50,471 nt of DNA from the NCBI GenBank assembly GCA_034660595.1, contig JAYEJO010000011.1, positions 3,071-53,541 of the forward strand, written 5' to 3'. Of this stretch, positions 1-50,471 are shown piece by piece. Under the pieces are notes generated by a model, which did not search any database, was not told where the DNA came from, and worked only from the letters and a program-made list of their open reading frames with translations. How positions within the stretch are numbered: position 1 is the stretch's first letter; each line of letters opens with the position of its first letter. The DNA is from Candidatus Caldatribacteriota bacterium. Its GTDB lineage: Bacteria; Atribacterota; Phoenicimicrobiia; Phoenicimicrobiales; Phoenicimicrobiaceae. Position numbers and translations under genes: made by a program.

Positions 1-35
1 GCACCTTTGTTTCCCTTTTAGAAAAGGAGTAAGAG

Positions 36-776
36 ATGGAGAAGAAAAGTTATACAGTGAAAGATTGGCCGGATGAGGAAAGACCGAGGGAGAGGTTGGT
101 TAAGCATGGTGTAAATTGGTTGACAGACGCAGAATTATTAGGAATAATATTGGTTAGTGGTTACCAAGGAAAGACTTCGGTGGAATTGGCTAAAGATTTA
201 TTATCAGAAACTAAAAATTTAAGGAAGTTGGATTCTTTGAGTTTTACTGAGGTGAAATCTTTTAAAGGGATAGGCCTGGCTAAATTTGCCCAGATAAAGG
301 CAGCTCTTGAGATAGGAAAAAGGCTTTTAAGAGAGACCAATTTGCCTAAAAAGAAAATTCATAATGCTGCTGATTTAGTAAATTATTATGGACCGTGCAT
401 GAGAGATTTAAAAAAGGAAAAATTTAAAGCAATATTATTAGATGTAAAAAATAAGATTATTAGGGATATTGATATTTCAGAGGGTAGTCTAACGGAAAGC
501 ATAGTCCATCCCCGCGAGGTATTAAAGGAGATAGTCAAAGAATCTGCTGCTTCGGTTATATTTTTACATAATCATCCCAGCGGAGAATCAAATCCCAGTA
601 AAAATGACTTAGATATTACCGAGCGTTTGGTAGAGGCCTGTAATATAATCGGGGTAAAAGTACTGGATCATATAATACTGGGAGAGGATAATTATTTCAG
701 TTTTGCCCAGGAGGGCTTATTGAAAAAAGTAGGGGCAGACTTTGTGTCTGCCCTAAAAGGAGTTAGTAACAGATGA
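36..776 (+). CDS. radC: RadC-family JAMM/MPN-domain protein
   Basis: 246-aa ORF with the JAMM metal motif (VIFLHNHPSGESNPSKNDLDIT) and a GGAG ribosome-binding site upstream. The last ~17 aa are encoded by a GTAGG-hairpin repeat copy (729-753). Confidence 0.85.
   Translation: MEKKSYTVKDWPDEERPRERLVKHGVNWLTDAELLGIILVSGYQGKTSVELAKDLLSETKNLRKLDSLSFTEVKSFKGIGLAKFAQIKAALEIGKRLLRETNLPKKKIHNAADLVNYYGPCMRDLKKEKFKAILLDVKNKIIRDIDISEGSLTESIVHPREVLKEIVKESAASVIFLHNHPSGESNPSKNDLDITERLVEACNIIGVKVLDHIILGEDNYFSFAQEGLLKKVGADFVSALKGVSNR
729..753 (+). repeat. GTAGG-hairpin repeat, GGGCAGAC stem variant (inside the radC 3' end)
   Basis: GTAGGGGCAGACTTTGTGTCTGCCC: 8-bp stem, 5-nt loop. Confidence 0.8.
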
Positions 777-1273
777 AAAGTAATTTATTCATAGAATTTT
801 GTCCTTATTGTGGTTTTAAATTAGTCAGAAAGATGTTGGAAGGAAGAGAAAGATTATATTGTTCGAGTTGTGGGAAGATATATTACGAAAATCCTACTCC
901 GGTAGTGGCAGTGATAGTCAGAGACAATGAAGGTAGGGTATTATTAATCAAAAGAAAAATAGAACCCCGTAAAGGTGAATGGGCACTGCCCAGCGGGTTT
1001 ATGGAGTTAGATGAAAGTCCCACAGAAGCAGCCTTGAGGGAATTGGCTGAAGAGACGGGGCTAAAAGGAAAATCGAAGAAGCTGATAGGGGTTTATTCCA
1101 ATAATAGTGAAATTCACGGTTATTTAGTTACGATAATTTATGAAATTGAAATAGTGGGAGGAAAACTTTGCGCTGGTGATGATGCGGAGGAGGCAGAATT
1201 TTTTACGGTTAATCAACTTCCCCACCTGGCCTTTCAATCTCACCGGGAAGCTTTAGAAAAAGTTTTAAAATAA
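773..1273 (+). CDS. NUDIX hydrolase with N-terminal zinc ribbon (NudC-like architecture)
   Basis: Perfect Nudix box GX5EX7REUXEEXGU (GFMELDESPTEAALRELAEETGL). CxxC...CxxC zinc ribbon (CPYCG...CSSCG). ATGA start/stop overlap with radC. Confidence 0.85.
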   Translation: MKSNLFIEFCPYCGFKLVRKMLEGRERLYCSSCGKIYYENPTPVVAVIVRDNEGRVLLIKRKIEPRKGEWALPSGFMELDESPTEAALRELAEETGLKGKSKKLIGVYSNNSEIHGYLVTIIYEIEIVGGKLCAGDDAEEAEFFTVNQLPHLAFQSHREALEKVLK

Positions 1274-1348
1274 AATTTCAATTTCAATTTTAAAAAAATT
1301 ACTGATGATAAATAAAAATATTTATAGATGTAAGGGAGAAAAGCAATA

Positions 1349-1684
1349 ATGGAAAAAGCAAATTTTTTTAAAATAAGTGAACTAAAAGCAAAGAAGGTTT
1401 TAGAAGATTCTACGTTAAGGGTTGTAACAAATAAAAATACCATGGTAACCTTTTTTGAATTTGGCCCAAATACCAATATTATGCCTAAACATAAACATCC
1501 TCATGAACAAACAGCAACAGTAACAGCGGGCTCAATAAAGATGGTTGCAGGAGGGGAAACCAAAATATTAAGAGCGGGTGAAGGAGCGGTAATCCCCCCT
1601 AATGTAGAACATGAAGTTATTCCTTTGGAGCCAAATACCAAAGTAATGGACGTTTTTTATCCTATACGAGAGGATTATCTTTAA
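1349..1684 (+). CDS. cupin-domain protein
   Basis: 111 aa. Cupin His motifs HKHPHEQ...G and PPNVEHEV. GGGAG ribosome-binding site upstream. Confidence 0.7.
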   Translation: MEKANFFKISELKAKKVLEDSTLRVVTNKNTMVTFFEFGPNTNIMPKHKHPHEQTATVTAGSIKMVAGGETKILRAGEGAVIPPNVEHEVIPLEPNTKVMDVFYPIREDYL

Positions 1685-1714
1685 TAAAAATAATTAGATT
1701 GAAGGAGCATATAA

Positions 1715-2539
1715 TTGAAAATATTAGCTTTAGATTTTGATGGAGTAATTGTAGATAGTGTTTTAGATTCGCTTTTTGTGGGTCATAATGCTTATTTAAG
1801 ACTTTATGGTCCGGGGAAAAAGAAATATTTTGGAGGAGAACTTTTTACTTTCGAAAATTGGGAAGAGACTAAAAAGAAATATAAGGGAGAGATAAAATAT
1901 TACCGAACTCTAAGGCCTTATATTCGGGGAGCAACCGATTATGGTTTAATCCAGAAATTAATAGAAGAAAATAATTCTATTAAGAATCAGAAAGAGTTTG
2001 ACGATTATAGAAAGACAGCGAAGTTTAATTTTGAAGCCTATGAAAAAGAATTTTACAAAGAACGAGAAAGACTGCAAAATATAAATTATAGAGCCTGGTT
2101 TAATTTGGAGCCGCCCTATCCCGAAGTAATAGAGGGGATAAGAAAATTATTAGAAGAAGGAACTAAAATTGTGATTGCTACCTCTAATAGAAGAAAAGCA
2201 ATTGCCAGATCTTTTACTCCTGAATATTTTGGCTTTACCATTAAACCGGAAGATATTTTGGATAAGAGATTTGGAGAAGACAAATCTGAGCAAATGAAGC
2301 ATGTTGTAAATTTGTATCAAATTAAGTTCGGGGATATATATTTTGTAGATGATCAGGTAAACCATTTGATTCAGACCAAAACTTTAGGAGTAAAAGTTCT
2401 TTTAGCTGGTTGGAGCTATGCAACTGATATTCAAAAAGAGGAAGCCAAAAAACAAAATATTCCAATTATTGAAAGAGAGAAAGATTTTTATCCAATTGTT
2501 AAAAATTCCTTAAGCGAAAAGATTGAAGAACAAGTATAA
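1715..2539 (+). CDS. HAD-superfamily hydrolase
   Basis: N-terminal DxD motif (LALDFDGVIVDS) and late DD motif (YFVDDQ). TTG start 8 nt after GAAGGAG. Confidence 0.7.
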   Translation: MKILALDFDGVIVDSVLDSLFVGHNAYLRLYGPGKKKYFGGELFTFENWEETKKKYKGEIKYYRTLRPYIRGATDYGLIQKLIEENNSIKNQKEFDDYRKTAKFNFEAYEKEFYKERERLQNINYRAWFNLEPPYPEVIEGIRKLLEEGTKIVIATSNRRKAIARSFTPEYFGFTIKPEDILDKRFGEDKSEQMKHVVNLYQIKFGDIYFVDDQVNHLIQTKTLGVKVLLAGWSYATDIQKEEAKKQNIPIIEREKDFYPIVKNSLSEKIEEQV

Positions 2540-2549
2540 TTCTAATTTC

Positions 2550-2595
2550 GTAGGACAGGCGTTCCCCGTTTTCACGAGGACAGGCCCACCTGTCT
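2550..2595 (+). repeat. 46-nt composite GTAGG hairpin (long form)
   Basis: GTAGGACAGGCG[TTCCCCGTTTTCACGAGGACAGGCC]CACCTGTCT. Lies 11 nt after a stop codon. Confidence 0.85.
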
Positions 2596-2673
2596 GATTT
2601 GAAAACTAGATATATTTTATATCTATCCGTTAAAATATTTAACAAAAATAAAAAATAGAAAAAGGAGAAAAAG

Positions 2674-3015
2674 ATGAAAATAGTAGATTATAAGGAAGTT
2701 AAAGCTGAAGCCGTAGATTTTGAAGAAGCCAAAAATGTTAAAGTAAGATGGCTTATTTCTGATAAAGATAAGGCTCCAAACTTTGCTATGAGGTTGTTTG
2801 AGGTTGATCCGGGAGGGTACAGCCCTTTACATACCCATAATTGGGAACATGAGGTATTCATTTTAGAAGGTAAAGGAGTAACCACTGATGGCGAGAAAGA
2901 GACCCGGATTAAAAGCGGGACAGTGGTTTATGTCGCTCCCGAAGAAAAACATCAGTTTAAAAATACCGGCTCAGAAACCCTAAAATTTCTCTGCCTGATT
3001 CCGATAAAGAAATAG
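2674..3015 (+). CDS. cupin-domain protein
   Basis: 113 aa. Motif 1 GGYSPLHTHNWEHEVFILEGKG and motif 2 APEEKHQFKNTG. AAGGAG ribosome-binding site. Confidence 0.75.
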   Translation: MKIVDYKEVKAEAVDFEEAKNVKVRWLISDKDKAPNFAMRLFEVDPGGYSPLHTHNWEHEVFILEGKGVTTDGEKETRIKSGTVVYVAPEEKHQFKNTGSETLKFLCLIPIKK

Positions 3016-3076
3016 TATTTAGTATTTAGTATAGTAAAGAAAAGAAAAGAGAGAGAATTCGGGAATCAGAAGCCCC

Positions 3077-3100
3077 GTAGGACAGGCGTCTCGCCTGTCT
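3077..3100 (+). repeat. GTAGG-hairpin repeat, GACAGGCG stem variant (short form)
   Basis: GTAGGACAGGCG TCT CGCCTGTCT. Confidence 0.8.
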
Positions 3101-3129
3101 ATTAAACTAATTCAATTATACAGCAAACT

Positions 3130-3158
3130 AAAAAAAAGGGGCGTATTGCATACGCCCC
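3130..3158 (-). terminator. Rho-independent terminator of the 3216-3812 gene
   Basis: GGGGCGTA / TACGCCCC 8-bp stem (3138-3158) with a 5-nt loop. On the minus strand it is followed by an 8-nt U-run (A8 at 3130-3137). Confidence 0.7.
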
Positions 3159-3215
3159 GAGTTACTTATTACATGTTACTAATTACTGTATCCCACTGTC
3201 TGTTTATCTAAGAAT

Positions 3216-3812
3216 TTACTCTGTAATGGTAAATTCAATGGTTGCTTCCGTAGTCTTTTGAGATAATGCATCTTTTAAGATAAAGCGAAATTTATAATCT
3301 CCAGGAGGAAGGGATAAATTTTTCACCGGAAGTTCACTAGAGATAAATATTTCAGAATTTTTTGCTCGAGAAGTTAAAGGGAAATCTAAAAAATTAATAT
3401 CCCCAGTTAATACATTATCAGAAGAATCTAATAAATAAATTTCTGCTTTAAAGTGTATTTGATATAAGCCCTTTTGAATTTCTCTGTAGGTATAATTTCT
3501 TGGTTCGCCATAGATGAAAATAGTATCTTCCTGTGTAAATATTACATTTTCTCTTGGGTTGTAAATACCAAACATTGGAGGGTCTTCTTCGCATAAAAAT
3601 AAATTAATTAATTCTAAATCAGCTTTACTTTTAACTATCGCCAGGGCTTCTTCTAATTCTACCACTGCCTCATTATATTTTTCTTCGTCAATTAATTTTA
3701 ATGCCCGGTTGATATAATCTTTTTCTTCACTGGCAAAAGAAAACATAGCAAAACTGGTGGTAATAAAAATTAAAACCATTCCTAAAAGTATATATTTTTT
3801 ACTTAGATTCAT
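3216..3812 (-). CDS. secreted/membrane-anchored hypothetical protein
   Basis: 198 aa. N-terminal signal/anchor helix (ILLGMVLIFITTSFAMFSFA), a TPR-like helix, then a beta-rich C-terminus. GGAG ribosome-binding site. No family recognised. Confidence 0.55.
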   Translation of the reverse strand: MNLSKKYILLGMVLIFITTSFAMFSFASEEKDYINRALKLIDEEKYNEAVVELEEALAIVKSKADLELINLFLCEEDPPMFGIYNPRENVIFTQEDTIFIYGEPRNYTYREIQKGLYQIHFKAEIYLLDSSDNVLTGDINFLDFPLTSRAKNSEIFISSELPVKNLSLPPGDYKFRFILKDALSQKTTEATIEFTITE

Positions 3813-3913
3813 TTTTATTGCTCCTTTTTATTTTAAATTTGCTAAAATTATTTTTACACTTTTTTATTATATAGTAATATATAAGGTAATTCAAAAATAA
3901 ATGAACAAAAGAA

Positions 3914-3944
3914 AGTATCGAGTAATAGTATCGGGTATCGAGTT
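3914..3944 (-). repeat. GATAC-type short tandem repeat array
   Basis: AGTATCGAGTAATAGTATCGGGTATCGAGTT, i.e. three GTATC(G) units. Confidence 0.7.
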
Positions 3945-4165
3945 AAGAAAGCGAAGAAAAGATAGGAAAAAAGCATTATTCTTCTTTTTATCTAACTACC
4001 CCACTAAAACTTATATTAACTGAAATTATTTTGTTTTTAATAAAATTATTGAACTAAAATATTTTTTAAATTATAATTGATTTAATATAAAAAGAAGTTA
4101 AAGTAGTGTAGTGCTTTAAAATAAGGGTTATTAAGAATAATTTAATAAAATATGGAGGAAAAGTA

Positions 4166-4369
4166 ATGGAATGTAATATAGAAAAAAATAAGAGAAATTG
4201 CACTTGTACTTATGAACCTTGCAGTCGAAAAGGCAAATGTTGTGAATGCATTACTTATCATTGGAATATGGGGGAACTTCCGGGATGTCTATTCCCTCCC
4301 GAAGTAGAGAGAACTTACGACCGTTCAATTGAAAAATTTATTGAAACCTATAAGAAAAGTAATGAGTAA
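4166..4369 (+). CDS. small cysteine-rich protein (resembles DUF6485-type proteins)
   Basis: 67 aa with a CxCx4Cx6CCxC cluster ([22 protein letters not shown]). GGAGG ribosome-binding site 8 nt upstream. Confidence 0.55.
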
Positions 4370-4386
4370 TGGGTAATAAGTAACTT

Positions 4387-4411
4387 GTAGGGGCAGACCT
4401 TGTGTCTGCCC
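4387..4411 (+). repeat. GTAGG-hairpin repeat, GGGCAGAC stem variant
   Basis: GTAGGGGCAGACCTTGTGTCTGCCC, one difference from the 729 copy. Lies 18 nt after a stop codon. Confidence 0.8.
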
Positions 4412-4474
4412 GAGATAAGACAAATAAAAATACAGTGGAGTAAATTCACTATTCACTAACGACTAATTCAATTC

Positions 4475-5011
4475 TCACGGTAATCTAATTCTATTCAAGG
4501 GCCAGAAAACTACCCAGGCCTTGCCTACCACATTCTTACGAGGGACAAATCCCCAATATCTGCTATCACTACTGTTAGGCCTGTTATCTCCCAGGACAAA
4601 GAATGAATCATCAGGGACTATTGTAGGAGGCATATTTTCATACGATATATTTTTTACATAAGGCTCTTCTAATTTTTTGCCATTAACATAAACTTCTCCA
4701 TTGGCAATTTCAATTTTATCTCCCGGAATCCCAATTATTCTTTTAATATAATTACGTTTTATTTCTAAAGGGGGCCTAAAGATTATTATTTCGCCTCTTT
4801 CAGGTGTCTCGAAACGATAACTAATTTTATTGGCAATAAGCCTTTCATTATCGTGAAGAGTAGGTTCCATAGAAGCACCCCTTACTACAGTGACCTGACC
4901 GATAAAAGTGATAATTATAAAAGCAATTATCCCGGCACTGATTACTGTTTCCAGCAGTTCTCTGATCATAGATTTTTTCCCTTTTTTAATATCTTTATTA
5001 TTTCTTTTCAT
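4475..5011 (-). CDS. lepB: signal peptidase I
   Basis: S26 motifs GASMEPTL (Ser), YIKRIIGIPGD (Lys) and GDNRPNSSDSRYWG, plus one N-terminal TM helix. The start is placed at the Met preceded by GAAGGA; the longer ORF start at 5032 has no ribosome-binding site. Confidence 0.85.
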   Translation of the reverse strand: MKRNNKDIKKGKKSMIRELLETVISAGIIAFIIITFIGQVTVVRGASMEPTLHDNERLIANKISYRFETPERGEIIIFRPPLEIKRNYIKRIIGIPGDKIEIANGEVYVNGKKLEEPYVKNISYENMPPTIVPDDSFFVLGDNRPNSSDSRYWGFVPRKNVVGKAWVVFWPLNRIRLP

Positions 5012-5209
5012 TTTTTCCTTCTTTCCAACCATAGATATTCTTGAACAAATTTTTTTACTTTTATTTCTCTAAATATTTTAATAGTCTGTTTTTAGTTTAT
5101 AGTAATTGATTAAGCGGTAATTTATTTTGCTTAACAAAAAATATTATAACACATTTTTTATAACTTTATAAAAGATTTTTATTATATTCATTTTTTTTGG
5201 CACCTTTGT

Positions 5210-5233
5210 GGGCGTATAGCAATACGCCCCTAC
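5210..5233 (-). repeat. GTAGG-hairpin repeat, GGGCGTAT stem variant
   Basis: The minus strand reads GTAGGGGCGTATTGCTATACGCCC. It shares its stem with the terminator hairpin at 3138-3158. Confidence 0.75.
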
Positions 5234-5237
5234 TTAT

Positions 5238-5264
5238 GGATTCCGCATCAAGTGCGGAATGACA
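5238..5264 (-). repeat. TGTCATTCC-hairpin repeat
   Basis: The minus strand reads TGTCATTCCGCACTTGATGCGGAATCC: 8-bp stem. Confidence 0.75.
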
Positions 5265-5280
5265 TAATATTTTTTTCTTT

Positions 5281-5311
5281 ACGCGATACGCAATACTCGA
5301 TACGCGATACT
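5281..5311 (+). repeat. GATAC-type short tandem repeat array
   Basis: ACGCGATACGCAATACTCGATACGCGATACT. It shares the 13-mer GATACGCGATACT with the 11848-11860 copy. Confidence 0.7.
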
Positions 5312-5362
5312 AATAAAGTGTTTGCTAAAGCGTATCATTATAGTTATAATTATAAAGAATTT

Positions 5363-6064
5363 ATGCAAAAGGAGAGAATAAAAATTAAGACTATTATATT
5401 TGATTTAGATGATACTTTGATTAAAACTTCTAAGTTATATAATCATGCCCGTGATGAATTTTCATCGCTTATGCAAGAATTAGGTTTTAACAGTGAAGAG
5501 TCTTTAGTTAAGCTTGATGAAGTTGATATTAACTACATAAAAGAGTATGGTTTTGTGAAAGAAAGATATCCTCTCAGTTTGGGAAAGACTTATGAATATT
5601 TTTCCCAAAAGAACGGGAAAGAAATTAACCTTGAACTAAAAAAGAAAATTGAAGAGATTGGATGGCAGGTTTTTAGACAGATTCCTGTATTGGTCGATGG
5701 AGCTTATCGGGTATTAGATACTTTAAGCAAAAAGTATTTTTTAATTCTAGCCACCCTTGGAGACCCTCAAGTACAGGAAGAAAAAGTACGAGTAAGTGGT
5801 TTAAAAAAATATTTTTCAGAAATTTACGTCTTAAAACATAAAAATGTCGAGGAATATCAAAATATTTTAACAGAAAATAATTTAAATAAAAAAGATACCT
5901 GGATAATAGGCAATAGTGTTCGTTCAGATTTGAATCCCGGATTAAAATTGGGCATAAATTGTATTCTAATTCCTTACTTAAGCTGGAAGTTTGAGGAAGA
6001 AGAGCCTCTATCAGAAAATTATTTACAGTTAGATTCCTTAGAAGAGGTATTAAATTACCTTTAG
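5363..6064 (+). CDS. HAD-superfamily hydrolase
   Basis: DxD motif IIFDLDDTLI shortly after the Met at 5363. The ORF-track extension back to 5252 is built from repeat elements, so it was trimmed. Confidence 0.7.
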   Translation: MQKERIKIKTIIFDLDDTLIKTSKLYNHARDEFSSLMQELGFNSEESLVKLDEVDINYIKEYGFVKERYPLSLGKTYEYFSQKNGKEINLELKKKIEEIGWQVFRQIPVLVDGAYRVLDTLSKKYFLILATLGDPQVQEEKVRVSGLKKYFSEIYVLKHKNVEEYQNILTENNLNKKDTWIIGNSVRSDLNPGLKLGINCILIPYLSWKFEEEEPLSENYLQLDSLEEVLNYL

Positions 6065-6080
6065 GTGAAAAAATAACAAA

Positions 6081-7007
6081 TTGATAAGAAAATTAAAATA
6101 TCCGAGATATTTAAATATAAAAGAAGAAGAATTAGATAGAAGAATCAAGAAGGCTTATAAATTGCTCTCCCCCTGTGAAGTGTGTCCTCGCAAATGTGGG
6201 GTGAACCGCTTAGAAGGAGAAAAAGGTTTCTGCCGTTCAGGTGAAGAGGTGATAGTCTCCAGTTATAATGCTCACTTCGGGGAAGAACCGCCCCTGGTGG
6301 GTTACTTCGGTTCCGGCACCATATTTTTTACCAACTGTAATTTAAAATGTGTTTATTGTCAGAATTATCCCATAAGCCAGTTAGGAAATGGCAATAAAGT
6401 TAGTTTATCAGAATTAGCTAAAATAATGCTTGCTTTACAGAAAAGGAAATGCCATAATATTAATTTGGTGACCCCGACTCATTTTGTACCACAGATATTG
6501 AATAGTCTTAAATCGGCTATCAAAATGGGTTTGCGTATTCCCATAGTTTATAACACCAGTGGTTATGATTCTGTAAATACTTTGAAATTACTTGACGGTG
6601 TTGTGGACATATATTTACCTGATGCCCGATATGCTGATAATGAGATAGCCAGAAAATATTCATCTGCCCCAAATTATTTTGAAATAATGAAGAAGGCGTT
6701 GAAGGAGATGCACCGACAGGTGGGGGATCTGGTGACAGATAAAATCGGAGTAGCTCGCACAGGATTGATTGTTCGTCATTTAGTTTTACCTGAGGGTTTA
6801 AGCGGCACTAAAAAGATTATGCGCTTTATTGCCCGGGAGATTTCTCCTCACACCTATATAAGCTTGATGGCACAATATTTTCCGGCTTACCAGGCTGGGC
6901 AGTTTCCCCCCTTGTCCAGGAGGATAAATAGGGAAGAATACAGGGAAGCCTTACGGGCTTTTAAAGAAGAGGGATTGGAAAACGGATGGTTTCAGAAGGA
7001 TATATAA
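6081..7007 (+). CDS. radical SAM protein, PflX-like (pyruvate formate-lyase activase homologue)
   Basis: CX3CX2C motif CNLKCVYCQN and an N-terminal Cys cluster CEVCPRKCGVNR...GFC. TTG start. Visibly GC-richer than its neighbours. Confidence 0.75.
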   Translation: MIRKLKYPRYLNIKEEELDRRIKKAYKLLSPCEVCPRKCGVNRLEGEKGFCRSGEEVIVSSYNAHFGEEPPLVGYFGSGTIFFTNCNLKCVYCQNYPISQLGNGNKVSLSELAKIMLALQKRKCHNINLVTPTHFVPQILNSLKSAIKMGLRIPIVYNTSGYDSVNTLKLLDGVVDIYLPDARYADNEIARKYSSAPNYFEIMKKALKEMHRQVGDLVTDKIGVARTGLIVRHLVLPEGLSGTKKIMRFIAREISPHTYISLMAQYFPAYQAGQFPPLSRRINREEYREALRAFKEEGLENGWFQKDI

Positions 7008-7060
7008 AAAATAGCTGCAAAATAAATAAAAATAATTTTTAAAGGATATAATAAGCAATT

Positions 7061-7918
7061 ATGAAAGGTATTCAAGCAGAAATTTATTTATTAGGAATAG
7101 TAATTATTTGGGGCTCCACCTTTGCCTTGATTAAAGGGGTTATTGATTTAATCCCTCCCTATACTTTTTTAACTTATCGGTTTTTATTGGCCGCTCTAAT
7201 TCTAATATTAATATTCTGGAAGAGGATAAAAGAAATCAATATAATGATTTTAAAGAAAGGCTCTCTAATTGGTATTTTTCTCTTCATGGGTTATGCTTTT
7301 CAGACTGTGGGGATAAAGTATACTACAGCTACTAAAGCCGGTTTTATTACCGGTTTATCTGTAGTTTTGGTCCCCATTATTTCCCATTTTTTTATCAAAG
7401 AAAAAATCAATCGAAATTCAGTTATAGGAGTAGTTTTAGCATTCATCGGATTATGGTTTTTAAATTATAGCAGCAGTTTTAGTTTTAATTTAGGCGATTT
7501 TTTAGTTTTGTTATGTGCAGTATCATTTGCCATGCACATTATATCGGTGGGATTATTTAGTAAAAAGTTAGATTATGTTCTTTTGGCAATTACTCAAATA
7601 ACGGTAGTTTTCGTATTATCTTTATTAATGGCTTTAATTTTTGAAAGACCGGCTATCCATCTTTCCTATTCATCTGATATATGGTGGTCGATTGTAATAA
7701 CCGGAATATTTGCTACCGCTCTGGCTTTCTATATGCAAAATAGATTTCAAAGATATTCCACTGCCACCAAAACCGCCATTATTTTTTCCGGAGAGCCGAT
7801 ATTTGCAGCGGTGTTCGCCTACCTCCTCCTGGGAGAGAAGGTAGGCCTTATCGCCTGGATAGGAGGATTGTTAATAATCTTTGCTATGGTTATATCTCAA
7901 AGAGAAGAAAAGATATAA
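7061..7918 (+). CDS. EamA/DMT-family transporter
   Basis: 285 aa, about 10 predicted TM helices arranged as two EamA-like repeats. Confidence 0.8.
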   Translation: MKGIQAEIYLLGIVIIWGSTFALIKGVIDLIPPYTFLTYRFLLAALILILIFWKRIKEINIMILKKGSLIGIFLFMGYAFQTVGIKYTTATKAGFITGLSVVLVPIISHFFIKEKINRNSVIGVVLAFIGLWFLNYSSSFSFNLGDFLVLLCAVSFAMHIISVGLFSKKLDYVLLAITQITVVFVLSLLMALIFERPAIHLSYSSDIWWSIVITGIFATALAFYMQNRFQRYSTATKTAIIFSGEPIFAAVFAYLLLGEKVGLIAWIGGLLIIFAMVISQREEKI

Positions 7919-7922
7919 TCTT

Positions 7923-9341
7923 TTATTTTTTTATTTCTTCTATCAGTTTTTTCACATCTTCAAGTTTTTCAGGGATTGTTTCAGGCATTCCTTCATTTTT
8001 CACATACACTTTTTCCCAGAAAGGCTGGCAGAGCGCCGCATATTCTTTAGAATATTTATCCAGATGTTCTGCACATTCGGTTATTATGGTATGAGCATTA
8101 CCATGGGTGGGATAAGGGTTATTTTCTTTAACGATTTCCCTTAACACGTTAGGGCTGTCAATAATCATACAAGGCAGCATTAAATTATCAGAATAAGGCT
8201 GCCTTTTCCTTATAGCCTTAAATAAGGGAGAAGCCAGAGCCTCTCTTAATGTGGTATTTCTTACATTATGAGTGGCACAATGGGTAAAGACACAAGGCTC
8301 ATAATCTCCCCTTACATTTACATGTAAATACTGGCGGCCTCCGGCAATACAGCCATTTACGTGCATCCCGTCATTCCAGAAATCCCCGATAAAGACCGGG
8401 TATTTATTTCTCAGATAATTGACTCTTCTCCAACCATATAGTCTCTGTTCCGGAGTTTGCATCAAGCTTACATCGGGCTTTCTGCCGATGGGGATGTAAG
8501 TAAAGTACCAACCAAAAGCACAACCTTTCTCTTCGGTTAATAATTTCATAAGTTTGTCACTATAGACGACTTCAGTATTATATTTAGTGGGAGTAATAGA
8601 AAAACCGTAAACTAACCTGGCTTCCTTACAGTTATCCATAGCCTGCATTACCTTTTTCCAAACTCCTTTGCCTCGGCGCTCATCAGTCTCTTTTTCAAAT
8701 CCTTCTACACTTATAGTCGGGGCGACATTACCTAATTCTTGCAGTTTAAAAGCCATATCCCTGTCTATAAAAGTTCCATTAGTATAGACCATAAAGGCAG
8801 CATCATTATGTTTTTTATAGATATCTAACATATCATTTCTCACAAAGGCTTCTCCGCCGGTGATGACATAGAAATATGTTCCCATTTCTTTGGCTTCAGT
8901 TATAATTTTATCTACATACTCATAAGGGAGGTCATCTTTTTTGGAATAATCGCCGGCATAACAACCTGTACACCTAAGATTACATCTCATAGTAGGGCTG
9001 ATAACTATTACTGCGGGGCAGGGGATACCTTCTTTTTTTTCAAAATTCTCTCTATTTTTTGGCCCCAACAAAATATAATTAATCATAAAATTTAGCACCA
9101 TTTTATCCCGGACATTGGGATGGATCTCCTTTAGTGCTTTTTGGGCAAGAAAATAAGCAGGAGCTTTGTCTTTGAACATCTTTCTGACCTTACCTATTTC
9201 GGGTTTGAACTTGGGAGCGATTCTTTCTGCTGCATAGGTCATTCGGATAAGATTCTCATCAGAGGTATTACCCAGGGCTTTCATAATAAGATTTACAGTC
9301 TGTTTGGTAGTGTAATTTTTAAACTTTTCTACATAATCCAT
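7923..9341 (-). CDS. radical SAM enzyme with C-terminal auxiliary Cys motif
   Basis: CX3CX2C motif CNLRCTGCYA, a GGE motif (ITGGEAF), C-terminal cysteines (NGCIAGG...EPCVF) and a ~110-aa N-terminal extension. Confidence 0.75.
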   Translation of the reverse strand: MDYVEKFKNYTTKQTVNLIMKALGNTSDENLIRMTYAAERIAPKFKPEIGKVRKMFKDKAPAYFLAQKALKEIHPNVRDKMVLNFMINYILLGPKNRENFEKKEGIPCPAVIVISPTMRCNLRCTGCYAGDYSKKDDLPYEYVDKIITEAKEMGTYFYVITGGEAFVRNDMLDIYKKHNDAAFMVYTNGTFIDRDMAFKLQELGNVAPTISVEGFEKETDERRGKGVWKKVMQAMDNCKEARLVYGFSITPTKYNTEVVYSDKLMKLLTEEKGCAFGWYFTYIPIGRKPDVSLMQTPEQRLYGWRRVNYLRNKYPVFIGDFWNDGMHVNGCIAGGRQYLHVNVRGDYEPCVFTHCATHNVRNTTLREALASPLFKAIRKRQPYSDNLMLPCMIIDSPNVLREIVKENNPYPTHGNAHTIITECAEHLDKYSKEYAALCQPFWEKVYVKNEGMPETIPEKLEDVKKLIEEIKK

Positions 9342-9385
9342 GATATTTTCCTCCTATAAAAAAAGCTAAAATTATTTTAAAAAAT

Positions 9386-10141
9386 TTACTCTTTGTTTTT
9401 TATATTCATTTCATCCAAAGTTTCTTTTAAAAAATCTAATAATGATTTTTGCTCTTTTTTATCCATTTGAGAAACATATTCGTTATAAGTTTGAATGTAA
9501 CCTGCATATTCGTCAAGATTATTATTTGGACCGGTTACATATTTCGGAATTTTATTTATATATTTGGTTAGAACCCCAAAACACATTCCTACAAAGACAA
9601 TTAGAGCTAATTCAATATAGGTATTTGTTGCATCGAGAGGAACTACTTGGCTTAATAATTTTATCTCAGCTATTCCCTCGGTAATTTTTTTAATGAGAAG
9701 GATCAAAATGAGCAATACGCAGGCGCAAAAAATAAGGGGAGATTTTGTTTCCAAGGCTTCTTTAAATAGGTCTTTTAGGTTAAACTTTCCTTTAATTTCC
9801 TCAAATTTTTGAATGATATTCTTTTTTAATTTATCAAATTTAGCTGCTTTTGTGGGAAGTTTTCTTTGGGGAAGATTAGAGATGGTGTGTCCCTTTTTAG
9901 TAGGGGAGAAGGTTATAGTAGAACGTCCCAATTTTCCCCATTTATAATTGTCTAATTCCGGGATTAAGTATTCTACTTCCAGGAGACCTTCTTTCTGGAG
10001 TAATTTTAACATATCATAGGCAGTCCATTTGCTTACTCCCATTTTTTGAGCTACTTCTGAATAATGGACAGGAGAACCTTTGTCTTGGTATAAATCTATT
10101 AACGATTGTAAAAATTCTTTCTGTCTTTTAGTTATCCTCAT
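9386..10141 (-). CDS. winged-helix DNA-binding protein fused to a two-TM membrane module
   Basis: N-terminal wHTH-like segment (YSEVAQKMGVSKWTAYDMLKLLQKEGLL) and two hydrophobic helices (PLIFCACVLLILILLI, LALIVFVGMCFGVL). Lies directly upstream of, and co-oriented with, the radical SAM gene. Confidence 0.55.
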   Translation of the reverse strand: MRITKRQKEFLQSLIDLYQDKGSPVHYSEVAQKMGVSKWTAYDMLKLLQKEGLLEVEYLIPELDNYKWGKLGRSTITFSPTKKGHTISNLPQRKLPTKAAKFDKLKKNIIQKFEEIKGKFNLKDLFKEALETKSPLIFCACVLLILILLIKKITEGIAEIKLLSQVVPLDATNTYIELALIVFVGMCFGVLTKYINKIPKYVTGPNNNLDEYAGYIQTYNEYVSQMDKKEQKSLLDFLKETLDEMNIKNKE

Positions 10142-10380
10142 AATATATCTCCCAAAAGACCCAAAAAGTAATTGAAAAAAAATTACATCTTTGCAAATTC
10201 ATTATATCACTTCAAAATAATTTTGCAAATTTTTAGAATCTCTGAAAAAAAGATTTTGGTTTTAATGATAAAAAGTATTATAATTATATAAAATATTTCT
10301 TTTTTTCTTTCTCTTAAGGGGGGAGAAGAAGAAAAAAACAAGATATGAAAATTGTTAATAAATAAAGGAGAAAAGTTAAG

Positions 10381-10503
10381 ATGAAAAAAGATAAAGATAC
10401 TTTAGATAATTCTGAAACACAGGATGAATTAAAAGAACTGGACAATCTGGAAGATTCATTAGAAGATGAAGATTTGAAAAAAATAGATAAAGAGTCAATC
10501 TAA
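10381..10503 (+). CDS. possible 40-aa highly acidic small protein
   Basis: ATG 8 nt after AAAGGAG. Sequence MKKDKDTLDNSETQDELKELDNLEDSLEDEDLKKIDKESI. Followed at once by a 46-nt hairpin repeat. Not in the ORF track because it is under 60 aa. Confidence 0.25.
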   Translation: MKKDKDTLDNSETQDELKELDNLEDSLEDEDLKKIDKESI

Positions 10504-10508
10504 ATGAC

Positions 10509-10554
10509 GTAGGACAGGCGTTCCCCGTTTTCACGAGGACAGGCCCGCCTGTCT
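10509..10554 (+). repeat. 46-nt composite GTAGG hairpin (long form)
   Basis: 45/46 identical to the 2550-2595 copy. Here the outer stem GACAGGCG/CGCCTGTC is perfect. Confidence 0.85.
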
Positions 10555-10604
10555 ATGATTTAATTTCTTGGATTCGTTGTTAAAAAATTAAAGGAGGGTA
10601 TAGT

Positions 10605-11117
10605 ATGGTATTAGAGGCGATTAAAAAAAGACAGAGCGTGCGTAATTATCAGGACAAAGAAATTCCAGAAGACGTATTACAGCAGATTTTAGAAGCCGGC
10701 AGATTAGCTCCTTCGGCTAAAAATACTCAGTCCTGGAAATTTATTGTGGTTAAAGATAAGGATATACGAAAAAAATTAGTTCCGGCTTGTAAAAATCAAG
10801 AATTTGTAGGAGAGGCTCCGGTGGTTATAGCGGGGTGTGGAACTAATCCTGACTATGTAATGTCTAATGGAGAACACGCTTATTCTATAGATTTGGCTAT
10901 CGCTCTGGATCATATGAGTTTAGAGGCGGCTTCCCTGGGATTGGGAACCTGTTGGATCGGCGCTTTCTACCAGGATCAAGTTAAAGAAATTTTAGGTGTA
11001 CCGGAAGGTGTGCGCGTAGTTAATTTATTAACCTTAGGTTATCCTGAAAAATTAGGTACCAAAACCGGGAGAAAACCTTTATCAGAAATTATTTGTTACG
11101 ATAAATATTCTTCATAA
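10605..11117 (+). CDS. nitroreductase-family flavoprotein
   Basis: RQSVRNY and APSAKNTQSWKFIVV motifs. AGGAGG ribosome-binding site. Confidence 0.85.
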   Translation: MVLEAIKKRQSVRNYQDKEIPEDVLQQILEAGRLAPSAKNTQSWKFIVVKDKDIRKKLVPACKNQEFVGEAPVVIAGCGTNPDYVMSNGEHAYSIDLAIALDHMSLEAASLGLGTCWIGAFYQDQVKEILGVPEGVRVVNLLTLGYPEKLGTKTGRKPLSEIICYDKYSS

Positions 11118-11150
11118 ACTTTGTCAAGGGACGGTCCTTTGACAAAGTTT
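11116..11150. terminator. long hairpin at the nitroreductase stop (convergent gene pair)
   Basis: AAACTTTGTCAAGGGA / TCCTTTGACAAAGTTT, a 16-bp stem with one G-U pair and a 3-nt loop. It starts inside the TAA stop. Confidence 0.6.
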
Positions 11151-11180
11151 TCTAAAGGATAATCAGGGAATAAACATGAT

Positions 11181-11205
11181 AAGGGCAGACGTAAGGTCTG
11201 CCCTT
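11181..11205. repeat. GGGCAGAC-stem hairpin without the GTAGG leader
   Basis: AAGGGCAGAC GTAAG GTCTGCCCTT: 10-bp stem, between convergent genes. Confidence 0.7.
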
Positions 11206-11220
11206 ATATAATTTTGTTTT

Positions 11221-11640
11221 TTATTGAAATAAGAGATTCAACCCTACTTCTTCATTAAATCCTCTTTCTACCTCTCCTTCGATTTCCTCGATTATAATTT
11301 CACCGACTCCTCCGATAACTGCGGAGTTTAAATGCCCTCCACAGGTATTATAATTTGAATCAGCTAGATTGATATGCAGATGAAGATAAACTTCCCCATC
11401 CATGGTAGAGATATTTCCTGACAGGCTGGTGATTTCGTAATCTCCCTTTAATTCTTTGGGATAATATTTTTTAGTTTCCAAATCATAAAATCCGATAGTA
11501 GCTCCTTTAACTGCGCCAATTCCGCTAATTGTGCCCAGTTTTATATTATTATCTTTACAGAATTTTTTTAAGGTCTCGACGACCTCCTCTCCTATATTGA
11601 TGCTAACCACCCATTTGTTTCCGAATTTTTTAAATTTCAT
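11221..11640 (-). CDS. PPC (DUF296) domain protein
   Basis: 139 aa. Pattern GTISGIGAV...ITSLSGNIS...HLH...GGHL is typical of PPC/DUF296. GGAGGA ribosome-binding site. Confidence 0.7.
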   Translation of the reverse strand: MKFKKFGNKWVVSINIGEEVVETLKKFCKDNNIKLGTISGIGAVKGATIGFYDLETKKYYPKELKGDYEITSLSGNISTMDGEVYLHLHINLADSNYNTCGGHLNSAVIGGVGEIIIEEIEGEVERGFNEEVGLNLLFQ

Positions 11641-11701
11641 ATTCTATCCTCCTGATTTTTTATTAATTTACCAATTCACCGATTGACCAATTCCCCAATT
11701 T

Positions 11702-11723
11702 GTAGGACAGGCGTCTCGCCTGT
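11702..11723 (+). repeat. GTAGG-hairpin repeat, GACAGGCG stem variant (short form)
   Basis: GTAGGACAGGCGTCTCGCCTGT, identical core to the 3077 copy. Confidence 0.8.
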
Positions 11724-11730
11724 TTATTAT

Positions 11731-11756
11731 TGTCATTCCCACGAAAGTGGGAATCC
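11731..11756 (+). repeat. TGTCATTCC-hairpin repeat
   Basis: TGTCATTCCCAC GAAA GTGGGAATCC: 8-bp stem, GNRA-like loop. Confidence 0.8.
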
Positions 11757-11773
11757 AGATACCATTTAAGATA

Positions 11774-11798
11774 GATTCCCGTTTCCACGGGAATGACA
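11774..11798 (-). repeat. TGTCATTCC-hairpin repeat (inverted relative to the 11731 copy)
   Basis: The minus strand reads TGTCATTCCCGTGGAAACGGGAATC. Confidence 0.8.
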
Positions 11799-11831
11799 AT
11801 AAGGGAGTGTATGGTGGATACGCTCCTACTT

Positions 11832-11860
11832 GAGATACGATTCACGAGATACGCGATACT
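11832..11860 (+). repeat. GATAC-type short tandem repeat array
   Basis: GAGATACGATTCACGAGATACGCGATACT. Confidence 0.7.
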
Positions 11861-11867
11861 TTTTCTT

Positions 11868-12959
11868 TTATAATAGTCGATACGGTGATTCCATTTTTAT
11901 GCTTTTAATTAACATGCCTTTCGGAATTCCAAATTTTATCAATTGACCATAAAGGGCTTCCACAAAGAATTTTTCGGTGTCAAAATGTTCTACTTCTAAA
12001 ACATTTAATCCTAATTCTTTTGCCCGAAGCGCATTATGATAGGTGATATCTCCGGTAATATATAAATCGATATTCATATTATTAACTTGTTCTAAAAGAG
12101 AACTTCCTCCTCCCGTGCAAAGGGCTACTCTTTTTATCTTTTGCTCGTTAGATTTAATAAGTCTGATATAGCGGGCTTGAAGTCTATTTTTTACCTCCAG
12201 GGAAAATTTAGAAATTTCCACTTCCCTATCTATCTCTCCGAATATGCCTATCCCATACGATGGTTTTGTTTTAAGTTCATATACATCATAAGCCGGTTCT
12301 TCATAGGGATGAGCATTTTTCATCGCTTGTATAACTGACTCTAAATCTCTTTCTGTTACCACAGTTTCAATTTTTGTCTCCTGGACTTCTTCCTTTTTTC
12401 CTATTTTCCCGATGAAAGGACGAGTTCCTTCCATAGGCCTAAAAGTTCCTTTTCCTGAAATATTAAAAGATGTTTCAGTGTACTTGCCAATTTTTCCTGC
12501 CCCTTCCTTAAAGATTGCCCGGCTAACTTTATCGGCATATTGTGTAGGGACATATACGGCAAATTTAAAAACTTTTTCCGAACTGCCCTGCAGAGGAGAA
12601 ATTTTTTTTATTCCTAATAAATTAGCTACATAATCATTTAGTCCGCCTTCAGCCAGATCATAGTTGGTGTGCATAGCTAAAATATTTATTTTATGAGTAA
12701 CGGCTTTAAAAAGCAGGGGATTTTTCTGTTTAGTAATCTGCTTTAAAGGAGAAAAAAGAAGGGGATGATGGGAAATAATTAAATTTACTTTATTTTCAAA
12801 AGCTTCATCCAAGACACCTTGAGTTACATCTAAGGATAGTAATATTTTTGTTACAGGGGCATCAAGGTCAGCGAATTGAATGCCACTGTTGTCAAAACTC
12901 TCTTGCAAGAAAAAAGGGGCAATTTTATCTAAATTATTTAAAAGATTTTTTACCTTCAT
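11868..12959 (-). CDS. Nif3-family dinuclear metal-centre protein (YqfO-like, with inserted domain)
   Basis: ISHHPLLF, MHTNYDLA and C-terminal GD...EH motifs. Its 363-aa length fits the insert-containing subclass. Confidence 0.85.
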   Translation of the reverse strand: MKVKNLLNNLDKIAPFFLQESFDNSGIQFADLDAPVTKILLSLDVTQGVLDEAFENKVNLIISHHPLLFSPLKQITKQKNPLLFKAVTHKINILAMHTNYDLAEGGLNDYVANLLGIKKISPLQGSSEKVFKFAVYVPTQYADKVSRAIFKEGAGKIGKYTETSFNISGKGTFRPMEGTRPFIGKIGKKEEVQETKIETVVTERDLESVIQAMKNAHPYEEPAYDVYELKTKPSYGIGIFGEIDREVEISKFSLEVKNRLQARYIRLIKSNEQKIKRVALCTGGGSSLLEQVNNMNIDLYITGDITYHNALRAKELGLNVLEVEHFDTEKFFVEALYGQLIKFGIPKGMLIKSIKMESPYRLL

Positions 12960-13090
12960 TTTTTCACCCTCCTCTCGGTCTATTAGGTTAATTGATTAAA
13001 ATTATGTTATTATTATAATATATTTTATAAAATTTAAAAGCAAAATAGTAAAGAAATGAGAAATTATTTTAAATTAAGAGGAGCTAAAAG

Positions 13091-14320
13091 ATGAAAAAAC
13101 CGGAGTTATTGGCCCCGGCAGGTAATTTAGAAAAATTAAAGATGGCAATTATTTATGGGGCTGATGCAGTATATTTGGGCGGCGAAAGTTTTGGATTAAG
13201 AGCAGGAGCAAAAAACTTTACTCTAAAGCAATTAGCTGAAGGGATAAAGTTTGCACACGATAGAGGGAAGAGAGTTTACCTGACCCTTAATATAATACCT
13301 CACAATGAAGACCTGGTAGGATTACCTGAATATGTGGCTAAATTAAAGGAGCTGGATTTAGATGCGGTAATTATTTCAGATCCGGGAGTACTTAGAATAG
13401 TTAAAAATATTATCCCGGAGATGGAGATTCATTTAAGCACCCAGGCTAATACTACTAATTATGCAGCGGTAAATTTCTGGTATGAACAGGGGGTTAGAAG
13501 AATAATTTTGGCTCGGGAATTATCTTTAGAAGAGATAAAAGAGATAATAAAAAAATCTCCTCCTGATATAAAAATCGAAACTTTTATACACGGAGCGATG
13601 TGTATCTCTTATTCGGGTAGATGTCTTTTAAGTAATTATATGGTGGGTCGGGATGCTAACAGAGGAGATTGTGCCCAGTCCTGCAGATGGAGATATTACC
13701 TCATGGAAGAGACAAGACCGGGGGAATATTTCCCGGTATTTGAGGACGAGAAGGGGGCTTATATTTTTAATTCCAAAGATTTATGCATGATAGAACATAT
13801 TCCTTCATTAATAGAAGCAGGAATTTCCGTTTTTAAGATTGAAGGGAGAATGAAGAGTTCATATTATGTAGCTACCGTGGTCAAGGCTTATCGGCATCTT
13901 ATTGATAGTTATTTTTCAAAACGTAAGGAATATTTTGGTGCTGAAAAATGGTTAGATGAGATAAAAAAAGTAAGTCATAGATATTTTACTACCGGATTTT
14001 ATTTTACTAAACCAGGTGGCGAGGAACAAAGGTATGATAGTAGTGCTTATATCAAGACTTACGATTTTGCCGGATTGATACTAGATTATAATAAAGACAA
14101 TCAGATAGCCACTATAGAACAGAAAAACAGGATATTTGCAGGAGACGAGATTGAAATATTCGGTCCGGATAACGATTTTTTCACCCAGAAAATCGAAAAA
14201 ATGTGGGATGAAGACGGGGAAGAGATAGAAGTCGCTCCCCATGCTAAACAAATTATCAGAATAAAAATGTCTAAACCGGTAAAACCGTGGTATATAATAA
14301 GAAAATTTAATAAAACTTAA
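13091..14320 (+). CDS. peptidase U32-family protein
   Basis: PELLAPAGN...GADAVYLGG...FGLR N-terminus and conserved Cys-containing core. GAGGAG ribosome-binding site. Confidence 0.85.
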   Translation: MKKPELLAPAGNLEKLKMAIIYGADAVYLGGESFGLRAGAKNFTLKQLAEGIKFAHDRGKRVYLTLNIIPHNEDLVGLPEYVAKLKELDLDAVIISDPGVLRIVKNIIPEMEIHLSTQANTTNYAAVNFWYEQGVRRIILARELSLEEIKEIIKKSPPDIKIETFIHGAMCISYSGRCLLSNYMVGRDANRGDCAQSCRWRYYLMEETRPGEYFPVFEDEKGAYIFNSKDLCMIEHIPSLIEAGISVFKIEGRMKSSYYVATVVKAYRHLIDSYFSKRKEYFGAEKWLDEIKKVSHRYFTTGFYFTKPGGEEQRYDSSAYIKTYDFAGLILDYNKDNQIATIEQKNRIFAGDEIEIFGPDNDFFTQKIEKMWDEDGEEIEVAPHAKQIIRIKMSKPVKPWYIIRKFNKT

Positions 14321-14378
14321 AATATTATTCGGCACTCAAATTGAGTGTTAGGCGGTAATGACAAAAATAAAAATAATT

Positions 14379-14966
14379 TTAAAGCTCATCCATGGCTTTT
14401 TTCAGGGTTTTTATATCTTTCCAGGTTAGGTCTTTAGGGCTGCCCGGGTAGGTTCCCTCATTTCTTAATAAATAACTGGGATGAAACATAGGAAATATTT
14501 TTATTCCTCCCAACCAATCAAACCACTGGCCTCGAATTTTAGTGATTCCTTGAGTGGTTTCTAAAAGGTGTTGAGTGGGGATATTACCCAATGTAACGAT
14601 AATTTTAGGATTGATTAAAGCAATCTGGGTTTCTAAATAAGGAAGACAGGTTTCTATCTCGCTTTTAGAAGGATTGCGATTAGCCGGTGGCCGGCATTTT
14701 AACATATTAGTTATAAATATATCCTCTCTTTTTATATCAACCGATTGTAGAATTTTAGTCAAAAGTTGTCCTGCTTTACCCACAAAGGGCTTACCTTTAA
14801 GGTCTTCATCTTCTCCCGGTGCCTCTCCGATAAACATAACCTTAGATTTTGCATTTCCTTCCCCGGGAACAACCTTGGTGCGAGAAAGATACAAAGGACA
14901 TTTTTCACAATTTTTACATTCCTCTGCTACTTCTTCTATGGTTAGTGGATTAAGATTTTTAGACAT
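14379..14966 (-). CDS. uracil-DNA glycosylase, family 4 (Fe-S type)
   Basis: CKNCEKCPL Fe-S cysteines, GEGNAKSKVMFIGEAPGEDEDLKGKPFVGKAGQLL and HPS motif. The Met at 14966 follows GGGAG; the ORF could instead start at 15008. Confidence 0.85.
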   Translation of the reverse strand: MSKNLNPLTIEEVAEECKNCEKCPLYLSRTKVVPGEGNAKSKVMFIGEAPGEDEDLKGKPFVGKAGQLLTKILQSVDIKREDIFITNMLKCRPPANRNPSKSEIETCLPYLETQIALINPKIIVTLGNIPTQHLLETTQGITKIRGQWFDWLGGIKIFPMFHPSYLLRNEGTYPGSPKDLTWKDIKTLKKAMDEL

Positions 14967-15085
14967 CAATTTTTTACTCCCTTTTATTTTAATTATTGAA
15001 GTAAACATTAATGGAAAGAACTGCTAATAATTGTTTTAGATAATTAGATATCTTTAAATTTTTATAATTTTACCATTTTTTTATA

Positions 15086-15102
15086 CTTTTTAGCAAGGAA
15101 TT
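15086..15102 (+). repeat. left copy of the 17-bp direct repeat flanking the lexA/R-M islet
   Basis: CTTTTTAGCAAGGAATT, identical to 18704-18720. Confidence 0.75.
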
Positions 15103-15357
15103 AAGAGGAAGGCTAGAGAAAATACCAGAGTTGAACAAGCCCATCTCTCTTATTCTTATTTTCTCTTCCTCGCCCAATTACCGGAACTCACCAACCCCGA
15201 ATGGCAAGAATGGAAAGAGCAGGGGATAATATTTAATATTGAAATTTAGATTTTTTCCTTAGAAATAAATATACAAGGGATATTGTAAGAGATTTGAAAG
15301 AAATCTATATATTATTTGTGTTAAATAAGGTTTTAGATATAAGTTTCAAATTTAAGC

Positions 15358-15386
15358 TTGACAACTGTAAATATTTATAGTAATAT
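15358..15386 (+). promoter_or_regulatory. sigma70-type lexA promoter with palindromic operator in the spacer
   Basis: TTGACA (15358-15363), 17-nt spacer, TAATAT (15381-15386). From position 15364 the sequence reads ACTGTAAATATTTATAGT, an 18-bp palindrome with one mismatch (CTGT-N8-ATAG). Confidence 0.6.
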
Positions 15387-15415
15387 TTTGACATAAACAG
15401 TTAGAGGCGGAATAT

Positions 15416-16051
15416 ATGAAAAACTTAATTCTTACAGAACGTCAAAGTGAAATATTGGGGTTTATAATATTAAACAAAAAAAAATTTGGATATCCTCCAT
15501 CTATTCCTGAGATTCAAGAAAAATTTTCTTTTAAATCTCCTAATGCTGTTCAAGATCATCTTGGGGCACTCGAACGAAAAGGTTACATTTCTCGCCGTGC
15601 ACATAAAGCAAGAGGCATTGAAGTTTTAGGTCACGCCACATCAAATGAAAATGATAAAAATAATGCAATCGAAATACCTATAGTCGGAGAGATCTCAGCA
15701 GGCAGACCAATTCTTGCTCAGGAAAATATAGAAGGAAATATCGTTATTGATAGATCAATCATAAAAAATCCTAACGGAATTTTTGCTTTAAGAGTTAAAG
15801 GTGATAGCATGATTAATGCTGGCATTTTAAATGGAGATTATGTAATAGCCTCTCAACAGCAAGATGCTGAGCAAGGCGATATAGTAGTTGCCCTTATTGA
15901 AGATGAAGCAACAGTGAAAAGATTCTATAAAGAAAAAAATAGAATAAGATTGCAACCCGAAAATGATACAATGGAAGCAATAATTATTAAACCCAATGAG
16001 AATAATGTTAAAATAATTGGTAAAATAAAAGGCGTAATAAGAAAAATTTAA
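15416..16051 (+). CDS. lexA: LexA repressor (S24 autopeptidase)
   Basis: LexA-type wHTH (LTERQSEILGFI...PSIPEIQEKF...AVQDHLGALERKGYI), Ala-Gly cleavage site (EISAGRP), catalytic Ser (GDSM) and Lys (ATVKRF). Confidence 0.9.
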   Translation: MKNLILTERQSEILGFIILNKKKFGYPPSIPEIQEKFSFKSPNAVQDHLGALERKGYISRRAHKARGIEVLGHATSNENDKNNAIEIPIVGEISAGRPILAQENIEGNIVIDRSIIKNPNGIFALRVKGDSMINAGILNGDYVIASQQQDAEQGDIVVALIEDEATVKRFYKEKNRIRLQPENDTMEAIIIKPNENNVKIIGKIKGVIRKI

Positions 16052-16157
16052 ATTCTAGCAGTGTGGCTATCAACTGTCACTGACAGGATTATAATTTTAT
16101 TAGAACCAATAAACAATAAATTGTATAATGTAAAAAAATAAGGAGTAAAATAAATTT

Positions 16158-17735
16158 ATGAACCAGTTATTAACAATTAAAGAAGCAACTAAATGGGCTG
16201 CAATGTTTTTACAAAGGCAGGTAAGTACATCAAATATTTCTTATTTGATTCAATATGGAAGAATAAGAAAATTTGGCGAAAATGGCGAAGTGCTAATTAA
16301 TATTGCTGATTTAGAAAATTATTATAAATCCCATTATCATGCCAAAGAAGATAAATGGAAAAAGCGTTTAGGCAATGATTTAAACTGGGCACTCTCTTTT
16401 TCAGAATATATGGAATCAGAAACAACGAAACATGTTCATAGATTACATCCATATAAGGGAAAGTTTATTCCTCAGCTTGTAGAATATTTCTTAGATTCTC
16501 ATATAGATAATTTTAAAAAAGAAACTTACTTTAAAAAAGGAGATATCATCCTTGATCCGTTTTGCGGAAGTGGAACAACTTTAGTGCAATGTAATGAATT
16601 GGGGATGCATGCAATCGGAATAGATATTTCCGCATTTAATTCGCTAATAAGTAATATAAAAGTTGAAAATCATGATCTTCAGGATGTTGCTATAAACTTG
16701 CAAAATATCACAAAAGAACTTAAAAAATTTCAAATAGGAAAGAACAATACAAAATTTGAAGAGGAATTATTACATGAATTAAAATTATTTAATGATAAAT
16801 TTTTTCCCGCACCAGAATATAGAAGAAAAATCAGACAAAATGAAATAAATGAAAGAGAATATTCAAAAATAAAAGAAAAGGAATTTCTAAAAATTTATGA
16901 TAATCTAATTGAAAAACATCAAATTCCTCTTAAACAGAAAAAATCTTCAACTTTTCTTGAAAAATGGTATTTGCAAGTGGTAAGGGATGAAATTGATTTT
17001 GTATTTGAGCAAATTAAAAAAGTTAAGAATCCACAAACTAAAAAAGTATTAGCAATTATTTTAAGCAGGACTATTCGCTCTTGTAGAGCGACAACACATT
17101 CAGATTTAGGCTCTTTAAGAGAACCAATAATAACTACATATTATTGTAAAAAGCACGGGAAAATATGTAAACCTCTATTTTCTATATTCAATTGGTTGGA
17201 TAGATACGGGAAAGATACAATAAATAGACTGAACCAATTTGATAGGTTAAGAACAAATACTTACCAGAAATGTCTTACAGGCGACAGCAGAACTATAGAT
17301 ATTTTTTTAGAATTAAAAAAGAAAAATAGAGCTTTTGGGGAATTAGCGGAAAAGAAAAAGATAAAAGGTGTTTTTTCTAGTCCTCCTTATGTTGGTTTAA
17401 TAGATTACCATGAACAACATGCTTATGCATATGACCTTTTTGGATTCAATAGGAAAGATGAGCTTGAAATAGGCCGTTTATATGATGGGCAAGGGCAAGA
17501 AGCAAGAGAATCTTATATTAAAGGCATCTCTGAAGTGTTGAACAATTGTAAGAAATATATGCAATGTGACTACGATATTTTCTTAGTAGCTAATGACAAA
17601 TACGGTCTTTATCCTAAAATTGCTGAATTGGCGGGAATGAAAATTGTAAACCAGTATAAAAGACCTGTATTAAATAGAGTTGAAAAAGATAGATCTGCAT
17701 ATGCAGAAATTATTTTTCATTTAAAGGAGAGATAA
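16158..17735 (+). CDS. DNA methyltransferase (amino-MTase, N4-C or N6-A), motif I before motif IV
   Basis: AdoMet motif DPFCGSGTT (about aa 133) and catalytic SPPY (FSSPPYVGL, about aa 407), separated by a ~270-aa putative target-recognition insert. HTH-like N-terminus. Confidence 0.8.
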   Translation: MNQLLTIKEATKWAAMFLQRQVSTSNISYLIQYGRIRKFGENGEVLINIADLENYYKSHYHAKEDKWKKRLGNDLNWALSFSEYMESETTKHVHRLHPYKGKFIPQLVEYFLDSHIDNFKKETYFKKGDIILDPFCGSGTTLVQCNELGMHAIGIDISAFNSLISNIKVENHDLQDVAINLQNITKELKKFQIGKNNTKFEEELLHELKLFNDKFFPAPEYRRKIRQNEINEREYSKIKEKEFLKIYDNLIEKHQIPLKQKKSSTFLEKWYLQVVRDEIDFVFEQIKKVKNPQTKKVLAIILSRTIRSCRATTHSDLGSLREPIITTYYCKKHGKICKPLFSIFNWLDRYGKDTINRLNQFDRLRTNTYQKCLTGDSRTIDIFLELKKKNRAFGELAEKKKIKGVFSSPPYVGLIDYHEQHAYAYDLFGFNRKDELEIGRLYDGQGQEARESYIKGISEVLNNCKKYMQCDYDIFLVANDKYGLYPKIAELAGMKIVNQYKRPVLNRVEKDRSAYAEIIFHLKER

Positions 17736-17736
17736 A

Positions 17737-18513
17737 ATGTCGCTTACAAAAGAACAGATAAAATTAATCGAGAATACGATCAAAGATAGCCTGAGGAAAA
17801 AGTTTCAGAAATATAATCCAGAAACCAGTCATATGCCCTTTCATTATCGTTTGCTCGGTCGTGATAGAATGGTATTATTTTCCTTTATCCACTCATTAAA
17901 TACTACCTTTGGTATATCTATTTTTGAACCTGTTGCAGAAACCTTGGCAAGTTTAAACTTTGAATTTGCACAAAAACAGTACGTAGTTGGTGATACTATT
18001 AGTGAACAAGCTCAATCTGAAATTCAACGTATTATGAATGAACTTACAATTGGAAAAAATCCAAATAAAGTGGAAGAAATCGAAAGAATAAGAAAAGTTT
18101 GCAATAAAGGCACAATGAACAAATTAAAAACCGTAAAAGTGGATTTGTTTGTTCAAAGCCCAGATGGAACAGCTCATTTATTTGATTTAAAAACAGCTAA
18201 ACCAAATATCAGTAATTTTAAAGATTTCAAAAGGACATTGTTAGAATGGATAGCAATTTTCTTAGCGAAAAATCCAAACGCAAAAGTAAAATCATATATC
18301 GCGATTCCTTACAATCCATACGAACCAAAACCTTATGAAAGATGGACATTAAAAGGTATGTTAGATTTGGATAATGAGTTAAAAGTCGCAGCAGAATTGT
18401 GGGACTTTCTTGGGAATAATGGTGCATATGAAGAATTATTAAATTGTTTTGAAAGAGCAGGCATAGAATTAAGGCCAGAAATTGATGCGTATTTTTCAAA
18501 ATTCAAGCAGTAA
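17737..18513 (+). CDS. putative type II restriction endonuclease, PD-(D/E)xK fold
   Basis: Starts 1 nt after the MTase stop. Candidate catalytic core VKVDLF...HLFDLKTAKP (D...D-x-K). Possibly a TdeIII-like family member, but that is unverified recall. Confidence 0.6.
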   Translation: MSLTKEQIKLIENTIKDSLRKKFQKYNPETSHMPFHYRLLGRDRMVLFSFIHSLNTTFGISIFEPVAETLASLNFEFAQKQYVVGDTISEQAQSEIQRIMNELTIGKNPNKVEEIERIRKVCNKGTMNKLKTVKVDLFVQSPDGTAHLFDLKTAKPNISNFKDFKRTLLEWIAIFLAKNPNAKVKSYIAIPYNPYEPKPYERWTLKGMLDLDNELKVAAELWDFLGNNGAYEELLNCFERAGIELRPEIDAYFSKFKQ

Positions 18514-18546
18514 ATTTATAAAAAGTGGATGACCACAATAGTATAG

Positions 18547-18578
18547 GAACAGAGGACGAATTCTCTGTTCTTATTTCT
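18547..18578 (+). terminator. terminator after the restriction endonuclease gene
   Basis: GAACAGAG / CTCTGTTC 8-bp stem with an 8-nt loop, followed by the T-rich TTATTTCT. Confidence 0.55.
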
Positions 18579-18703
18579 CTCCTTTAAAACCTTATTTACA
18601 AGGCTTTCAAACCCCCTTCAGGAATGCCCTTTTAACGCACGTAGAGTGCCTTTAAATGTGTCCCAATTTTCGAAAAATTGGCAATTTACTACCCTGTTTT
18701 GGG

Positions 18704-18720
18704 CTTTTTAGCAAGGAATT
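18704..18720 (+). repeat. right copy of the 17-bp direct repeat
   Basis: CTTTTTAGCAAGGAATT, about 57 nt upstream of polX. Confidence 0.75.
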
Positions 18721-18776
18721 GAGTGAGGTTTTGGCTGAATTGGAGTTTTATTATATAATAATGGGGGGCGAGGTAG

Positions 18777-20510
18777 ATGAAAAATTTAGAACTATCCCGA
18801 ATCTTTGACCAGATTAGCAAGATGTTAAAAATCAAAGGAGAAAATCCCTTTAAGATTCGAGCTTATGAAAAGATAGCTTTAGTTTTAGAGAATTTACCTA
18901 TTGATATAGAAACAATTTACCAACAGGAAGGATTAAATAATATCCCGGGCGTTGGTGAGGGTATTGCTAAAAAAATTGAGGAATTTCTGACAACTGGCAA
19001 ACTTGAGTATTATGAAAAATTAAAAGAGACAATACCTGACGGAGTGGTAAAACTTATAGATATCCCTGAAGTAGGGCCTAAGACAGCTAAGCTTCTATAT
19101 GAAGAATTAAGTGTAGATAATATAGAGAAATTAGAAAAAGCAGTGAAAGAACATCAGATTAAAGATTTGCCAGGAATGGGCGAGAAATCGGAAACTAATA
19201 TTTTAAGAGGAATAGAATTATATAAAAGGCGAAAAGAAAGAGTTCTTTTAGGTACTGCTTTGCCTTTAGCGGAAGAGATTGTGGAGAGTTTAAGTCGGCT
19301 AGATGAGACGGATAAAATAAGCTTTGCCGGCAGCTTAAGACGGAAAAAGGAAACTATCGGGGATATTGATATACTGGTGACCTCCCAGAAGTCTGAGAAG
19401 ATAATGAAGACTTTTGTTTCTTTACCCCAAGTTAGAGAAGTTTTAGCAGAAGGACCGACCAAATCCAGTGTTATTACCAAGGATGATATTCATGTAGATG
19501 CAAGAGTGGTAGAGCCAATAAGTTTTGGGGCAGCTCTACAATATTTTACCGGCTCCAAAGCCCACAATATCAAATTAAGAGAATTGGCGGTGAAGAGAGG
19601 TCTAAAAATAAATGAATACGGAGTATTTGATGTTAAAACTGATAGGAGAATAGCAGGAGAGAGTGAACAGGAAATTTATCAGATTTTAGATTTACCTTTT
19701 ATTCCTCCAGAGCTAAGAGAAGACAGGGGAGAGATTAAGGCGGCGCAAGAGGGCAGATTACCTCGACTGGTAGAATATCCTCAAATAAAAGGTGATTTAC
19801 ACTTACATACTAAGTGGAGTGATGGGGCACATACGATTAGACAGATGGCAGAAGCAGCCAAGAAGAGGGGTTATAAATATATTGCCATTACTGACCATTC
19901 ACAATCACTTAAATTTGCCGGGGGGTTAATCGAAGAGAGACTTAGAGAACAAATAGAAGAAATTCGAAAACTGAACCAGGAGTTGGATGATTTTACTGTT
20001 TTTACCGGAATTGAAGTAGATATAAAATCAGATGGTAGTTTGGATTTTTCTGATGAAATATTGAGCAAATTAGATGTGGTGATAGCTGCTATTCATTCTG
20101 GTTTCAAACAGGAGAGTAAAATTATTACAGAAAGACTTGTTGGGGCTATGCAAAATAAATTTGTGCATATTATTGCTCATCCTACTGGACGTTTAATTGG
20201 CTATCGTGAAGCATACCAGATAGATATTGACAAGATAATTCGAGTTGCTGCAGATACTGGGACTATTTTAGAAATAAATGCTCATCCAGAAAGGCTTGAC
20301 CTAAATGATGTCTATTGTCGGATGGCTAAAGACAAGGGAGCGCAATTAGCCATTGAGACTGATGCCCATAGTGTTGATGGATTAGAATTTATGAATTTAG
20401 GAGTAGATGTAGCTCGCCGAGGATGGCTGGAAGAAAAAGATATCGTAAATACCCTGCCTCTGGATAAGTTACTTAAGAGACTGAAAAATAAAAAGTCTAT
20501 TATAAGATAA
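18777..20510 (+). CDS. polX: family X DNA polymerase with C-terminal PHP domain
   Basis: HhH repeats, nucleotidyltransferase motif GSLRRKKETIGDIDILV and PHP motif GDLHLHTKWSDG...ITDHS. Confidence 0.9.
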   Translation: MKNLELSRIFDQISKMLKIKGENPFKIRAYEKIALVLENLPIDIETIYQQEGLNNIPGVGEGIAKKIEEFLTTGKLEYYEKLKETIPDGVVKLIDIPEVGPKTAKLLYEELSVDNIEKLEKAVKEHQIKDLPGMGEKSETNILRGIELYKRRKERVLLGTALPLAEEIVESLSRLDETDKISFAGSLRRKKETIGDIDILVTSQKSEKIMKTFVSLPQVREVLAEGPTKSSVITKDDIHVDARVVEPISFGAALQYFTGSKAHNIKLRELAVKRGLKINEYGVFDVKTDRRIAGESEQEIYQILDLPFIPPELREDRGEIKAAQEGRLPRLVEYPQIKGDLHLHTKWSDGAHTIRQMAEAAKKRGYKYIAITDHSQSLKFAGGLIEERLREQIEEIRKLNQELDDFTVFTGIEVDIKSDGSLDFSDEILSKLDVVIAAIHSGFKQESKIITERLVGAMQNKFVHIIAHPTGRLIGYREAYQIDIDKIIRVAADTGTILEINAHPERLDLNDVYCRMAKDKGAQLAIETDAHSVDGLEFMNLGVDVARRGWLEEKDIVNTLPLDKLLKRLKNKKSIIR

Positions 20511-20548
20511 TATCCTTGATATAAGGTTAGAAAAACTAAAGATAGTAT

Positions 20549-21958
20549 TTATTTGTTATTCTCTGAAAGGATTTTTCTTCTTTCATTGTAAAGAGAAATT
20601 TTAGAGATTCCTATTAAAATAAATAAACTTATTGTTAGACCAATAAAGACGGGATTTAATCCTTCAGGGTATATTATTTTCCAAATTATAATTGATAGCG
20701 GGGCTATGGTAATAGCCCAAAAACCAGCTGAGGGGGAAACGTAATCCTTAAAGAAAATTGAAGCTAAAAATGGGAAAAAAATTGTAGTCCCTCTTAATCC
20801 CATTGAAAGGAAATTCCATTTTATAATAAGAGAATATAAATTTTGTTTCACAAACAAAAGGGCGATAAATAAGATAATTATTATCGTTAATCTTGATAGT
20901 ATTAGTGCGCTTTTTTCATTAAAGCGGAAAATTTTCGGGTAGATATCTCGAGTAAACATAGTGCTTATTCCCAATACTAAACTTGCTCCGGTAACAGTTG
21001 CGGCAATTAATAAAATTGCTAAAGACATACCGCTTAAAAGAGGATTGAAATGTTTAATAATAAAAAGAGGAAGCGCTTGGGCTGAATTAATATCAGGATA
21101 GTTAGCTCTCATGTAAAAACCTATTAAGATTCCGGCAATCCCAGTGGGAGGAATTAAAAAAGCGCTTAATAAAACTCCTTTACGAGAGACTGAAATATTT
21201 TTTCCTGATAGGACAGCCTGGATGCAAGTTTGAGTGGAAATTACTCCTACGAGGGTTGAAAATAAAGCAGATGAATCAACTATAAACCCTCGACCAAAAA
21301 GACTAAACCAAGGATAGTGAGGAAAAATTTCTTTTAAATTGCCGATGCTCCCAAATGATTTATAGCAAAATATACTTGCTATAGTTAAAAAAATATAAAT
21401 TAAAATTATTTTTATCATTCCCACTAAACTACTCCCCCAAATTCCTCCGAAGCTAATATAAGTTGCCATTAATATAATTCCGATAAAAGCTATTAATAAT
21501 GGATTTAAGGGGAACATGCTACTGATAAGAGCTACTAAGGATAAGAGCTGGGCAACTACAGAAATAAACATTCCAGCGGAAGAAAAAATACAAGAAGGAA
21601 TAATGCTTTTTTGGCCATAACTTTGAGATAAAAATTGAGGAATGGTTTGGACTCTGCTTTCTTTTAAAGGTTTAATTAATAAAAATAATAACAAACAGGC
21701 AATCCCTTCACCTAAAGTAAACCACCAAGCTGACATGCCACATTGAAAAGCCAATTGAGTAGTACCAATAGTAGAAGCTCCACCTACTAAAACACCTGTA
21801 ATTGTACCGGTTACCATCCAGGAATTTGCCCTCTTATTGCTTGTAATAAAATCATTTGCTGATTTGACTTTTTTTCCTGAAAATACACTTACTACGGTTA
21901 TTAAAAGGATAATTGAAAGAAAGCCAATTATATGAAGAGGTTTTAAAAAAAACATCAT
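20549..21958 (-). CDS. sodium:solute symporter-family transporter
   Basis: About 13 TM helices and an SSF-like GGASTIGTTQLAF segment. The start was trimmed to the MM pair at 21958, because the ORF-track extension to 22084 runs into a tandem repeat. Confidence 0.65.
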   Translation of the reverse strand: MMFFLKPLHIIGFLSIILLITVVSVFSGKKVKSANDFITSNKRANSWMVTGTITGVLVGGASTIGTTQLAFQCGMSAWWFTLGEGIACLLLFLLIKPLKESRVQTIPQFLSQSYGQKSIIPSCIFSSAGMFISVVAQLLSLVALISSMFPLNPLLIAFIGIILMATYISFGGIWGSSLVGMIKIILIYIFLTIASIFCYKSFGSIGNLKEIFPHYPWFSLFGRGFIVDSSALFSTLVGVISTQTCIQAVLSGKNISVSRKGVLLSAFLIPPTGIAGILIGFYMRANYPDINSAQALPLFIIKHFNPLLSGMSLAILLIAATVTGASLVLGISTMFTRDIYPKIFRFNEKSALILSRLTIIIILFIALLFVKQNLYSLIIKWNFLSMGLRGTTIFFPFLASIFFKDYVSPSAGFWAITIAPLSIIIWKIIYPEGLNPVFIGLTISLFILIGISKISLYNERRKILSENNK

Positions 21959-22049
21959 AATTTTATTTATCCTATTTAATCTAAGTTTAAACCAATTAAC
22001 ATTTATAATAAATATTTGATAGCTTTTTGTCAAACTAATTATGTGAGAC

Positions 22050-22080
22050 AGTATCGAGTATATAGTATCGAGTATATAGT
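22050..22080 (-). repeat. GATAC-type tandem repeat (14-bp unit x 2.2, perfect)
   Basis: AGTATCGAGTATAT AGTATCGAGTATAT AGT. Confidence 0.8.
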
Positions 22081-22341
22081 CCAAGATAAGATAAGATTCG
22101 GATAGAAGATGTGGGAGAAATCAGTATCAATATAGCGTATTGCGTAAAGAGAAAGATATAAGGCAAAATTTGGGAGTCAAATAAGCGTTTGTAAAAGATT
22201 TAAAATTTGTTATAATAATGTCAATAAATTACTTACTTTTTCTCTAGCGAGAAAGAGGATTTAGCGAAAAAAGATTGTATGCTCCTTTTAAACTTTTAGC
22301 TTTAACTTCTATTCAGTTAGACAAAAAGATGGGGGAAAATT

Positions 22342-23685
22342 ATGCAAAATAATTCAGTAAATAAAGAACCCAATGATGTAAATATTTTTCAAATGGAAAA
22401 AGTAATTAAATGGATCTTAGATTCTTACGTAAGATTAACGGGGTTTCAAATACATTTTTTGAATGACAAAGGAGAGAGAATATTTTCACCTTCCAGTTCT
22501 ATTAGAAAGGGGAGTGCCCTTTGTAAATTAATTCAGAGTAATTCAGAGGGAAGAAAAGAGTGTCAAAAATCATTCTATGATAATAGTTTAAGAAGTGCTG
22601 ATTATGGGAATTCTTATATTTTTCGATGCCGTTTCGGTATTATAACCTGGATTACTCCGGTGGTAATAAATGGGGAACTTTTAGGTTCTTTTATTTCTGA
22701 GGGAATTTTAATGCGAAAACCAGCTCCTTATTTTATAAAAGAAGTAATAGAAAAGACTAAGAATTTAGGAATAGAAGAATTTGAATTAATAGAAGCCCTT
22801 AAGAAGATAAAGATTGTTTCTGAAAAAAAAGTTAAATCTGCTGCAGATATACTTTATATTGCAGCTAATTATCTATCTAATACGGAGTTGTTAGATACTA
22901 AAATGCGCCAAGAGAAATATATTCAACAAGCAAGGATATCTGAAGAAATTCAGATGATGAAAAGAAAAGAGTTAGAATTACTTGAAAAAGAAGAGGAAGA
23001 TGAGGATTCTTTTATTTATATCAGTTCGATTTACCCTTTAGCAACAGAGAGAGAGTTACTAAGAAGAGTTAGATTGGGGGATGAAGAAGGAGCCAGAGAA
23101 GTTTTAAATGAAATTTTAGGTAAGATATTATTTAAAAATGCTGGTCGAATAGAAATAGTCCGAGCTCGAATCCTGGAATTAGCCGTAGTTCTTTCCCGAG
23201 CTGCTGTAGAAGGCAATGCAGAATTAGAAATGATTTTGGGATTGAACTTTAAATATATTCAAAAATTGGGTAATCTTAAATCCATTGAAGAATTATGTGT
23301 TTGGATTGTAGAAATTTTGGATAGATTTACCGAATGTGTTTATGAGAATAAAAATATTAAAAATGTTAATATTATAAAGAAGGCGAAAGAATTTATTCGA
23401 GCAAATTATAAAAAGAAAATAAGATTGGAAGATATATGTAAAGTAGTTTGTCTAAGCCCCTATTATCTAAGTCATATTTTTAAAAAGGAAGCCGGGTTTA
23501 CTCTATTTCAATATTTAACTAATGTCCGGGTTGAAGAAGCTAAAAGATTATTGGAAACTACTCAATGGAATACAACTCGAATTTCTTTTGAAGTAGGTTG
23601 TACAGATCAAAGTTATTTTTGTAAAGTTTTTAAGAAAATCGAGGGAATATCACCATATAAGTATAGAAAAACAATGAGAAAATAA
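22342..23685 (+). CDS. PocR sensor domain / AraC-family transcriptional regulator
   Basis: N-terminal PocR-like region with cysteines (CKLIQSNSEGRKECQKS...FRCRFG). C-terminal double HTH (SPYYLSHIFKKEAGFTLFQYL...EVGCTDQSYFCKVFKK). Confidence 0.8.
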   Translation: MQNNSVNKEPNDVNIFQMEKVIKWILDSYVRLTGFQIHFLNDKGERIFSPSSSIRKGSALCKLIQSNSEGRKECQKSFYDNSLRSADYGNSYIFRCRFGIITWITPVVINGELLGSFISEGILMRKPAPYFIKEVIEKTKNLGIEEFELIEALKKIKIVSEKKVKSAADILYIAANYLSNTELLDTKMRQEKYIQQARISEEIQMMKRKELELLEKEEEDEDSFIYISSIYPLATERELLRRVRLGDEEGAREVLNEILGKILFKNAGRIEIVRARILELAVVLSRAAVEGNAELEMILGLNFKYIQKLGNLKSIEELCVWIVEILDRFTECVYENKNIKNVNIIKKAKEFIRANYKKKIRLEDICKVVCLSPYYLSHIFKKEAGFTLFQYLTNVRVEEAKRLLETTQWNTTRISFEVGCTDQSYFCKVFKKIEGISPYKYRKTMRK

Positions 23686-24154
23686 GCAAAATAGCTTGCT
23701 TCCAAAATTATAAATAACCCCTCAATTTTCATCATTAAGATGTCCATCGTCTAAATCCATTTTTTTAATGTAGGCAAATTAAATTGATGATAATATTAAT
23801 TTAGCAAGAAATTACCAGAAATAGCAATATACTACAATATCTTAGTAAATAATATTTGTATAATTTAAATGTTAAATTACGTAAATTTCCAGTAATGTCT
23901 ATATCCTTTCTCTTCCACATATAAATAGATTATAAAGATTAATATTCCAGTGAAAGAAATTTTTTAGGAATATTTATAGATTTTTATTAAGAAATATAAT
24001 AATAAAAACATGTTTATTACAGTTATATTTCGAATTTATATCTCGCAAAGAATTTTCGCAATATATTACCCAAAGGGGCAATATATTGCTATAGTTTAGT
24101 TGTTATTATAATGTAATATAAATTAATAAAAGTTTTTTTAGGAGGTAAATATTA

Positions 24155-25591
24155 ATGATAGGTGGTTTACCAGGAGGTCAATACAAACCTCTTTCACCCG
24201 ATGGAATCAAAGATATTCATAACACATCACTTCGACTTTTGGAAAACGTTGGCATGGAAGTAAACTGTAAAGAAGCATTAGATATATTTAAAGAAAAAGG
24301 AGCAGAGGTTGATTTTGACAAACATATAGTAAAAATACCCCGTAAAATGGTAGAAGATGCTATTGACACAGCTCCTTCTAAGGTGATTCTTTACGGTAGA
24401 GAAGATAAACATAATCTTGTTTTAGAAGGTTCAAATGTATATTTTGGGACTGGTGGCACCGTTTTAAACGTACTTGATTGGGAAACTAATAAAAAGAGAC
24501 CTTCTGCTTTAAAGGATGTTGCGCAATTTGCTAAATTAGTTGATGCTTTGGATAATGCTCATTTTTATGTTTTACCCCTATATCCTACGGAATTATCTCA
24601 AGAAACAGTTGATGTAAATAGATTTTATGCCGGTATCTCCAATACCTCTAAACATATTATGGGTGGTATTTATGACAAAGTAGGTCTATTAGAGACTATT
24701 AAAATGGCAGAAGAAATTGCCGGGGGAGCAGAACAGCTAAGAAAACGTCCATTTGTATCTTTTATTACCTGTGTAATGAGCCCATTAAAATTAGAAAATA
24801 TTTATACCGAGTTTTTAATTGAGATTGCCCGCAAAGGACTGCCGGTAGCCTGTCCCAGCGAAGTTTTAACCGGTGCAACCGGACCGGTCACTCTGGCTGG
24901 CGATTTAGTTTTAATTAATGCAGAGACTTTGGCTTGTGTAACCTTGACTCAGTTAGTTAACCCCGGAACTCCGGTCATATATGCTTCAACCGCTTCTATT
25001 ATGGATATGCAAAAAGGTATTTACCTTGGAGCCGGAGCAGAGCCAGGTCTTATTAATGCTGGTGTAGCTCAATTGGCTCAAAATGTCAAACTTCCTTATT
25101 ATGCTACTGCTGGAATGTCTGATTCCAAGATTCCAGATGCTCAATCAGGATATGAATCAGCAATTAGTGCTTTGGCTGTAGCCCTGGCAGGAGCGAACTT
25201 TATCCATGATGCAGTTGGAAATTTAGAATTTTGCATGACTATCAGTTTTGAAAAAGCAGTAATTGATAATGATATTTTGGGGATGGTTATGCGAATGGTG
25301 CAAGGTATTAAAGTAGATAAAGAGACTTTAGCAGAAGATTTAATTGCTAAAATTGGTCCAGCCGGGAATTTCCTTGCCGAAATGCATACAGTACAAAATA
25401 TGCGTAAAGAATTATATTTCCCCACTCTTGCAGATCGTCAGCATAGAATTGAATGGGAAAGTTTAGGCAGCAAAGATACAAGAACCCGAGCACGCGAAAA
25501 GGTAAAAGAAATTCTTACTAATCATAAACCACTACCTATTGCTCCCAAAGTATACCAAAAATTAAAATCAAAGATAAAAGGATTAATGTAA
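24155..25591 (+). CDS. MttB-superfamily methyltransferase, non-pyrrolysine (quaternary amine:corrinoid, MtgB-like)
   Basis: 478 aa, uninterrupted with no in-frame TAG. Family-typical N-terminus (YKPLSPDGIKDIHNTSLRLLENVG) and C-terminus (GNFLAEMHT). AGGAGG ribosome-binding site. Confidence 0.85.
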   Translation: MIGGLPGGQYKPLSPDGIKDIHNTSLRLLENVGMEVNCKEALDIFKEKGAEVDFDKHIVKIPRKMVEDAIDTAPSKVILYGREDKHNLVLEGSNVYFGTGGTVLNVLDWETNKKRPSALKDVAQFAKLVDALDNAHFYVLPLYPTELSQETVDVNRFYAGISNTSKHIMGGIYDKVGLLETIKMAEEIAGGAEQLRKRPFVSFITCVMSPLKLENIYTEFLIEIARKGLPVACPSEVLTGATGPVTLAGDLVLINAETLACVTLTQLVNPGTPVIYASTASIMDMQKGIYLGAGAEPGLINAGVAQLAQNVKLPYYATAGMSDSKIPDAQSGYESAISALAVALAGANFIHDAVGNLEFCMTISFEKAVIDNDILGMVMRMVQGIKVDKETLAEDLIAKIGPAGNFLAEMHTVQNMRKELYFPTLADRQHRIEWESLGSKDTRTRAREKVKEILTNHKPLPIAPKVYQKLKSKIKGLM

Positions 25592-25650
25592 TTTATAATT
25601 ATATAACATAGATGAAATATTAGATAATATTACAATTTATTCAAAAAAGT

Positions 25651-25679
25651 TTGAAATATTGGGTATTGTATATTATAAT
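25651..25679 (+). promoter_or_regulatory. candidate promoter of the opu ABC operon
   Basis: TTGAAA (25651-25656), 17-nt spacer, TATAAT (25674-25679), about 85 nt upstream of the permease start. Confidence 0.45.
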
Positions 25680-25764
25680 AAATTAACAATATTTAAATTA
25701 GATAATTATTAAAGATTGATTGATAAACCATAAAAATAATAAATAGATAGAGGAAGAAATAACT

Positions 25765-26445
25765 ATGCTGGAAACTTGGAGTTATATAAATTCACATTGG
25801 GGCTTGGTTGGTCATTTGATTTTGCAACACTTAGAAATGGTTATTTTAGGGTGTGGGATTGGCGTAGTTGTCGGAGTTATGTTGGGAATATTTATTTCTG
25901 AAGAGGGAAGAGAGGGAATTGCAGAGTTAATTCTATATCTTGCTGAAATTATGATGACTATACCTAGTTTAGCTCTCTTTGGCTTGTTGATACCAATTTT
26001 AGCCGCATTGCACTTACCTGCTCTTGGACTTCTTCCTGCTGTTATTGCTTTAGTTGCTTATGGACTGTTGCCTATTTTACGAAATACTTATACAGCGATA
26101 CGAGAGGTTGACCCCGCAATAATTGAAGCTGGACAGGGGATGGGTATGAGCAAAAAGCAAATTATGTATAAGATTAAATTACCCCTTGCGGTACCTGTAA
26201 TTATGGCTGGTTTAAGAAATGCCATTGTATTGAACATAGGCATTGCAGCAATCGCTGTGGTTATAGGAGTAGGAGGATTGGGTGTACCCATATTTCGAGG
26301 AATAAGAAATTTTCGTTTTGATCTTATTCTTACCGGCGCGATATTTGTTTCCATTTTGGCTGTAATAGCTGATACTTTTTTAGGTTTCATTGAGGAAAAG
26401 ATAACTCCAGAGGGGTTAAAAAAAGCTAGAGGTGTTAACTTATGA
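25765..26445 (+). CDS. ABC permease, OpuCB/ProW-type (betaine/choline/carnitine class)
   Basis: About 6 TM helices. EAA-loop EAGQGMGMSKKQIMYKIKLPLA. Confidence 0.85.
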   Translation: MLETWSYINSHWGLVGHLILQHLEMVILGCGIGVVVGVMLGIFISEEGREGIAELILYLAEIMMTIPSLALFGLLIPILAALHLPALGLLPAVIALVAYGLLPILRNTYTAIREVDPAIIEAGQGMGMSKKQIMYKIKLPLAVPVIMAGLRNAIVLNIGIAAIAVVIGVGGLGVPIFRGIRNFRFDLILTGAIFVSILAVIADTFLGFIEEKITPEGLKKARGVNL

Positions 26446-27572
26446 TAAAATTTGAAAACATAACCAAGATTTACCCAGGTGGCATTGAAGCAGTTAAAGA
26501 TATAAGTTTTGAGGTTAAGAAAGATGAGTTTTGTATTCTTCTTGGTCCTTCTGGATGTGGTAAGACAACTACCATGAAAATGGTTAATCGATTGATTCCT
26601 ATTACTAAGGGGAAAATATATATCGATGGGCAGGATATTATGGAGATAGACAAAAATGAACTTCGAAGAGGTATAGGGTATGCGATTCAACAAATAGGTC
26701 TCTTTCCTCATATGACTGTTAAGGAGAACATACAGACTGTCCCCGTATTGAGAGGATGGTCCCAGGAAAAGATGGAGAAAAGAGTAAAGGAACTTATGCG
26801 TCTTGTGGGGTTGGATCCCTCTATATACCTGGATAAATATCCTGCTGAGTTATCTGGTGGGCAAAGGCAGAGAATTGGTGTAGCCCGGTGTTTAGGTGTC
26901 GATCCCCCTCTTCTACTAATGGATGAGCCCTTTGGAGCCATTGATCCTATAAATAGGGAGAAATTGCAGGATGAATTTCTAAAGATACAAATGGAAATAA
27001 AAAAGACTATTATATTTGTAACTCATGACCTTAATGAAGCCGTTAAGATGGGGGATAAGATTGTCTTAATGAAAGAGGGAGAGATAGTTGAGTATGATAC
27101 ACCTGCTAATTTGCTCTACAAGCCAAAAAATGATTTTGTAAGGAATTTTGTTGGTGCTGATCGAGTTCTTAAGGGATTACAGCTTATAAGGGTAAAAGAG
27201 GTTATGGATAGCTCACCTAAGACAGTAAGAGCAGATGAAAAGATAACCAGAGCTAAGAGATATATGGAGGGAGAGAAAATTAAATGGCTGATGGCAGTCG
27301 ATGATAACCATACCTTTTTGGGTTGGGTTGGCAAATCAGATCTTAGTGACAAAAATGCGGAAAAAGTTAGAGATATTATAATTCCTACGATTACTTCAGC
27401 TACTCCTAATACACCTTTAAATGAGGCTCTTTCACTTATGTTGGGCAGTGCAGTAGGAAATGTGGCTATACTTAATGACCAGGGTAAATTAGAAGGAGTG
27501 GTGAGGTTTGATTCTATCCGAAAAATTTTAAAAGATGTGAAGAAGTCTTACAATAAAGAAAAGAAAGGTTAA
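26442..27572 (+). CDS. ABC ATPase with C-terminal tandem CBS domains (OpuCA/ProV-type)
   Basis: Walker A GPSGCGKTT, signature LSGGQRQR, Walker B LLLMDEP and a ~130-aa CBS-like tail. ATGA overlap with the upstream permease. Confidence 0.9.
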   Translation: MIKFENITKIYPGGIEAVKDISFEVKKDEFCILLGPSGCGKTTTMKMVNRLIPITKGKIYIDGQDIMEIDKNELRRGIGYAIQQIGLFPHMTVKENIQTVPVLRGWSQEKMEKRVKELMRLVGLDPSIYLDKYPAELSGGQRQRIGVARCLGVDPPLLLMDEPFGAIDPINREKLQDEFLKIQMEIKKTIIFVTHDLNEAVKMGDKIVLMKEGEIVEYDTPANLLYKPKNDFVRNFVGADRVLKGLQLIRVKEVMDSSPKTVRADEKITRAKRYMEGEKIKWLMAVDDNHTFLGWVGKSDLSDKNAEKVRDIIIPTITSATPNTPLNEALSLMLGSAVGNVAILNDQGKLEGVVRFDSIRKILKDVKKSYNKEKKG

Positions 27573-27573
27573 A

Positions 27574-28302
27574 ATGAAACGTCGAATTGCTTTATTTATT
27601 TTTTTAGGAATTCTTATAGGTATAACTATATGGATAACAAATCTTGAGATGCTAAAATTTAGGCCACCTGCTACTTATGGGGAGCTAAGCGTAAGAATAA
27701 GTGAGCATCTTAGTATGGTAGGCCTGGCAGAAATTATTGCTATCAGTGTTGGTATTCCGTTTGGCATTTTAGTTAGTCGTCCTAAGTTTAGAAGGATCTC
27801 TCCTGTGGTGATGGGTGTAGTCAATGTTGGTCAAACTGTTCCAAGTATGGCAGTAGTTGCTATCGTAGCGGTAATTGTAGGGGGCTTTGGTTTTGCTCCG
27901 GCGGTTATCGCTCTTTTTGTATATGGATTGCTTCCTATTGTACGCAACTCATATGCTGGAATAAAAAATATTGATCCTTCAATTATAGAGTCAGCAAGAG
28001 GGATGGGTATGTCTAAAAGACAGATTATCTGGAAGATAGAACTTCCCCTTGCCAGACGTGTAATAATGGCTGGGATTAGAACGTCAACAGTTGTAAATAT
28101 TGGTACAGCTACATTAGCTGCGCTTATAGCAGCAGGTGGATTAGGAATGGTTATACTTGCAGGCTTGCTTAATAATATACCTTTATTGTTGCTTCAAGGG
28201 GCTGCTCCAACGGCTGCATTAGCAATAACTCTTGACGCCCTACTGGGAACAATAGAAGAATGGATGACCCCCCGGGGTTTAAAGATTAAAAGAGGGGCAT
28301 AA
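27574..28302 (+). CDS. ABC permease, OpuCD-type
   Basis: Paralogue of the 25765 permease. EAA-loop ESARGMGMSKRQIIWKIELPLA. Confidence 0.85.
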   Translation: MKRRIALFIFLGILIGITIWITNLEMLKFRPPATYGELSVRISEHLSMVGLAEIIAISVGIPFGILVSRPKFRRISPVVMGVVNVGQTVPSMAVVAIVAVIVGGFGFAPAVIALFVYGLLPIVRNSYAGIKNIDPSIIESARGMGMSKRQIIWKIELPLARRVIMAGIRTSTVVNIGTATLAALIAAGGLGMVILAGLLNNIPLLLLQGAAPTAALAITLDALLGTIEEWMTPRGLKIKRGA

Positions 28303-28303
28303 T

Positions 28304-29215
28304 ATGAAAGGAGTCACTCTCAGTTTAATTCTGATAATTTTTCTATTTTCTTTTTTGACGGGATTCCCCTCTTTTGCTCAAAATCATATAACTATAGGGA
28401 TTCAAGATTCTATACAACAGGAAATCCTTGGACAAATAATAGGAAATTATTTGAATGAAAACGGCTTTGAGGTGAAATACAATGTAAATCTATCTAATCC
28501 ATCTTTATATAGTGCACTTACTCAAAAACAGGTTGATCTTGCCTGGCTGGATCCTGCTTCAGTTTGGTTTCTCAAATATCTAAAGACAGATATTTTATCA
28601 TCTGAGGAGCTTTATAAAAAGATTAAAGAATTAGAGAAGAAGGAAGGACTTTTATGGTTCGAGACAGTCGACCTTGAAAACCAATATGTAGTAGTAATGC
28701 AAAGGGAAAAATCGAAGGAGTTGGGGATAACGACTATTTCTGAGTTAGCAGATTATGTGAGGATAAATCAAAAAAAAATTAGAGTGTCAATGAGCTCTGA
28801 ATTTTTCTTCCGTCCTGACTGTTATTTCCACCTTAAGCAGATATATGGATTCTCTTTTTATAGACCAAATTTAAGCTTAGTTTCTCCGGCTGTAGGTTTT
28901 GGTTTACTTTCTGCTGGTCAAGTTAATGTAGTCATAGCTTTTTCGACAGAACCTCTGATCGAAAAGTATAATTTAATCAAGCTTAAAGATGATAAAAAAT
29001 CTCTTAAATCTTATTCTGTAGGGATTATCGTTAGAGAAAAAATAATAGATAGATTTTCTAATTTATCTGGATTGGTTGATAAATTAAGCAGAATATCCTT
29101 ATCTACTTCAAAACTAAAAAAGTTAAATTTACGAGTTTATGAAGGGGAATCTCCAAAGGAACTTGCTCGGGAATATCTTATCAAGAAAGGCTTAATTGAC
29201 ATTAAGCGAGAATAA
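28304..29215 (+). CDS. substrate-binding protein 1 (OpuAC/OpuCC-fold, divergent)
   Basis: Signal peptide (LSLILIIFLFSFLTGFPSFA). Its position in the opu operon and loose similarity to the next gene support the call. Confidence 0.65.
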   Translation: MKGVTLSLILIIFLFSFLTGFPSFAQNHITIGIQDSIQQEILGQIIGNYLNENGFEVKYNVNLSNPSLYSALTQKQVDLAWLDPASVWFLKYLKTDILSSEELYKKIKELEKKEGLLWFETVDLENQYVVVMQREKSKELGITTISELADYVRINQKKIRVSMSSEFFFRPDCYFHLKQIYGFSFYRPNLSLVSPAVGFGLLSAGQVNVVIAFSTEPLIEKYNLIKLKDDKKSLKSYSVGIIVREKIIDRFSNLSGLVDKLSRISLSTSKLKKLNLRVYEGESPKELAREYLIKKGLIDIKRE

Positions 29216-29296
29216 AATTTATAAGGAGGTGGTGATATAGATTAATTTGAGAAATGAGAAAAGAAAAGATGATTTTATTATTTAAGGAGGTAAAAA

Positions 29297-30250
29297 ATGA
29301 AAAAGTTATTTAGTTTGATAGTGATATTAATCCTGCTCTTCGGAATGACCACGGTTGGTTTGTTAGCCGCTGAAAAACCTACTATAGTTGTAGGAAATAA
29401 AAACTTTACCGAGGAATATTTAGCAGGTGAATTGATGAAACAGATTTTAGAAGATAGAGGATTTAAGGTTGAATTAAAATCTGATTTATCTTCTATGATT
29501 ATGAGAGAGGGAATGATGACGGGAAATATTGATGTTTGTATGGAGTACACCGGAACTGCTTGGATGGTCCATCTTGCAAAGACATATACTCCGACAGGAC
29601 ATGAAGAACTTTACTATATGACTAAAGCAGGGGATGCTGCCAACAAGATGGTATGGCTACAACCAATGTGGAACCATAATAGTTATGCTCTTGCTGTATG
29701 GGCTGACTTTGCCGAAGAAAACAATATAGAATCGCTTTCTGATTTTGCAGCTTTTAGTAATCAGAAGAAGGGGAAAATTAAAACTTTTATCGATTTTGAA
29801 TTCTCTCAACGTCCGGATGGCTGGCCAGCCCTACAAAAGGCTTATAACTTTAAAATTGATAAAGGTTCTCTTAAAAGTGCAGCTCCTGGAGCTTCTTTAA
29901 TAGCTTTGAAGAAACATGAGGTTGATGTAGCAATGGTCTTTGCAACTGATGCTTCAATAGCGAAATATGGTTGGGTGGTTTTAAGGGATGATAAAAACTT
30001 CTTCCCCCCCTATGATTTAACTCCTGTCGTAAGAGCAGAGATTCTGGAGAAGTATCCTGAGGTTGGAATTGCGCTTAATGAATTGGTGGCTGCATTTTCC
30101 AATGGTTCAGGCGTTCCCTTTACTACAGAGAAGTTAGCTAATGCTCAAAGGATATGGCAGTGGTTAAATGGAAAAGTTGATATAGAGAAAAAAGATGCAG
30201 CTGAAGCTGCCCATGATTTCTTAGTCGAACATAATTTGATAAAAGGTTAG
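29297..30250 (+). CDS. substrate-binding protein 2 (glycine betaine/choline-binding, OpuCC-like)
   Basis: Signal peptide. KNFTEEYLAGEL...YTGTAW and aromatic-rich segments are typical of betaine-binding proteins. AAGGAGG ribosome-binding site. Confidence 0.8.
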   Translation: MKKLFSLIVILILLFGMTTVGLLAAEKPTIVVGNKNFTEEYLAGELMKQILEDRGFKVELKSDLSSMIMREGMMTGNIDVCMEYTGTAWMVHLAKTYTPTGHEELYYMTKAGDAANKMVWLQPMWNHNSYALAVWADFAEENNIESLSDFAAFSNQKKGKIKTFIDFEFSQRPDGWPALQKAYNFKIDKGSLKSAAPGASLIALKKHEVDVAMVFATDASIAKYGWVVLRDDKNFFPPYDLTPVVRAEILEKYPEVGIALNELVAAFSNGSGVPFTTEKLANAQRIWQWLNGKVDIEKKDAAEAAHDFLVEHNLIKG

Positions 30251-30284
30251 TATAACTATGTAGTAAAAAAGTGTTTAAGTAAAA

Positions 30285-30320
30285 GAAAAGGAGTTGATTA
30301 TTCAACTCCTTTTCTTTATT
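30285..30320 (+). terminator. Rho-independent terminator after the opu operon
   Basis: GAAAAGGAGTTGA / TCAACTCCTTTTC 13-bp stem with a 4-nt loop, then TTTATT. Confidence 0.75.
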
Positions 30321-30383
30321 AATAGTTTAAATAATGATAAAAATAAAGGAAGATAAAGACTTTTCTTGAAAAGGTAAAAAGAT

Positions 30384-32222
30384 ATGTTTGGATATAATGG
30401 CAGGATATTAGAAGTTGATTTAAGCAATCGAAAAATAGTTATTTCGAGATTAGATGAAAAAAACGCCAGGAATTACATCGGCGGAAGTGGTTTGGCAGCT
30501 AAAATTATTTATGATGAAACTTCACCAGAGATAGACCCTTTAAACTCCCAGAACCTTTTAGTTTTTATGACGGGACCTTTCACCGGTACGGTTATACCTA
30601 CTTCTGGAAGACATGCCATTGCCGCCAGGTCTCCCCTTACAGGAATCTGGGGTGAAGCTGATGTAGGGGGGAGTTGGGGAATAAGTTTAAAAAGAGCGGG
30701 CTACGATGGAATTAAAATTAAGGGAGCATCCAAAACTCCTGTATATTTATGGATTCACAGTGGAAAAGTAGAAATAAAGGATGCAAAGCACCTTTGGGGC
30801 ATGGATACTTATAAAGTAAATGATTTATTAAAAAAGGAAACGAATGAAAGAGCTTCAGTCGCCTGCATTGGGTTAGCAGGGGAGTCGCTTGTAAAATTTG
30901 CCTCTATAATGCATGATGGTAAAAATGCTCGAGCTGCGGGAAGATGTGGTTTAGGGGCAGTAATGGGTGGAAAGAAACTAAAAGCCATTGTAGTTCAAGG
31001 GGGAGAAAAAACTAAAATTAGAGATAAAGAAGGGCTGAAGAGACTTGTAAAAAAACTTATTCCTCAAATGAGAGAGGAAACTGCTTATCTGGGAAATTAT
31101 GGGACCACAGGTTCGACAGCGGAGGAAGAGGAAATAGGCGATCTTCCCATCAAAAATTGGCGTCAGGGAAAGTGGGAAGATGGCGCAAAGAAGCTTTCGG
31201 GGCAGACTTTGTTGGAGACAATCTTTTCTGGAAATTATCATTGTCCGACCTGTCCTATAGGATGTGGCAAAGAGGTTAAAATTAGAGAGGGGAAATATAA
31301 TGGAGTGGATGGAGCGGCGGCAGAGTATGAAACAATTGGTACTCTTGGCTCTCTCTGCCTGGTGGATAATTTAGAAGCTGTTTCTCTAGCTAATCAACTT
31401 TGTAACCAATATGGAATGGATACTATCTCTACCGGGGCAGCTATTGCTTTTACTATGGAAGCTTATGAAAAGGGTCTAATCGGCTCATCCGATTTGGATG
31501 GTTTGGAATTAACCTGGGGGAATGCAGATGCTATGGTAGAAATGGTGAGAAGAATTGGCGAGCGCAATGGTCTGGGCAGGCTTTTAGGAGAGGGTGTGAG
31601 AAAAGCAGCTGAAGAAATTGGAGGAAGAGCTTCTGAGTTTGCTATTCACGTGAAGGGATTAGAACTTCCTGCACACGACCCTCGGGCTTTTTATAGTTTA
31701 GCTCTTGGTTATGCTACTTCTAATAGAGGAGCCTGCCATCTGCAAGCTTATTCGCATCCCTTTGAACGTTGGATAGCTATGCCTGATTTGGGTTATTCAG
31801 AATGTCTACCTCCACATATTGAGAAAGGGAAAGCCGAGTTAGTAATGAAATTACAAAATCTTATGTGCATGTTTGATTCACTAAAGATATGTAAATTTAG
31901 CATGTATGGTGGTATTGAACCTCATCATCTTGTAGAATTATTAAATTTAGTAACTGGTTGGGATGTAAATTTGAAGGAATTTATGCGAGTAGGAGAGCGT
32001 TTATTTAACTTGAAAAGGTTGTATAATGTGAAATGTGGAATAAACAGAAAAGATGATATCCTTCCTTCTCGATTGCTTACTCAGACCAGAGGAGAGGGAG
32101 GAGCTTCCGATACCCTGCCCTATTTGGGAAGAATGTTGAGCGAATATTATAAACTTAGAGGATGGGATGAAAAAGGAATTCCTTTGAGCAGTAAATTGAA
32201 AGAGATGGGTTTAAATGTATGA
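30384..32222 (+). CDS. aor: aldehyde:ferredoxin oxidoreductase (tungstopterin AOR family)
   Basis: 612 aa. N-terminus MFGYNGRILEVDLS...GGSGLAAKI and [4Fe-4S] ligand region YHCPTCPIGCGK. Family-typical length. Confidence 0.9.
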   Translation: MFGYNGRILEVDLSNRKIVISRLDEKNARNYIGGSGLAAKIIYDETSPEIDPLNSQNLLVFMTGPFTGTVIPTSGRHAIAARSPLTGIWGEADVGGSWGISLKRAGYDGIKIKGASKTPVYLWIHSGKVEIKDAKHLWGMDTYKVNDLLKKETNERASVACIGLAGESLVKFASIMHDGKNARAAGRCGLGAVMGGKKLKAIVVQGGEKTKIRDKEGLKRLVKKLIPQMREETAYLGNYGTTGSTAEEEEIGDLPIKNWRQGKWEDGAKKLSGQTLLETIFSGNYHCPTCPIGCGKEVKIREGKYNGVDGAAAEYETIGTLGSLCLVDNLEAVSLANQLCNQYGMDTISTGAAIAFTMEAYEKGLIGSSDLDGLELTWGNADAMVEMVRRIGERNGLGRLLGEGVRKAAEEIGGRASEFAIHVKGLELPAHDPRAFYSLALGYATSNRGACHLQAYSHPFERWIAMPDLGYSECLPPHIEKGKAELVMKLQNLMCMFDSLKICKFSMYGGIEPHHLVELLNLVTGWDVNLKEFMRVGERLFNLKRLYNVKCGINRKDDILPSRLLTQTRGEGGASDTLPYLGRMLSEYYKLRGWDEKGIPLSSKLKEMGLNV

Positions 32223-33285
32223 ATTCAGTTTTCCTACAAAAGTAATTTTTAAAGAAAGAATAGTAGAATATATAGGGGAAGAGATATATAAGTTTTGTAA
32301 TGAATTACCTTCTCCTTTGGTAATAGTTACAGTTGAAGAGAAATGGAATGAAAAATTTATAGAAAATATTAAAGAAAATCTTCAAGAAGCAGGCTGTAAA
32401 AGAGTAGATATTTTTCGTGGAGTAACAGATGATCCAGGCAGAAAATGTGTTGATGAAGGAATAAAATTCTGTAAACTGTTAAATAGTAAGGGTATAATTG
32501 CTTTTGGAGGAGGCTCTTCGATGGATACCGCTAAGGTTATAGCTAAAGAAGCTCAGATTAATTTTTTAGTTGCTATACCTACAACAGCAGGAACAGGAGG
32601 AGAGATTTCTCCTTGGGCAGTGATTACCAATGAAAAAAAACAGGAAAAGGAAAGTTTTATGGCAAAATTTCCTGATATGGCATTATTGGATCCTTATTTG
32701 ACAGAGAGTATGCCTTCTAAGGTGACTTTATTAACGGGAATAGATGCATTTTCTCATGCTTTGGAGTCTTATTTTTCTAAATCTGCTTTTTCCTTAACTG
32801 ATGCTCTGTCGCTGCAAGCTATTCAGCTAATCGAAGAGAATCTACTTAATGCAGTGAGAGAGGGTAGTGATTTATCTGCCCGAAGCAATATGCTTGAAGG
32901 AAGCCTTTTAGCGGGGATGGCAATGTTACATTCTGGTTTAGGATTAGTTCATGCTATTGCTCATCCCATAGGGGGACTGTATCATAGCAACGGATTGGCA
33001 CATGGTTATATTATTGCCCATCTCCTTCAAAGTGTGATTGAATTTAATAAATCAGCAAATTTAGATAAGTATCAGAAAGTTAGAGATTCTTTAGAAATAA
33101 TGGGAGGGATTATAGACGAAGAATTATTTTTAAAATTAGGCATGTCTAAAATAAAAGTAAAAGAGAATGATATTCCCTTGTTGGCAAAAAGAAGTGCGGA
33201 TAATATTAATGCACTTACTAACCCGAGAAGTTTCACTTTGAGCGATATTGAAGATGTTATTAGAAATAGTTTCAAAATAGTATAA
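32215..33285 (+). CDS. iron-containing (type III) alcohol dehydrogenase
   Basis: GGGSSMDTAK nucleotide motif and His ligands (FSHALESY, VHAIAHPIGG). 8-nt overlap with aor. Confidence 0.85.
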   Translation: MYEFSFPTKVIFKERIVEYIGEEIYKFCNELPSPLVIVTVEEKWNEKFIENIKENLQEAGCKRVDIFRGVTDDPGRKCVDEGIKFCKLLNSKGIIAFGGGSSMDTAKVIAKEAQINFLVAIPTTAGTGGEISPWAVITNEKKQEKESFMAKFPDMALLDPYLTESMPSKVTLLTGIDAFSHALESYFSKSAFSLTDALSLQAIQLIEENLLNAVREGSDLSARSNMLEGSLLAGMAMLHSGLGLVHAIAHPIGGLYHSNGLAHGYIIAHLLQSVIEFNKSANLDKYQKVRDSLEIMGGIIDEELFLKLGMSKIKVKENDIPLLAKRSADNINALTNPRSFTLSDIEDVIRNSFKIV

Positions 33286-33384
33286 TATTATTTTATAGTT
33301 TTACTTGCATTATAACAATAATTAAAGTATAAGTAGAAGTAATAAATATAAATTCAAAAATTAAAATAAAAAAGGAGAAGGATT

Positions 33385-34833
33385 ATGGTTAAAGGCGGTA
33401 TAGAGGGAGGAAAATATCGTCTTCTTTCAAATGAAGAGATTGAAATGATTCATGAAACGTCCATAAAAATTTTACAGCAAACAGGAATAAAATCAGAAAA
33501 CGAAGAAATTTTAAGTCATTTTTCCAAAATTGGTGCAGAAGTAAATTTTGAGAAAGGAATAATAAAATTTTCACCAGCTTTAGTAGAAGATGCTATTAAT
33601 AAGGCTTCATCCAAAGTTTTTCTTTGTGGGAGAGAAGAGAAAAACGATCTTGATTTGGAAGGTAAAAAGGTATATTGTGGAACTGGAGGCGCAGCTTTAA
33701 ATGTACTTGATTTAGAAACGGGTGAAAGAAGGGAATCAAGACTTAAAGACATTGCAGATATAGCTAAATTAGTAGACGCACTTGATAATATCCATTTTTA
33801 TTTAAGGCCAGTAGTAGCTCGGGATATTTCTTCAGAGTTTCTTGATGTAAATAAATATTATGCGGCCTTAAGCAATACCTCAAAACATGTAATGGGTTCA
33901 GCTTACACTGTGGAAAGTGCTCTTGAAGTGATTTCTATGGCTGAAGAAATTACTGGAGGAAAAGAAAAATTAAGAGAAAGGCCAATTATTTCTTTTATTA
34001 CTTCATTTATAAAGAGTCCTTTGCAGTTAGCTGATCCTACTGTATTAGTTTTAATGAAACTTGCTGAAGAAGGGATGCCGGTAGCTCTTTCTACTGCACC
34101 TATGGCCGGTTCTACTTCTCCGATAACTTTAGCTGGAACTTTAGCTCAAGTTAATGCAGAACAACTTGGCGGGATGGTTCTTACTCAGTCGATCAACCCA
34201 GGCACGCCTGTAATTTATGGTGCTATTCCTACTATAGCTGATATGCAGACTATGAATTTTTTAGATGGAGCCATAGAATTGGGAATACTTGCCGCCGGTG
34301 CTGCTCAATTAGCACAATATTATAATTTTCCTTATTATGCTTGGGGAGGTCTTACTGATTCTAAAATTCCTGATATCCAGGCTGGATATGAGAAAGGAAT
34401 GACTCTTGTTATGGCAGCTTTGGCCGGAGCAAATTATATTCATAATGCTGCTGGTATGTTGGAATCTACTACTACCGTAGCTTATGAGCAATATGTAATA
34501 GATAATGAGATTATAGGTATGGCAATGAGAGCCTTACAAGGGATAGAGGTAAATGAAGATACTTTAGCTTTTAAAGTAATAGATAAAGTAGGGCCGGGAG
34601 GCAATTATTTAGCTGAAACACATACAGTAAAACATATGAGATCAGAATTATTTTTTCCCAAAGTTAGTGATAGATCTTTAAGAGAGGAATGGATTTCAAA
34701 AGGAGGCAAAGACGCTCGCGAGAGAGCAAGAGAAATAGCCAAAAATAGTTTAGCCACCCATAGGCCTCTTCCGATTCCTTCTGATATAGATAAAAAAATT
34801 AGAAGTAAAATAAAAGGTTTAATAAAATTTTAG
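33385..34833 (+). CDS. MttB-superfamily methyltransferase paralogue 2, non-pyrrolysine
   Basis: 482 aa, collinear with the 24155 gene at roughly half identical residues by eye. No in-frame TAG. AAGGAG ribosome-binding site. Confidence 0.85.
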   Translation: MVKGGIEGGKYRLLSNEEIEMIHETSIKILQQTGIKSENEEILSHFSKIGAEVNFEKGIIKFSPALVEDAINKASSKVFLCGREEKNDLDLEGKKVYCGTGGAALNVLDLETGERRESRLKDIADIAKLVDALDNIHFYLRPVVARDISSEFLDVNKYYAALSNTSKHVMGSAYTVESALEVISMAEEITGGKEKLRERPIISFITSFIKSPLQLADPTVLVLMKLAEEGMPVALSTAPMAGSTSPITLAGTLAQVNAEQLGGMVLTQSINPGTPVIYGAIPTIADMQTMNFLDGAIELGILAAGAAQLAQYYNFPYYAWGGLTDSKIPDIQAGYEKGMTLVMAALAGANYIHNAAGMLESTTTVAYEQYVIDNEIIGMAMRALQGIEVNEDTLAFKVIDKVGPGGNYLAETHTVKHMRSELFFPKVSDRSLREEWISKGGKDARERAREIAKNSLATHRPLPIPSDIDKKIRSKIKGLIKF

Positions 34834-34846
34834 GAGTTATGAATAA

Positions 34847-35740
34847 ATGAAAATCGGATTGGGTCAAATAAAATATGAAACAGGGAAGGTAAAAAAGAAC
34901 CTAAAAAAAATACAAAAATTTATCTTTAAAGCTAAAAAGGAAGAGGTCGATTTATTAGTTTTCCCCGAGTTAAGTCTTACGGGCTATTCGTTAAAAAGTC
35001 GTCTTATTCCTAAGGTGGCTTTAAAATTAGACGGTCCAATAATTGAAAGTTTAAAAGAAGAGAGTAAGGATATTTCTTTGGTAATAGGTTTAGTAGAAGA
35101 GTCAAGAAATTATGATTTTTATAATACTGCTCTTTATCTGGAAAAAGGAGAAATAAAACATATTCACCGAAAGATATATTTACCTAATTATGGCATGTTT
35201 GAGGAGAAAAAATATTTCATTAGCGGGGAAGAAGTAAGATCTTTTGAGACATCTTATGGACGAATGGGCATGTTGGTTTGTGCTGATTCCTGGCATCCTG
35301 TCCTACCTTACATTTTAGCCTTAGATGGTGCTTTTATTTTTATAAATGTGGTTTCCAGTTATAGTAAGGGTTTAGGAAAGAAAATATCTACTCGTTATGC
35401 CTGGGAAAGGGTGAATAAATTTTATGCCCAAGTATTTTCTTGCTATGTTGTCTTTGTTAATGCAGTAGGTGCTGACGGCGAAAATAATTTTTGGGGAGGG
35501 TCTACTGTCATTAAACCGGGAGGTAGAATATTAGTAAAGCCTGATTATTCCAAAGAACAATTGGCCACAGCTTACATAGATTTAAAAAGAGTACGATATT
35601 ATAAAAATGTTTTACCAGAATTTAAAGAGGAGAAGATTGATTTAGTTATAAGAGAACTCAAGAGGATAAAGAAAGACAAACTCAAGAATGTCTCTTTTAA
35701 ATATATTAATAAATATAAAAAAATATCTTATCTTCCGTAA
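34847..35740 (+). CDS. carbon-nitrogen hydrolase (nitrilase-superfamily amidase)
   Basis: E-K-C triad contexts FPELSLTGY, HRKIYLPNYGMFEE and MLVCADSWHP. Lys-rich C-terminal tail. Starts 13 nt after mttB paralogue 2. Confidence 0.8.
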   Translation: MKIGLGQIKYETGKVKKNLKKIQKFIFKAKKEEVDLLVFPELSLTGYSLKSRLIPKVALKLDGPIIESLKEESKDISLVIGLVEESRNYDFYNTALYLEKGEIKHIHRKIYLPNYGMFEEKKYFISGEEVRSFETSYGRMGMLVCADSWHPVLPYILALDGAFIFINVVSSYSKGLGKKISTRYAWERVNKFYAQVFSCYVVFVNAVGADGENNFWGGSTVIKPGGRILVKPDYSKEQLATAYIDLKRVRYYKNVLPEFKEEKIDLVIRELKRIKKDKLKNVSFKYINKYKKISYLP

Positions 35741-35766
35741 CTCTTTTTATGACAAAAATTGCTATT

Positions 35767-35813
35767 AAAATAGAACAATAGAAAAAATATATTTTTTTCT
35801 ATTGTTCTATTTT
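35767..35813 (+). terminator. 21-bp perfect AT-rich palindrome after the C-N hydrolase gene
   Basis: AAAATAGAACAATAGAAAAAA / TTTTTTCTATTGTTCTATTTT with a 5-nt loop. It separates the mttB2 unit from the corrinoid/hdr unit. Confidence 0.55.
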
Positions 35814-35953
35814 AATTCCCCCTTTATAATCCCTTTAAGCATATTTTTTAAAAAAGCAAGATTTTACCTAATAATGCAATCATGTCTATAGCATTAATAT
35901 TTTTTATTTTATAAAATGAATCAAGTTTTAAATATTATTAAGGAGGTAATGTT

Positions 35954-36586
35954 ATGGTAGATTTAAATAAGGTTTCTGAATCTTTACAAAGAGGAGACGC
36001 AGAAAAAGTAGAAGAACTTGTTAAACAAGCTTTGGAGGAGAATTTATTACCCAAGGATATTTTAGAAAATGGTTTAATCAAAGGAATGGATATTATTGGG
36101 GCAAAATTTAAAAAGAATGAAGTGTATGTTCCCGAAGTCTTAATTGCTGCTCGAGCAATGCATGCAGGAATGAGTGTACTTAGACCCAAATTAACTGAAA
36201 CAGGAGTAAAAAACATAGGCAAAGTAGCAATAGGTACTGTAAAGGGAGATTTGCACGATATTGGGAAAAATTTAGTAAAAATGATGTTAGAGGGGGCAGG
36301 CTTTGAAGTTATAGATTTAGGAATAGATGTCTCTGTAGATAAATTTGTAGAAGCAGTAGAAGTGCATCAACCAAATATAATAGGTATGTCTGCTCTTTTG
36401 ACTACTACAATGATTAATATGGCGGAAGTGATAAAAGCCCTTGAAGCTGCAGGGTTAAGAAACAAAGTAAAGATAATGATCGGGGGAGCACCGATAACTC
36501 AAAATTATGCTGATCAAATTGGAGCAGATAGCTATTCTCCCGATGCTGCTTCTGCAGTAGATAATGCAAAATCTTTTGTAGCTTAA
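35954..36586 (+). CDS. corrinoid (cobalamin-binding) methyl-carrier protein, MtgC/MttC-like
   Basis: B12-binding cap helix bundle plus Rossmann domain. DxHxxG (GDLHDIGKN), SALLTTT and GGAP motifs. AAGGAGG ribosome-binding site. Confidence 0.9.
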   Translation: MVDLNKVSESLQRGDAEKVEELVKQALEENLLPKDILENGLIKGMDIIGAKFKKNEVYVPEVLIAARAMHAGMSVLRPKLTETGVKNIGKVAIGTVKGDLHDIGKNLVKMMLEGAGFEVIDLGIDVSVDKFVEAVEVHQPNIIGMSALLTTTMINMAEVIKALEAAGLRNKVKIMIGGAPITQNYADQIGADSYSPDAASAVDNAKSFVA

Positions 36587-36651
36587 GTATCAAATTACTT
36601 ATACACAACAACCATTAATTTTTAATTTGATATAAGCATTAATTAGAAGAT

Positions 36652-37935
36652 GTGTTTTTTGAGGGGGGAAAATTAATTTTGCCTAATTCATCTGTTTTAG
36701 TGATTGGCGCGGGTATTGCCGGAATTACGGTAGCTCAGAGGCTCGTAGAAAATAATATTAAAGTATATTTAATAGAAAAAGAATCCTATATGGGCGGTCA
36801 AGCACTTTCTTATGGTTGTAAAGGCGTAGAGAGTTGTAATGAATGTTCAGTATGTTTATTGCAGAGGAAAGTAAAAGATGCAGAAGGATATTTTTCTAAT
36901 ATATTTTTTAGGGCTAATTCTGAAATAGAAAAAGTGAAGAGAGAAGAGAAGAATTTTGAAGTTACTTTAAAAAAAGAAATACCATTTATAGACCCTGATA
37001 AATGCCAGGGTTGTGGTCTTTGTGAAAAATTGTGTCCTTCCTCGGCAATATCTGTTTCTCATCCTCAATCTATCCCACGGGTTTATTTGTTAAGCAAAGA
37101 GCGATGTTTAAATTTTCAAAATAAAGAATGTTCTATTTGTTTGAATAATTGCCCTTTTGGGGCGATTAGTTTTAATCATAAGATTGAAAAAGAAACATTA
37201 TCTAATATTTCTGCTATTGTTATTGCAACTGGGTTTGAACCCTGGAATCCCAAATTAAAGGTTGAGTATGGGTATGGAATAAATGAGAATGTAATAACCG
37301 CCACAGAATTGGAAAATCAGATTTATACTAAGGGTTATGTTTTTCGACCTTCAGATAAAAAAATAGCGAAAAAAGTAGCAATTATACAATGTATTGGAAG
37401 CAGAGATAGAAGTATTAATAATCCGAATTGTTCCCGAATCTGTTGTGGTTATGGAATGAAAATGGCTCGCGTTATAAAAGAAAAGGATGCAGAAGCTGAA
37501 GTTTCAATATTTTATATGGATATTCAGCCTTTTGGCAAAGAATTTACCAAATTTTTTACCGAATGCAAAGAAGAATATGATATTCAATACCTTCGCTCTA
37601 TTCCTTCTCAGATTTCCCAAAGAAAAGATGGCAAAATAATAATTAAATACGAAGATCCCCGCGAGAAAGAAATTATTGAAAATATTTTTGATTTAGCTGT
37701 TTTGTCAACCGCCATGAAACCTGAAAAAGAATATGAAAAAATTGCAGAAAATATGAATTTGTGGGTGAAAGAAGATGGATTTTACGAAAGTCTTGATCCC
37801 ATTCATATAACTAAAACAAATCAAAAAGGAATTTTTATAGCAGGAAGCTGCCAGGGTCCGAAAGATATAAGTGAATGTATCGCTAATGCCGAACACGCAG
37901 CTTTAGAGGCTATGATATTTCTTAAATCTAAATAG
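36652..37935 (+). CDS. HdrA-like FAD/Fe-S module (split copy, part 1)
   Basis: GxGxxG (VLVIGAGIAGITVAQ), inserted 2x[4Fe-4S] ferredoxin (CQGCGLCEKLCP...CSICLNNCP), IIQCIGSRD...CSRICC and GIFIAGSCQGPKDI. The true start may be TTG at 36679, 10 nt after GAGGGGGG. Confidence 0.75.
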   Translation: MFFEGGKLILPNSSVLVIGAGIAGITVAQRLVENNIKVYLIEKESYMGGQALSYGCKGVESCNECSVCLLQRKVKDAEGYFSNIFFRANSEIEKVKREEKNFEVTLKKEIPFIDPDKCQGCGLCEKLCPSSAISVSHPQSIPRVYLLSKERCLNFQNKECSICLNNCPFGAISFNHKIEKETLSNISAIVIATGFEPWNPKLKVEYGYGINENVITATELENQIYTKGYVFRPSDKKIAKKVAIIQCIGSRDRSINNPNCSRICCGYGMKMARVIKEKDAEAEVSIFYMDIQPFGKEFTKFFTECKEEYDIQYLRSIPSQISQRKDGKIIIKYEDPREKEIIENIFDLAVLSTAMKPEKEYEKIAENMNLWVKEDGFYESLDPIHITKTNQKGIFIAGSCQGPKDISECIANAEHAALEAMIFLKSK

Positions 37936-38014
37936 CCAGTTCCAAGCATATATTATAAGTGATGAGCGTTAAAGATGTATCTTTAATTATCAGATTTTAC
38001 GAGGAGAAGTTATT

Positions 38015-39724
38015 ATGCATAAGACGAAAAAAATAGGCATCTTCCTTTGTAGTTGTGGGGATACTATTTCCCAAACAGTTGATTACAAGAAAATAATTAA
38101 GCATTTCAATGATTTTAATGAAATTTCAGTAATTGAAAAAAATGATTTTATGTGTAAGCCGAAAAGCTTGATTAAATTTAAAAAAAAGATTAAAGATACC
38201 AGGTTAGAAAGTGTAATAGTAGCCGCCTGTTCTCCCCAATTAAAAGGTAGTGTTTTTAGAAAAGCCATAGAGGAGGCAGGAATAAATTATAATATGTTAT
38301 CACTGGTAAATCTTAGAGAACAGTGCGCTATGGTTCATAGAGAAAAAAATTATGCTACCGCATACGCAATTGATTTAATAGAGAGCAATATAAGGAGAAT
38401 AAAATTAAACCAGGCGATTTTATCAAAAACTACGAAAGTAAATCAAACCACCTTGATAATCGGAGGGGGATTTTCCGGTTTGCAAACTGCAATTAATCTA
38501 TCAAATTTAGGCTGCAAAACAATATTATTAGAAAGAGAAACTTCTTTAGGGGGAAGCCGTAATCGATCACTTCAATCTACAGAAAATAAAATGGAATTTT
38601 CTTTAATGGATTTAATTGATAAGAATATAAAGAAAGTCAGCAGTAATCCATTATTACAGATATTTACTCAAAGTGAGCTGATATCATTAGAGGGAGAGCC
38701 GGGAAATTTCAAAGCCGTTATTAAGGTAAAGACTAAAAATAAGAAAACAATAAGAAAAAATATTAATATCGGAGCAATAGTGTTAGCAACCGGTCGCCAG
38801 AATTTTTTTCCTGTAGAGAAATACGGGGTTGAACTATCTTCTCGGGTAATTACCCTTTCGGAACTGGAAAAGTTATTGAATCGTAAAGAAGATTTAAAAA
38901 GTATTAATACCGTGTGTTTTATAAACGGAATAGTAAATGATGACCAAAGATTAAAAGGTGATAAGCTTTTATTACGGGCTTTAGAATTGATTAATAAATA
39001 TCAGATACAAGTATATATTCTTTGTAAAAACGTATATGTGGCTGAAAATGGTTTGGAAGAGTTGTATCAGCAAGCGCGAGAAAAGGGAATAGTATTTTTA
39101 AAATACGAAGACAAAAAACCTGAAATATTATTGGGAAAAGAAGATAAGAAGATAAAAATATTATTTCTCGATGAACTTTTAGTAAAAGATAATGTTCATT
39201 GCAAAGAGGGAGAAATTATAATTCCTTGTGATTTATTAGTATTAGAAGAAGAAATAATACCTGCAAGTGGAGCTGATAAGCTATCTGAGATGTTGCAAAT
39301 TAATTGTGATGATGAGGGATTTTATCAACAAAGAAATATTAGTCTTCAACCAATTTTCACCAATCGGAAAGGTATTTATACGGTAGGGTCATGCAGGGGG
39401 TTAAAAAATATTAACAGCACTTTAGATGATTGCGCAATGGTCTCTTTGGAGGTGTATGACCTATTAAAAGAAAAAGTTATTAAATATAATCTTGACCGTG
39501 CCGTGGTAGATAATGATAAATGCACCCTTTGTTTAACTTGTTTACGAACTTGTCCTCATAAAGCCATACAATTAGAAAATGATGCAGAACCAAACCAAAT
39601 AAAAATTACCGTTAACCCTCTTGCTTGCGAGAGTTGTGGAATATGTGTCAGCTGTTGTCCCGCAAGCGCAATTTCTTTACCCGGATTTGAAAACAAACAG
39701 GTAACATCTGAAATAGCGGATTAA
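38015..39724 (+). CDS. HdrA-like protein (split copy, part 2: Trx-like N-domain, second FAD domain, C-terminal ferredoxin)
   Basis: KIGIFLCSCGDTIS, VAACSP...VNLREQCAMVH, second GxGxxG (LIIGGGFSGLQ) and C-terminal CTLCLTCLRTCP...CESCGICVSCCP. GAGGAG ribosome-binding site. Confidence 0.75.
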   Translation: MHKTKKIGIFLCSCGDTISQTVDYKKIIKHFNDFNEISVIEKNDFMCKPKSLIKFKKKIKDTRLESVIVAACSPQLKGSVFRKAIEEAGINYNMLSLVNLREQCAMVHREKNYATAYAIDLIESNIRRIKLNQAILSKTTKVNQTTLIIGGGFSGLQTAINLSNLGCKTILLERETSLGGSRNRSLQSTENKMEFSLMDLIDKNIKKVSSNPLLQIFTQSELISLEGEPGNFKAVIKVKTKNKKTIRKNINIGAIVLATGRQNFFPVEKYGVELSSRVITLSELEKLLNRKEDLKSINTVCFINGIVNDDQRLKGDKLLLRALELINKYQIQVYILCKNVYVAENGLEELYQQAREKGIVFLKYEDKKPEILLGKEDKKIKILFLDELLVKDNVHCKEGEIIIPCDLLVLEEEIIPASGADKLSEMLQINCDDEGFYQQRNISLQPIFTNRKGIYTVGSCRGLKNINSTLDDCAMVSLEVYDLLKEKVIKYNLDRAVVDNDKCTLCLTCLRTCPHKAIQLENDAEPNQIKITVNPLACESCGICVSCCPASAISLPGFENKQVTSEIAD

Positions 39725-39796
39725 ATAGGTCAGATACAGATAGTTAAAATTATAAGTTTTGCAGTTAATAATTTTAAGGAAGGATTAACATTATCT

Positions 39797-40222
39797 ATGG
39801 ATTTAAAGAAAAAAAATGATTTTATTCCTAAAATAATAGTATTATGCTGTGAAAATTCAGCTTATCGGGCAGCTGATATGGCGGGGACATTAAAACTGAC
39901 TTTTCCTAAAAGTATTAAAATTATTTCTTTCCCTTGTATTGGAAGAGTTGAGGAAATTCATATTTTACATGCTTTGGAAAATGGCGCTGATGGGGTAATG
40001 GTGATGGGTTGTTTAGAAGATAGCTGTAAATTTTTAGACGGAAATATCCGAGCCAAAAAAAAGGTCATATATTTAAAAGAATTATTATCAGAAATAGGGG
40101 TAGAAGATAGCCGTATAGAATTTTTTAATATAGCACCTAATATGGGAGCAAAATTTGTAGAATTAGTTAGCAAAATGAATAAAAAAATCAAAGATTTAGG
40201 TCCTTTATTTGAAAAAAGATAG
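39797..40222 (+). CDS. mvhD: MvhD/FlpD-like [2Fe-2S] protein, copy 1
   Basis: IIVLCCENSAYRAADMAG...PCIGRV...GADGVMVMGC...C motifs. 141 aa. Confidence 0.8.
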   Translation: MDLKKKNDFIPKIIVLCCENSAYRAADMAGTLKLTFPKSIKIISFPCIGRVEEIHILHALENGADGVMVMGCLEDSCKFLDGNIRAKKKVIYLKELLSEIGVEDSRIEFFNIAPNMGAKFVELVSKMNKKIKDLGPLFEKR

Positions 40223-40246
40223 TATTTTCTAAGGAGGAAAGCAAAT

Positions 40247-41080
40247 TTGAAAAAAGATATTAAAATTAACCAACTTGATCCTCAATTTAAATATAAAATT
40301 GCTAATGCGCCGGGCGGTGAATCATTAATGAATTGTTTTGCCTGTGGGAAATGTAGCGCAGTATGCCCGATAAGTGAAGTTAATGAAGAATTCAAACCTC
40401 GGAAGATTATTCACATGATTTTATTAGGTATGAAAGAAGAAGTCTTGAGTAATGAATTTATTTGGCTATGTGCAACTTGTGATGCCTGTTCTTTTAGATG
40501 TCCTCAGAAAGTTAGAATGGCAGATATAATGAGTGTAGTTAGGAAGATAGCTGAAGATGAAGGATATGTCCCCTCTAATTTTAATAAACAAATGGAAATT
40601 GTAAAGAGTTTTAGTAAATTATATGAACTTAACTCTAAATATAGTTTGTGGGGGAAAATTAAAGACACCCTAAATAAGGATAGAGAAAAGACAAAAGAAA
40701 AAGTATCTTCTAATTATTTTGAGGAATTTGAATTATGCATCAATTTGGCATTAAATTTTATCAAAAAAAATCCTCAAAGTCTTCTTTTATCTAATGTATT
40801 AGAATTAATAGATAATAGATTTAAATTGTATTTTGCGGATATTAAAGATTTTTCTAAGAAAGAAGATAAAGAAGAATTTATTAGATTGCTTGCAAAATAT
40901 GAAAATTTATTAGAAGATTTTGCCTCTTCTTCATTAGAAGGTTTAATTATTAAAAATTCGAATAATATTGTTAATGCTTATAAAAATTTGGAAGAAAAGA
41001 ATAAATTAGAAACATTTCTTCTAAAAATATCTAAGAAGTTTCCTGAAAGTAAAATTAATTTAAAAAATAATGAAGAATGA
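40247..41080 (+). CDS. HdrC-like 2x[4Fe-4S] protein with unrelated Lys/Glu/Asn-rich C-terminal extension
   Basis: CFACGKCSAVCP and CATCDACSFRCP in the first ~110 aa, then ~165 aa with no cysteine motifs. TTG start 10 nt after AGGAGG. Confidence 0.6.
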   Translation: MKKDIKINQLDPQFKYKIANAPGGESLMNCFACGKCSAVCPISEVNEEFKPRKIIHMILLGMKEEVLSNEFIWLCATCDACSFRCPQKVRMADIMSVVRKIAEDEGYVPSNFNKQMEIVKSFSKLYELNSKYSLWGKIKDTLNKDREKTKEKVSSNYFEEFELCINLALNFIKKNPQSLLLSNVLELIDNRFKLYFADIKDFSKKEDKEEFIRLLAKYENLLEDFASSSLEGLIIKNSNNIVNAYKNLEEKNKLETFLLKISKKFPESKINLKNNEE

Positions 41081-41098
41081 TTATCACGGAGGTTTGGA

Positions 41099-44000
41099 AT
41101 GGGAAAGCATGCTAATAATCATGTTTTAATAGTAGGTGGCGGTGTAGCAGGAATTCAGGCAGCATTAGATATAGCTGAATCAGGATATAAAGTTAATTTA
41201 ATTGAAGCAGGTCCCAGTATTGGCGGTGATATGGCAAAATTAGATAAAACTTTTCCCACCAATGATTGTTCAATGTGCATATTATCTCCTCGCTTAGTAG
41301 CTGCAGCCAGGCATCCTAATATTAATATTATTACTTCCACACAAGTTAGGGAAATTAAAGGAGAAGCAGGAGACTTTAAAGTTAAAATATTTAAAAAAGC
41401 CAGATATGTTGATTTAGCTAAATGTACTGGTTGTGGAGCTTGTACCCAAGTTTGTCCTATAAAAATAGATGATGAATACAATCAAAATCTTTGTAAAACT
41501 AAAAATATACACATTCCTTATCCCCAGGCAGTTCCCTTAGCAGCAATAATTGATCCTGAACGTTGTTTGTATCTTACTAAAAATAGGTGTCGGGCTTGTG
41601 AAAGAGCTTGTACAGCTAAAGCAATAGATTTTTCACAAAAAGATAAAGAGATTATTCTTGAAGCAGGAGCAATTATTTTTGCTCCAGGAACAAAACATTT
41701 TAATCCTAAAGAAAAACCCGAATATGGATATGGACGATATCCAAATATTATTACCAGTATGGAAATGGAAAGAATTTTAAGTGCCTCCGGGCCTACATCC
41801 GGAGAGGTAAACAGAATATCAGATAATAATTACCCTCGAAAGATTGCCTTTATTCAGTGTGTAGGTTCTCGTGATACAAGTTGCGGCAATGAATATTGCT
41901 CTTCTGTTTGTTGTATGTATGCGACCAAAGAAGCCAATATAATTAAAGAACATAATAAAGATATAGATGTAAGCATTTTCTTTATGGATATGAGAGCTTA
42001 CGGAAAAGATTTTGAGAAATATTATGAAAAAGCAAAAAATGAACTAAATGTTAAATATATAAGAAGTATGCCTTCTTCTATTGAGGAAATTGGAATAAAT
42101 AATGATTTATTATTAAAATATGAGACTCCGGAAGGGGAAACAAAAAAAGAAATCTATAATATGGTAGTTTTATCTATAGGATTAACTACTTCTCCTGAAT
42201 TTAAGCATCTATTTAGAAAGTTTAATATAAAATTAGATGAGAATGGATTTTGTAAAACATCATTTAACAACCCTTTAAAGACTTCAAGAGAGGGAATTTA
42301 TGTCTGCGGTACTTTCCAGGGACCTAAAGATATTCCCGAAACAGTAGTGCAAGCAAGTGGGGCAGCAGCAGAAGTTGCTGAGATCTTGTCTGTACCACAA
42401 AAAAAAGAATTAAACAATATAGAAGAAATAAAAGAAAGAGATATTGGTAACGAAGAACCTCGAATTGGAGTATTTGTATGTCGTTGTGGAATTAATATTG
42501 CTAGCGTAGTTGATGTTCCGAAAGTTGTTGAATATTGTAAAAGTTTAAAAAATGTGGTTTTTGTTATGGAAAATATGTATACCTGTTCTCAGGATTCTCA
42601 AGAAATAATTAAACAGAAAATTAAAGAACATAATTTAAATAGAGTTTTAGTTGCTTCTTGTTCTCCTCGAACTCATGAATCTTTATTTCAGCAAACTTTA
42701 AAGGAAGCTATGTTAAATAAATATTTATTTGAGATGGTTAATATTAGAGATCAATGTTCCTGGGTTCATGCTAAAGAACCGGAAAAAGCTACTAAAAAAG
42801 CTAAAGATTTAATCAAGATGGGAATAGCTAAAGCAAGTAGGTTAGAACCTTTAGAAGAAATTAGCTTAGAAGTTACCCCTCGGGGTCTGGTTATTGGCGG
42901 AGGTTTAGCTGGCATGGAAGCGGCTTTATCCTTAGCTGAACAAGGTTATCAAGTCTATTTAGTGGAAAGAGAAAATGAATTAGGCGGTAATTTAAAGAAT
43001 TTATGGTTTGATCCAGATGGAAATATTATAGAACCATTTTTTAAAAACTTAGAAACTCGAGTGGACAGTCATCTTAATATTAAATTATTCACTAATAGCA
43101 CCATCAATAATATTGAAGGATCTGTAGGAAATTTTAAGACTACAATTCATAAAAGACAAAATAATGAAATTAAGGAATATAAAATAGAACATGGTATTAT
43201 TATTGTAGCTACTGGTGCAAAAGAATATCAAGGTAAGGAATATTTATATTCAGAGAATAAAAATGTATTTACTCAATTGCAATTATCGGAAAAACTCATA
43301 AAAAATAAAGTAAATTTAGAGAATAAAACAATAGTAATGATTCAGTGCGTTGGTTCCCGAGATGAAGAACATCCTTATTGTAGCAGGGTTTGCTGTCAAA
43401 AGGCATTACAAAATGCATTAAAAATTAAAGAAAAGTTTCCTGATGCCAATATTTATATGTTATATAGGGACATTAGAACTTATGGCTTTAATGAAAAATA
43501 TTATAATGAAGCCCGTAAAAAGGGAGTAATATTTGTCCGATATGAAGAAGAAAATAAACCTCAAGTAGAAGAATATATTGACAAAAAGGGAAGTAAAAAA
43601 TTACTGATTTCCATGCGCGATATTTTACTACAATCTGAGTTAAATATTGAAACAGATTTTATAGCTTTAAGTACAGGAATAGTGGCACCTGAAGATAATT
43701 TTAGAATGGCTCAAATGTTGAAGGTTCCTATTAATAGTGACGGATTTTTTCTTGAGGCACATGTAAAACTTCGACCTGTTGATTTTTCTACAGAAGGAAT
43801 ATTTTTATGTGGTCTGGCACATGCGCCTAAAAATATGGAAGAAAGCATTTGCCAGGCTAAAGCGGCGGCATCCAGAGCAGGTAAAATTTTAGGAAAAGAT
43901 TCAATTATTGCTAATGGAATAGTTGCATCAGTGAATGAAGAAATTTGTGCCGGTTGTGGACTTTGTGAAGCCGTCTGTCCTTATGGGGCAATAGAAGTAG

Positions 44001-44149
44001 ATAAAAAAGATAAAGTTGCCAAGGTAAATCCGGCTTTATGTAAAGGTTGCGGGACTTGTTGTGCTGCATGTCCTTCCGGAGCGGTTGAATTAAAAGGATT
44101 TAGAAAAAAACAAATATTGTCTATGATAGACATATTTGCGGAGGTATAA
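41099..44149 (+). CDS. hdrA: HdrA-like flavoprotein, fused tandem form (1016 aa)
   Basis: Module 1 (aa 1 to about 440): IVGGGVAGIQAALDIAESG, DKTFPTNDCSMCILSP, inserted ferredoxin, FIQCVGSRD...CSSVCC. Module 2: EPRIGVFVCRCGINIASV, VASCSPRTHE...NIRDQCSWVH, second GxGxxG (VIGGGLAGMEAA), MIQCVGSRD...CSRVCC, terminal CAGCGLCEAVCP...CKGCGTCCAACP. Confidence 0.85.
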   Translation: MGKHANNHVLIVGGGVAGIQAALDIAESGYKVNLIEAGPSIGGDMAKLDKTFPTNDCSMCILSPRLVAAARHPNINIITSTQVREIKGEAGDFKVKIFKKARYVDLAKCTGCGACTQVCPIKIDDEYNQNLCKTKNIHIPYPQAVPLAAIIDPERCLYLTKNRCRACERACTAKAIDFSQKDKEIILEAGAIIFAPGTKHFNPKEKPEYGYGRYPNIITSMEMERILSASGPTSGEVNRISDNNYPRKIAFIQCVGSRDTSCGNEYCSSVCCMYATKEANIIKEHNKDIDVSIFFMDMRAYGKDFEKYYEKAKNELNVKYIRSMPSSIEEIGINNDLLLKYETPEGETKKEIYNMVVLSIGLTTSPEFKHLFRKFNIKLDENGFCKTSFNNPLKTSREGIYVCGTFQGPKDIPETVVQASGAAAEVAEILSVPQKKELNNIEEIKERDIGNEEPRIGVFVCRCGINIASVVDVPKVVEYCKSLKNVVFVMENMYTCSQDSQEIIKQKIKEHNLNRVLVASCSPRTHESLFQQTLKEAMLNKYLFEMVNIRDQCSWVHAKEPEKATKKAKDLIKMGIAKASRLEPLEEISLEVTPRGLVIGGGLAGMEAALSLAEQGYQVYLVERENELGGNLKNLWFDPDGNIIEPFFKNLETRVDSHLNIKLFTNSTINNIEGSVGNFKTTIHKRQNNEIKEYKIEHGIIIVATGAKEYQGKEYLYSENKNVFTQLQLSEKLIKNKVNLENKTIVMIQCVGSRDEEHPYCSRVCCQKALQNALKIKEKFPDANIYMLYRDIRTYGFNEKYYNEARKKGVIFVRYEEENKPQVEEYIDKKGSKKLLISMRDILLQSELNIETDFIALSTGIVAPEDNFRMAQMLKVPINSDGFFLEAHVKLRPVDFSTEGIFLCGLAHAPKNMEESICQAKAAASRAGKILGKDSIIANGIVASVNEEICAGCGLCEAVCPYGAIEVDKKDKVAKVNPALCKGCGTCCAACPSGAVELKGFRKKQILSMIDIFAEV

Positions 44150-44151
44150 AA

Positions 44152-44568
44152 ATGTTTGAACCGAAAATTCTTGGATTTTGTTGTAACTGGTGTGCCTATG
44201 CAGGAGCCGATTTAGCGGGGATAAATAGAAATCAATACCCTCCCAATATTAGAATAATAAGAGTAATGTGTTCCGGAACAATTGACCCACTCTATATAAT
44301 GAAGGCTTTTCAAAAAGGGACAGATGGAGTATTTATTGGAGGTTGTCATATTGGAGATTGTCACTATCAAAACGGTAACCATCGAGCCAAAAAGAGAGTG
44401 GCTGTTGTTAAAAAGATATTGAGCTATTTAGGGATTGATCCTCGGAGAGTGAGGCTGGAGTGGGTTTCTGCTGCGGAGGGCCAAAAATTTGCTCAAGTAA
44501 TGAATGATTTTGTTGCTGAGATTAAGAGATTAGGGCCGAATCCATTAAAGAAGAGGTTTAAAGTATGA
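44152..44568 (+). CDS. mvhD: MvhD/FlpD-like [2Fe-2S] protein, copy 2
   Basis: ILGFCCNWCAYAGADLAG...VMCSGT...GTDGVFIGGCHIGDCHY. Starts 2 nt after the hdrA stop. Confidence 0.85.
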   Translation: MFEPKILGFCCNWCAYAGADLAGINRNQYPPNIRIIRVMCSGTIDPLYIMKAFQKGTDGVFIGGCHIGDCHYQNGNHRAKKRVAVVKKILSYLGIDPRRVRLEWVSAAEGQKFAQVMNDFVAEIKRLGPNPLKKRFKV

Positions 44569-45392
44569 TAAAGAAAGTGCAGGAATTAGCTAAAGAGTAT
44601 TTTGTAAACGGAAAAGTTGATGTAATCTTTGGTCTGAGGAAAAAAAATAGCCACGTAGCCCCTCATATTTTTAAAAAAATAGAGGAATTAGATTATTTGG
44701 TAGTTTCCCCTAAATATCCACTTTTATATAATTGCAGACCAAGTAAAAAGAATGTTATCCGGTTGATAGAGGAAAAATATCCAAATATAAAGATTGGAGT
44801 TATAGCTAAAGGGTGTGATGAAAGGGCTTTAATTGAACTTGCAAAAAGAGAGCAAATAGATATGAAAAATATTGAGATTTTGGGTGTTGCCTGCACTAGA
44901 GAAGAAGCAATAGAGTGCAGATGCCCAAGACCTTACCCTAATAATCCCCTTATAGGAGAGAAAGTCGAAGGGGTTTTTGAAGATAAAAATGTTGAAGACC
45001 TTTTAAATAAAGGTTTGTCAGAACGATTAACTTTTTGGCAATATCAACTAAGTAAATGTATAAAATGTTATGGCTGTAGAAACGCTTGCCCATTATGTTT
45101 CTGTCAGGATTGTGCTATGGAGCAGGAGGAGTGGTCGAAGACAGGTGAAATTCCTCCTGAAATTCCTATGTTCCAGTTTATAAGATTTTATCACCTTGCA
45201 GATAGATGTATTGAATGTGGAGAATGTGAAAAAGCTTGCCCCATGGATATTCCTCTACTGACTATTTCTAAACAAGTAAGGGAAGATGTTAAAGAATTGT
45301 TTAATTATGAATCTGGTTTAGATGTAAAGCAAAAATCACCGTTATTAACTACCTTAGATGAGATACCGATGAAAGAAGGAGTTAGCGAATAA
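44565..45392 (+). CDS. 4Fe-4S dicluster electron-transfer subunit (AsrA/HydB-like), probable Fdh partner
   Basis: KGCDERALIEL motif plus CIKCYGCRNACPLCFC and CIECGECEKACP. ATGA overlap with mvhD and TAATG overlap with fdhA. Confidence 0.65.
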   Translation: MIKKVQELAKEYFVNGKVDVIFGLRKKNSHVAPHIFKKIEELDYLVVSPKYPLLYNCRPSKKNVIRLIEEKYPNIKIGVIAKGCDERALIELAKREQIDMKNIEILGVACTREEAIECRCPRPYPNNPLIGEKVEGVFEDKNVEDLLNKGLSERLTFWQYQLSKCIKCYGCRNACPLCFCQDCAMEQEEWSKTGEIPPEIPMFQFIRFYHLADRCIECGECEKACPMDIPLLTISKQVREDVKELFNYESGLDVKQKSPLLTTLDEIPMKEGVSE

Positions 45393-47425
45393 TGGAATAT
45401 AAAAATGTACTTACAGTATGTCCATATTGCGGTTGCGGGTGTAATTTTTATCTGCAGGTTTTTGATGGAGAGTTGATTGGTATCCTTCCTTGTAAATCCC
45501 ATGTAGTTAGTCAGGGAAAGCTTTGTATCAAAGGTTGGAATGCGACTGATTTTGTAGTTAGTAAAGACCGGTTAACTAAGCCATTAATAAAAAAAGATGG
45601 AAAATTTGTCGAAATATCATGGGATGAGGCTTTAAATATAATTTCCGAAAAATTTAGAAAGTATAGTTCTGATGCTATTGCTGTTCTTTCATCTGCGAAA
45701 TGTACCAATGAAGAGAACTATTTAATGATGAAATTTGCTCGAGCGGTACTTAAGACAAATAGTGTTGATCACTGTGCTCGATTATGTCATGCCTCCACCG
45801 TTGTGGGTTTAGGAAAAACTTTTGGTAGTGGTGCAATGACAAACTCTATAGGAGAGCTCGAAGATGCAGATTGTATTTTTGTTATCGGCTCAAATACAAC
45901 AGAACAGCATCCACTTATAGCACGATATTTAATGAGAGCAAGAGAGAAGGGGGCAAAAATTATAGTTGCCGATCCCCGGCTTATTCCTTTAACTCAATTT
46001 TCCGATTATCATCTCAGACAAAGACCGGGAACAGATGTTGCTCTGCTTAATGGATTTATGAATGTAATTTTAAATAAAGGTTTAGAGGATAAAGAGTTTA
46101 TTGATAAGCGCACCGAAGGATTCAAAGAATTAAAAGAAATAGTTAAAAAATATAATCCGGAAGATGTAGAAAAAATAACCGGCATACCTAAAGAACTTAT
46201 TATTGAAGCAGCCAGAATATATGCAAAGGCTAAATCTGCCTCTATTGTATATTCGATGGGTATAACACAGCATACAACAGGTGTAGATAATGTTGTTTCT
46301 TGTGCAAATCTTGCCATGTTAACCGGCAATGTTGGCAAACCAAGTACAGGTGTTAATCCTTTAAGAGGGCAGTCGAATGTTCAGGGTGCATGTGATATGG
46401 GTGCTTTACCTAATGTCTACTCCGGATATCAAAAGGTATCTGATGAAAATGCCCGTACAAAATTTGAAAAAGCTTGGAATACAGAACTTCCTTCAAAGAC
46501 AGGATTGACTATTATAGAAATGTTAAATGAGGCTGCAAAGGGGAAGCTTAAAGCAATGTATATTATGGGTGAGAATCCCATGCTTTCAGATCCGGATATC
46601 AATCATGTTAAAAAAGCATTAGAGAATCTTGAATTTCTTGTTGTCCAGGATATGTTTCTTACCGAAACGGCTCAATTGGCTGATATTATACTTCCGGCTG
46701 CCTCTTATGCAGAAAAAGATGGTACATTAACTGCTACGGACCGTAGGGTTCAAAGAATAAGAAAAGCAATTGAGCCTATCGGCGAAAGCAAATCTGATTG
46801 GCAGATAATCTGTAAATTAGCAGGAAAGATGGGATCTCAAGAATTTAAATATTCTTCACCTGCTGAAATTATGGATGAAATAGCCTCTGTAACTCCCATC
46901 TATGGAGGTGTAGTATTTGAGCGAATTGAAGATATTGGATTGCAGTGGCCCTGCCCATCCAAAGAACATCCGGGGACGCCTTATCTACATAAAGGAAAAT
47001 TTAGTCGGGACAAGGGAAAATTTTTTGCAATAGAATTCAAGGAACCTGCAGAGCTTCCCGATGCTGATTATCCGTTTATATTGACTACAGGGAGAACTAT
47101 CTTTCATTACCATACGGGAACAATGACCAGAAAGACGGAAGCGCTAAACAGAGAGGTTCCCACAGGGTATATAGAAATTAATTCCAAGGATGCAGAAAAA
47201 TTAAATATTACCGAGGGAGAAAAAGTTTTTGTGAAAAGTCGTAGGGGAAAGATTGAGGTGAAAGTGTTGAAAACCGGAAAAGTTCCCGAGGGGGTAGTTT
47301 TTATTCCTTTCCATTTTACAGAAAGCCCTGCTAATATGCTGACTAATTCAGCTTTTGATCCTGTAGCGAAAATTCCGGAATTAAAGGTATGTGCAGTAAA
47401 GGTAGAAAAAAGAAAAAATATATAA
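45392..47425 (+). CDS. fdhA: formate dehydrogenase catalytic subunit (molybdo/tungstopterin), cysteine type, cytoplasmic
   Basis: N-terminal [4Fe-4S] motif CPYCGCGCNF...GKLCIKGW. Active-site context VDHCARLCHAST with TGT at 45785-45787 where FdhH has Sec. No twin-arginine signal. 677 aa. Confidence 0.9.
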   Translation: MEYKNVLTVCPYCGCGCNFYLQVFDGELIGILPCKSHVVSQGKLCIKGWNATDFVVSKDRLTKPLIKKDGKFVEISWDEALNIISEKFRKYSSDAIAVLSSAKCTNEENYLMMKFARAVLKTNSVDHCARLCHASTVVGLGKTFGSGAMTNSIGELEDADCIFVIGSNTTEQHPLIARYLMRAREKGAKIIVADPRLIPLTQFSDYHLRQRPGTDVALLNGFMNVILNKGLEDKEFIDKRTEGFKELKEIVKKYNPEDVEKITGIPKELIIEAARIYAKAKSASIVYSMGITQHTTGVDNVVSCANLAMLTGNVGKPSTGVNPLRGQSNVQGACDMGALPNVYSGYQKVSDENARTKFEKAWNTELPSKTGLTIIEMLNEAAKGKLKAMYIMGENPMLSDPDINHVKKALENLEFLVVQDMFLTETAQLADIILPAASYAEKDGTLTATDRRVQRIRKAIEPIGESKSDWQIICKLAGKMGSQEFKYSSPAEIMDEIASVTPIYGGVVFERIEDIGLQWPCPSKEHPGTPYLHKGKFSRDKGKFFAIEFKEPAELPDADYPFILTTGRTIFHYHTGTMTRKTEALNREVPTGYIEINSKDAEKLNITEGEKVFVKSRRGKIEVKVLKTGKVPEGVVFIPFHFTESPANMLTNSAFDPVAKIPELKVCAVKVEKRKNI

Positions 47426-47548
47426 CTAAAATAAAGAGAACACAAAGAGAAAATTACAAAAAATAACACTTGATATAACCTAATGTATTGTTAATAAAGA
47501 ATTATTTTTGGAAGAATAAATTAAGCAGTAGAAAAGGATTGTTTTATT

Positions 47549-48217
47549 ATGATAATAGCTAAAAGAAAACCAATAAAAGATATTTTGAAAATGATTGATA
47601 GAGATAAAAAGATATTATTGGTAGGATGTGGTACTTGCGTAACAGTTTGTTCAGCAGGTGGCGAAAAAGAAGTTGGTATTTTATCAAAGTTAATAAAAAT
47701 AGCTTTTCGTAAAGAAGGTAAATCTATACAAATTATTGAAAGAACTATTAAAAGACAGTGTGAAAAAGAATTTGTTGAAGAAATCCGAGAGGAAATTATT
47801 TCTTGCGATGCTGTTCTTTCTATGGGGTGTGGAATAGGAGTACAGACAATTGCTGATATGTTTGAAGATATTCCGATATACCCTGCACTGGATACAAGTT
47901 TTGATGGGATGCCTGAAGAGCAAGGAGTCTGGGTTGAATTATGTTCTTGTTGTGGTAATTGTATTTTAGATAAAACCGGCGGTATTTGCCCGATAACGAG
48001 ATGTGCCAAATCACTATTAAACGGACCTTGCGGCGGCTCTCAAGAAGGAATATGTGAAGTAGATAAAGATACGCCTTGTGCCTGGCAATTAATCTATGAC
48101 CGTTTAAAAAAACAGGGCAAATTAGATTCTTTAACAGAAATTGAACCTATTCGCGATTGGTCAGCAAGTAAAAGTGGCGGAGTAAGAAAGATTATAAGGG
48201 AGGATATAAAACTTTGA
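47549..48217 (+). CDS. metV: MetV (MTHFR C-terminal-domain Fe-S/zinc protein)
   Basis: LVGCGTCVTVCSAGG and CPITRCAKSLLNGPCGG motifs. TTGA-coupled to metF. Confidence 0.8.
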   Translation: MIIAKRKPIKDILKMIDRDKKILLVGCGTCVTVCSAGGEKEVGILSKLIKIAFRKEGKSIQIIERTIKRQCEKEFVEEIREEIISCDAVLSMGCGIGVQTIADMFEDIPIYPALDTSFDGMPEEQGVWVELCSCCGNCILDKTGGICPITRCAKSLLNGPCGGSQEGICEVDKDTPCAWQLIYDRLKKQGKLDSLTEIEPIRDWSASKSGGVRKIIREDIKL

Positions 48218-49131
48218 AAGCAGAAACAAATTTAGAAAAATTATTCAATCAAGACGAATTTGTAGTAACTGCTGAACTGGGACCTCCTAAGAGTGTAAGT
48301 ATTGAATTAATTGAAAAGAAAGCAAATTTTCTTCGTGATTGCGTAGATGCAGTAAATATTACAGATAATCAAACCGCAGTCATACGAATGTCAAGTCTGG
48401 CTACTTCTGTAATTGCAAAAAAAAACGGATTAGAGCCAATTTTGCAAATGACCTGTCGAGATAGAAATCGTATCGCCCTTCAAAGTGATATTATAGGAAG
48501 TGCTGCTTTAGGAATAAATAATGTTTTATGTTTATCTGGTGACCATCAAACTTTAGGGAATCATCCCGGAGCAAAGAATGTATTTGATATCGATTCTATT
48601 CAGTTAGTTTCCGTGCTTAAACATATGAGGGATGAAGCCATTTTTCAAAACAATGAAAAAATTAAATATCCTCCTAAGTTATTCATAGGTGCAGCGGCAA
48701 ATCCATTTGCCGATCCTTTTGAATATAGGGCCATTCGTTTGGCCAAAAAGATAAAAGCCGGAGCAGATTTCATTCAAACCCAAGCAATATTTGATGTGGA
48801 AAGATTTAGCAGATGGATGGAGGATGTCAGGAGAAGAGGATTACACAAGAAAGTTTATATTATGGCAGGAGTTACCCCCTTTAAATCATATAGAGCAGCT
48901 TGTTTTATGACTAACGTAGCCGGAGTAACAATACCAGAGGAAATTTTGGAAAGGATGAAAAATGCAAAAGACCAAAAAGCTGAAGGGATAGAGATATGCT
49001 TGGAGATTATTAAAAAAATAAGAAAGATAAAAGGAGTTCGGGGTCTTCATATTATGGCAGTAATGTGGGAAGATATTGTTTCTTTAATAGTTAAAGAAAG
49101 CGGATTATATCCTCGGCCAAAAATAATGTAA
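48214..49131 (+). CDS. metF: methylenetetrahydrofolate reductase
   Basis: TIM-barrel MTHFR motifs (VTAELGPPK, VNITDNQ, LCLSGDH, FIGAAANP, IQTQAIFD). TTG start overlaps the metV stop. Confidence 0.85.
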   Translation: MKAETNLEKLFNQDEFVVTAELGPPKSVSIELIEKKANFLRDCVDAVNITDNQTAVIRMSSLATSVIAKKNGLEPILQMTCRDRNRIALQSDIIGSAALGINNVLCLSGDHQTLGNHPGAKNVFDIDSIQLVSVLKHMRDEAIFQNNEKIKYPPKLFIGAAANPFADPFEYRAIRLAKKIKAGADFIQTQAIFDVERFSRWMEDVRRRGLHKKVYIMAGVTPFKSYRAACFMTNVAGVTIPEEILERMKNAKDQKAEGIEICLEIIKKIRKIKGVRGLHIMAVMWEDIVSLIVKESGLYPRPKIM

Positions 49132-49158
49132 TTAATTTTAAAAAAAAGGAGATTAGAG

Positions 49159-49971
49159 ATGATAATTATTGGAGAAAAACTAAATTCAGCAAGGAAAAAA
49201 GTAAGAGAGATGATTGAGAATAGAGATGTAGAATATATCCAGGATTTAGCTAAAAAGCAAGTAGAAGGCGGCGCTGATATTTTAGATGTAAATTCTTCTG
49301 CTGCAAGTGGCAATAAAGAAGAAAATATGGAATGGTTGGTAAAAACAGTGCAAGAGGTGGTAGATATCCCTTTATGCATTGATAGTCCTAATGCAGAAGA
49401 GATTGAAAAAGGCTTGGAAGTTCATAATTGGGACAAAGGCAAAGCTTTAATTAATTCGATTACCGGTGAGAAAGAAAAAATTGATAGATTATTACCTACA
49501 ATAGTAAAATATAAATGTGCGGTAGTAGCACTTGTTATGGATGAACGAGGTATTCCTGATAATTCCAAAGCCCGGGTTGAGATTGCCGAAAAATTAATAG
49601 AAGTATTAACTGATGCCGGAGTTCCTTTAAAAGACATATTTATTGATCCGTTAGTAGTGCCTATCGGAACTAATGATAAAAATGGCTTGATAACGATGGA
49701 AACTATAAGAAGCGTTAAGGAAGCTCATCCCGAAGTTAAAATAGTCACGGGTTTAAGTAATATATCTTTTGGTCTTCCGGAGAGAAAGCTAATTAATCAA
49801 GTCTTTATGATTTTGACTATGGGCTGTGGTATGGATGCAGCAATTATTGATTCTACAGATAAAAGAATGATGGCTATTATTAAGACTGCTACTACTCTTC
49901 TAGGAGAGGATAATTTTTGTAGTAAATATATCCAAGCCTATAGAGAAGGAAAATTAACTTTCGAAAAATAA
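49159..49971 (+). CDS. methyl-THF:corrinoid methyltransferase (pterin-binding, MtgA/AcsE-like)
   Basis: IIGEKLNSARK, LDVNSS, LCIDS, FIDPLV and GLSNISFGLP pterin-binding barrel motifs. AGGAG ribosome-binding site. Confidence 0.8.
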   Translation: MIIIGEKLNSARKKVREMIENRDVEYIQDLAKKQVEGGADILDVNSSAASGNKEENMEWLVKTVQEVVDIPLCIDSPNAEEIEKGLEVHNWDKGKALINSITGEKEKIDRLLPTIVKYKCAVVALVMDERGIPDNSKARVEIAEKLIEVLTDAGVPLKDIFIDPLVVPIGTNDKNGLITMETIRSVKEAHPEVKIVTGLSNISFGLPERKLINQVFMILTMGCGMDAAIIDSTDKRMMAIIKTATTLLGEDNFCSKYIQAYREGKLTFEK

Positions 49972-50023
49972 GTTAAAAAGAAGTGTATTACAATAAAAAA
50001 ATAAACATTTAGGAGGAAGTAAA

Positions 50024-50471
50024 ATGAAATCAGATCTACAGATTGCCCAGGAAGCTAAGTTAAAGCCGATTACTGAAATTGCAGAATCTATCGGAATAAA
50101 AGAAGATGAATTAGACCTCTACGGTAAATATAAAGCCAAAGTTTCACCTGATATCTTAAAGAGACTCAAAGACAAACCTCAGGGTAAATATATAGTGGTA
50201 ACTGCCGTTACCCCTACCCCACTGGGTGAAGGTAAAACAGTAACCTCCATCGGGTTAGGCCAGGGTCTGGCTAAAATAGGTAAGAAAGTAGTTAACACCT
50301 TACGAGAACCCTCGATGGGTCCGGTCTTCGGCATTAAAGGAGGGGCAGCCGGGGGAGGATATGCCCAGGTAGTCCCCATGGAAGACTTAAACCTTCACTT
50401 TACCGGAGATATCCATGCCGTAGGAGCAGCCAATAACCTGCTCTGTGCCATGTTAGATACTCACCTGCAGA
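50024..50471 (+). CDS. fhs: formate-tetrahydrofolate ligase, 5' part (runs off the window end)
   Basis: Not in the ORF track because there is no stop. ATG 7 nt after AGGAGGAAG. Translation [16 protein letters not shown]...[16 protein letters not shown]...[22 protein letters not shown] is classic Fhs. Confidence 0.9.

Follow-up and report, generated by a model that had tools for sequence, protein, structure and literature searches.

A putative quaternary-amine demethylation pathway adjoining a variant Hdr-type methylene-THF reductase operon in a sediment Atribacterota genome

Described Hdr-linked complexes and methyltransferase systems

The MetFV-HdrCBA-MvhD systems of Moorella thermoacetica and Sporomusa ovata are encoded in the order hdrC-...-hdrA-mvhD-metV-metF, with a methyl-corrinoid:THF methyltransferase gene nearby. 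Their HdrA is a fused pseudo-dimer with an inserted ferredoxin domain in the first half, none in the second, and N-terminal and C-terminal ferredoxin domains in the second half. In pull-downs from these organisms, HdrA, HdrB, and MvhD were found to interact with MetVF. Yet MetVF of S. ovata can be purified by itself and is then active with reduced ferredoxin, which means that MetVF may need no Hdr; C. ljungdahlii MetVF likewise works alone with reduced ferredoxin. The DNA analyzed here, a 50,471-nucleotide stretch (the window; GCA_034660595.1, contig JAYEJO010000011.1, positions 3,071 to 53,541), shares this gene order, the HdrA architecture, MvhD, and the neighboring methyltransferase gene. 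It differs in lacking HdrB and its CCG domain, in an HdrC with a novel Cys-free helical tail, in the presence of fdhB'A (or mvhGA-hycI in a sister strain) between mvhD and metV, and in having, upstream, a further HdrA that is split and divergent, with its own MvhD. Its HdrA also lacks the NfnB-like NADH module present in that of Moorella.

Homology to the methanogen FdhAB-MvhD-HdrABC complexes (PDB 7BKB, 9T1S/9SFI) extends over FdhA, the iron-sulfur portion of FdhB, MvhD, the domains of HdrA, and the ferredoxin domain of HdrC, and a further shared feature is that the Fdh module can be swapped with Mvh hydrogenase, as in Methanococcus. In contrast to these complexes, the window encodes an FdhB without the FAD/F420 part, Cys in place of Sec, and an HdrA fused into an asymmetric pseudo-dimer where theirs is a homodimer. 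Neither HdrB nor a heterodisulfide is present, and MetVF is the sole candidate for the high-potential end. Predicted HdrBCA-MvhD-FdhBA clusters of Desulfobacula toluolica Tol2, Desulfobacterium autotrophicum (loci V/VI), and marine Chloroflexi DscP3 contain the same parts as the window, with HdrA both in tandem form and as a split pair, MvhD in two copies, a single HdrC-type protein, and FdhA together with a truncated FdhB'; our genome survey contained 12 loci with such a parts list. Unlike the window, these clusters have CCG motifs in a fused HdrCB, are without neighboring metVF or methyltransferase genes, and specify selenoproteins, with U at the HdrA Cys197 equivalent, in MvhD, and in FdhA.

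The survey covered 79 non-Atribacterial loci from species-representative genomes, in which Fdh, MetVF, and Flx modules each accompany tandem HdrA-MvhD separately. A CCG-bearing HdrB or HdrCB, in some cases behind in-frame TGA codons, was found in most of the loci that extend far enough to reveal one. The preliminary description did not recognize the subunit combination of the window as a characterized complex; its two partial combinations, hdrA-mvhD-fdhBA and metVF-hdrABC-mvhD, have however each been described from genomes (PMC2702500, PMC5736913, PMC9430772).

On the methyl-donating side, the MtgBCA, MtcB, MtpB, MtyB, and MthBCA systems resemble the window in that a non-Pyl MttB homologue is combined with its cognate corrinoid protein and with a pterin-binding methyltransferase, together with an activase that on the window's side is seen in relatives. 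The known systems feed acetogenesis, whereas the methyl group handled here is apparently oxidized.

Layout and gene content of the array

The source is a sediment Atribacterota JS1-type MAG (Candidatus Caldatribacteriota). All genes within 24155-50471 are on the + strand, as are all features described below. Intergenic DNA accounts for 1177/26317 nt (4.5%), in agreement with the co-oriented, almost gap-free array first described, and no intergenic gap of the array contains a terminator-like hairpin. Upstream lies a gene for a PocR-sensor/AraC-type regulator (22342..23685; Pfam PocR plus HTH_18/HTH_AraC). Such a gene also precedes mttB in sister contig L092, and rhaR-mtgB synteny has been reported in JS1 (Jitsuno 2024). 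The core block of the array was found again on independent contigs, and the arrangement is therefore not an assembly artefact. In the window this block has the order hdrCx-hdrA(tandem)-mvhD-[fdhB'-fdhA]-metV-metF; as conserved, it further comprises the genes of the corrinoid protein and the second methyltransferase as well as those of Fhs and a RACo activase. What had been called one supercluster is contiguous here, but the conservation of the core block does not extend to its MttB/transporter half. From the gene content, the array appears to encode a quaternary-amine demethylation pathway adjoining a variant Hdr-type methylene-THF reductase operon.

Profile and sequence searches located all of the genes listed earlier (two MttB, corrinoid protein, pterin-binding protein, MetV/MetF, Fhs, and Cys-type FdhA) where they had been reported; the earlier list had missed an OpuA-type transporter and its two binding proteins, along with a CN-hydrolase and an AOR/Fe-ADH pair. 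The two MttB-superfamily methyltransferases (MttB1, 24155..25591, PF06253 E 3.7e-115; MttB2, 33385..34833, PF06253 E 1.5e-116) are 52% identical, full-length with 0 internal stops, and of the non-Pyl type, with Met321 and Leu, respectively, at the pyrrolysine-equivalent position. JS1 mttB genes were previously annotated as mtgB. MttB1 scores 510 bits against TIGR02369 (cut-off 525), and its similarity to M. barkeri MttB is about the same as that to D. hafniense MtgB. Each copy lies roughly as far from Pyl-MttB as from MtgB and falls just under the Pyl-MttB equivalog cut-off, and no substrate is assignable.

Between the two mttB genes are an OpuA-type ABC importer composed of a permease, an ATPase-CBS protein, a second permease, and two OpuAC binding proteins (25765..30250; Pfam BPD_transp_1, ABC_tran+CBS, OpuAC x2), and an aldehyde:ferredoxin oxidoreductase (612 aa; AFOR_N/AFOR_C) with an Fe-type alcohol dehydrogenase (356 aa; Fe-ADH) (30384..33285). 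The latter two genes overlap by 8 nt and are kept as a pair in L092-L096; the Fe-ADH also gave matches below threshold, among them one to GbsB choline dehydrogenase. Directly after mttB2, here and always in sister contigs, is a gene for a carbon-nitrogen hydrolase (nitrilase-superfamily amidase; 34847..35740, PF00795 E 2.6e-43), which had no NCBIfam match above cut-off.

The MtgC-like corrinoid protein (35954..36586; B12-binding plus B12-binding_2) scores 242 bits against NF047996 MtgC, under the cut-off of 370; its gene opens the conserved core block and is also first in L001, L007, and L009. A pterin-binding, MtgA/AcsE-like methyl-corrinoid:THF methyltransferase (49159..49971; PF00809, PRK07535 353 bits vs cut-off 259) is followed by the N-terminal 149 aa of Fhs (formate-THF ligase; 50025..50471, matched in phmmer by the complete L001 FTHFS), truncated by the window end. 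In relatives, genes for an ECF S-component and a RACo-type corrinoid activase come after that for Fhs.

The HdrA-MvhD core, HdrCx, and the exchangeable cassette

Both of the HdrA/MvhD modules reported earlier are present, but the first HdrA is a split, divergent pseudo-dimer of 427 + 569 aa (36652..39724; motif scan and NCBIfam HdrA2, match positions 139-561 for the 427-aa part and 1-233 for the 569-aa part). In the 427-aa part, a TrxR-like domain carries a ferredoxin domain as an insertion. The pair is ~30% identical to all tandem HdrAs. It is followed by MvhD paralogue 1 (39797..40222; PF02662 FlpD E 5e-43), which shares 34.5% identity with MvhD paralogue 2. This second, divergent module has no role in the reading preferred below.

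The tandem HdrA (1016 aa; 41099..44149; motifs, PDB 5odc_A E 4e-214) aligns with 5odc_A in three stretches, residues 452-624 to 2-174, 9-364 to 146-497, and 834-1011 to 468-647. Half 1 contains FAD, the Cys197 equivalent (C60), the inserted ferredoxin domain, and a [4Fe-4S] cluster; half 2 contains the N-terminal domain, FAD, [4Fe-4S], and a ferredoxin domain at the C terminus, an architecture identical to that of Moorella/Sporomusa HdrA. MvhD paralogue 2 (44152..44568; FlpD E 3.5e-58, VhuD 149 bits) is the [2Fe-2S] adaptor that links HdrA to the Fdh module. The hdrA/mvhD, mvhD/fdhB', and fdhB'/fdhA junctions are +2, -4, and -1 nt, bearing out the close linkage noted at the outset, and hdrA-mvhD-fdhB'-fdhA is translationally coupled.

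The two proteins originally labeled FeS are present and can be named more precisely as an HdrC-like protein of 277 aa and a truncated FdhB of 275 aa. The former, HdrCx (40247..41080; PDB HdrC 8rvv_C E 4.5e-21 over residues 5-109), has 2x[4Fe-4S] at residues ~5-125 followed by a Cys-free helical tail of ~150 aa, which AF2 models as helical with pLDDT 75-93. Only residues 2-107 align with an HdrCB fusion in hhalign, Foldseek matches are limited to the HdrC domain, and full-length homologues occur in this clade only. A clade-specific helical domain, conserved across the clade, has replaced the usual HdrB-contacting C-terminus of HdrC. The proposal that the core is plugged into FdhA and MetVF instead of HdrBC needs correction, since an HdrC-like subunit is kept and only the CCG (HdrB) part is gone.

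The absence of CCG/HdrB from the window withstood four tests: neither FeS protein (40247-41080, 44565-45392) matched the Pfam CCG domain even at E<=10, no match was found on any scanned window protein, a six-frame regex scan of the window found no CCG motif, and an archaeal HdrB phmmer query matched no window ORF. hdrB is also absent from the block on every contig examined from this clade, and no further module that could act as a high-potential acceptor is present in the block. HdrB is genuinely missing from the locus, whereas most relatives have it.

FdhB' (44565..45392; PDB 9t1s_M E 4.9e-38) is a truncated methanogen-type FdhB polyferredoxin that matches only residues 81-125 and 242-375 of FdhB. 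It is without the FAD/F420-binding part, has no FrhB_FdhB Pfam match at E<=10, and is 30% identical to a FlxC-like protein. FdhA (45392..47425; TIGR01591 921 bits, cut-off 666) is a Cys-type molybdo/tungstopterin formate dehydrogenase catalytic subunit, with Cys132 aligned with the Sec of PDB 9t1s_L (E 8e-257). Positions 44551-47459 form a swapped cassette, exactly where the sister strain has mvhG-mvhA-hycI ([NiFe] hydrogenase). The sister contigs L096/L092 are ~90% identical in DNA to window 30369-44550 and 47460-49404, and their cassette genes are VhuG-like, VhuA-like, and HycI. HdrA, FdhA, FdhB', the HdrC domain, and MvhD are homologous to subunits of solved Fdh/Mvh-Hdr complexes. This homology, the translational coupling, and the hydrogenase swap at the same position uphold the suggestion that FdhB'A would be plugged into the flavin-based MvhD/HdrA bifurcation core, in the way that methanogens join Fdh or Mvh hydrogenase to it.

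Proposed electron flow from methyl-THF and alternative readings

MetV (222 aa; 47549-48217) and MetF (305 aa; 48214-49131), the methylene-THF reductase core (47549..49131; PF12225, PF02219), overlap by 4 nt and are separated from fdhA by an AT-rich gap of 123 nt. metVF keeps its place directly 3' of the cassette in both alleles (fdhB'A and mvhGA-hycI), and is directly downstream even where a lineage's tandem HdrA shows no more than 73-74% identity. Because the gene order is that of the Moorella/Sporomusa Hdr-type operon and metVF stays downstream, MetVF-Hdr coupling is plausible.

The reading we prefer, with about even confidence, is a system that oxidizes methyl-THF by flavin-based confurcation linked to formate (or H2). 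The OpuA-type transporter would import a betaine-like, quaternary-amine substrate, an MttB-family methyltransferase would move its methyl group to the corrinoid protein, and the pterin-binding methyltransferase would pass it to THF. MetF would oxidize CH3-THF, with electrons traveling through the iron-sulfur clusters of MetV and HdrCx to the FAD of tandem HdrA, where they would be confurcated with low-potential electrons of reduced ferredoxin entering via the inserted ferredoxin domain. The merged electrons would exit through the ferredoxin domain at the C terminus to MvhD, FdhB', and FdhA, where CO2 would be reduced to formate; where a sister strain carries the MvhGA cassette, H2 would form instead. 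The net reaction would be CH3-THF + Fd(red) + 2 CO2 -> CH2-THF + Fd(ox) + 2 formate, which would need low formate to be feasible. CH2-THF would be further oxidized by FolD encoded elsewhere, and Fhs would yield ATP. MetVF complex formation, flow direction, and stoichiometry are what we infer. Counting against the scheme are the stand-alone activity of S. ovata MetVF, the fdhA-metV gap, the separation of Fdh-type and MetVF-type HdrA clusters outside the clade, the divergent HdrA/MvhD module, to which it gives no function, the NfnB-like insertion in the HdrA of one lineage (L009), and HdrBC, whose genes are reported from other JS1 genomes and which could complete the complex in trans.

An unlikely but still appreciable alternative is that two independent enzymes are in one operon solely through their service to one pathway, an Fdh-MvhD-HdrA(-HdrCx) complex that passes electrons among formate, ferredoxin, and another acceptor, and a stand-alone ferredoxin-dependent MetVF. 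The independent activity of the S. ovata and C. ljungdahlii enzymes and the 123-nt gap fit such an arrangement, as does the finding that Fdh-type and MetVF-type clusters are merged in 0/79 non-Atribacterial loci. In lineage L009, HdrA carries an NfnB-like NAD(P)H insertion that could be a second acceptor without MetVF, but the window's tandem HdrA has no such insertion. With no CCG domain or other high-potential acceptor in the block, formate:ferredoxin bifurcation would miss its exergonic branch, and the unchanged metVF position through the cassette swap and the Hdr-type operon order also argue against independent enzymes.

It is improbable that the system runs reductively, bifurcating formate (or H2) electrons to CH2-THF and ferredoxin and supplying methyl-THF for biosynthesis or acetogenesis. 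The homologous methanogen enzymes do run that way (PDB 7bkb, 9t1s context), and in one study Atribacteria are claimed to possess and express the complete Wood-Ljungdahl pathway, but two genomic studies found no CODH/ACS in JS1, the conserved block has methyl-donating parts (corrinoid protein, second methyltransferase, RACo activase), and substrate importers and MttB genes adjoin it here. Quite improbable is a canonical Hdr-type complex in which HdrB or HdrBC from elsewhere binds HdrCx/HdrA in trans with a disulfide or dithiol co-substrate: HdrABC is reported to be encoded in other JS1 genomes (PMC6281690), hdrB transcripts are reported for other Atribacterota, and most surveyed relatives have a CCG domain in the cluster, but the helical replacement in HdrCx and the hdrB-free block on all of the clade's contigs examined speak against it.

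Given that JS1 is reported to be without CODH/ACS, methyl groups can only be oxidized. Under the confurcating scheme, this organism probably disposes of methyl electrons as formate, and its sister strain as hydrogen. If true, the long-unknown redox partner of this enzyme class becomes testable.

Gene content of the array and its methyltransferases

Every gene from position 22342 to the end of the window (G+C ~33%) lies on the + strand, and gene identities were taken from Pfam and NCBIfam scans of the window proteins. The series opens with a PocR/AraC regulator, the methyltransferase MttB1 (24155-25591), and an OpuA-type ABC importer with two OpuAC binding proteins; an aldehyde:ferredoxin oxidoreductase (AOR) gene overlapping that of an Fe-ADH, MttB2 (33385-34833), a CN-hydrolase, and a corrinoid protein come next. 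These are followed by HdrA-like proteins of 427 and 569 aa, an MvhD (39797-40222), a 277-aa FeS protein (40247-41080), a 1016-aa HdrA (41099-44149), and a second MvhD (44152-44568), and then, up to the window end, by a 275-aa FeS protein (44565-45392), FdhA, MetV, MetF, a pterin-binding methyltransferase, and the start of Fhs. The genes that the preliminary description had listed for 24155-50471 were identified correctly, but the transporter, AOR/ADH, and CN-hydrolase had been left out. The tight hdrA-mvhD-FeS-fdhA linkage it pointed to is borne out by junctions of +2, -4, and -1 nt. Intergenic DNA makes up 4.5% of the array, and only 18 nt separate the stop codon of the 277-aa FeS protein gene from the next gene. 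Promoter and terminator scans gave a level equal to that of shuffled sequence and have no bearing either way on operon boundaries.

Upstream of the array, 13091-22084 holds unrelated housekeeping and defence genes. These include a U32 peptidase, a uracil-DNA glycosylase (- strand), LexA, PolX, an N6/N4 DNA methylase with a TdeIII-type restriction enzyme (16158-18513), and, directly before the PocR/AraC regulator, a sodium:solute symporter on the - strand (20549-22084). A rhaR-mtgB-polX synteny like that of the window has been reported by Jitsuno et al. (2024), who linked mtgB-bearing JS1 clades to methane and made no mention of Hdr.

Both mttB genes are uninterrupted, and the pyrrolysine position of M. 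barkeri MttB is occupied by Met321 in MttB1 and by Leu in MttB2. The two proteins are 52% identical to each other and resemble Pyl-MttB and D. hafniense MtgB to about the same degree (for MttB1, 298 bits against M. barkeri MttB and 285 bits against MtgB), so neither can be assigned a substrate; those of the MttB family now include TMA, several betaines, and phosphocholine. The three parts of the MtgBCA glycine betaine:THF system, a non-Pyl MttB-family methyltransferase, a corrinoid protein, and a pterin-binding methyltransferase, are all matched in the window, with the corrinoid protein scoring under the MtgC cut-offs. Both mttB genes are hit by the Rfam model PYLIS_3, which describes the pyrrolysine insertion sequence of mttB, with scores of 62-65 bits (25115-25214 and 34351-34450), and the first codon of each match is precisely the one standing in for UAG (AUG for Met321 and CUU for Leu). 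An RNA element was rejected because the base pairs of the model are broken, and the matches look like coding-sequence conservation with Pyl-type mttB.

The AOR and Fe-ADH genes (30384-33285) overlap by 8 nt and the CN-hydrolase gene (34847-35740) directly follows mttB2; both arrangements are kept in sister contigs. The Fe-ADH falls under every NCBIfam cut-off, including that of GbsB. A route from a choline-like alcohol through the aldehyde to betaine, yielding reduced ferredoxin by way of the AOR/Fe-ADH pair, is conceivable.

Hdr proteins and the missing HdrB

The tandem HdrA of 1016 aa is a fused pseudo-dimer that aligns to M. thermolithotrophicus HdrA (5odc_A) in three stretches: residues 9-364 with 146-497 (TrxR-like domain with inserted ferredoxin domain), 452-624 with 2-174 (N-terminal domain), and 834-1011 with 468-647 (C-terminal ferredoxin domain included). 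The first half contains the Cys197 equivalent (C60) and the inserted ferredoxin domain; the second contains the N- and C-terminal domains and lacks both of these features. The GxGxxG and CxGSRD...CC cluster motifs are kept in both halves. This asymmetric plan is the one described for ANME HdrA and for the HdrA associated with methylene-THF reductase (MTHFR) in Moorella and Sporomusa, and it matches the enlarged HdrA of Hdr-type MTHFR, which has two TrxR-like halves and no inserted ferredoxin domain in the C-terminal one. In L009, a contig of the same clade, the tandem HdrA of the equivalent block (5325-9767; 74%-identity lineage) is 1480 aa long and carries an inserted NfnB/GltD-like module (Fer4_20 + Pyr_redox_2) as in Moorella HdrA, suggesting NAD(P)H as an extra substrate of the L009 protein.

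The HdrA-like pair of 427 and 569 aa (36652-39724) is a split copy of the tandem plan. Its identity to each of the tandem HdrAs is ~30%, its close relatives are confined to the clade, and it evolves faster, with 55% identity between the window and the clade contig L007 versus 72.5% for the tandem HdrA; the 569-aa half (38015-39724) lacks the CxGSRD...CC [4Fe-4S] motif. The start of the 427-aa ORF, a GTG at 36652, is provisional, since in the GenBank record and in sister contigs the product begins further downstream and has 418 aa.

The 277-aa FeS protein, here called HdrCx, contains an HdrC ferredoxin domain at residues 5-109 (PDB 8rvv_C, E 4.5e-21) with two CxxCxxCxxxC motifs (C30-C40 and C75-C85), and so matches the HdrC with two [4Fe-4S] clusters of Hdr-type MTHFR (MetFV-HdrCBA-MvhD), though its C-terminal tail is atypical. 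The tail consists of ~150 Cys-free residues that are modelled by AlphaFold as a helical bundle (pLDDT 75-93). Full-length homologues occur in this clade only, at identities of at least 59%, and matches beyond the clade are solely ordinary HdrC proteins of 155-170 aa. That the tail is a decayed CCG domain was rejected, since in an hhalign profile comparison no more than residues 2-107 can be aligned to an HdrCB fusion and Foldseek recognizes the HdrC part alone, the tail matches being non-significant TPR-like helices. A Qmo-like reading of the split HdrA pair with an HdrC-like protein was also rejected: the QmoC model matches only residues 13-127 of HdrCx (85 bits versus a cut-off of 300), the tail is soluble, and the window contains neither apr genes nor the cytochrome-b membrane domain of QmoC.

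The initial observation of a co-oriented methyltransferase/Hdr/Fdh/MetVF array without HdrB was confirmed by the gene scans and by searches for the CCG (HdrB) domain, which found no CCG motif or domain anywhere in the window (Pfam at E<=10 on the FeS proteins, a six-frame motif scan, phmmer, and hhalign, all at this locus). The two-CCG-domain HdrB of Hdr-type MTHFR is thus absent at the window locus. The heterodisulfide-reducing HdrBC module of methanogen Fdh-MvhD-HdrABC is likewise not matched, the window having an HdrC-like domain without CCG/HdrB.

A survey in which each GTDB species was represented by a single genome yielded 80 loci; these were annotated by phmmer, the queries being proteins of the window and reference sequences of HdrB, HdrC, and Flx. 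Tandem HdrA-MvhD was found with three types of partner, of which FlxCBA-like NAD(P)H modules were the commonest; metV-metF was the partner in 20 loci (Desulfobacteraceae, Clostridia), and FdhB'-FdhA(Sec) in 12 Desulfobacterota loci whose parts are much like those of the window (tandem HdrA, split HdrA pair, two MvhD, and one HdrC-type protein). Outside the Atribacterota, the Fdh type and the MetVF type were never combined within a single co-oriented cluster in the survey, and most loci long enough to show it have a CCG-bearing HdrB or HdrCB in the cluster. The possibility that HdrB-less HdrC'-MetVF clusters are common in Desulfobacteraceae was rejected upon reading through in-frame TGA codons: the ~250-aa 'HdrC' ORFs turn out to be the first parts of HdrCB fusions that contain selenocysteine and a CCG motif. 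As judged from the gene sequences, loss of HdrB/CCG from the JS1 cluster is a real difference from most of the surveyed loci.

Sec-containing Desulfobacterota genes are split by ORF callers, and HdrCB can then pass for a short CCG-less HdrC. In L014, L057, L033, and other Desulfobacterota loci, in-frame TGA (Sec) occurs at the HdrA Cys197 equivalent and in both MvhD, HdrCB, and FdhA, where the window has Cys. In three Bathyarchaeia-type loci (L005, L006, and L010), FlxC/B/A-like genes come after tandem HdrA-MvhD, and one or two GcvH (glycine-cleavage H-protein) genes lie at the flanks, which hints at a lipoyl-protein as the thiol/disulfide substrate there.

The formate dehydrogenase module and its exchange for hydrogenase

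FdhA passes the Fdh-alpha equivalog cut-off (921 versus 666 bits), and its best solved relative is the methanogen Hdr-associated FdhA (PDB 9t1s_L, E 8e-257). Cys132 aligns to the selenocysteine of 9t1s_L (CARLC132H versus CARLUH) and the PLRGQxNVQG motif is present; the Sec/Cys-His and Arg active-site residues of FdhA in methanogen Fdh-MvhD-HdrABC are matched, as is the MvhD [2Fe-2S] adaptor beside hdrA (FlpD E 3.5e-58; 2-nt gap). In contrast, the FAD/F420-binding FrhB_FdhB domain of FdhB in that complex is not matched by the 275-aa FeS protein, a truncated FdhB designated FdhB'. FdhB' matches methanogen FdhB (9t1s_M, E 5e-38) at 81-125 and 242-375 only, and no PF04422 or PF04432 match was obtained in it even at E<=10. 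Because the match is partial and the FrhB_FdhB domain is missing, FdhB' is taken to have kept the iron-sulfur wire and lost the FAD/F420 part. With respect to FlxABCD-HdrABC, FdhB' is 30% identical to an FlxC-like protein, and the window contains no homologue of FlxA (NAD(P)H/FAD subunit) or FlxB. At locus L003 (6814-8852), fdhA is in two ORFs (373 + 301 aa); the break lies away from the Sec/Cys position and reflects a frameshift, a pseudogene, or an assembly error.

A block with the order corrinoid - hdrA' - hdrA'' - mvhD - hdrCx - hdrA(tandem) - mvhD - fdhB' - fdhA - metV - metF - methyltransferase - fhs - ECF S-component - RACo activase is conserved on independent contigs, with tandem HdrA identities from ~92% down to 73-74%. 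The MttB/transporter/AOR part is not always upstream of it: the clade contig L001 has POR and acetyl-CoA synthetase genes there. Contigs L092-L096 retain the whole upstream half. L096 and L092, which represent a sister strain, share ~90% DNA identity with the window over 30369-44550 and 47460-49404, and 44551-47459 (fdhB'-fdhA) is replaced in L096 (14308-17237), and also in L092-L094, by mvhG-mvhA-hycI. The substituted cassette, encoding a VhuG-like small subunit, a VhuA-like [NiFe] large subunit, and a HycI protease, lies between mvhD and metV, with metV-metF directly after it and with breakpoints inside the final 18 nt of mvhD and 35 nt past fdhA. Methanogens are known to use Fdh and Mvh interchangeably on an MvhD/HdrA platform. 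The cassette swap is the strongest in-silico evidence for FdhB'A working with this Hdr core, and it suggests that the locus exists for electron exchange with formate or H2.

We regard an FdhB'A-MvhD-HdrA complex as highly probable. Functional coupling of MetVF to the Hdr core is also probable, though with less assurance; metV-metF is clustered and co-oriented with hdrA and mvhD in the window and its relatives, as in Hdr-type MTHFR. A PDB search with MetV gave no match, and hence no structural precedent for a MetV-Hdr contact in the copy searched. The preliminary description had proposed that the Hdr core is joined to both Fdh and MetVF: the Fdh link is supported by the cassette swap, and the MetVF link gains partial support from gene order and synteny.

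Relation to Hdr-type reductases and proposed electron flow

The locus is, from its gene content, best classed as a clade-specific variant of the Hdr-type MTHFR and Fdh/Mvh-Hdr family that has interchangeable formate/H2 modules and no HdrB. Loci of the type hdrA/hdrL-mvhD-fdhB-fdhA were noted in D. autotrophicum in 2009, and HdrBCA-MvhD-FdhBA and HdrABC-MvhD-MetVF clusters have been described in marine Chloroflexi and Desulfobacula; our literature search found no published description of a merged HdrB-less Hdr-Fdh-MetVF block. JS1 genomes have been reported to contain HdrABC (PMC6281690) and Mvh and to lack CODH/ACS. Kremp et al. (2022) defined the Hdr-type MTHFR. In their work, MetVF of S. ovata could be purified by itself and was active with reduced ferredoxin, but it also pulled down HdrA, HdrB, and MvhD; its physiological donor was left unidentified there.

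From hdrCx on, the order hdrC-hdrA-mvhD-cassette-metV-metF corresponds to the Moorella/Sporomusa operon minus hdrB and plus an inserted cassette. Ferredoxin would be served by the inserted ferredoxin domain of HdrA, and the TrxR-domain cluster of HdrA would lead to HdrC. Since the block has no CCG site, CH2-THF/CH3-THF at MetVF is the only high-potential couple encoded there. Its potential is -200 mV, with ferredoxin at ~-450 to -500 mV and CO2/formate at ~-430 mV. From established potentials, we calculate that the electrons of CH3-THF and reduced ferredoxin average ~-350 mV, and that CO2/formate lies at ~-330 mV with ~10 µM formate and 30 mM bicarbonate. Electrons at ~-350 mV would reduce CO2 to formate only at low formate, which fits a syntrophic lifestyle. 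A supply of reduced ferredoxin from the adjacent AOR is speculation, and the exact confurcation scheme is put forward tentatively. It is possible, if somewhat doubtful, that JS1 forms a supercomplex in which MetVF replaces HdrB as the high-potential terminus of the HdrA/MvhD core, docked via the new HdrC tail, with Fdh and [NiFe]-hydrogenase cassettes interchangeable at the other end and with CH3-THF/CH2-THF, ferredoxin, and formate/H2 coupled reversibly.

What serves Hdr-type methylene-THF reductases as electron donor or second acceptor has, to our knowledge, been an open question since 2014; attempts to purify the enzymes of Moorella and Sporomusa as complexes did not succeed. The oxidation of methyl-THF (-200 mV) is as far as we know the thermodynamic bottleneck in every reversed methyl branch; such branches operate in syntrophic acetate oxidisers, complete-oxidising sulfate reducers, and methylotrophic fermenters. 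The locus names candidate partners, namely formate dehydrogenase or, in a sister strain, Mvh hydrogenase, and with HdrB gone would offer a simpler system to express and assay. If the supercomplex proposal is correct, no Hdr-type methylene-THF reductase before it would have had its missing redox partner specified genetically, and syntrophic methyl oxidation by subseafloor bacteria without CODH/ACS would be explained as well. Published proposals for JS1 have so far been confined to methylamine or dimethylglycine release. The locus suggests another possibility for the abundant JS1 Atribacterota of deep sediments: methyl groups of osmolytes (glycine betaine, choline-type compounds) could leave the cell as formate or H2, to be used there by methanogens or sulfate reducers.

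What the first reader, a model, noticed from the sequence alone, without database searches (positions are those of the whole stretch)
25765..33285. Possible anaerobic, ferredoxin-linked choline -> betaine aldehyde -> glycine betaine branch feeding the MttB enzymes
**Seen in sequence.** Between the two MttB paralogues lie an OpuC-type ABC importer with two different binding proteins, a terminator, and then an overlapping pair of a tungsten-type AOR and a type III Fe-alcohol dehydrogenase.

**Established knowledge.**
- OpuB/OpuC systems import choline and betaines.
- Bacillus subtilis GbsB, the choline dehydrogenase of the gbsAB pathway, is a type III Fe-ADH.
- AOR enzymes oxidise aldehydes to acids using ferredoxin.

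**Inference.** The Fe-ADH plus AOR could replace GbsB plus GbsA. Choline would be converted to glycine betaine without NAD-dependent aldehyde dehydrogenase or oxygen, and reduced ferredoxin would flow into the neighbouring Hdr system.
Basis: inference. Interest (0 to 1): 0.62.

Follow-up and report, generated by a model that had tools for sequence, protein, structure and literature searches.

The report
Amino-alcohol oxidation module beside MttB demethylases

Summary
Two pyrrolysine-free MttB paralogues flank an OpuC-type ABC importer with two dissimilar binding proteins, a strong hairpin, and an AOR gene that overlaps a 356-aa Fe-ADH gene by 8 nt.

The link between the ADH and the methylamine genes is real, not chance.
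- The ADH belongs to a discrete, monophyletic family of short (about 351-358 aa) Fe-ADHs.
- In uncultured Aerophobetes, Chloroflexota, Brocadiia and other bacteria this family almost always lies beside one MttB clade ("type 2"), and often beside an OpuC importer.
- An MttB is present in 11 of 12 dereplicated family loci of at least 5 kb, against 1 of 90 loci around ordinary Fe-ADHs.
- The partners are swapped non-orthologously. A Zn-ADH replaces the Fe-ADH in one locus, and a Mo XDH-type enzyme stands where the AOR would be in two others. This supports an alcohol -> aldehyde -> acid function.

The specific reading is only partly supported.
- The ADH is not GbsB-like (206 bits against a cut-off of 550).
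- All 47 MttBs in ADH clusters lack the carboxylate-binding Arg312 of MtgB and the other characterised acidic-substrate MttBs. They carry Tyr or Trp there, and many carry Asp at 348.
- The MttBs therefore more likely demethylate the alcohol forms (choline, then dimethylethanolamine), with ADH and AOR acting afterwards. The net products are similar.
- The AOR is accessory: it has decayed in close relatives.
- The link to the Hdr system is untested.

The parts
22342..23685 (+). PocR-sensor / AraC-type regulator upstream of the cluster
   Evidence: Pfam PocR + HTH_18/HTH_AraC. It is conserved at the head of the same cluster in L012/L013, at 90% identity.
24155..25591 (+). MttB-1, a pyrrolysine-free MttB-family methyltransferase ('type 1': Tyr312, Met at the Pyl position, Asp348)
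   Evidence: PF06253, 385 bits. TIGR02369, 509.9 bits against a cut-off of 525. Residue mapping onto MtgB and M. barkeri MttB is.
25765..28302 (+). OpuC/OpuB-type ABC importer core: permease, CBS-ATPase, permease
   Evidence: BPD_transp_1 twice, plus ABC_tran + CBS. TIGR01186 proV, 374.8 bits against a cut-off of 326.6.
28304..29215 (+). SBP1, a divergent OpuAC-type binding protein with site residues Q13/D63/S66/Y111/R149/F190/Y214 (A. fulgidus ProX numbering)
   Evidence: PF04069. Best PDB relatives are choline-binding OpuBC derivatives. Signature. Found only in the window lineage and its close Aerophobetes-like relatives.
29297..30250 (+). SBP2, a ProX-type binding protein with a complete betaine-site signature K13/Y63/T66/Y111/R149/F190/Y214
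   Evidence: Best PDB hit is A. fulgidus ProX, 1sw1. The signature is conserved in all 20 SBP2-type proteins of ADH clusters, 19 with F190 and 1 with Y190.
30282..30317 (+). 16-bp hairpin with a U-rich tail between the importer genes and the AOR gene (terminator or attenuator)
   Evidence: RNA fold gives -22.6 kcal/mol, z = -8.3. Sequence read.
30384..32222 (+). Aldehyde:ferredoxin oxidoreductase of the AOR sensu stricto clade (tungsten type inferred)
   Evidence: AFOR_N + AFOR_C. PDB hits 9mqx E = 7e-134 and 1aor E = 1e-127. CxxCxxxC at residue 287 plus C495. AORs of the same sub-branch (65-89% identical) share contigs with short Fe-ADHs.
32215..33285 (+). Short Fe-dependent (type III) alcohol dehydrogenase, member of a discrete MttB-linked family
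   Evidence: Fe-ADH + ADH_Fe_C. GGGS motif and metal ligands D177/H181/H246/H263 are invariant. The family is discrete and monophyletic. Synteny.
33385..34833 (+). MttB-2, 'type 2' MttB (Tyr312, Leu at the Pyl position, Asn348); this is the MttB clade that accompanies the ADH everywhere
   Evidence: PF06253. TIGR02369, 521.5 bits against a cut-off of 525. Orthologues 43-53% identical sit within a gene or two of the ADH in distant loci, including the Zn-ADH locus L105.
34847..35740 (+). CN-hydrolase (nitrilase-superfamily amidase) with an intact Glu-Lys-Cys triad; role unexplained
   Evidence: PF00795. Triad E41/K109/C145 read from the sequence. It follows MttB-2 in L012, L015, L112, L131, L134 and L135.
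35954..36586 (+). Corrinoid (B12-binding) protein, the only one in the genome
   Evidence: B12-binding_2 + B12-binding. Single copy by tblastn.
49159..49971 (+). Pterin-binding methyl-corrinoid:tetrahydrofolate methyltransferase, followed by the start of formate-THF ligase at 50024
   Evidence: Pterin_bind/CdhD. FTHFS. Single copy.

Best explanation
**What the pair is.** The AOR and the short Fe-ADH form a two-step alcohol -> aldehyde -> carboxylic acid module. It belongs to a conserved, oxygen-independent catabolic gene set for a choline-type methylated amino alcohol.

**Proposed route** (which steps are shown and which inferred is stated at the end)
1. The OpuC-type importer takes up the onium compound(s).
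2. MttB-2 and MttB-1 act with the single corrinoid protein and the pterin methyltransferase. They move N-methyl groups to tetrahydrofolate while the substrate is still in its alcohol, non-acidic form: choline -> dimethylethanolamine -> monomethylethanolamine.
3. The Fe-ADH, using NAD(P)+, oxidises the amino alcohol to the aldehyde.
4. The AOR, using ferredoxin, oxidises the aldehyde to the corresponding N-methylglycine.
5. The methyl groups are oxidised through MetVF, Fhs and an Fdh-like enzyme. One ATP is gained per methyl at Fhs. The genome has no acetyl-CoA synthase.

The order of steps differs.

**Shown:** the gene content, the conserved synteny, the family boundaries and the active-site residues.
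**Inferred:** the substrate identity, the order of steps, the direction and the cofactors.
For: **1. A discrete ADH family.** Hits run from 94% down to about 38% identity, all about 350-360 aa, and then break to generic Fe-ADHs. All 43 family members fall on one side of a branch with support 100 against 40 generic Fe-ADHs.

**2. Synteny.**
- An MttB lies beside the ADH in L015 (Aerophobetes), L016/L102, L017, L019 (Chloroflexota), L100/L101 and the contig.
- In an independent scan with an ADH-family-specific DNA pattern, 18 of 28 dereplicated ADH clusters carry an MttB. Among clusters with a locus of at least 5 kb the count is 11 of 12.
- Control: 1 of 90 loci around generic Fe-ADHs carries an MttB. 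Fisher p = 8e-13.
- OpuAC binding protein: 7 of 12 against 0 of 90, p = 4e-8.

**3. Non-orthologous swaps keep the chemistry.**
- L105 (Brocadiia) reads AOR (63% identical), then a Zn-dependent MDR alcohol dehydrogenase, then a type-2 MttB.
- L100 and L101 carry a MOP/XDH-type Mo enzyme with its FAD subunit where the AOR would be.

**4. The AOR-ADH pair is inherited together.** L017 has an AOR 67% identical and an ADH 51% identical, with the same overlap. L104 has 72% and 55%. The contig has 65% and 46%.

**5. The MttBs look like non-acid enzymes.**
- MtgB binds the betaine carboxylate with R312 and H348. R312 is conserved in MtgB, MtcB, MtpB, MtyB and MthB, all of which use acidic substrates (PMC13080624). 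It is also present in S. meliloti 4yyc.
- The window MttBs have Tyr312, as does the TMA enzyme of M. barkeri.
- Of 47 MttBs in ADH clusters, 31 have Tyr, 16 have Trp and none has Arg. Types 1 and W carry Asp at 348.

**6. No alternative route in the genome.**
- No BADH-like ALDH; only two weak Aldedh hits.
- No CutC; the two glycyl-radical enzymes are HypD-like and unknown.
- No EutB and no ACS.
- The methyl branch and Fhs are adjacent.
Against: - No biochemical or expression data exist.
- The conserved binding protein SBP2 keeps every betaine-contacting residue of A. fulgidus ProX, including the carboxylate ligands K13, T66 and R149. This suggests that a carboxylated betaine, not choline, is imported.
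- The Arg312 rule rests on five characterised enzymes plus one structure. A different way of binding an acid cannot be excluded.
- The CN-hydrolase in the window is not explained by any choline scheme. Neither are the glutamine synthetase and GATase genes in other loci.
- The AOR is missing (L015) or reduced to a remnant (L134, L110) in close relatives, so it is not essential to the core.
- L018 and L104 carry ADH + AOR with no MttB within 8-10 kb.
Confidence: 0.42

Rival explanations
1. The Fe-ADH oxidises choline to betaine aldehyde and the AOR oxidises that to glycine betaine. Glycine betaine, either made this way or imported through SBP2, is then demethylated by the MttB paralogues to dimethylglycine and sarcosine.
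For: - SBP2 has a complete ProX-type betaine site, and this is the binding protein conserved across ADH clusters.
- L018 (ADH-AOR-ferredoxin-SBP2) and L104/L106 show ADH + AOR with an OpuAC protein or alone, with no adjacent MttB. There the pair would have to act on the imported compound itself.
- An anaerobic route choline -> betaine -> dimethylglycine has been proposed for 'Ca. Formimonas warabiya' from growth data (PMC8163858).
- The genome has no BADH.
Against: - None of the four MtgB betaine-binding residues is kept. MttB-1 has G/Y/D/C and MttB-2 has G/Y/N/T at positions 97/312/348/356. No MttB of any ADH cluster has Arg312.
- Asp348 in types 1 and W would sit where the carboxylate binds.
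- The ADH is no closer to GbsB than to other Fe-ADHs.
Confidence: 0.25
2. The substrate is a different hydroxylated onium or amine compound, not choline. Candidates are homoserine betaine from betaine lipids, a choline ester such as choline-O-sulfate, or another amino alcohol. The ADH and AOR oxidise its primary alcohol, and the amidase, GS or GATase genes handle a nitrogen-releasing step.
For: - The recurrent amide and nitrogen enzymes are not needed for choline: CN-hydrolase in the window, L015, L131, L134 and L135; a true type I glutamine synthetase (512 bits against a cut-off of 429) in L016, L100 and L102; GATase plus PrpD in L019 and L124.
- SBP2 recognises an anionic group next to the onium head.
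- A methylaspartate-ammonia-lyase-like gene lies in L100 and L101.
- A sulfatase with its maturase lies in L105.
Against: - No single extra partner is universal.
- Choline is by far the most abundant candidate in sediments.
- The MttB residues argue against an acidic substrate.
Confidence: 0.13
3. The pair runs in the reductive direction. Imported glycine betaine is reduced by the AOR with reduced ferredoxin, and by the ADH with NAD(P)H, to choline. This serves as an electron sink for methyl-group oxidation. Non-acid-type MttBs then demethylate the choline.
For: - This reading reconciles a betaine-type SBP2 with non-acid-type MttBs.
- The organism has no ACS, so it must dispose of electrons from methyl oxidation.
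- From my own knowledge, AOR + ADH acid reduction is known in acetogens and Thermoanaerobacter.
Against: - It is energetically costly. MtgB-type enzymes in other organisms demethylate betaine directly.
- Many clusters have no AOR.
- No precedent was found in the literature searches.
Confidence: 0.07
4. There is no specific link. The AOR and Fe-ADH are a general aldehyde/alcohol or acid-reduction pair that happens to lie in this cluster.
For: - The AOR belongs to the broad-substrate AOR sensu stricto clade, with a continuum of homologues at 55-60% identity in acetogens and archaea.
- The genome has three other AOR paralogues.
- The AOR is lost in close relatives.
- A hairpin separates it from the importer genes.
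Against: - ADH-MttB co-location is 11 of 12 against 1 of 90, p = 8e-13.
- The AOR-ADH overlap is conserved at 51-67% identity.
- The Zn-ADH and Mo-enzyme swaps keep the same neighbourhood.
Confidence: 0.08

Closest known systems
GbsB/GbsA choline -> glycine betaine pathway of Bacillus subtilis (type III Fe-ADH plus NAD-dependent betaine aldehyde dehydrogenase, linked to OpuB/OpuC import)
   Same: Both have a type III Fe-ADH fold with a GGGS motif and an Asp/His3 metal site. Both perform a two-step alcohol -> acid oxidation of an onium alcohol next to an OpuB/C-type importer.
   Different: The ADH scores 206.5 bits on the GbsB model against a cut-off of 550. It belongs to a separate short clade that lacks two loops. 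The aldehyde step uses a ferredoxin-linked AOR (or a Mo enzyme elsewhere) in place of an ALDH. The setting is catabolic, with MttB and corrinoid genes, not osmoprotective.
MtgB/MtgC/MtgA glycine betaine:THF methyltransferase system (Desulfitobacterium hafniense; PDB 2qne/9yce; PMC13080624)
   Same: Both have an MttB-family TIM-barrel methyltransferase without pyrrolysine, a corrinoid protein and a pterin methyltransferase in one cluster. Identity to MtgB is about 34%.
   Different: All four betaine-binding residues (Y97, R312, H348, F356) are replaced. The cluster has two paralogues of different types, and ADH/AOR partners are present.
MthK/MthB/MthC/MthA choline pathway of Eubacterium limosum (PMC12155760)
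   Same: Both demethylate choline anaerobically to THF through an MttB-family enzyme without producing TMA.
   Different: MthB needs phosphocholine made by the kinase MthK, and it keeps Arg312. Here no kinase was found among the cluster's genes, Tyr or Trp replaces Arg312, and an ADH with or without an AOR follows. In E. limosum dimethylaminoethanol is the end product.
Pyrrolysine-containing trimethylamine methyltransferase MttB (Methanosarcina barkeri; PDB 7xcl; TIGR02369)
   Same: It is the highest-scoring HMM family (510 and 521 bits against a cut-off of 525). Tyr sits at the position equivalent to MtgB R312, as expected for a non-acidic substrate.
   Different: There is no in-frame TAG. 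Met (MttB-1) or Leu (MttB-2) stands at the pyrrolysine position.
Pyrococcus furiosus AOR (1aor) and bacterial W-AORs (9mqx, 9g7j, 8c0z)
   Same: Both have a full-length two-domain architecture and the Cys ligands of the [4Fe-4S] cluster. E-values are 1e-108 to 1e-134.
   Different: This AOR lies in a sub-branch (at least 65% identical) that is translationally coupled to a short Fe-ADH and lies in or beside MttB/OpuC clusters. No AOR has been reported to act on betaine aldehyde or aminoacetaldehydes in the literature searched.

Membership tests
GbsB choline dehydrogenase (NCBIfam NF053866) | Whole-protein HMM score at or above the curated cut-off (550 bits) | tested here: not met
   206.5 bits. 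Ordinary Bacillaceae Fe-ADHs that are not GbsB reach up to 359 bits on this model.
GbsB choline dehydrogenase (NCBIfam NF053866) | Phylogenetic grouping with B. subtilis GbsB | not testable with these tools
   No GbsB sequence could be fetched. Seven Bacillaceae genomes held none above the cut-off. Only HMM scores are available.
Type III (iron-containing) alcohol dehydrogenases | Fe-ADH N- and C-terminal domains, GGGS dinucleotide motif, and Asp + 3 His metal ligands | tested here: met
   PF00465 + PF25137. G98-G99-G100-S101, D177, H181, H246 and H263 are invariant in 43 family members.
Aldehyde:ferredoxin oxidoreductase (AOR sensu stricto) | AFOR_N + AFOR_C domains, the CxxCxxxC...C ligands of the [4Fe-4S] cluster, and closest solved relatives being AORs rather than FOR, GAPOR, WOR5 or BamB | tested here: met
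   Scores against 9mqx, 1aor and 9g7j are 451, 430 and 420 bits. FOR scores 327, WOR5 252 and BamB 209.
Aldehyde:ferredoxin oxidoreductase (AOR sensu stricto) | Tungsten (not molybdenum) cofactor, and activity on betaine aldehyde | not testable with these tools
   Requires metal analysis and enzyme assays.
MtgB glycine betaine:corrinoid methyltransferase | Betaine-binding residues Y97, F356 (cation-pi) and R312, H348 (carboxylate), as defined in PMC13080624 | tested here: not met
   MttB-1 has G, C, Y, D at these four positions. MttB-2 has G, T, Y, N. None of 47 MttBs in ADH clusters has R312.
Pyl-type trimethylamine methyltransferase MttB (TIGR02369) | In-frame UAG (pyrrolysine) and a score above 525 bits | tested here: not met
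   The frames are uninterrupted. Met or Leu aligns with Pyl. Scores of 509.9 and 521.5 fall just below the cut-off.
OpuB/OpuC-type osmoprotectant ABC importers | Two separate permeases, an ATPase with tandem CBS domains, and an extracellular OpuAC-fold binding protein | tested here: met
   TIGR01186 scores 374.8 bits against a cut-off of 326.6.
ProX (A. fulgidus)-type glycine/proline betaine binding site | K13, Y63, T66, Y111, R149, Y190, Y214 | tested here: met
   SBP2 has K, Y, T, Y, R, F, Y. SBP1 does not (Q, D, S, Y, R, F, Y). Actual ligand binding was not tested.
MthK/MthB phosphocholine system | A choline kinase gene co-located with the MttB homologue, and Arg312 kept for the phosphate | tested here: not met
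   No kinase domain was found among the genes of 22-50 kb that were scanned. Tyr stands at position 312.

The most novel reading that the evidence does not exclude
The three MttB types found only with these ADHs would be the first corrinoid methyltransferases that act directly on free amino alcohols, with no phosphorylation:
- type 2: Tyr312;
- type 1: Tyr312 / Asp348;
- type W: Trp312 / Asp348.

Their substrates would be choline, dimethylethanolamine and monomethylethanolamine. With the short Fe-ADH and a ferredoxin-linked AOR (or a Mo enzyme), they would form a complete route that is free of oxygen, TMA and ATP. It would run from choline to sarcosine or glycine in abundant subsurface phyla: Atribacterota JS1, Aerophobetes, Chloroflexota and Planctomycetota.
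Probability: 0.3. Interest if true: 0.8.

Novelty: new variant of a known kind. Interest (0 to 1): 0.62.

Why it matters
Choline from membrane lipids is a major methylated nitrogen compound in anoxic sediments. It is also a precursor of trimethylamine and methane. Two kinds of anaerobic route are known. One makes TMA (CutC). The others demethylate choline after phosphorylation (E. limosum) or through an MtmB homologue (Methanococcoides).

A route that strips the methyl groups into the folate pool and oxidises the carbon skeleton with a ferredoxin-linked AOR would divert choline away from TMA and methane. It would also give fermenters low-potential electrons for H2 production. And it would assign a substrate class to a large uncharacterised branch of the MttB superfamily and to a new Fe-ADH clade.

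It further gives Atribacterota JS1 a concrete energy substrate. JS1 is among the most abundant uncultured lineages below the sea floor. The trait is rare in the phylum, found in 1 of 86 species genomes, and looks laterally acquired.

Tried and rejected
- **Gamma-glutamylation idea.** I considered that ethanolamine is gamma-glutamylated, as in the Puu/Ipu/GlnA4 pathways, before oxidation, because GS-like genes recur. The GS-like proteins exceed the cut-off of true type I glutamine synthetase (512 and 508 bits against 429). They score only about 200 bits against 650 on gamma-glutamylputrescine synthetase. The idea is weakened.
- **Choline -> TMA + acetaldehyde via CutC**, with AOR and ADH handling the acetaldehyde and TMA-like MttBs taking the TMA. 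The two glycyl-radical enzymes of the genome are HypD-like (921 bits) and unassigned. CutC scores 360 and 201 bits against a cut-off of 1050. Rejected.
- **Scan of genome contigs with the family alignment**. The patterns were too generic and returned only ordinary Fe-ADHs at 29-40% identity. I reused those loci as the negative control.
- **Fetching a GbsB sequence for a tree** failed.
- **Whether L018's genome lacks MttB altogether.** It has two, one on the same contig about 57 kb away, so the check was uninformative.
- **The terminator scan** did not list the hairpin. Folding confirmed it.
- **Structure prediction** was not used. Model coordinates cannot be inspected for pocket residues with these tools.

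Full report
**1. What is in the window**

The window is a contig of a 1.84-Mb, 98.5%-complete metagenome-assembled genome. I did not check that assignment myself.

Between 22.3 and 50.5 kb all genes lie on the + strand, in this order:
- a PocR/AraC regulator;
- MttB-1;
- an OpuC-type ABC importer: permease, CBS-ATPase, permease;
- two OpuAC-fold binding proteins, SBP1 and SBP2;
- a hairpin;
- AOR;
- Fe-ADH;
- MttB-2;
- a CN-hydrolase;
- a corrinoid protein;
- an Hdr-like/MvhD/molybdopterin block;
- MetV/MetF;
- a pterin methyltransferase;
- the start of formate-THF ligase.

- The AOR and ADH genes overlap by 8 nt.
- SBP1 and SBP2 are only about 22% identical.
- The 'terminator' is a 16-bp hairpin of -22.6 kcal/mol, z = -8.3.

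**2. The enzymes one by one**

*AOR.* It is a full-length member of the AOR sensu stricto clade. It scores 451 bits against 9mqx and 430 against 1aor. FOR, WOR5 and BamB-type enzymes score far lower. The [4Fe-4S] cysteines are present.

*ADH.* It is a type III Fe-ADH with an intact GGGS motif and metal ligands. It is short, at 356 aa. Relative to DhaT, FucO and ADH2 it lacks a loop between the GGGS and PTTAGT motifs and another in the C-terminal domain. On NCBIfam models it scores about the same on ErcA (222), FucO (208), GbsB (206.5) and AdhE (206.5), all far below their cut-offs. It is therefore not a GbsB orthologue.

*MttBs.* The two proteins are 52% identical to each other. They score 510 and 521 bits on the pyrrolysine-type TMA methyltransferase model, whose cut-off is 525. 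Neither has an in-frame stop.

**3. The ADH belongs to a discrete family that travels with MttB**

A search of 5.8 billion proteins found homologues from 94% down to about 38% identity. All are about 350-360 aa. Below that there is a break to generic Fe-ADHs. In a tree, all 43 family members fall on one side of a branch with support 100 against 40 generic Fe-ADHs.

The family is absent from the 85 other Atribacterota species genomes searched. Its members come from uncultured Aerophobetes, Chloroflexota/Anaerolineae and other bacteria. Here the trait is patchy and probably acquired laterally.

Gene neighbourhoods:

| Locus | ADH identity to the window | Gene order |
|---|---|---|
| L012-L014 | 88% | same cluster as the window |
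| L015 (Aerophobetes) | 72% | importer, SBP1, SBP2, ADH, MttB, CN-hydrolase; no AOR |
| L016 / L102 | 54-56% | corrinoid protein, MttB, pterin MT, importer, SBP2-type, ADH, glutamine synthetase, MttB |
| L017 and the contig | 51% / 46% | MttB, MttB, AOR, ADH (same overlap); divergent importer |
| L018 | 47% | ADH, AOR, ferredoxin, SBP2-type |
| L019 (Chloroflexota) | 43% | importer, GATase, PrpD, pterin MT, corrinoid protein, ADH, MttB, unknown, MttB |
| L100 / L101 | 43-44% | MOP/XDH-type Mo enzyme + FAD subunit, MttB, TatAC, ADH, MttB, MttB, glutamine synthetase |
| L104 | 55% | GntR, AOR (72%), ADH, SucCD-like ligase |

I then ran an independent scan of metagenome contigs with an ADH-family-specific DNA pattern. 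The pattern hits 10 of 11 known family loci and none of 90 generic loci. The scan gave 33 more loci, which make 28 ADH clusters at 90% identity.
- An MttB is present in 18 of the 28 clusters. Among clusters with a locus of at least 5 kb it is present in 11 of 12.
- An adjacent AOR is present in 9.
- Opu importer genes are present in 12.

The control set is 90 loci around generic Fe-ADHs. It holds an MttB in 1, an OpuAC protein in 0 and an AOR in 6. Fisher tests give p = 8e-13 for MttB, 4e-8 for OpuAC and 0.016 for AOR.

**4. Non-orthologous replacement supports the chemistry**

- In L105 (Brocadiia) an AOR 63% identical to the window's is followed by a zinc-dependent MDR alcohol dehydrogenase. 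After that comes an MttB of the same 'type 2' clade, 48% identical to MttB-2.
- In L100 and L101 a molybdenum MOP/XDH-type enzyme stands where the AOR would be.

So the partnership 'alcohol dehydrogenase + aldehyde-oxidising metalloenzyme + type-2 MttB' persists while the protein families change. This is good evidence that the pair performs alcohol -> aldehyde -> acid on a compound of the MttB pathway.

**5. Which compound, and in which order?**

*Evidence from the MttBs.* The 2026 structure of MtgB with glycine betaine shows cation-pi contacts from Y97 and F356. R312 and H348 bind the carboxylate. R312 is conserved in all characterised non-pyrrolysine members (MtgB, MtcB, MtpB, MtyB, MthB), whose substrates are all acidic (PMC13080624). 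The S. meliloti structure 4yyc also has Arg there.

In gap-free alignments MttB-1 and MttB-2 carry Tyr at this position, as does the TMA enzyme of M. barkeri. The other three positions are also replaced. The pattern is general. Of 47 MttBs in ADH-linked clusters, 31 have Tyr, 16 have Trp and none has Arg. They fall into three types:
- type 2, the constant ADH neighbour;
- type 1, as MttB-1;
- type W.

Types 1 and W place an Asp at position 348, where a carboxylate would bind.

The simplest reading is that these enzymes take non-acidic substrates. Those would be the alcohol forms: choline, then dimethylethanolamine, then monomethylethanolamine. The ADH and AOR would then act on the demethylated amino alcohol.

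*Evidence from the binding proteins.* SBP2 is the type conserved in all clusters. It keeps every ligand-contacting residue of A. fulgidus ProX, including the carboxylate ligands K13, T66 and R149. SBP1 has Gln at position 13 and has lost one cage tyrosine to Asp. From my own recollection, Gln at this position is the residue that binds the choline hydroxyl in B. subtilis OpuBC.

These two residue-based inferences pull in opposite directions. The order of steps is therefore unresolved, and I give my order a modest lead. The net products are similar either way.

**6. Genome context**

- The genome has only these two MttBs, one corrinoid protein and one pterin methyltransferase.
- There is no betaine-aldehyde-dehydrogenase-like ALDH.
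- There is no CutC and no EutB.
- There is no acetyl-CoA synthase.
- No glycine-reductase hit was found, but that search rang in no control genome, so it says nothing about absence.
- A glycine-cleavage P protein is present.

The methyl groups are therefore oxidised rather than turned into acetate. ATP would be gained at formate-THF ligase. A ferredoxin-reducing aldehyde step would suit a hydrogen-evolving fermenter. The proposed flow of ferredoxin electrons into the Hdr-like block remains untested. That block is not part of the conserved module: it appears only in the window lineage, and the otherwise close cluster L134 appears to lack it.

**7. The AOR is accessory**

- In L015 the AOR is absent.
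- In L134 the ADH is 91-93% identical to those of L110 and L112. The 314-nt spacer between SBP2 and the ADH still spells the AOR N-terminus, an internal piece and the C-terminus. It is a deletion remnant.
- L110 keeps only the last 120 codons of the AOR.

In all these loci ADH, MttB-2 and the CN-hydrolase stay intact. The core is therefore ADH + type-2 MttB. The aldehyde oxidiser can be supplied in different ways; the window genome has three further AOR paralogues.

**8. Unexplained**

The CN-hydrolase has an intact Glu-Lys-Cys triad and follows MttB-2 in several lineages. Other loci carry a true type I glutamine synthetase or a class I GATase. None of these is needed in a choline -> N-methylglycine scheme. 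They hint at ammonia release or at an amide intermediate. This keeps open the rival that the true substrate is another hydroxylated onium compound.

**9. Literature and novelty**

Full-text searches found no report of an AOR acting on betaine aldehyde. They also found no paper linking Atribacterota, choline and AOR, and no paper describing MttB genes in Atribacterota.

Known anaerobic choline routes:
- CutC;
- the MthK/MthB phosphocholine pathway of E. limosum (PMC12155760);
- an MtmB-homologue route in Methanococcoides (PMC13044021);
- choline -> betaine -> dimethylglycine, proposed for 'Ca. Formimonas warabiya' with ordinary dehydrogenases (PMC8163858).

The top 120 homologues of MttB-2 all come from uncultured organisms. 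Earlier unchecked notes of this scan report similar ADH-MttB(-AOR) sets in other genomes. I treat them as leads only.

I rate the finding a new variant of a known kind. The enzyme families are known. They are combined here in an undescribed, conserved module, with a distinct MttB branch and a distinct Fe-ADH clade.

**10. Verdict**

- General claim: the pair is an alcohol -> acid module of a choline-type MttB pathway. I put this at about 0.75-0.8 overall.

Noticed in passing
L134:4988-5301 and L110:1116-1475 (metagenome relatives of window 30251-32222): Close relatives of the cluster (ADH 91-93% identical to one another) carry only remnants of the AOR gene. L134 has a 314-nt spacer that still encodes the N-terminus, an internal piece and the C-terminus. 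L110 has the last 120 codons. ADH, MttB-2 and the CN-hydrolase stay intact, so this is ongoing gene decay.
   Followed up: partly
window 34847-35740: The CN-hydrolase has an intact Glu-Lys-Cys triad and starts 13 nt after MttB-2. It is conserved after MttB-2 in several lineages. Other loci carry a true GSI or a class I GATase in this setting. No role in a choline or betaine scheme is apparent.
   Followed up: partly
window 24155-25591 and 33385-34833: Both pyrrolysine-free MttBs score 510 and 521 bits on the TMA-methyltransferase equivalog model, just under the cut-off of 525. They share its Tyr at the MtgB-R312 position. Met or Leu stands where pyrrolysine would be.
   Followed up: yes
L104:7633-9718 and L105:14748-19179: In two distant loci an ADP-forming SucCD/ACD-like CoA ligase lies next to the AOR-ADH pair. 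In L105 a phosphotransacetylase-family gene lies there too. This hints that in some organisms the acid product is linked to acyl-CoA and ATP formation.
   Followed up: no
L100:806-5981 and L101:1-6091: A methylaspartate-ammonia-lyase-like gene and a MOP/XDH-type molybdenum enzyme with its FAD subunit precede the MttB-ADH-MttB-MttB-GS set. These are the only clusters with three MttBs.
   Followed up: no
own genome, C65:1-1443 and C65:2049-3239: A trans-4-hydroxy-L-proline dehydratase-like glycyl radical enzyme (921 bits on the partial protein) lies next to the genome's only other Fe-ADH paralogue. C114 holds a second, unassigned glycyl radical enzyme.
   Followed up: partly
window 36652-47425 compared with L134:9634-13011: The 11-kb Hdr-like/MvhD/molybdopterin block lies between the corrinoid protein and the MetVF/pterin methyltransferase genes in the window. 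The space is only about 3.4 kb in the otherwise similar cluster L134, so the block is a variable insert.
   Followed up: no
L016:17196-19856, L102:15289-17829, L123: Large ORFs of 846-1118 aa with no Pfam hit on record (L016, L102) or no match to my query set (L123) lie a few genes downstream of some ADH-MttB clusters. I did not examine this.
   Followed up: no
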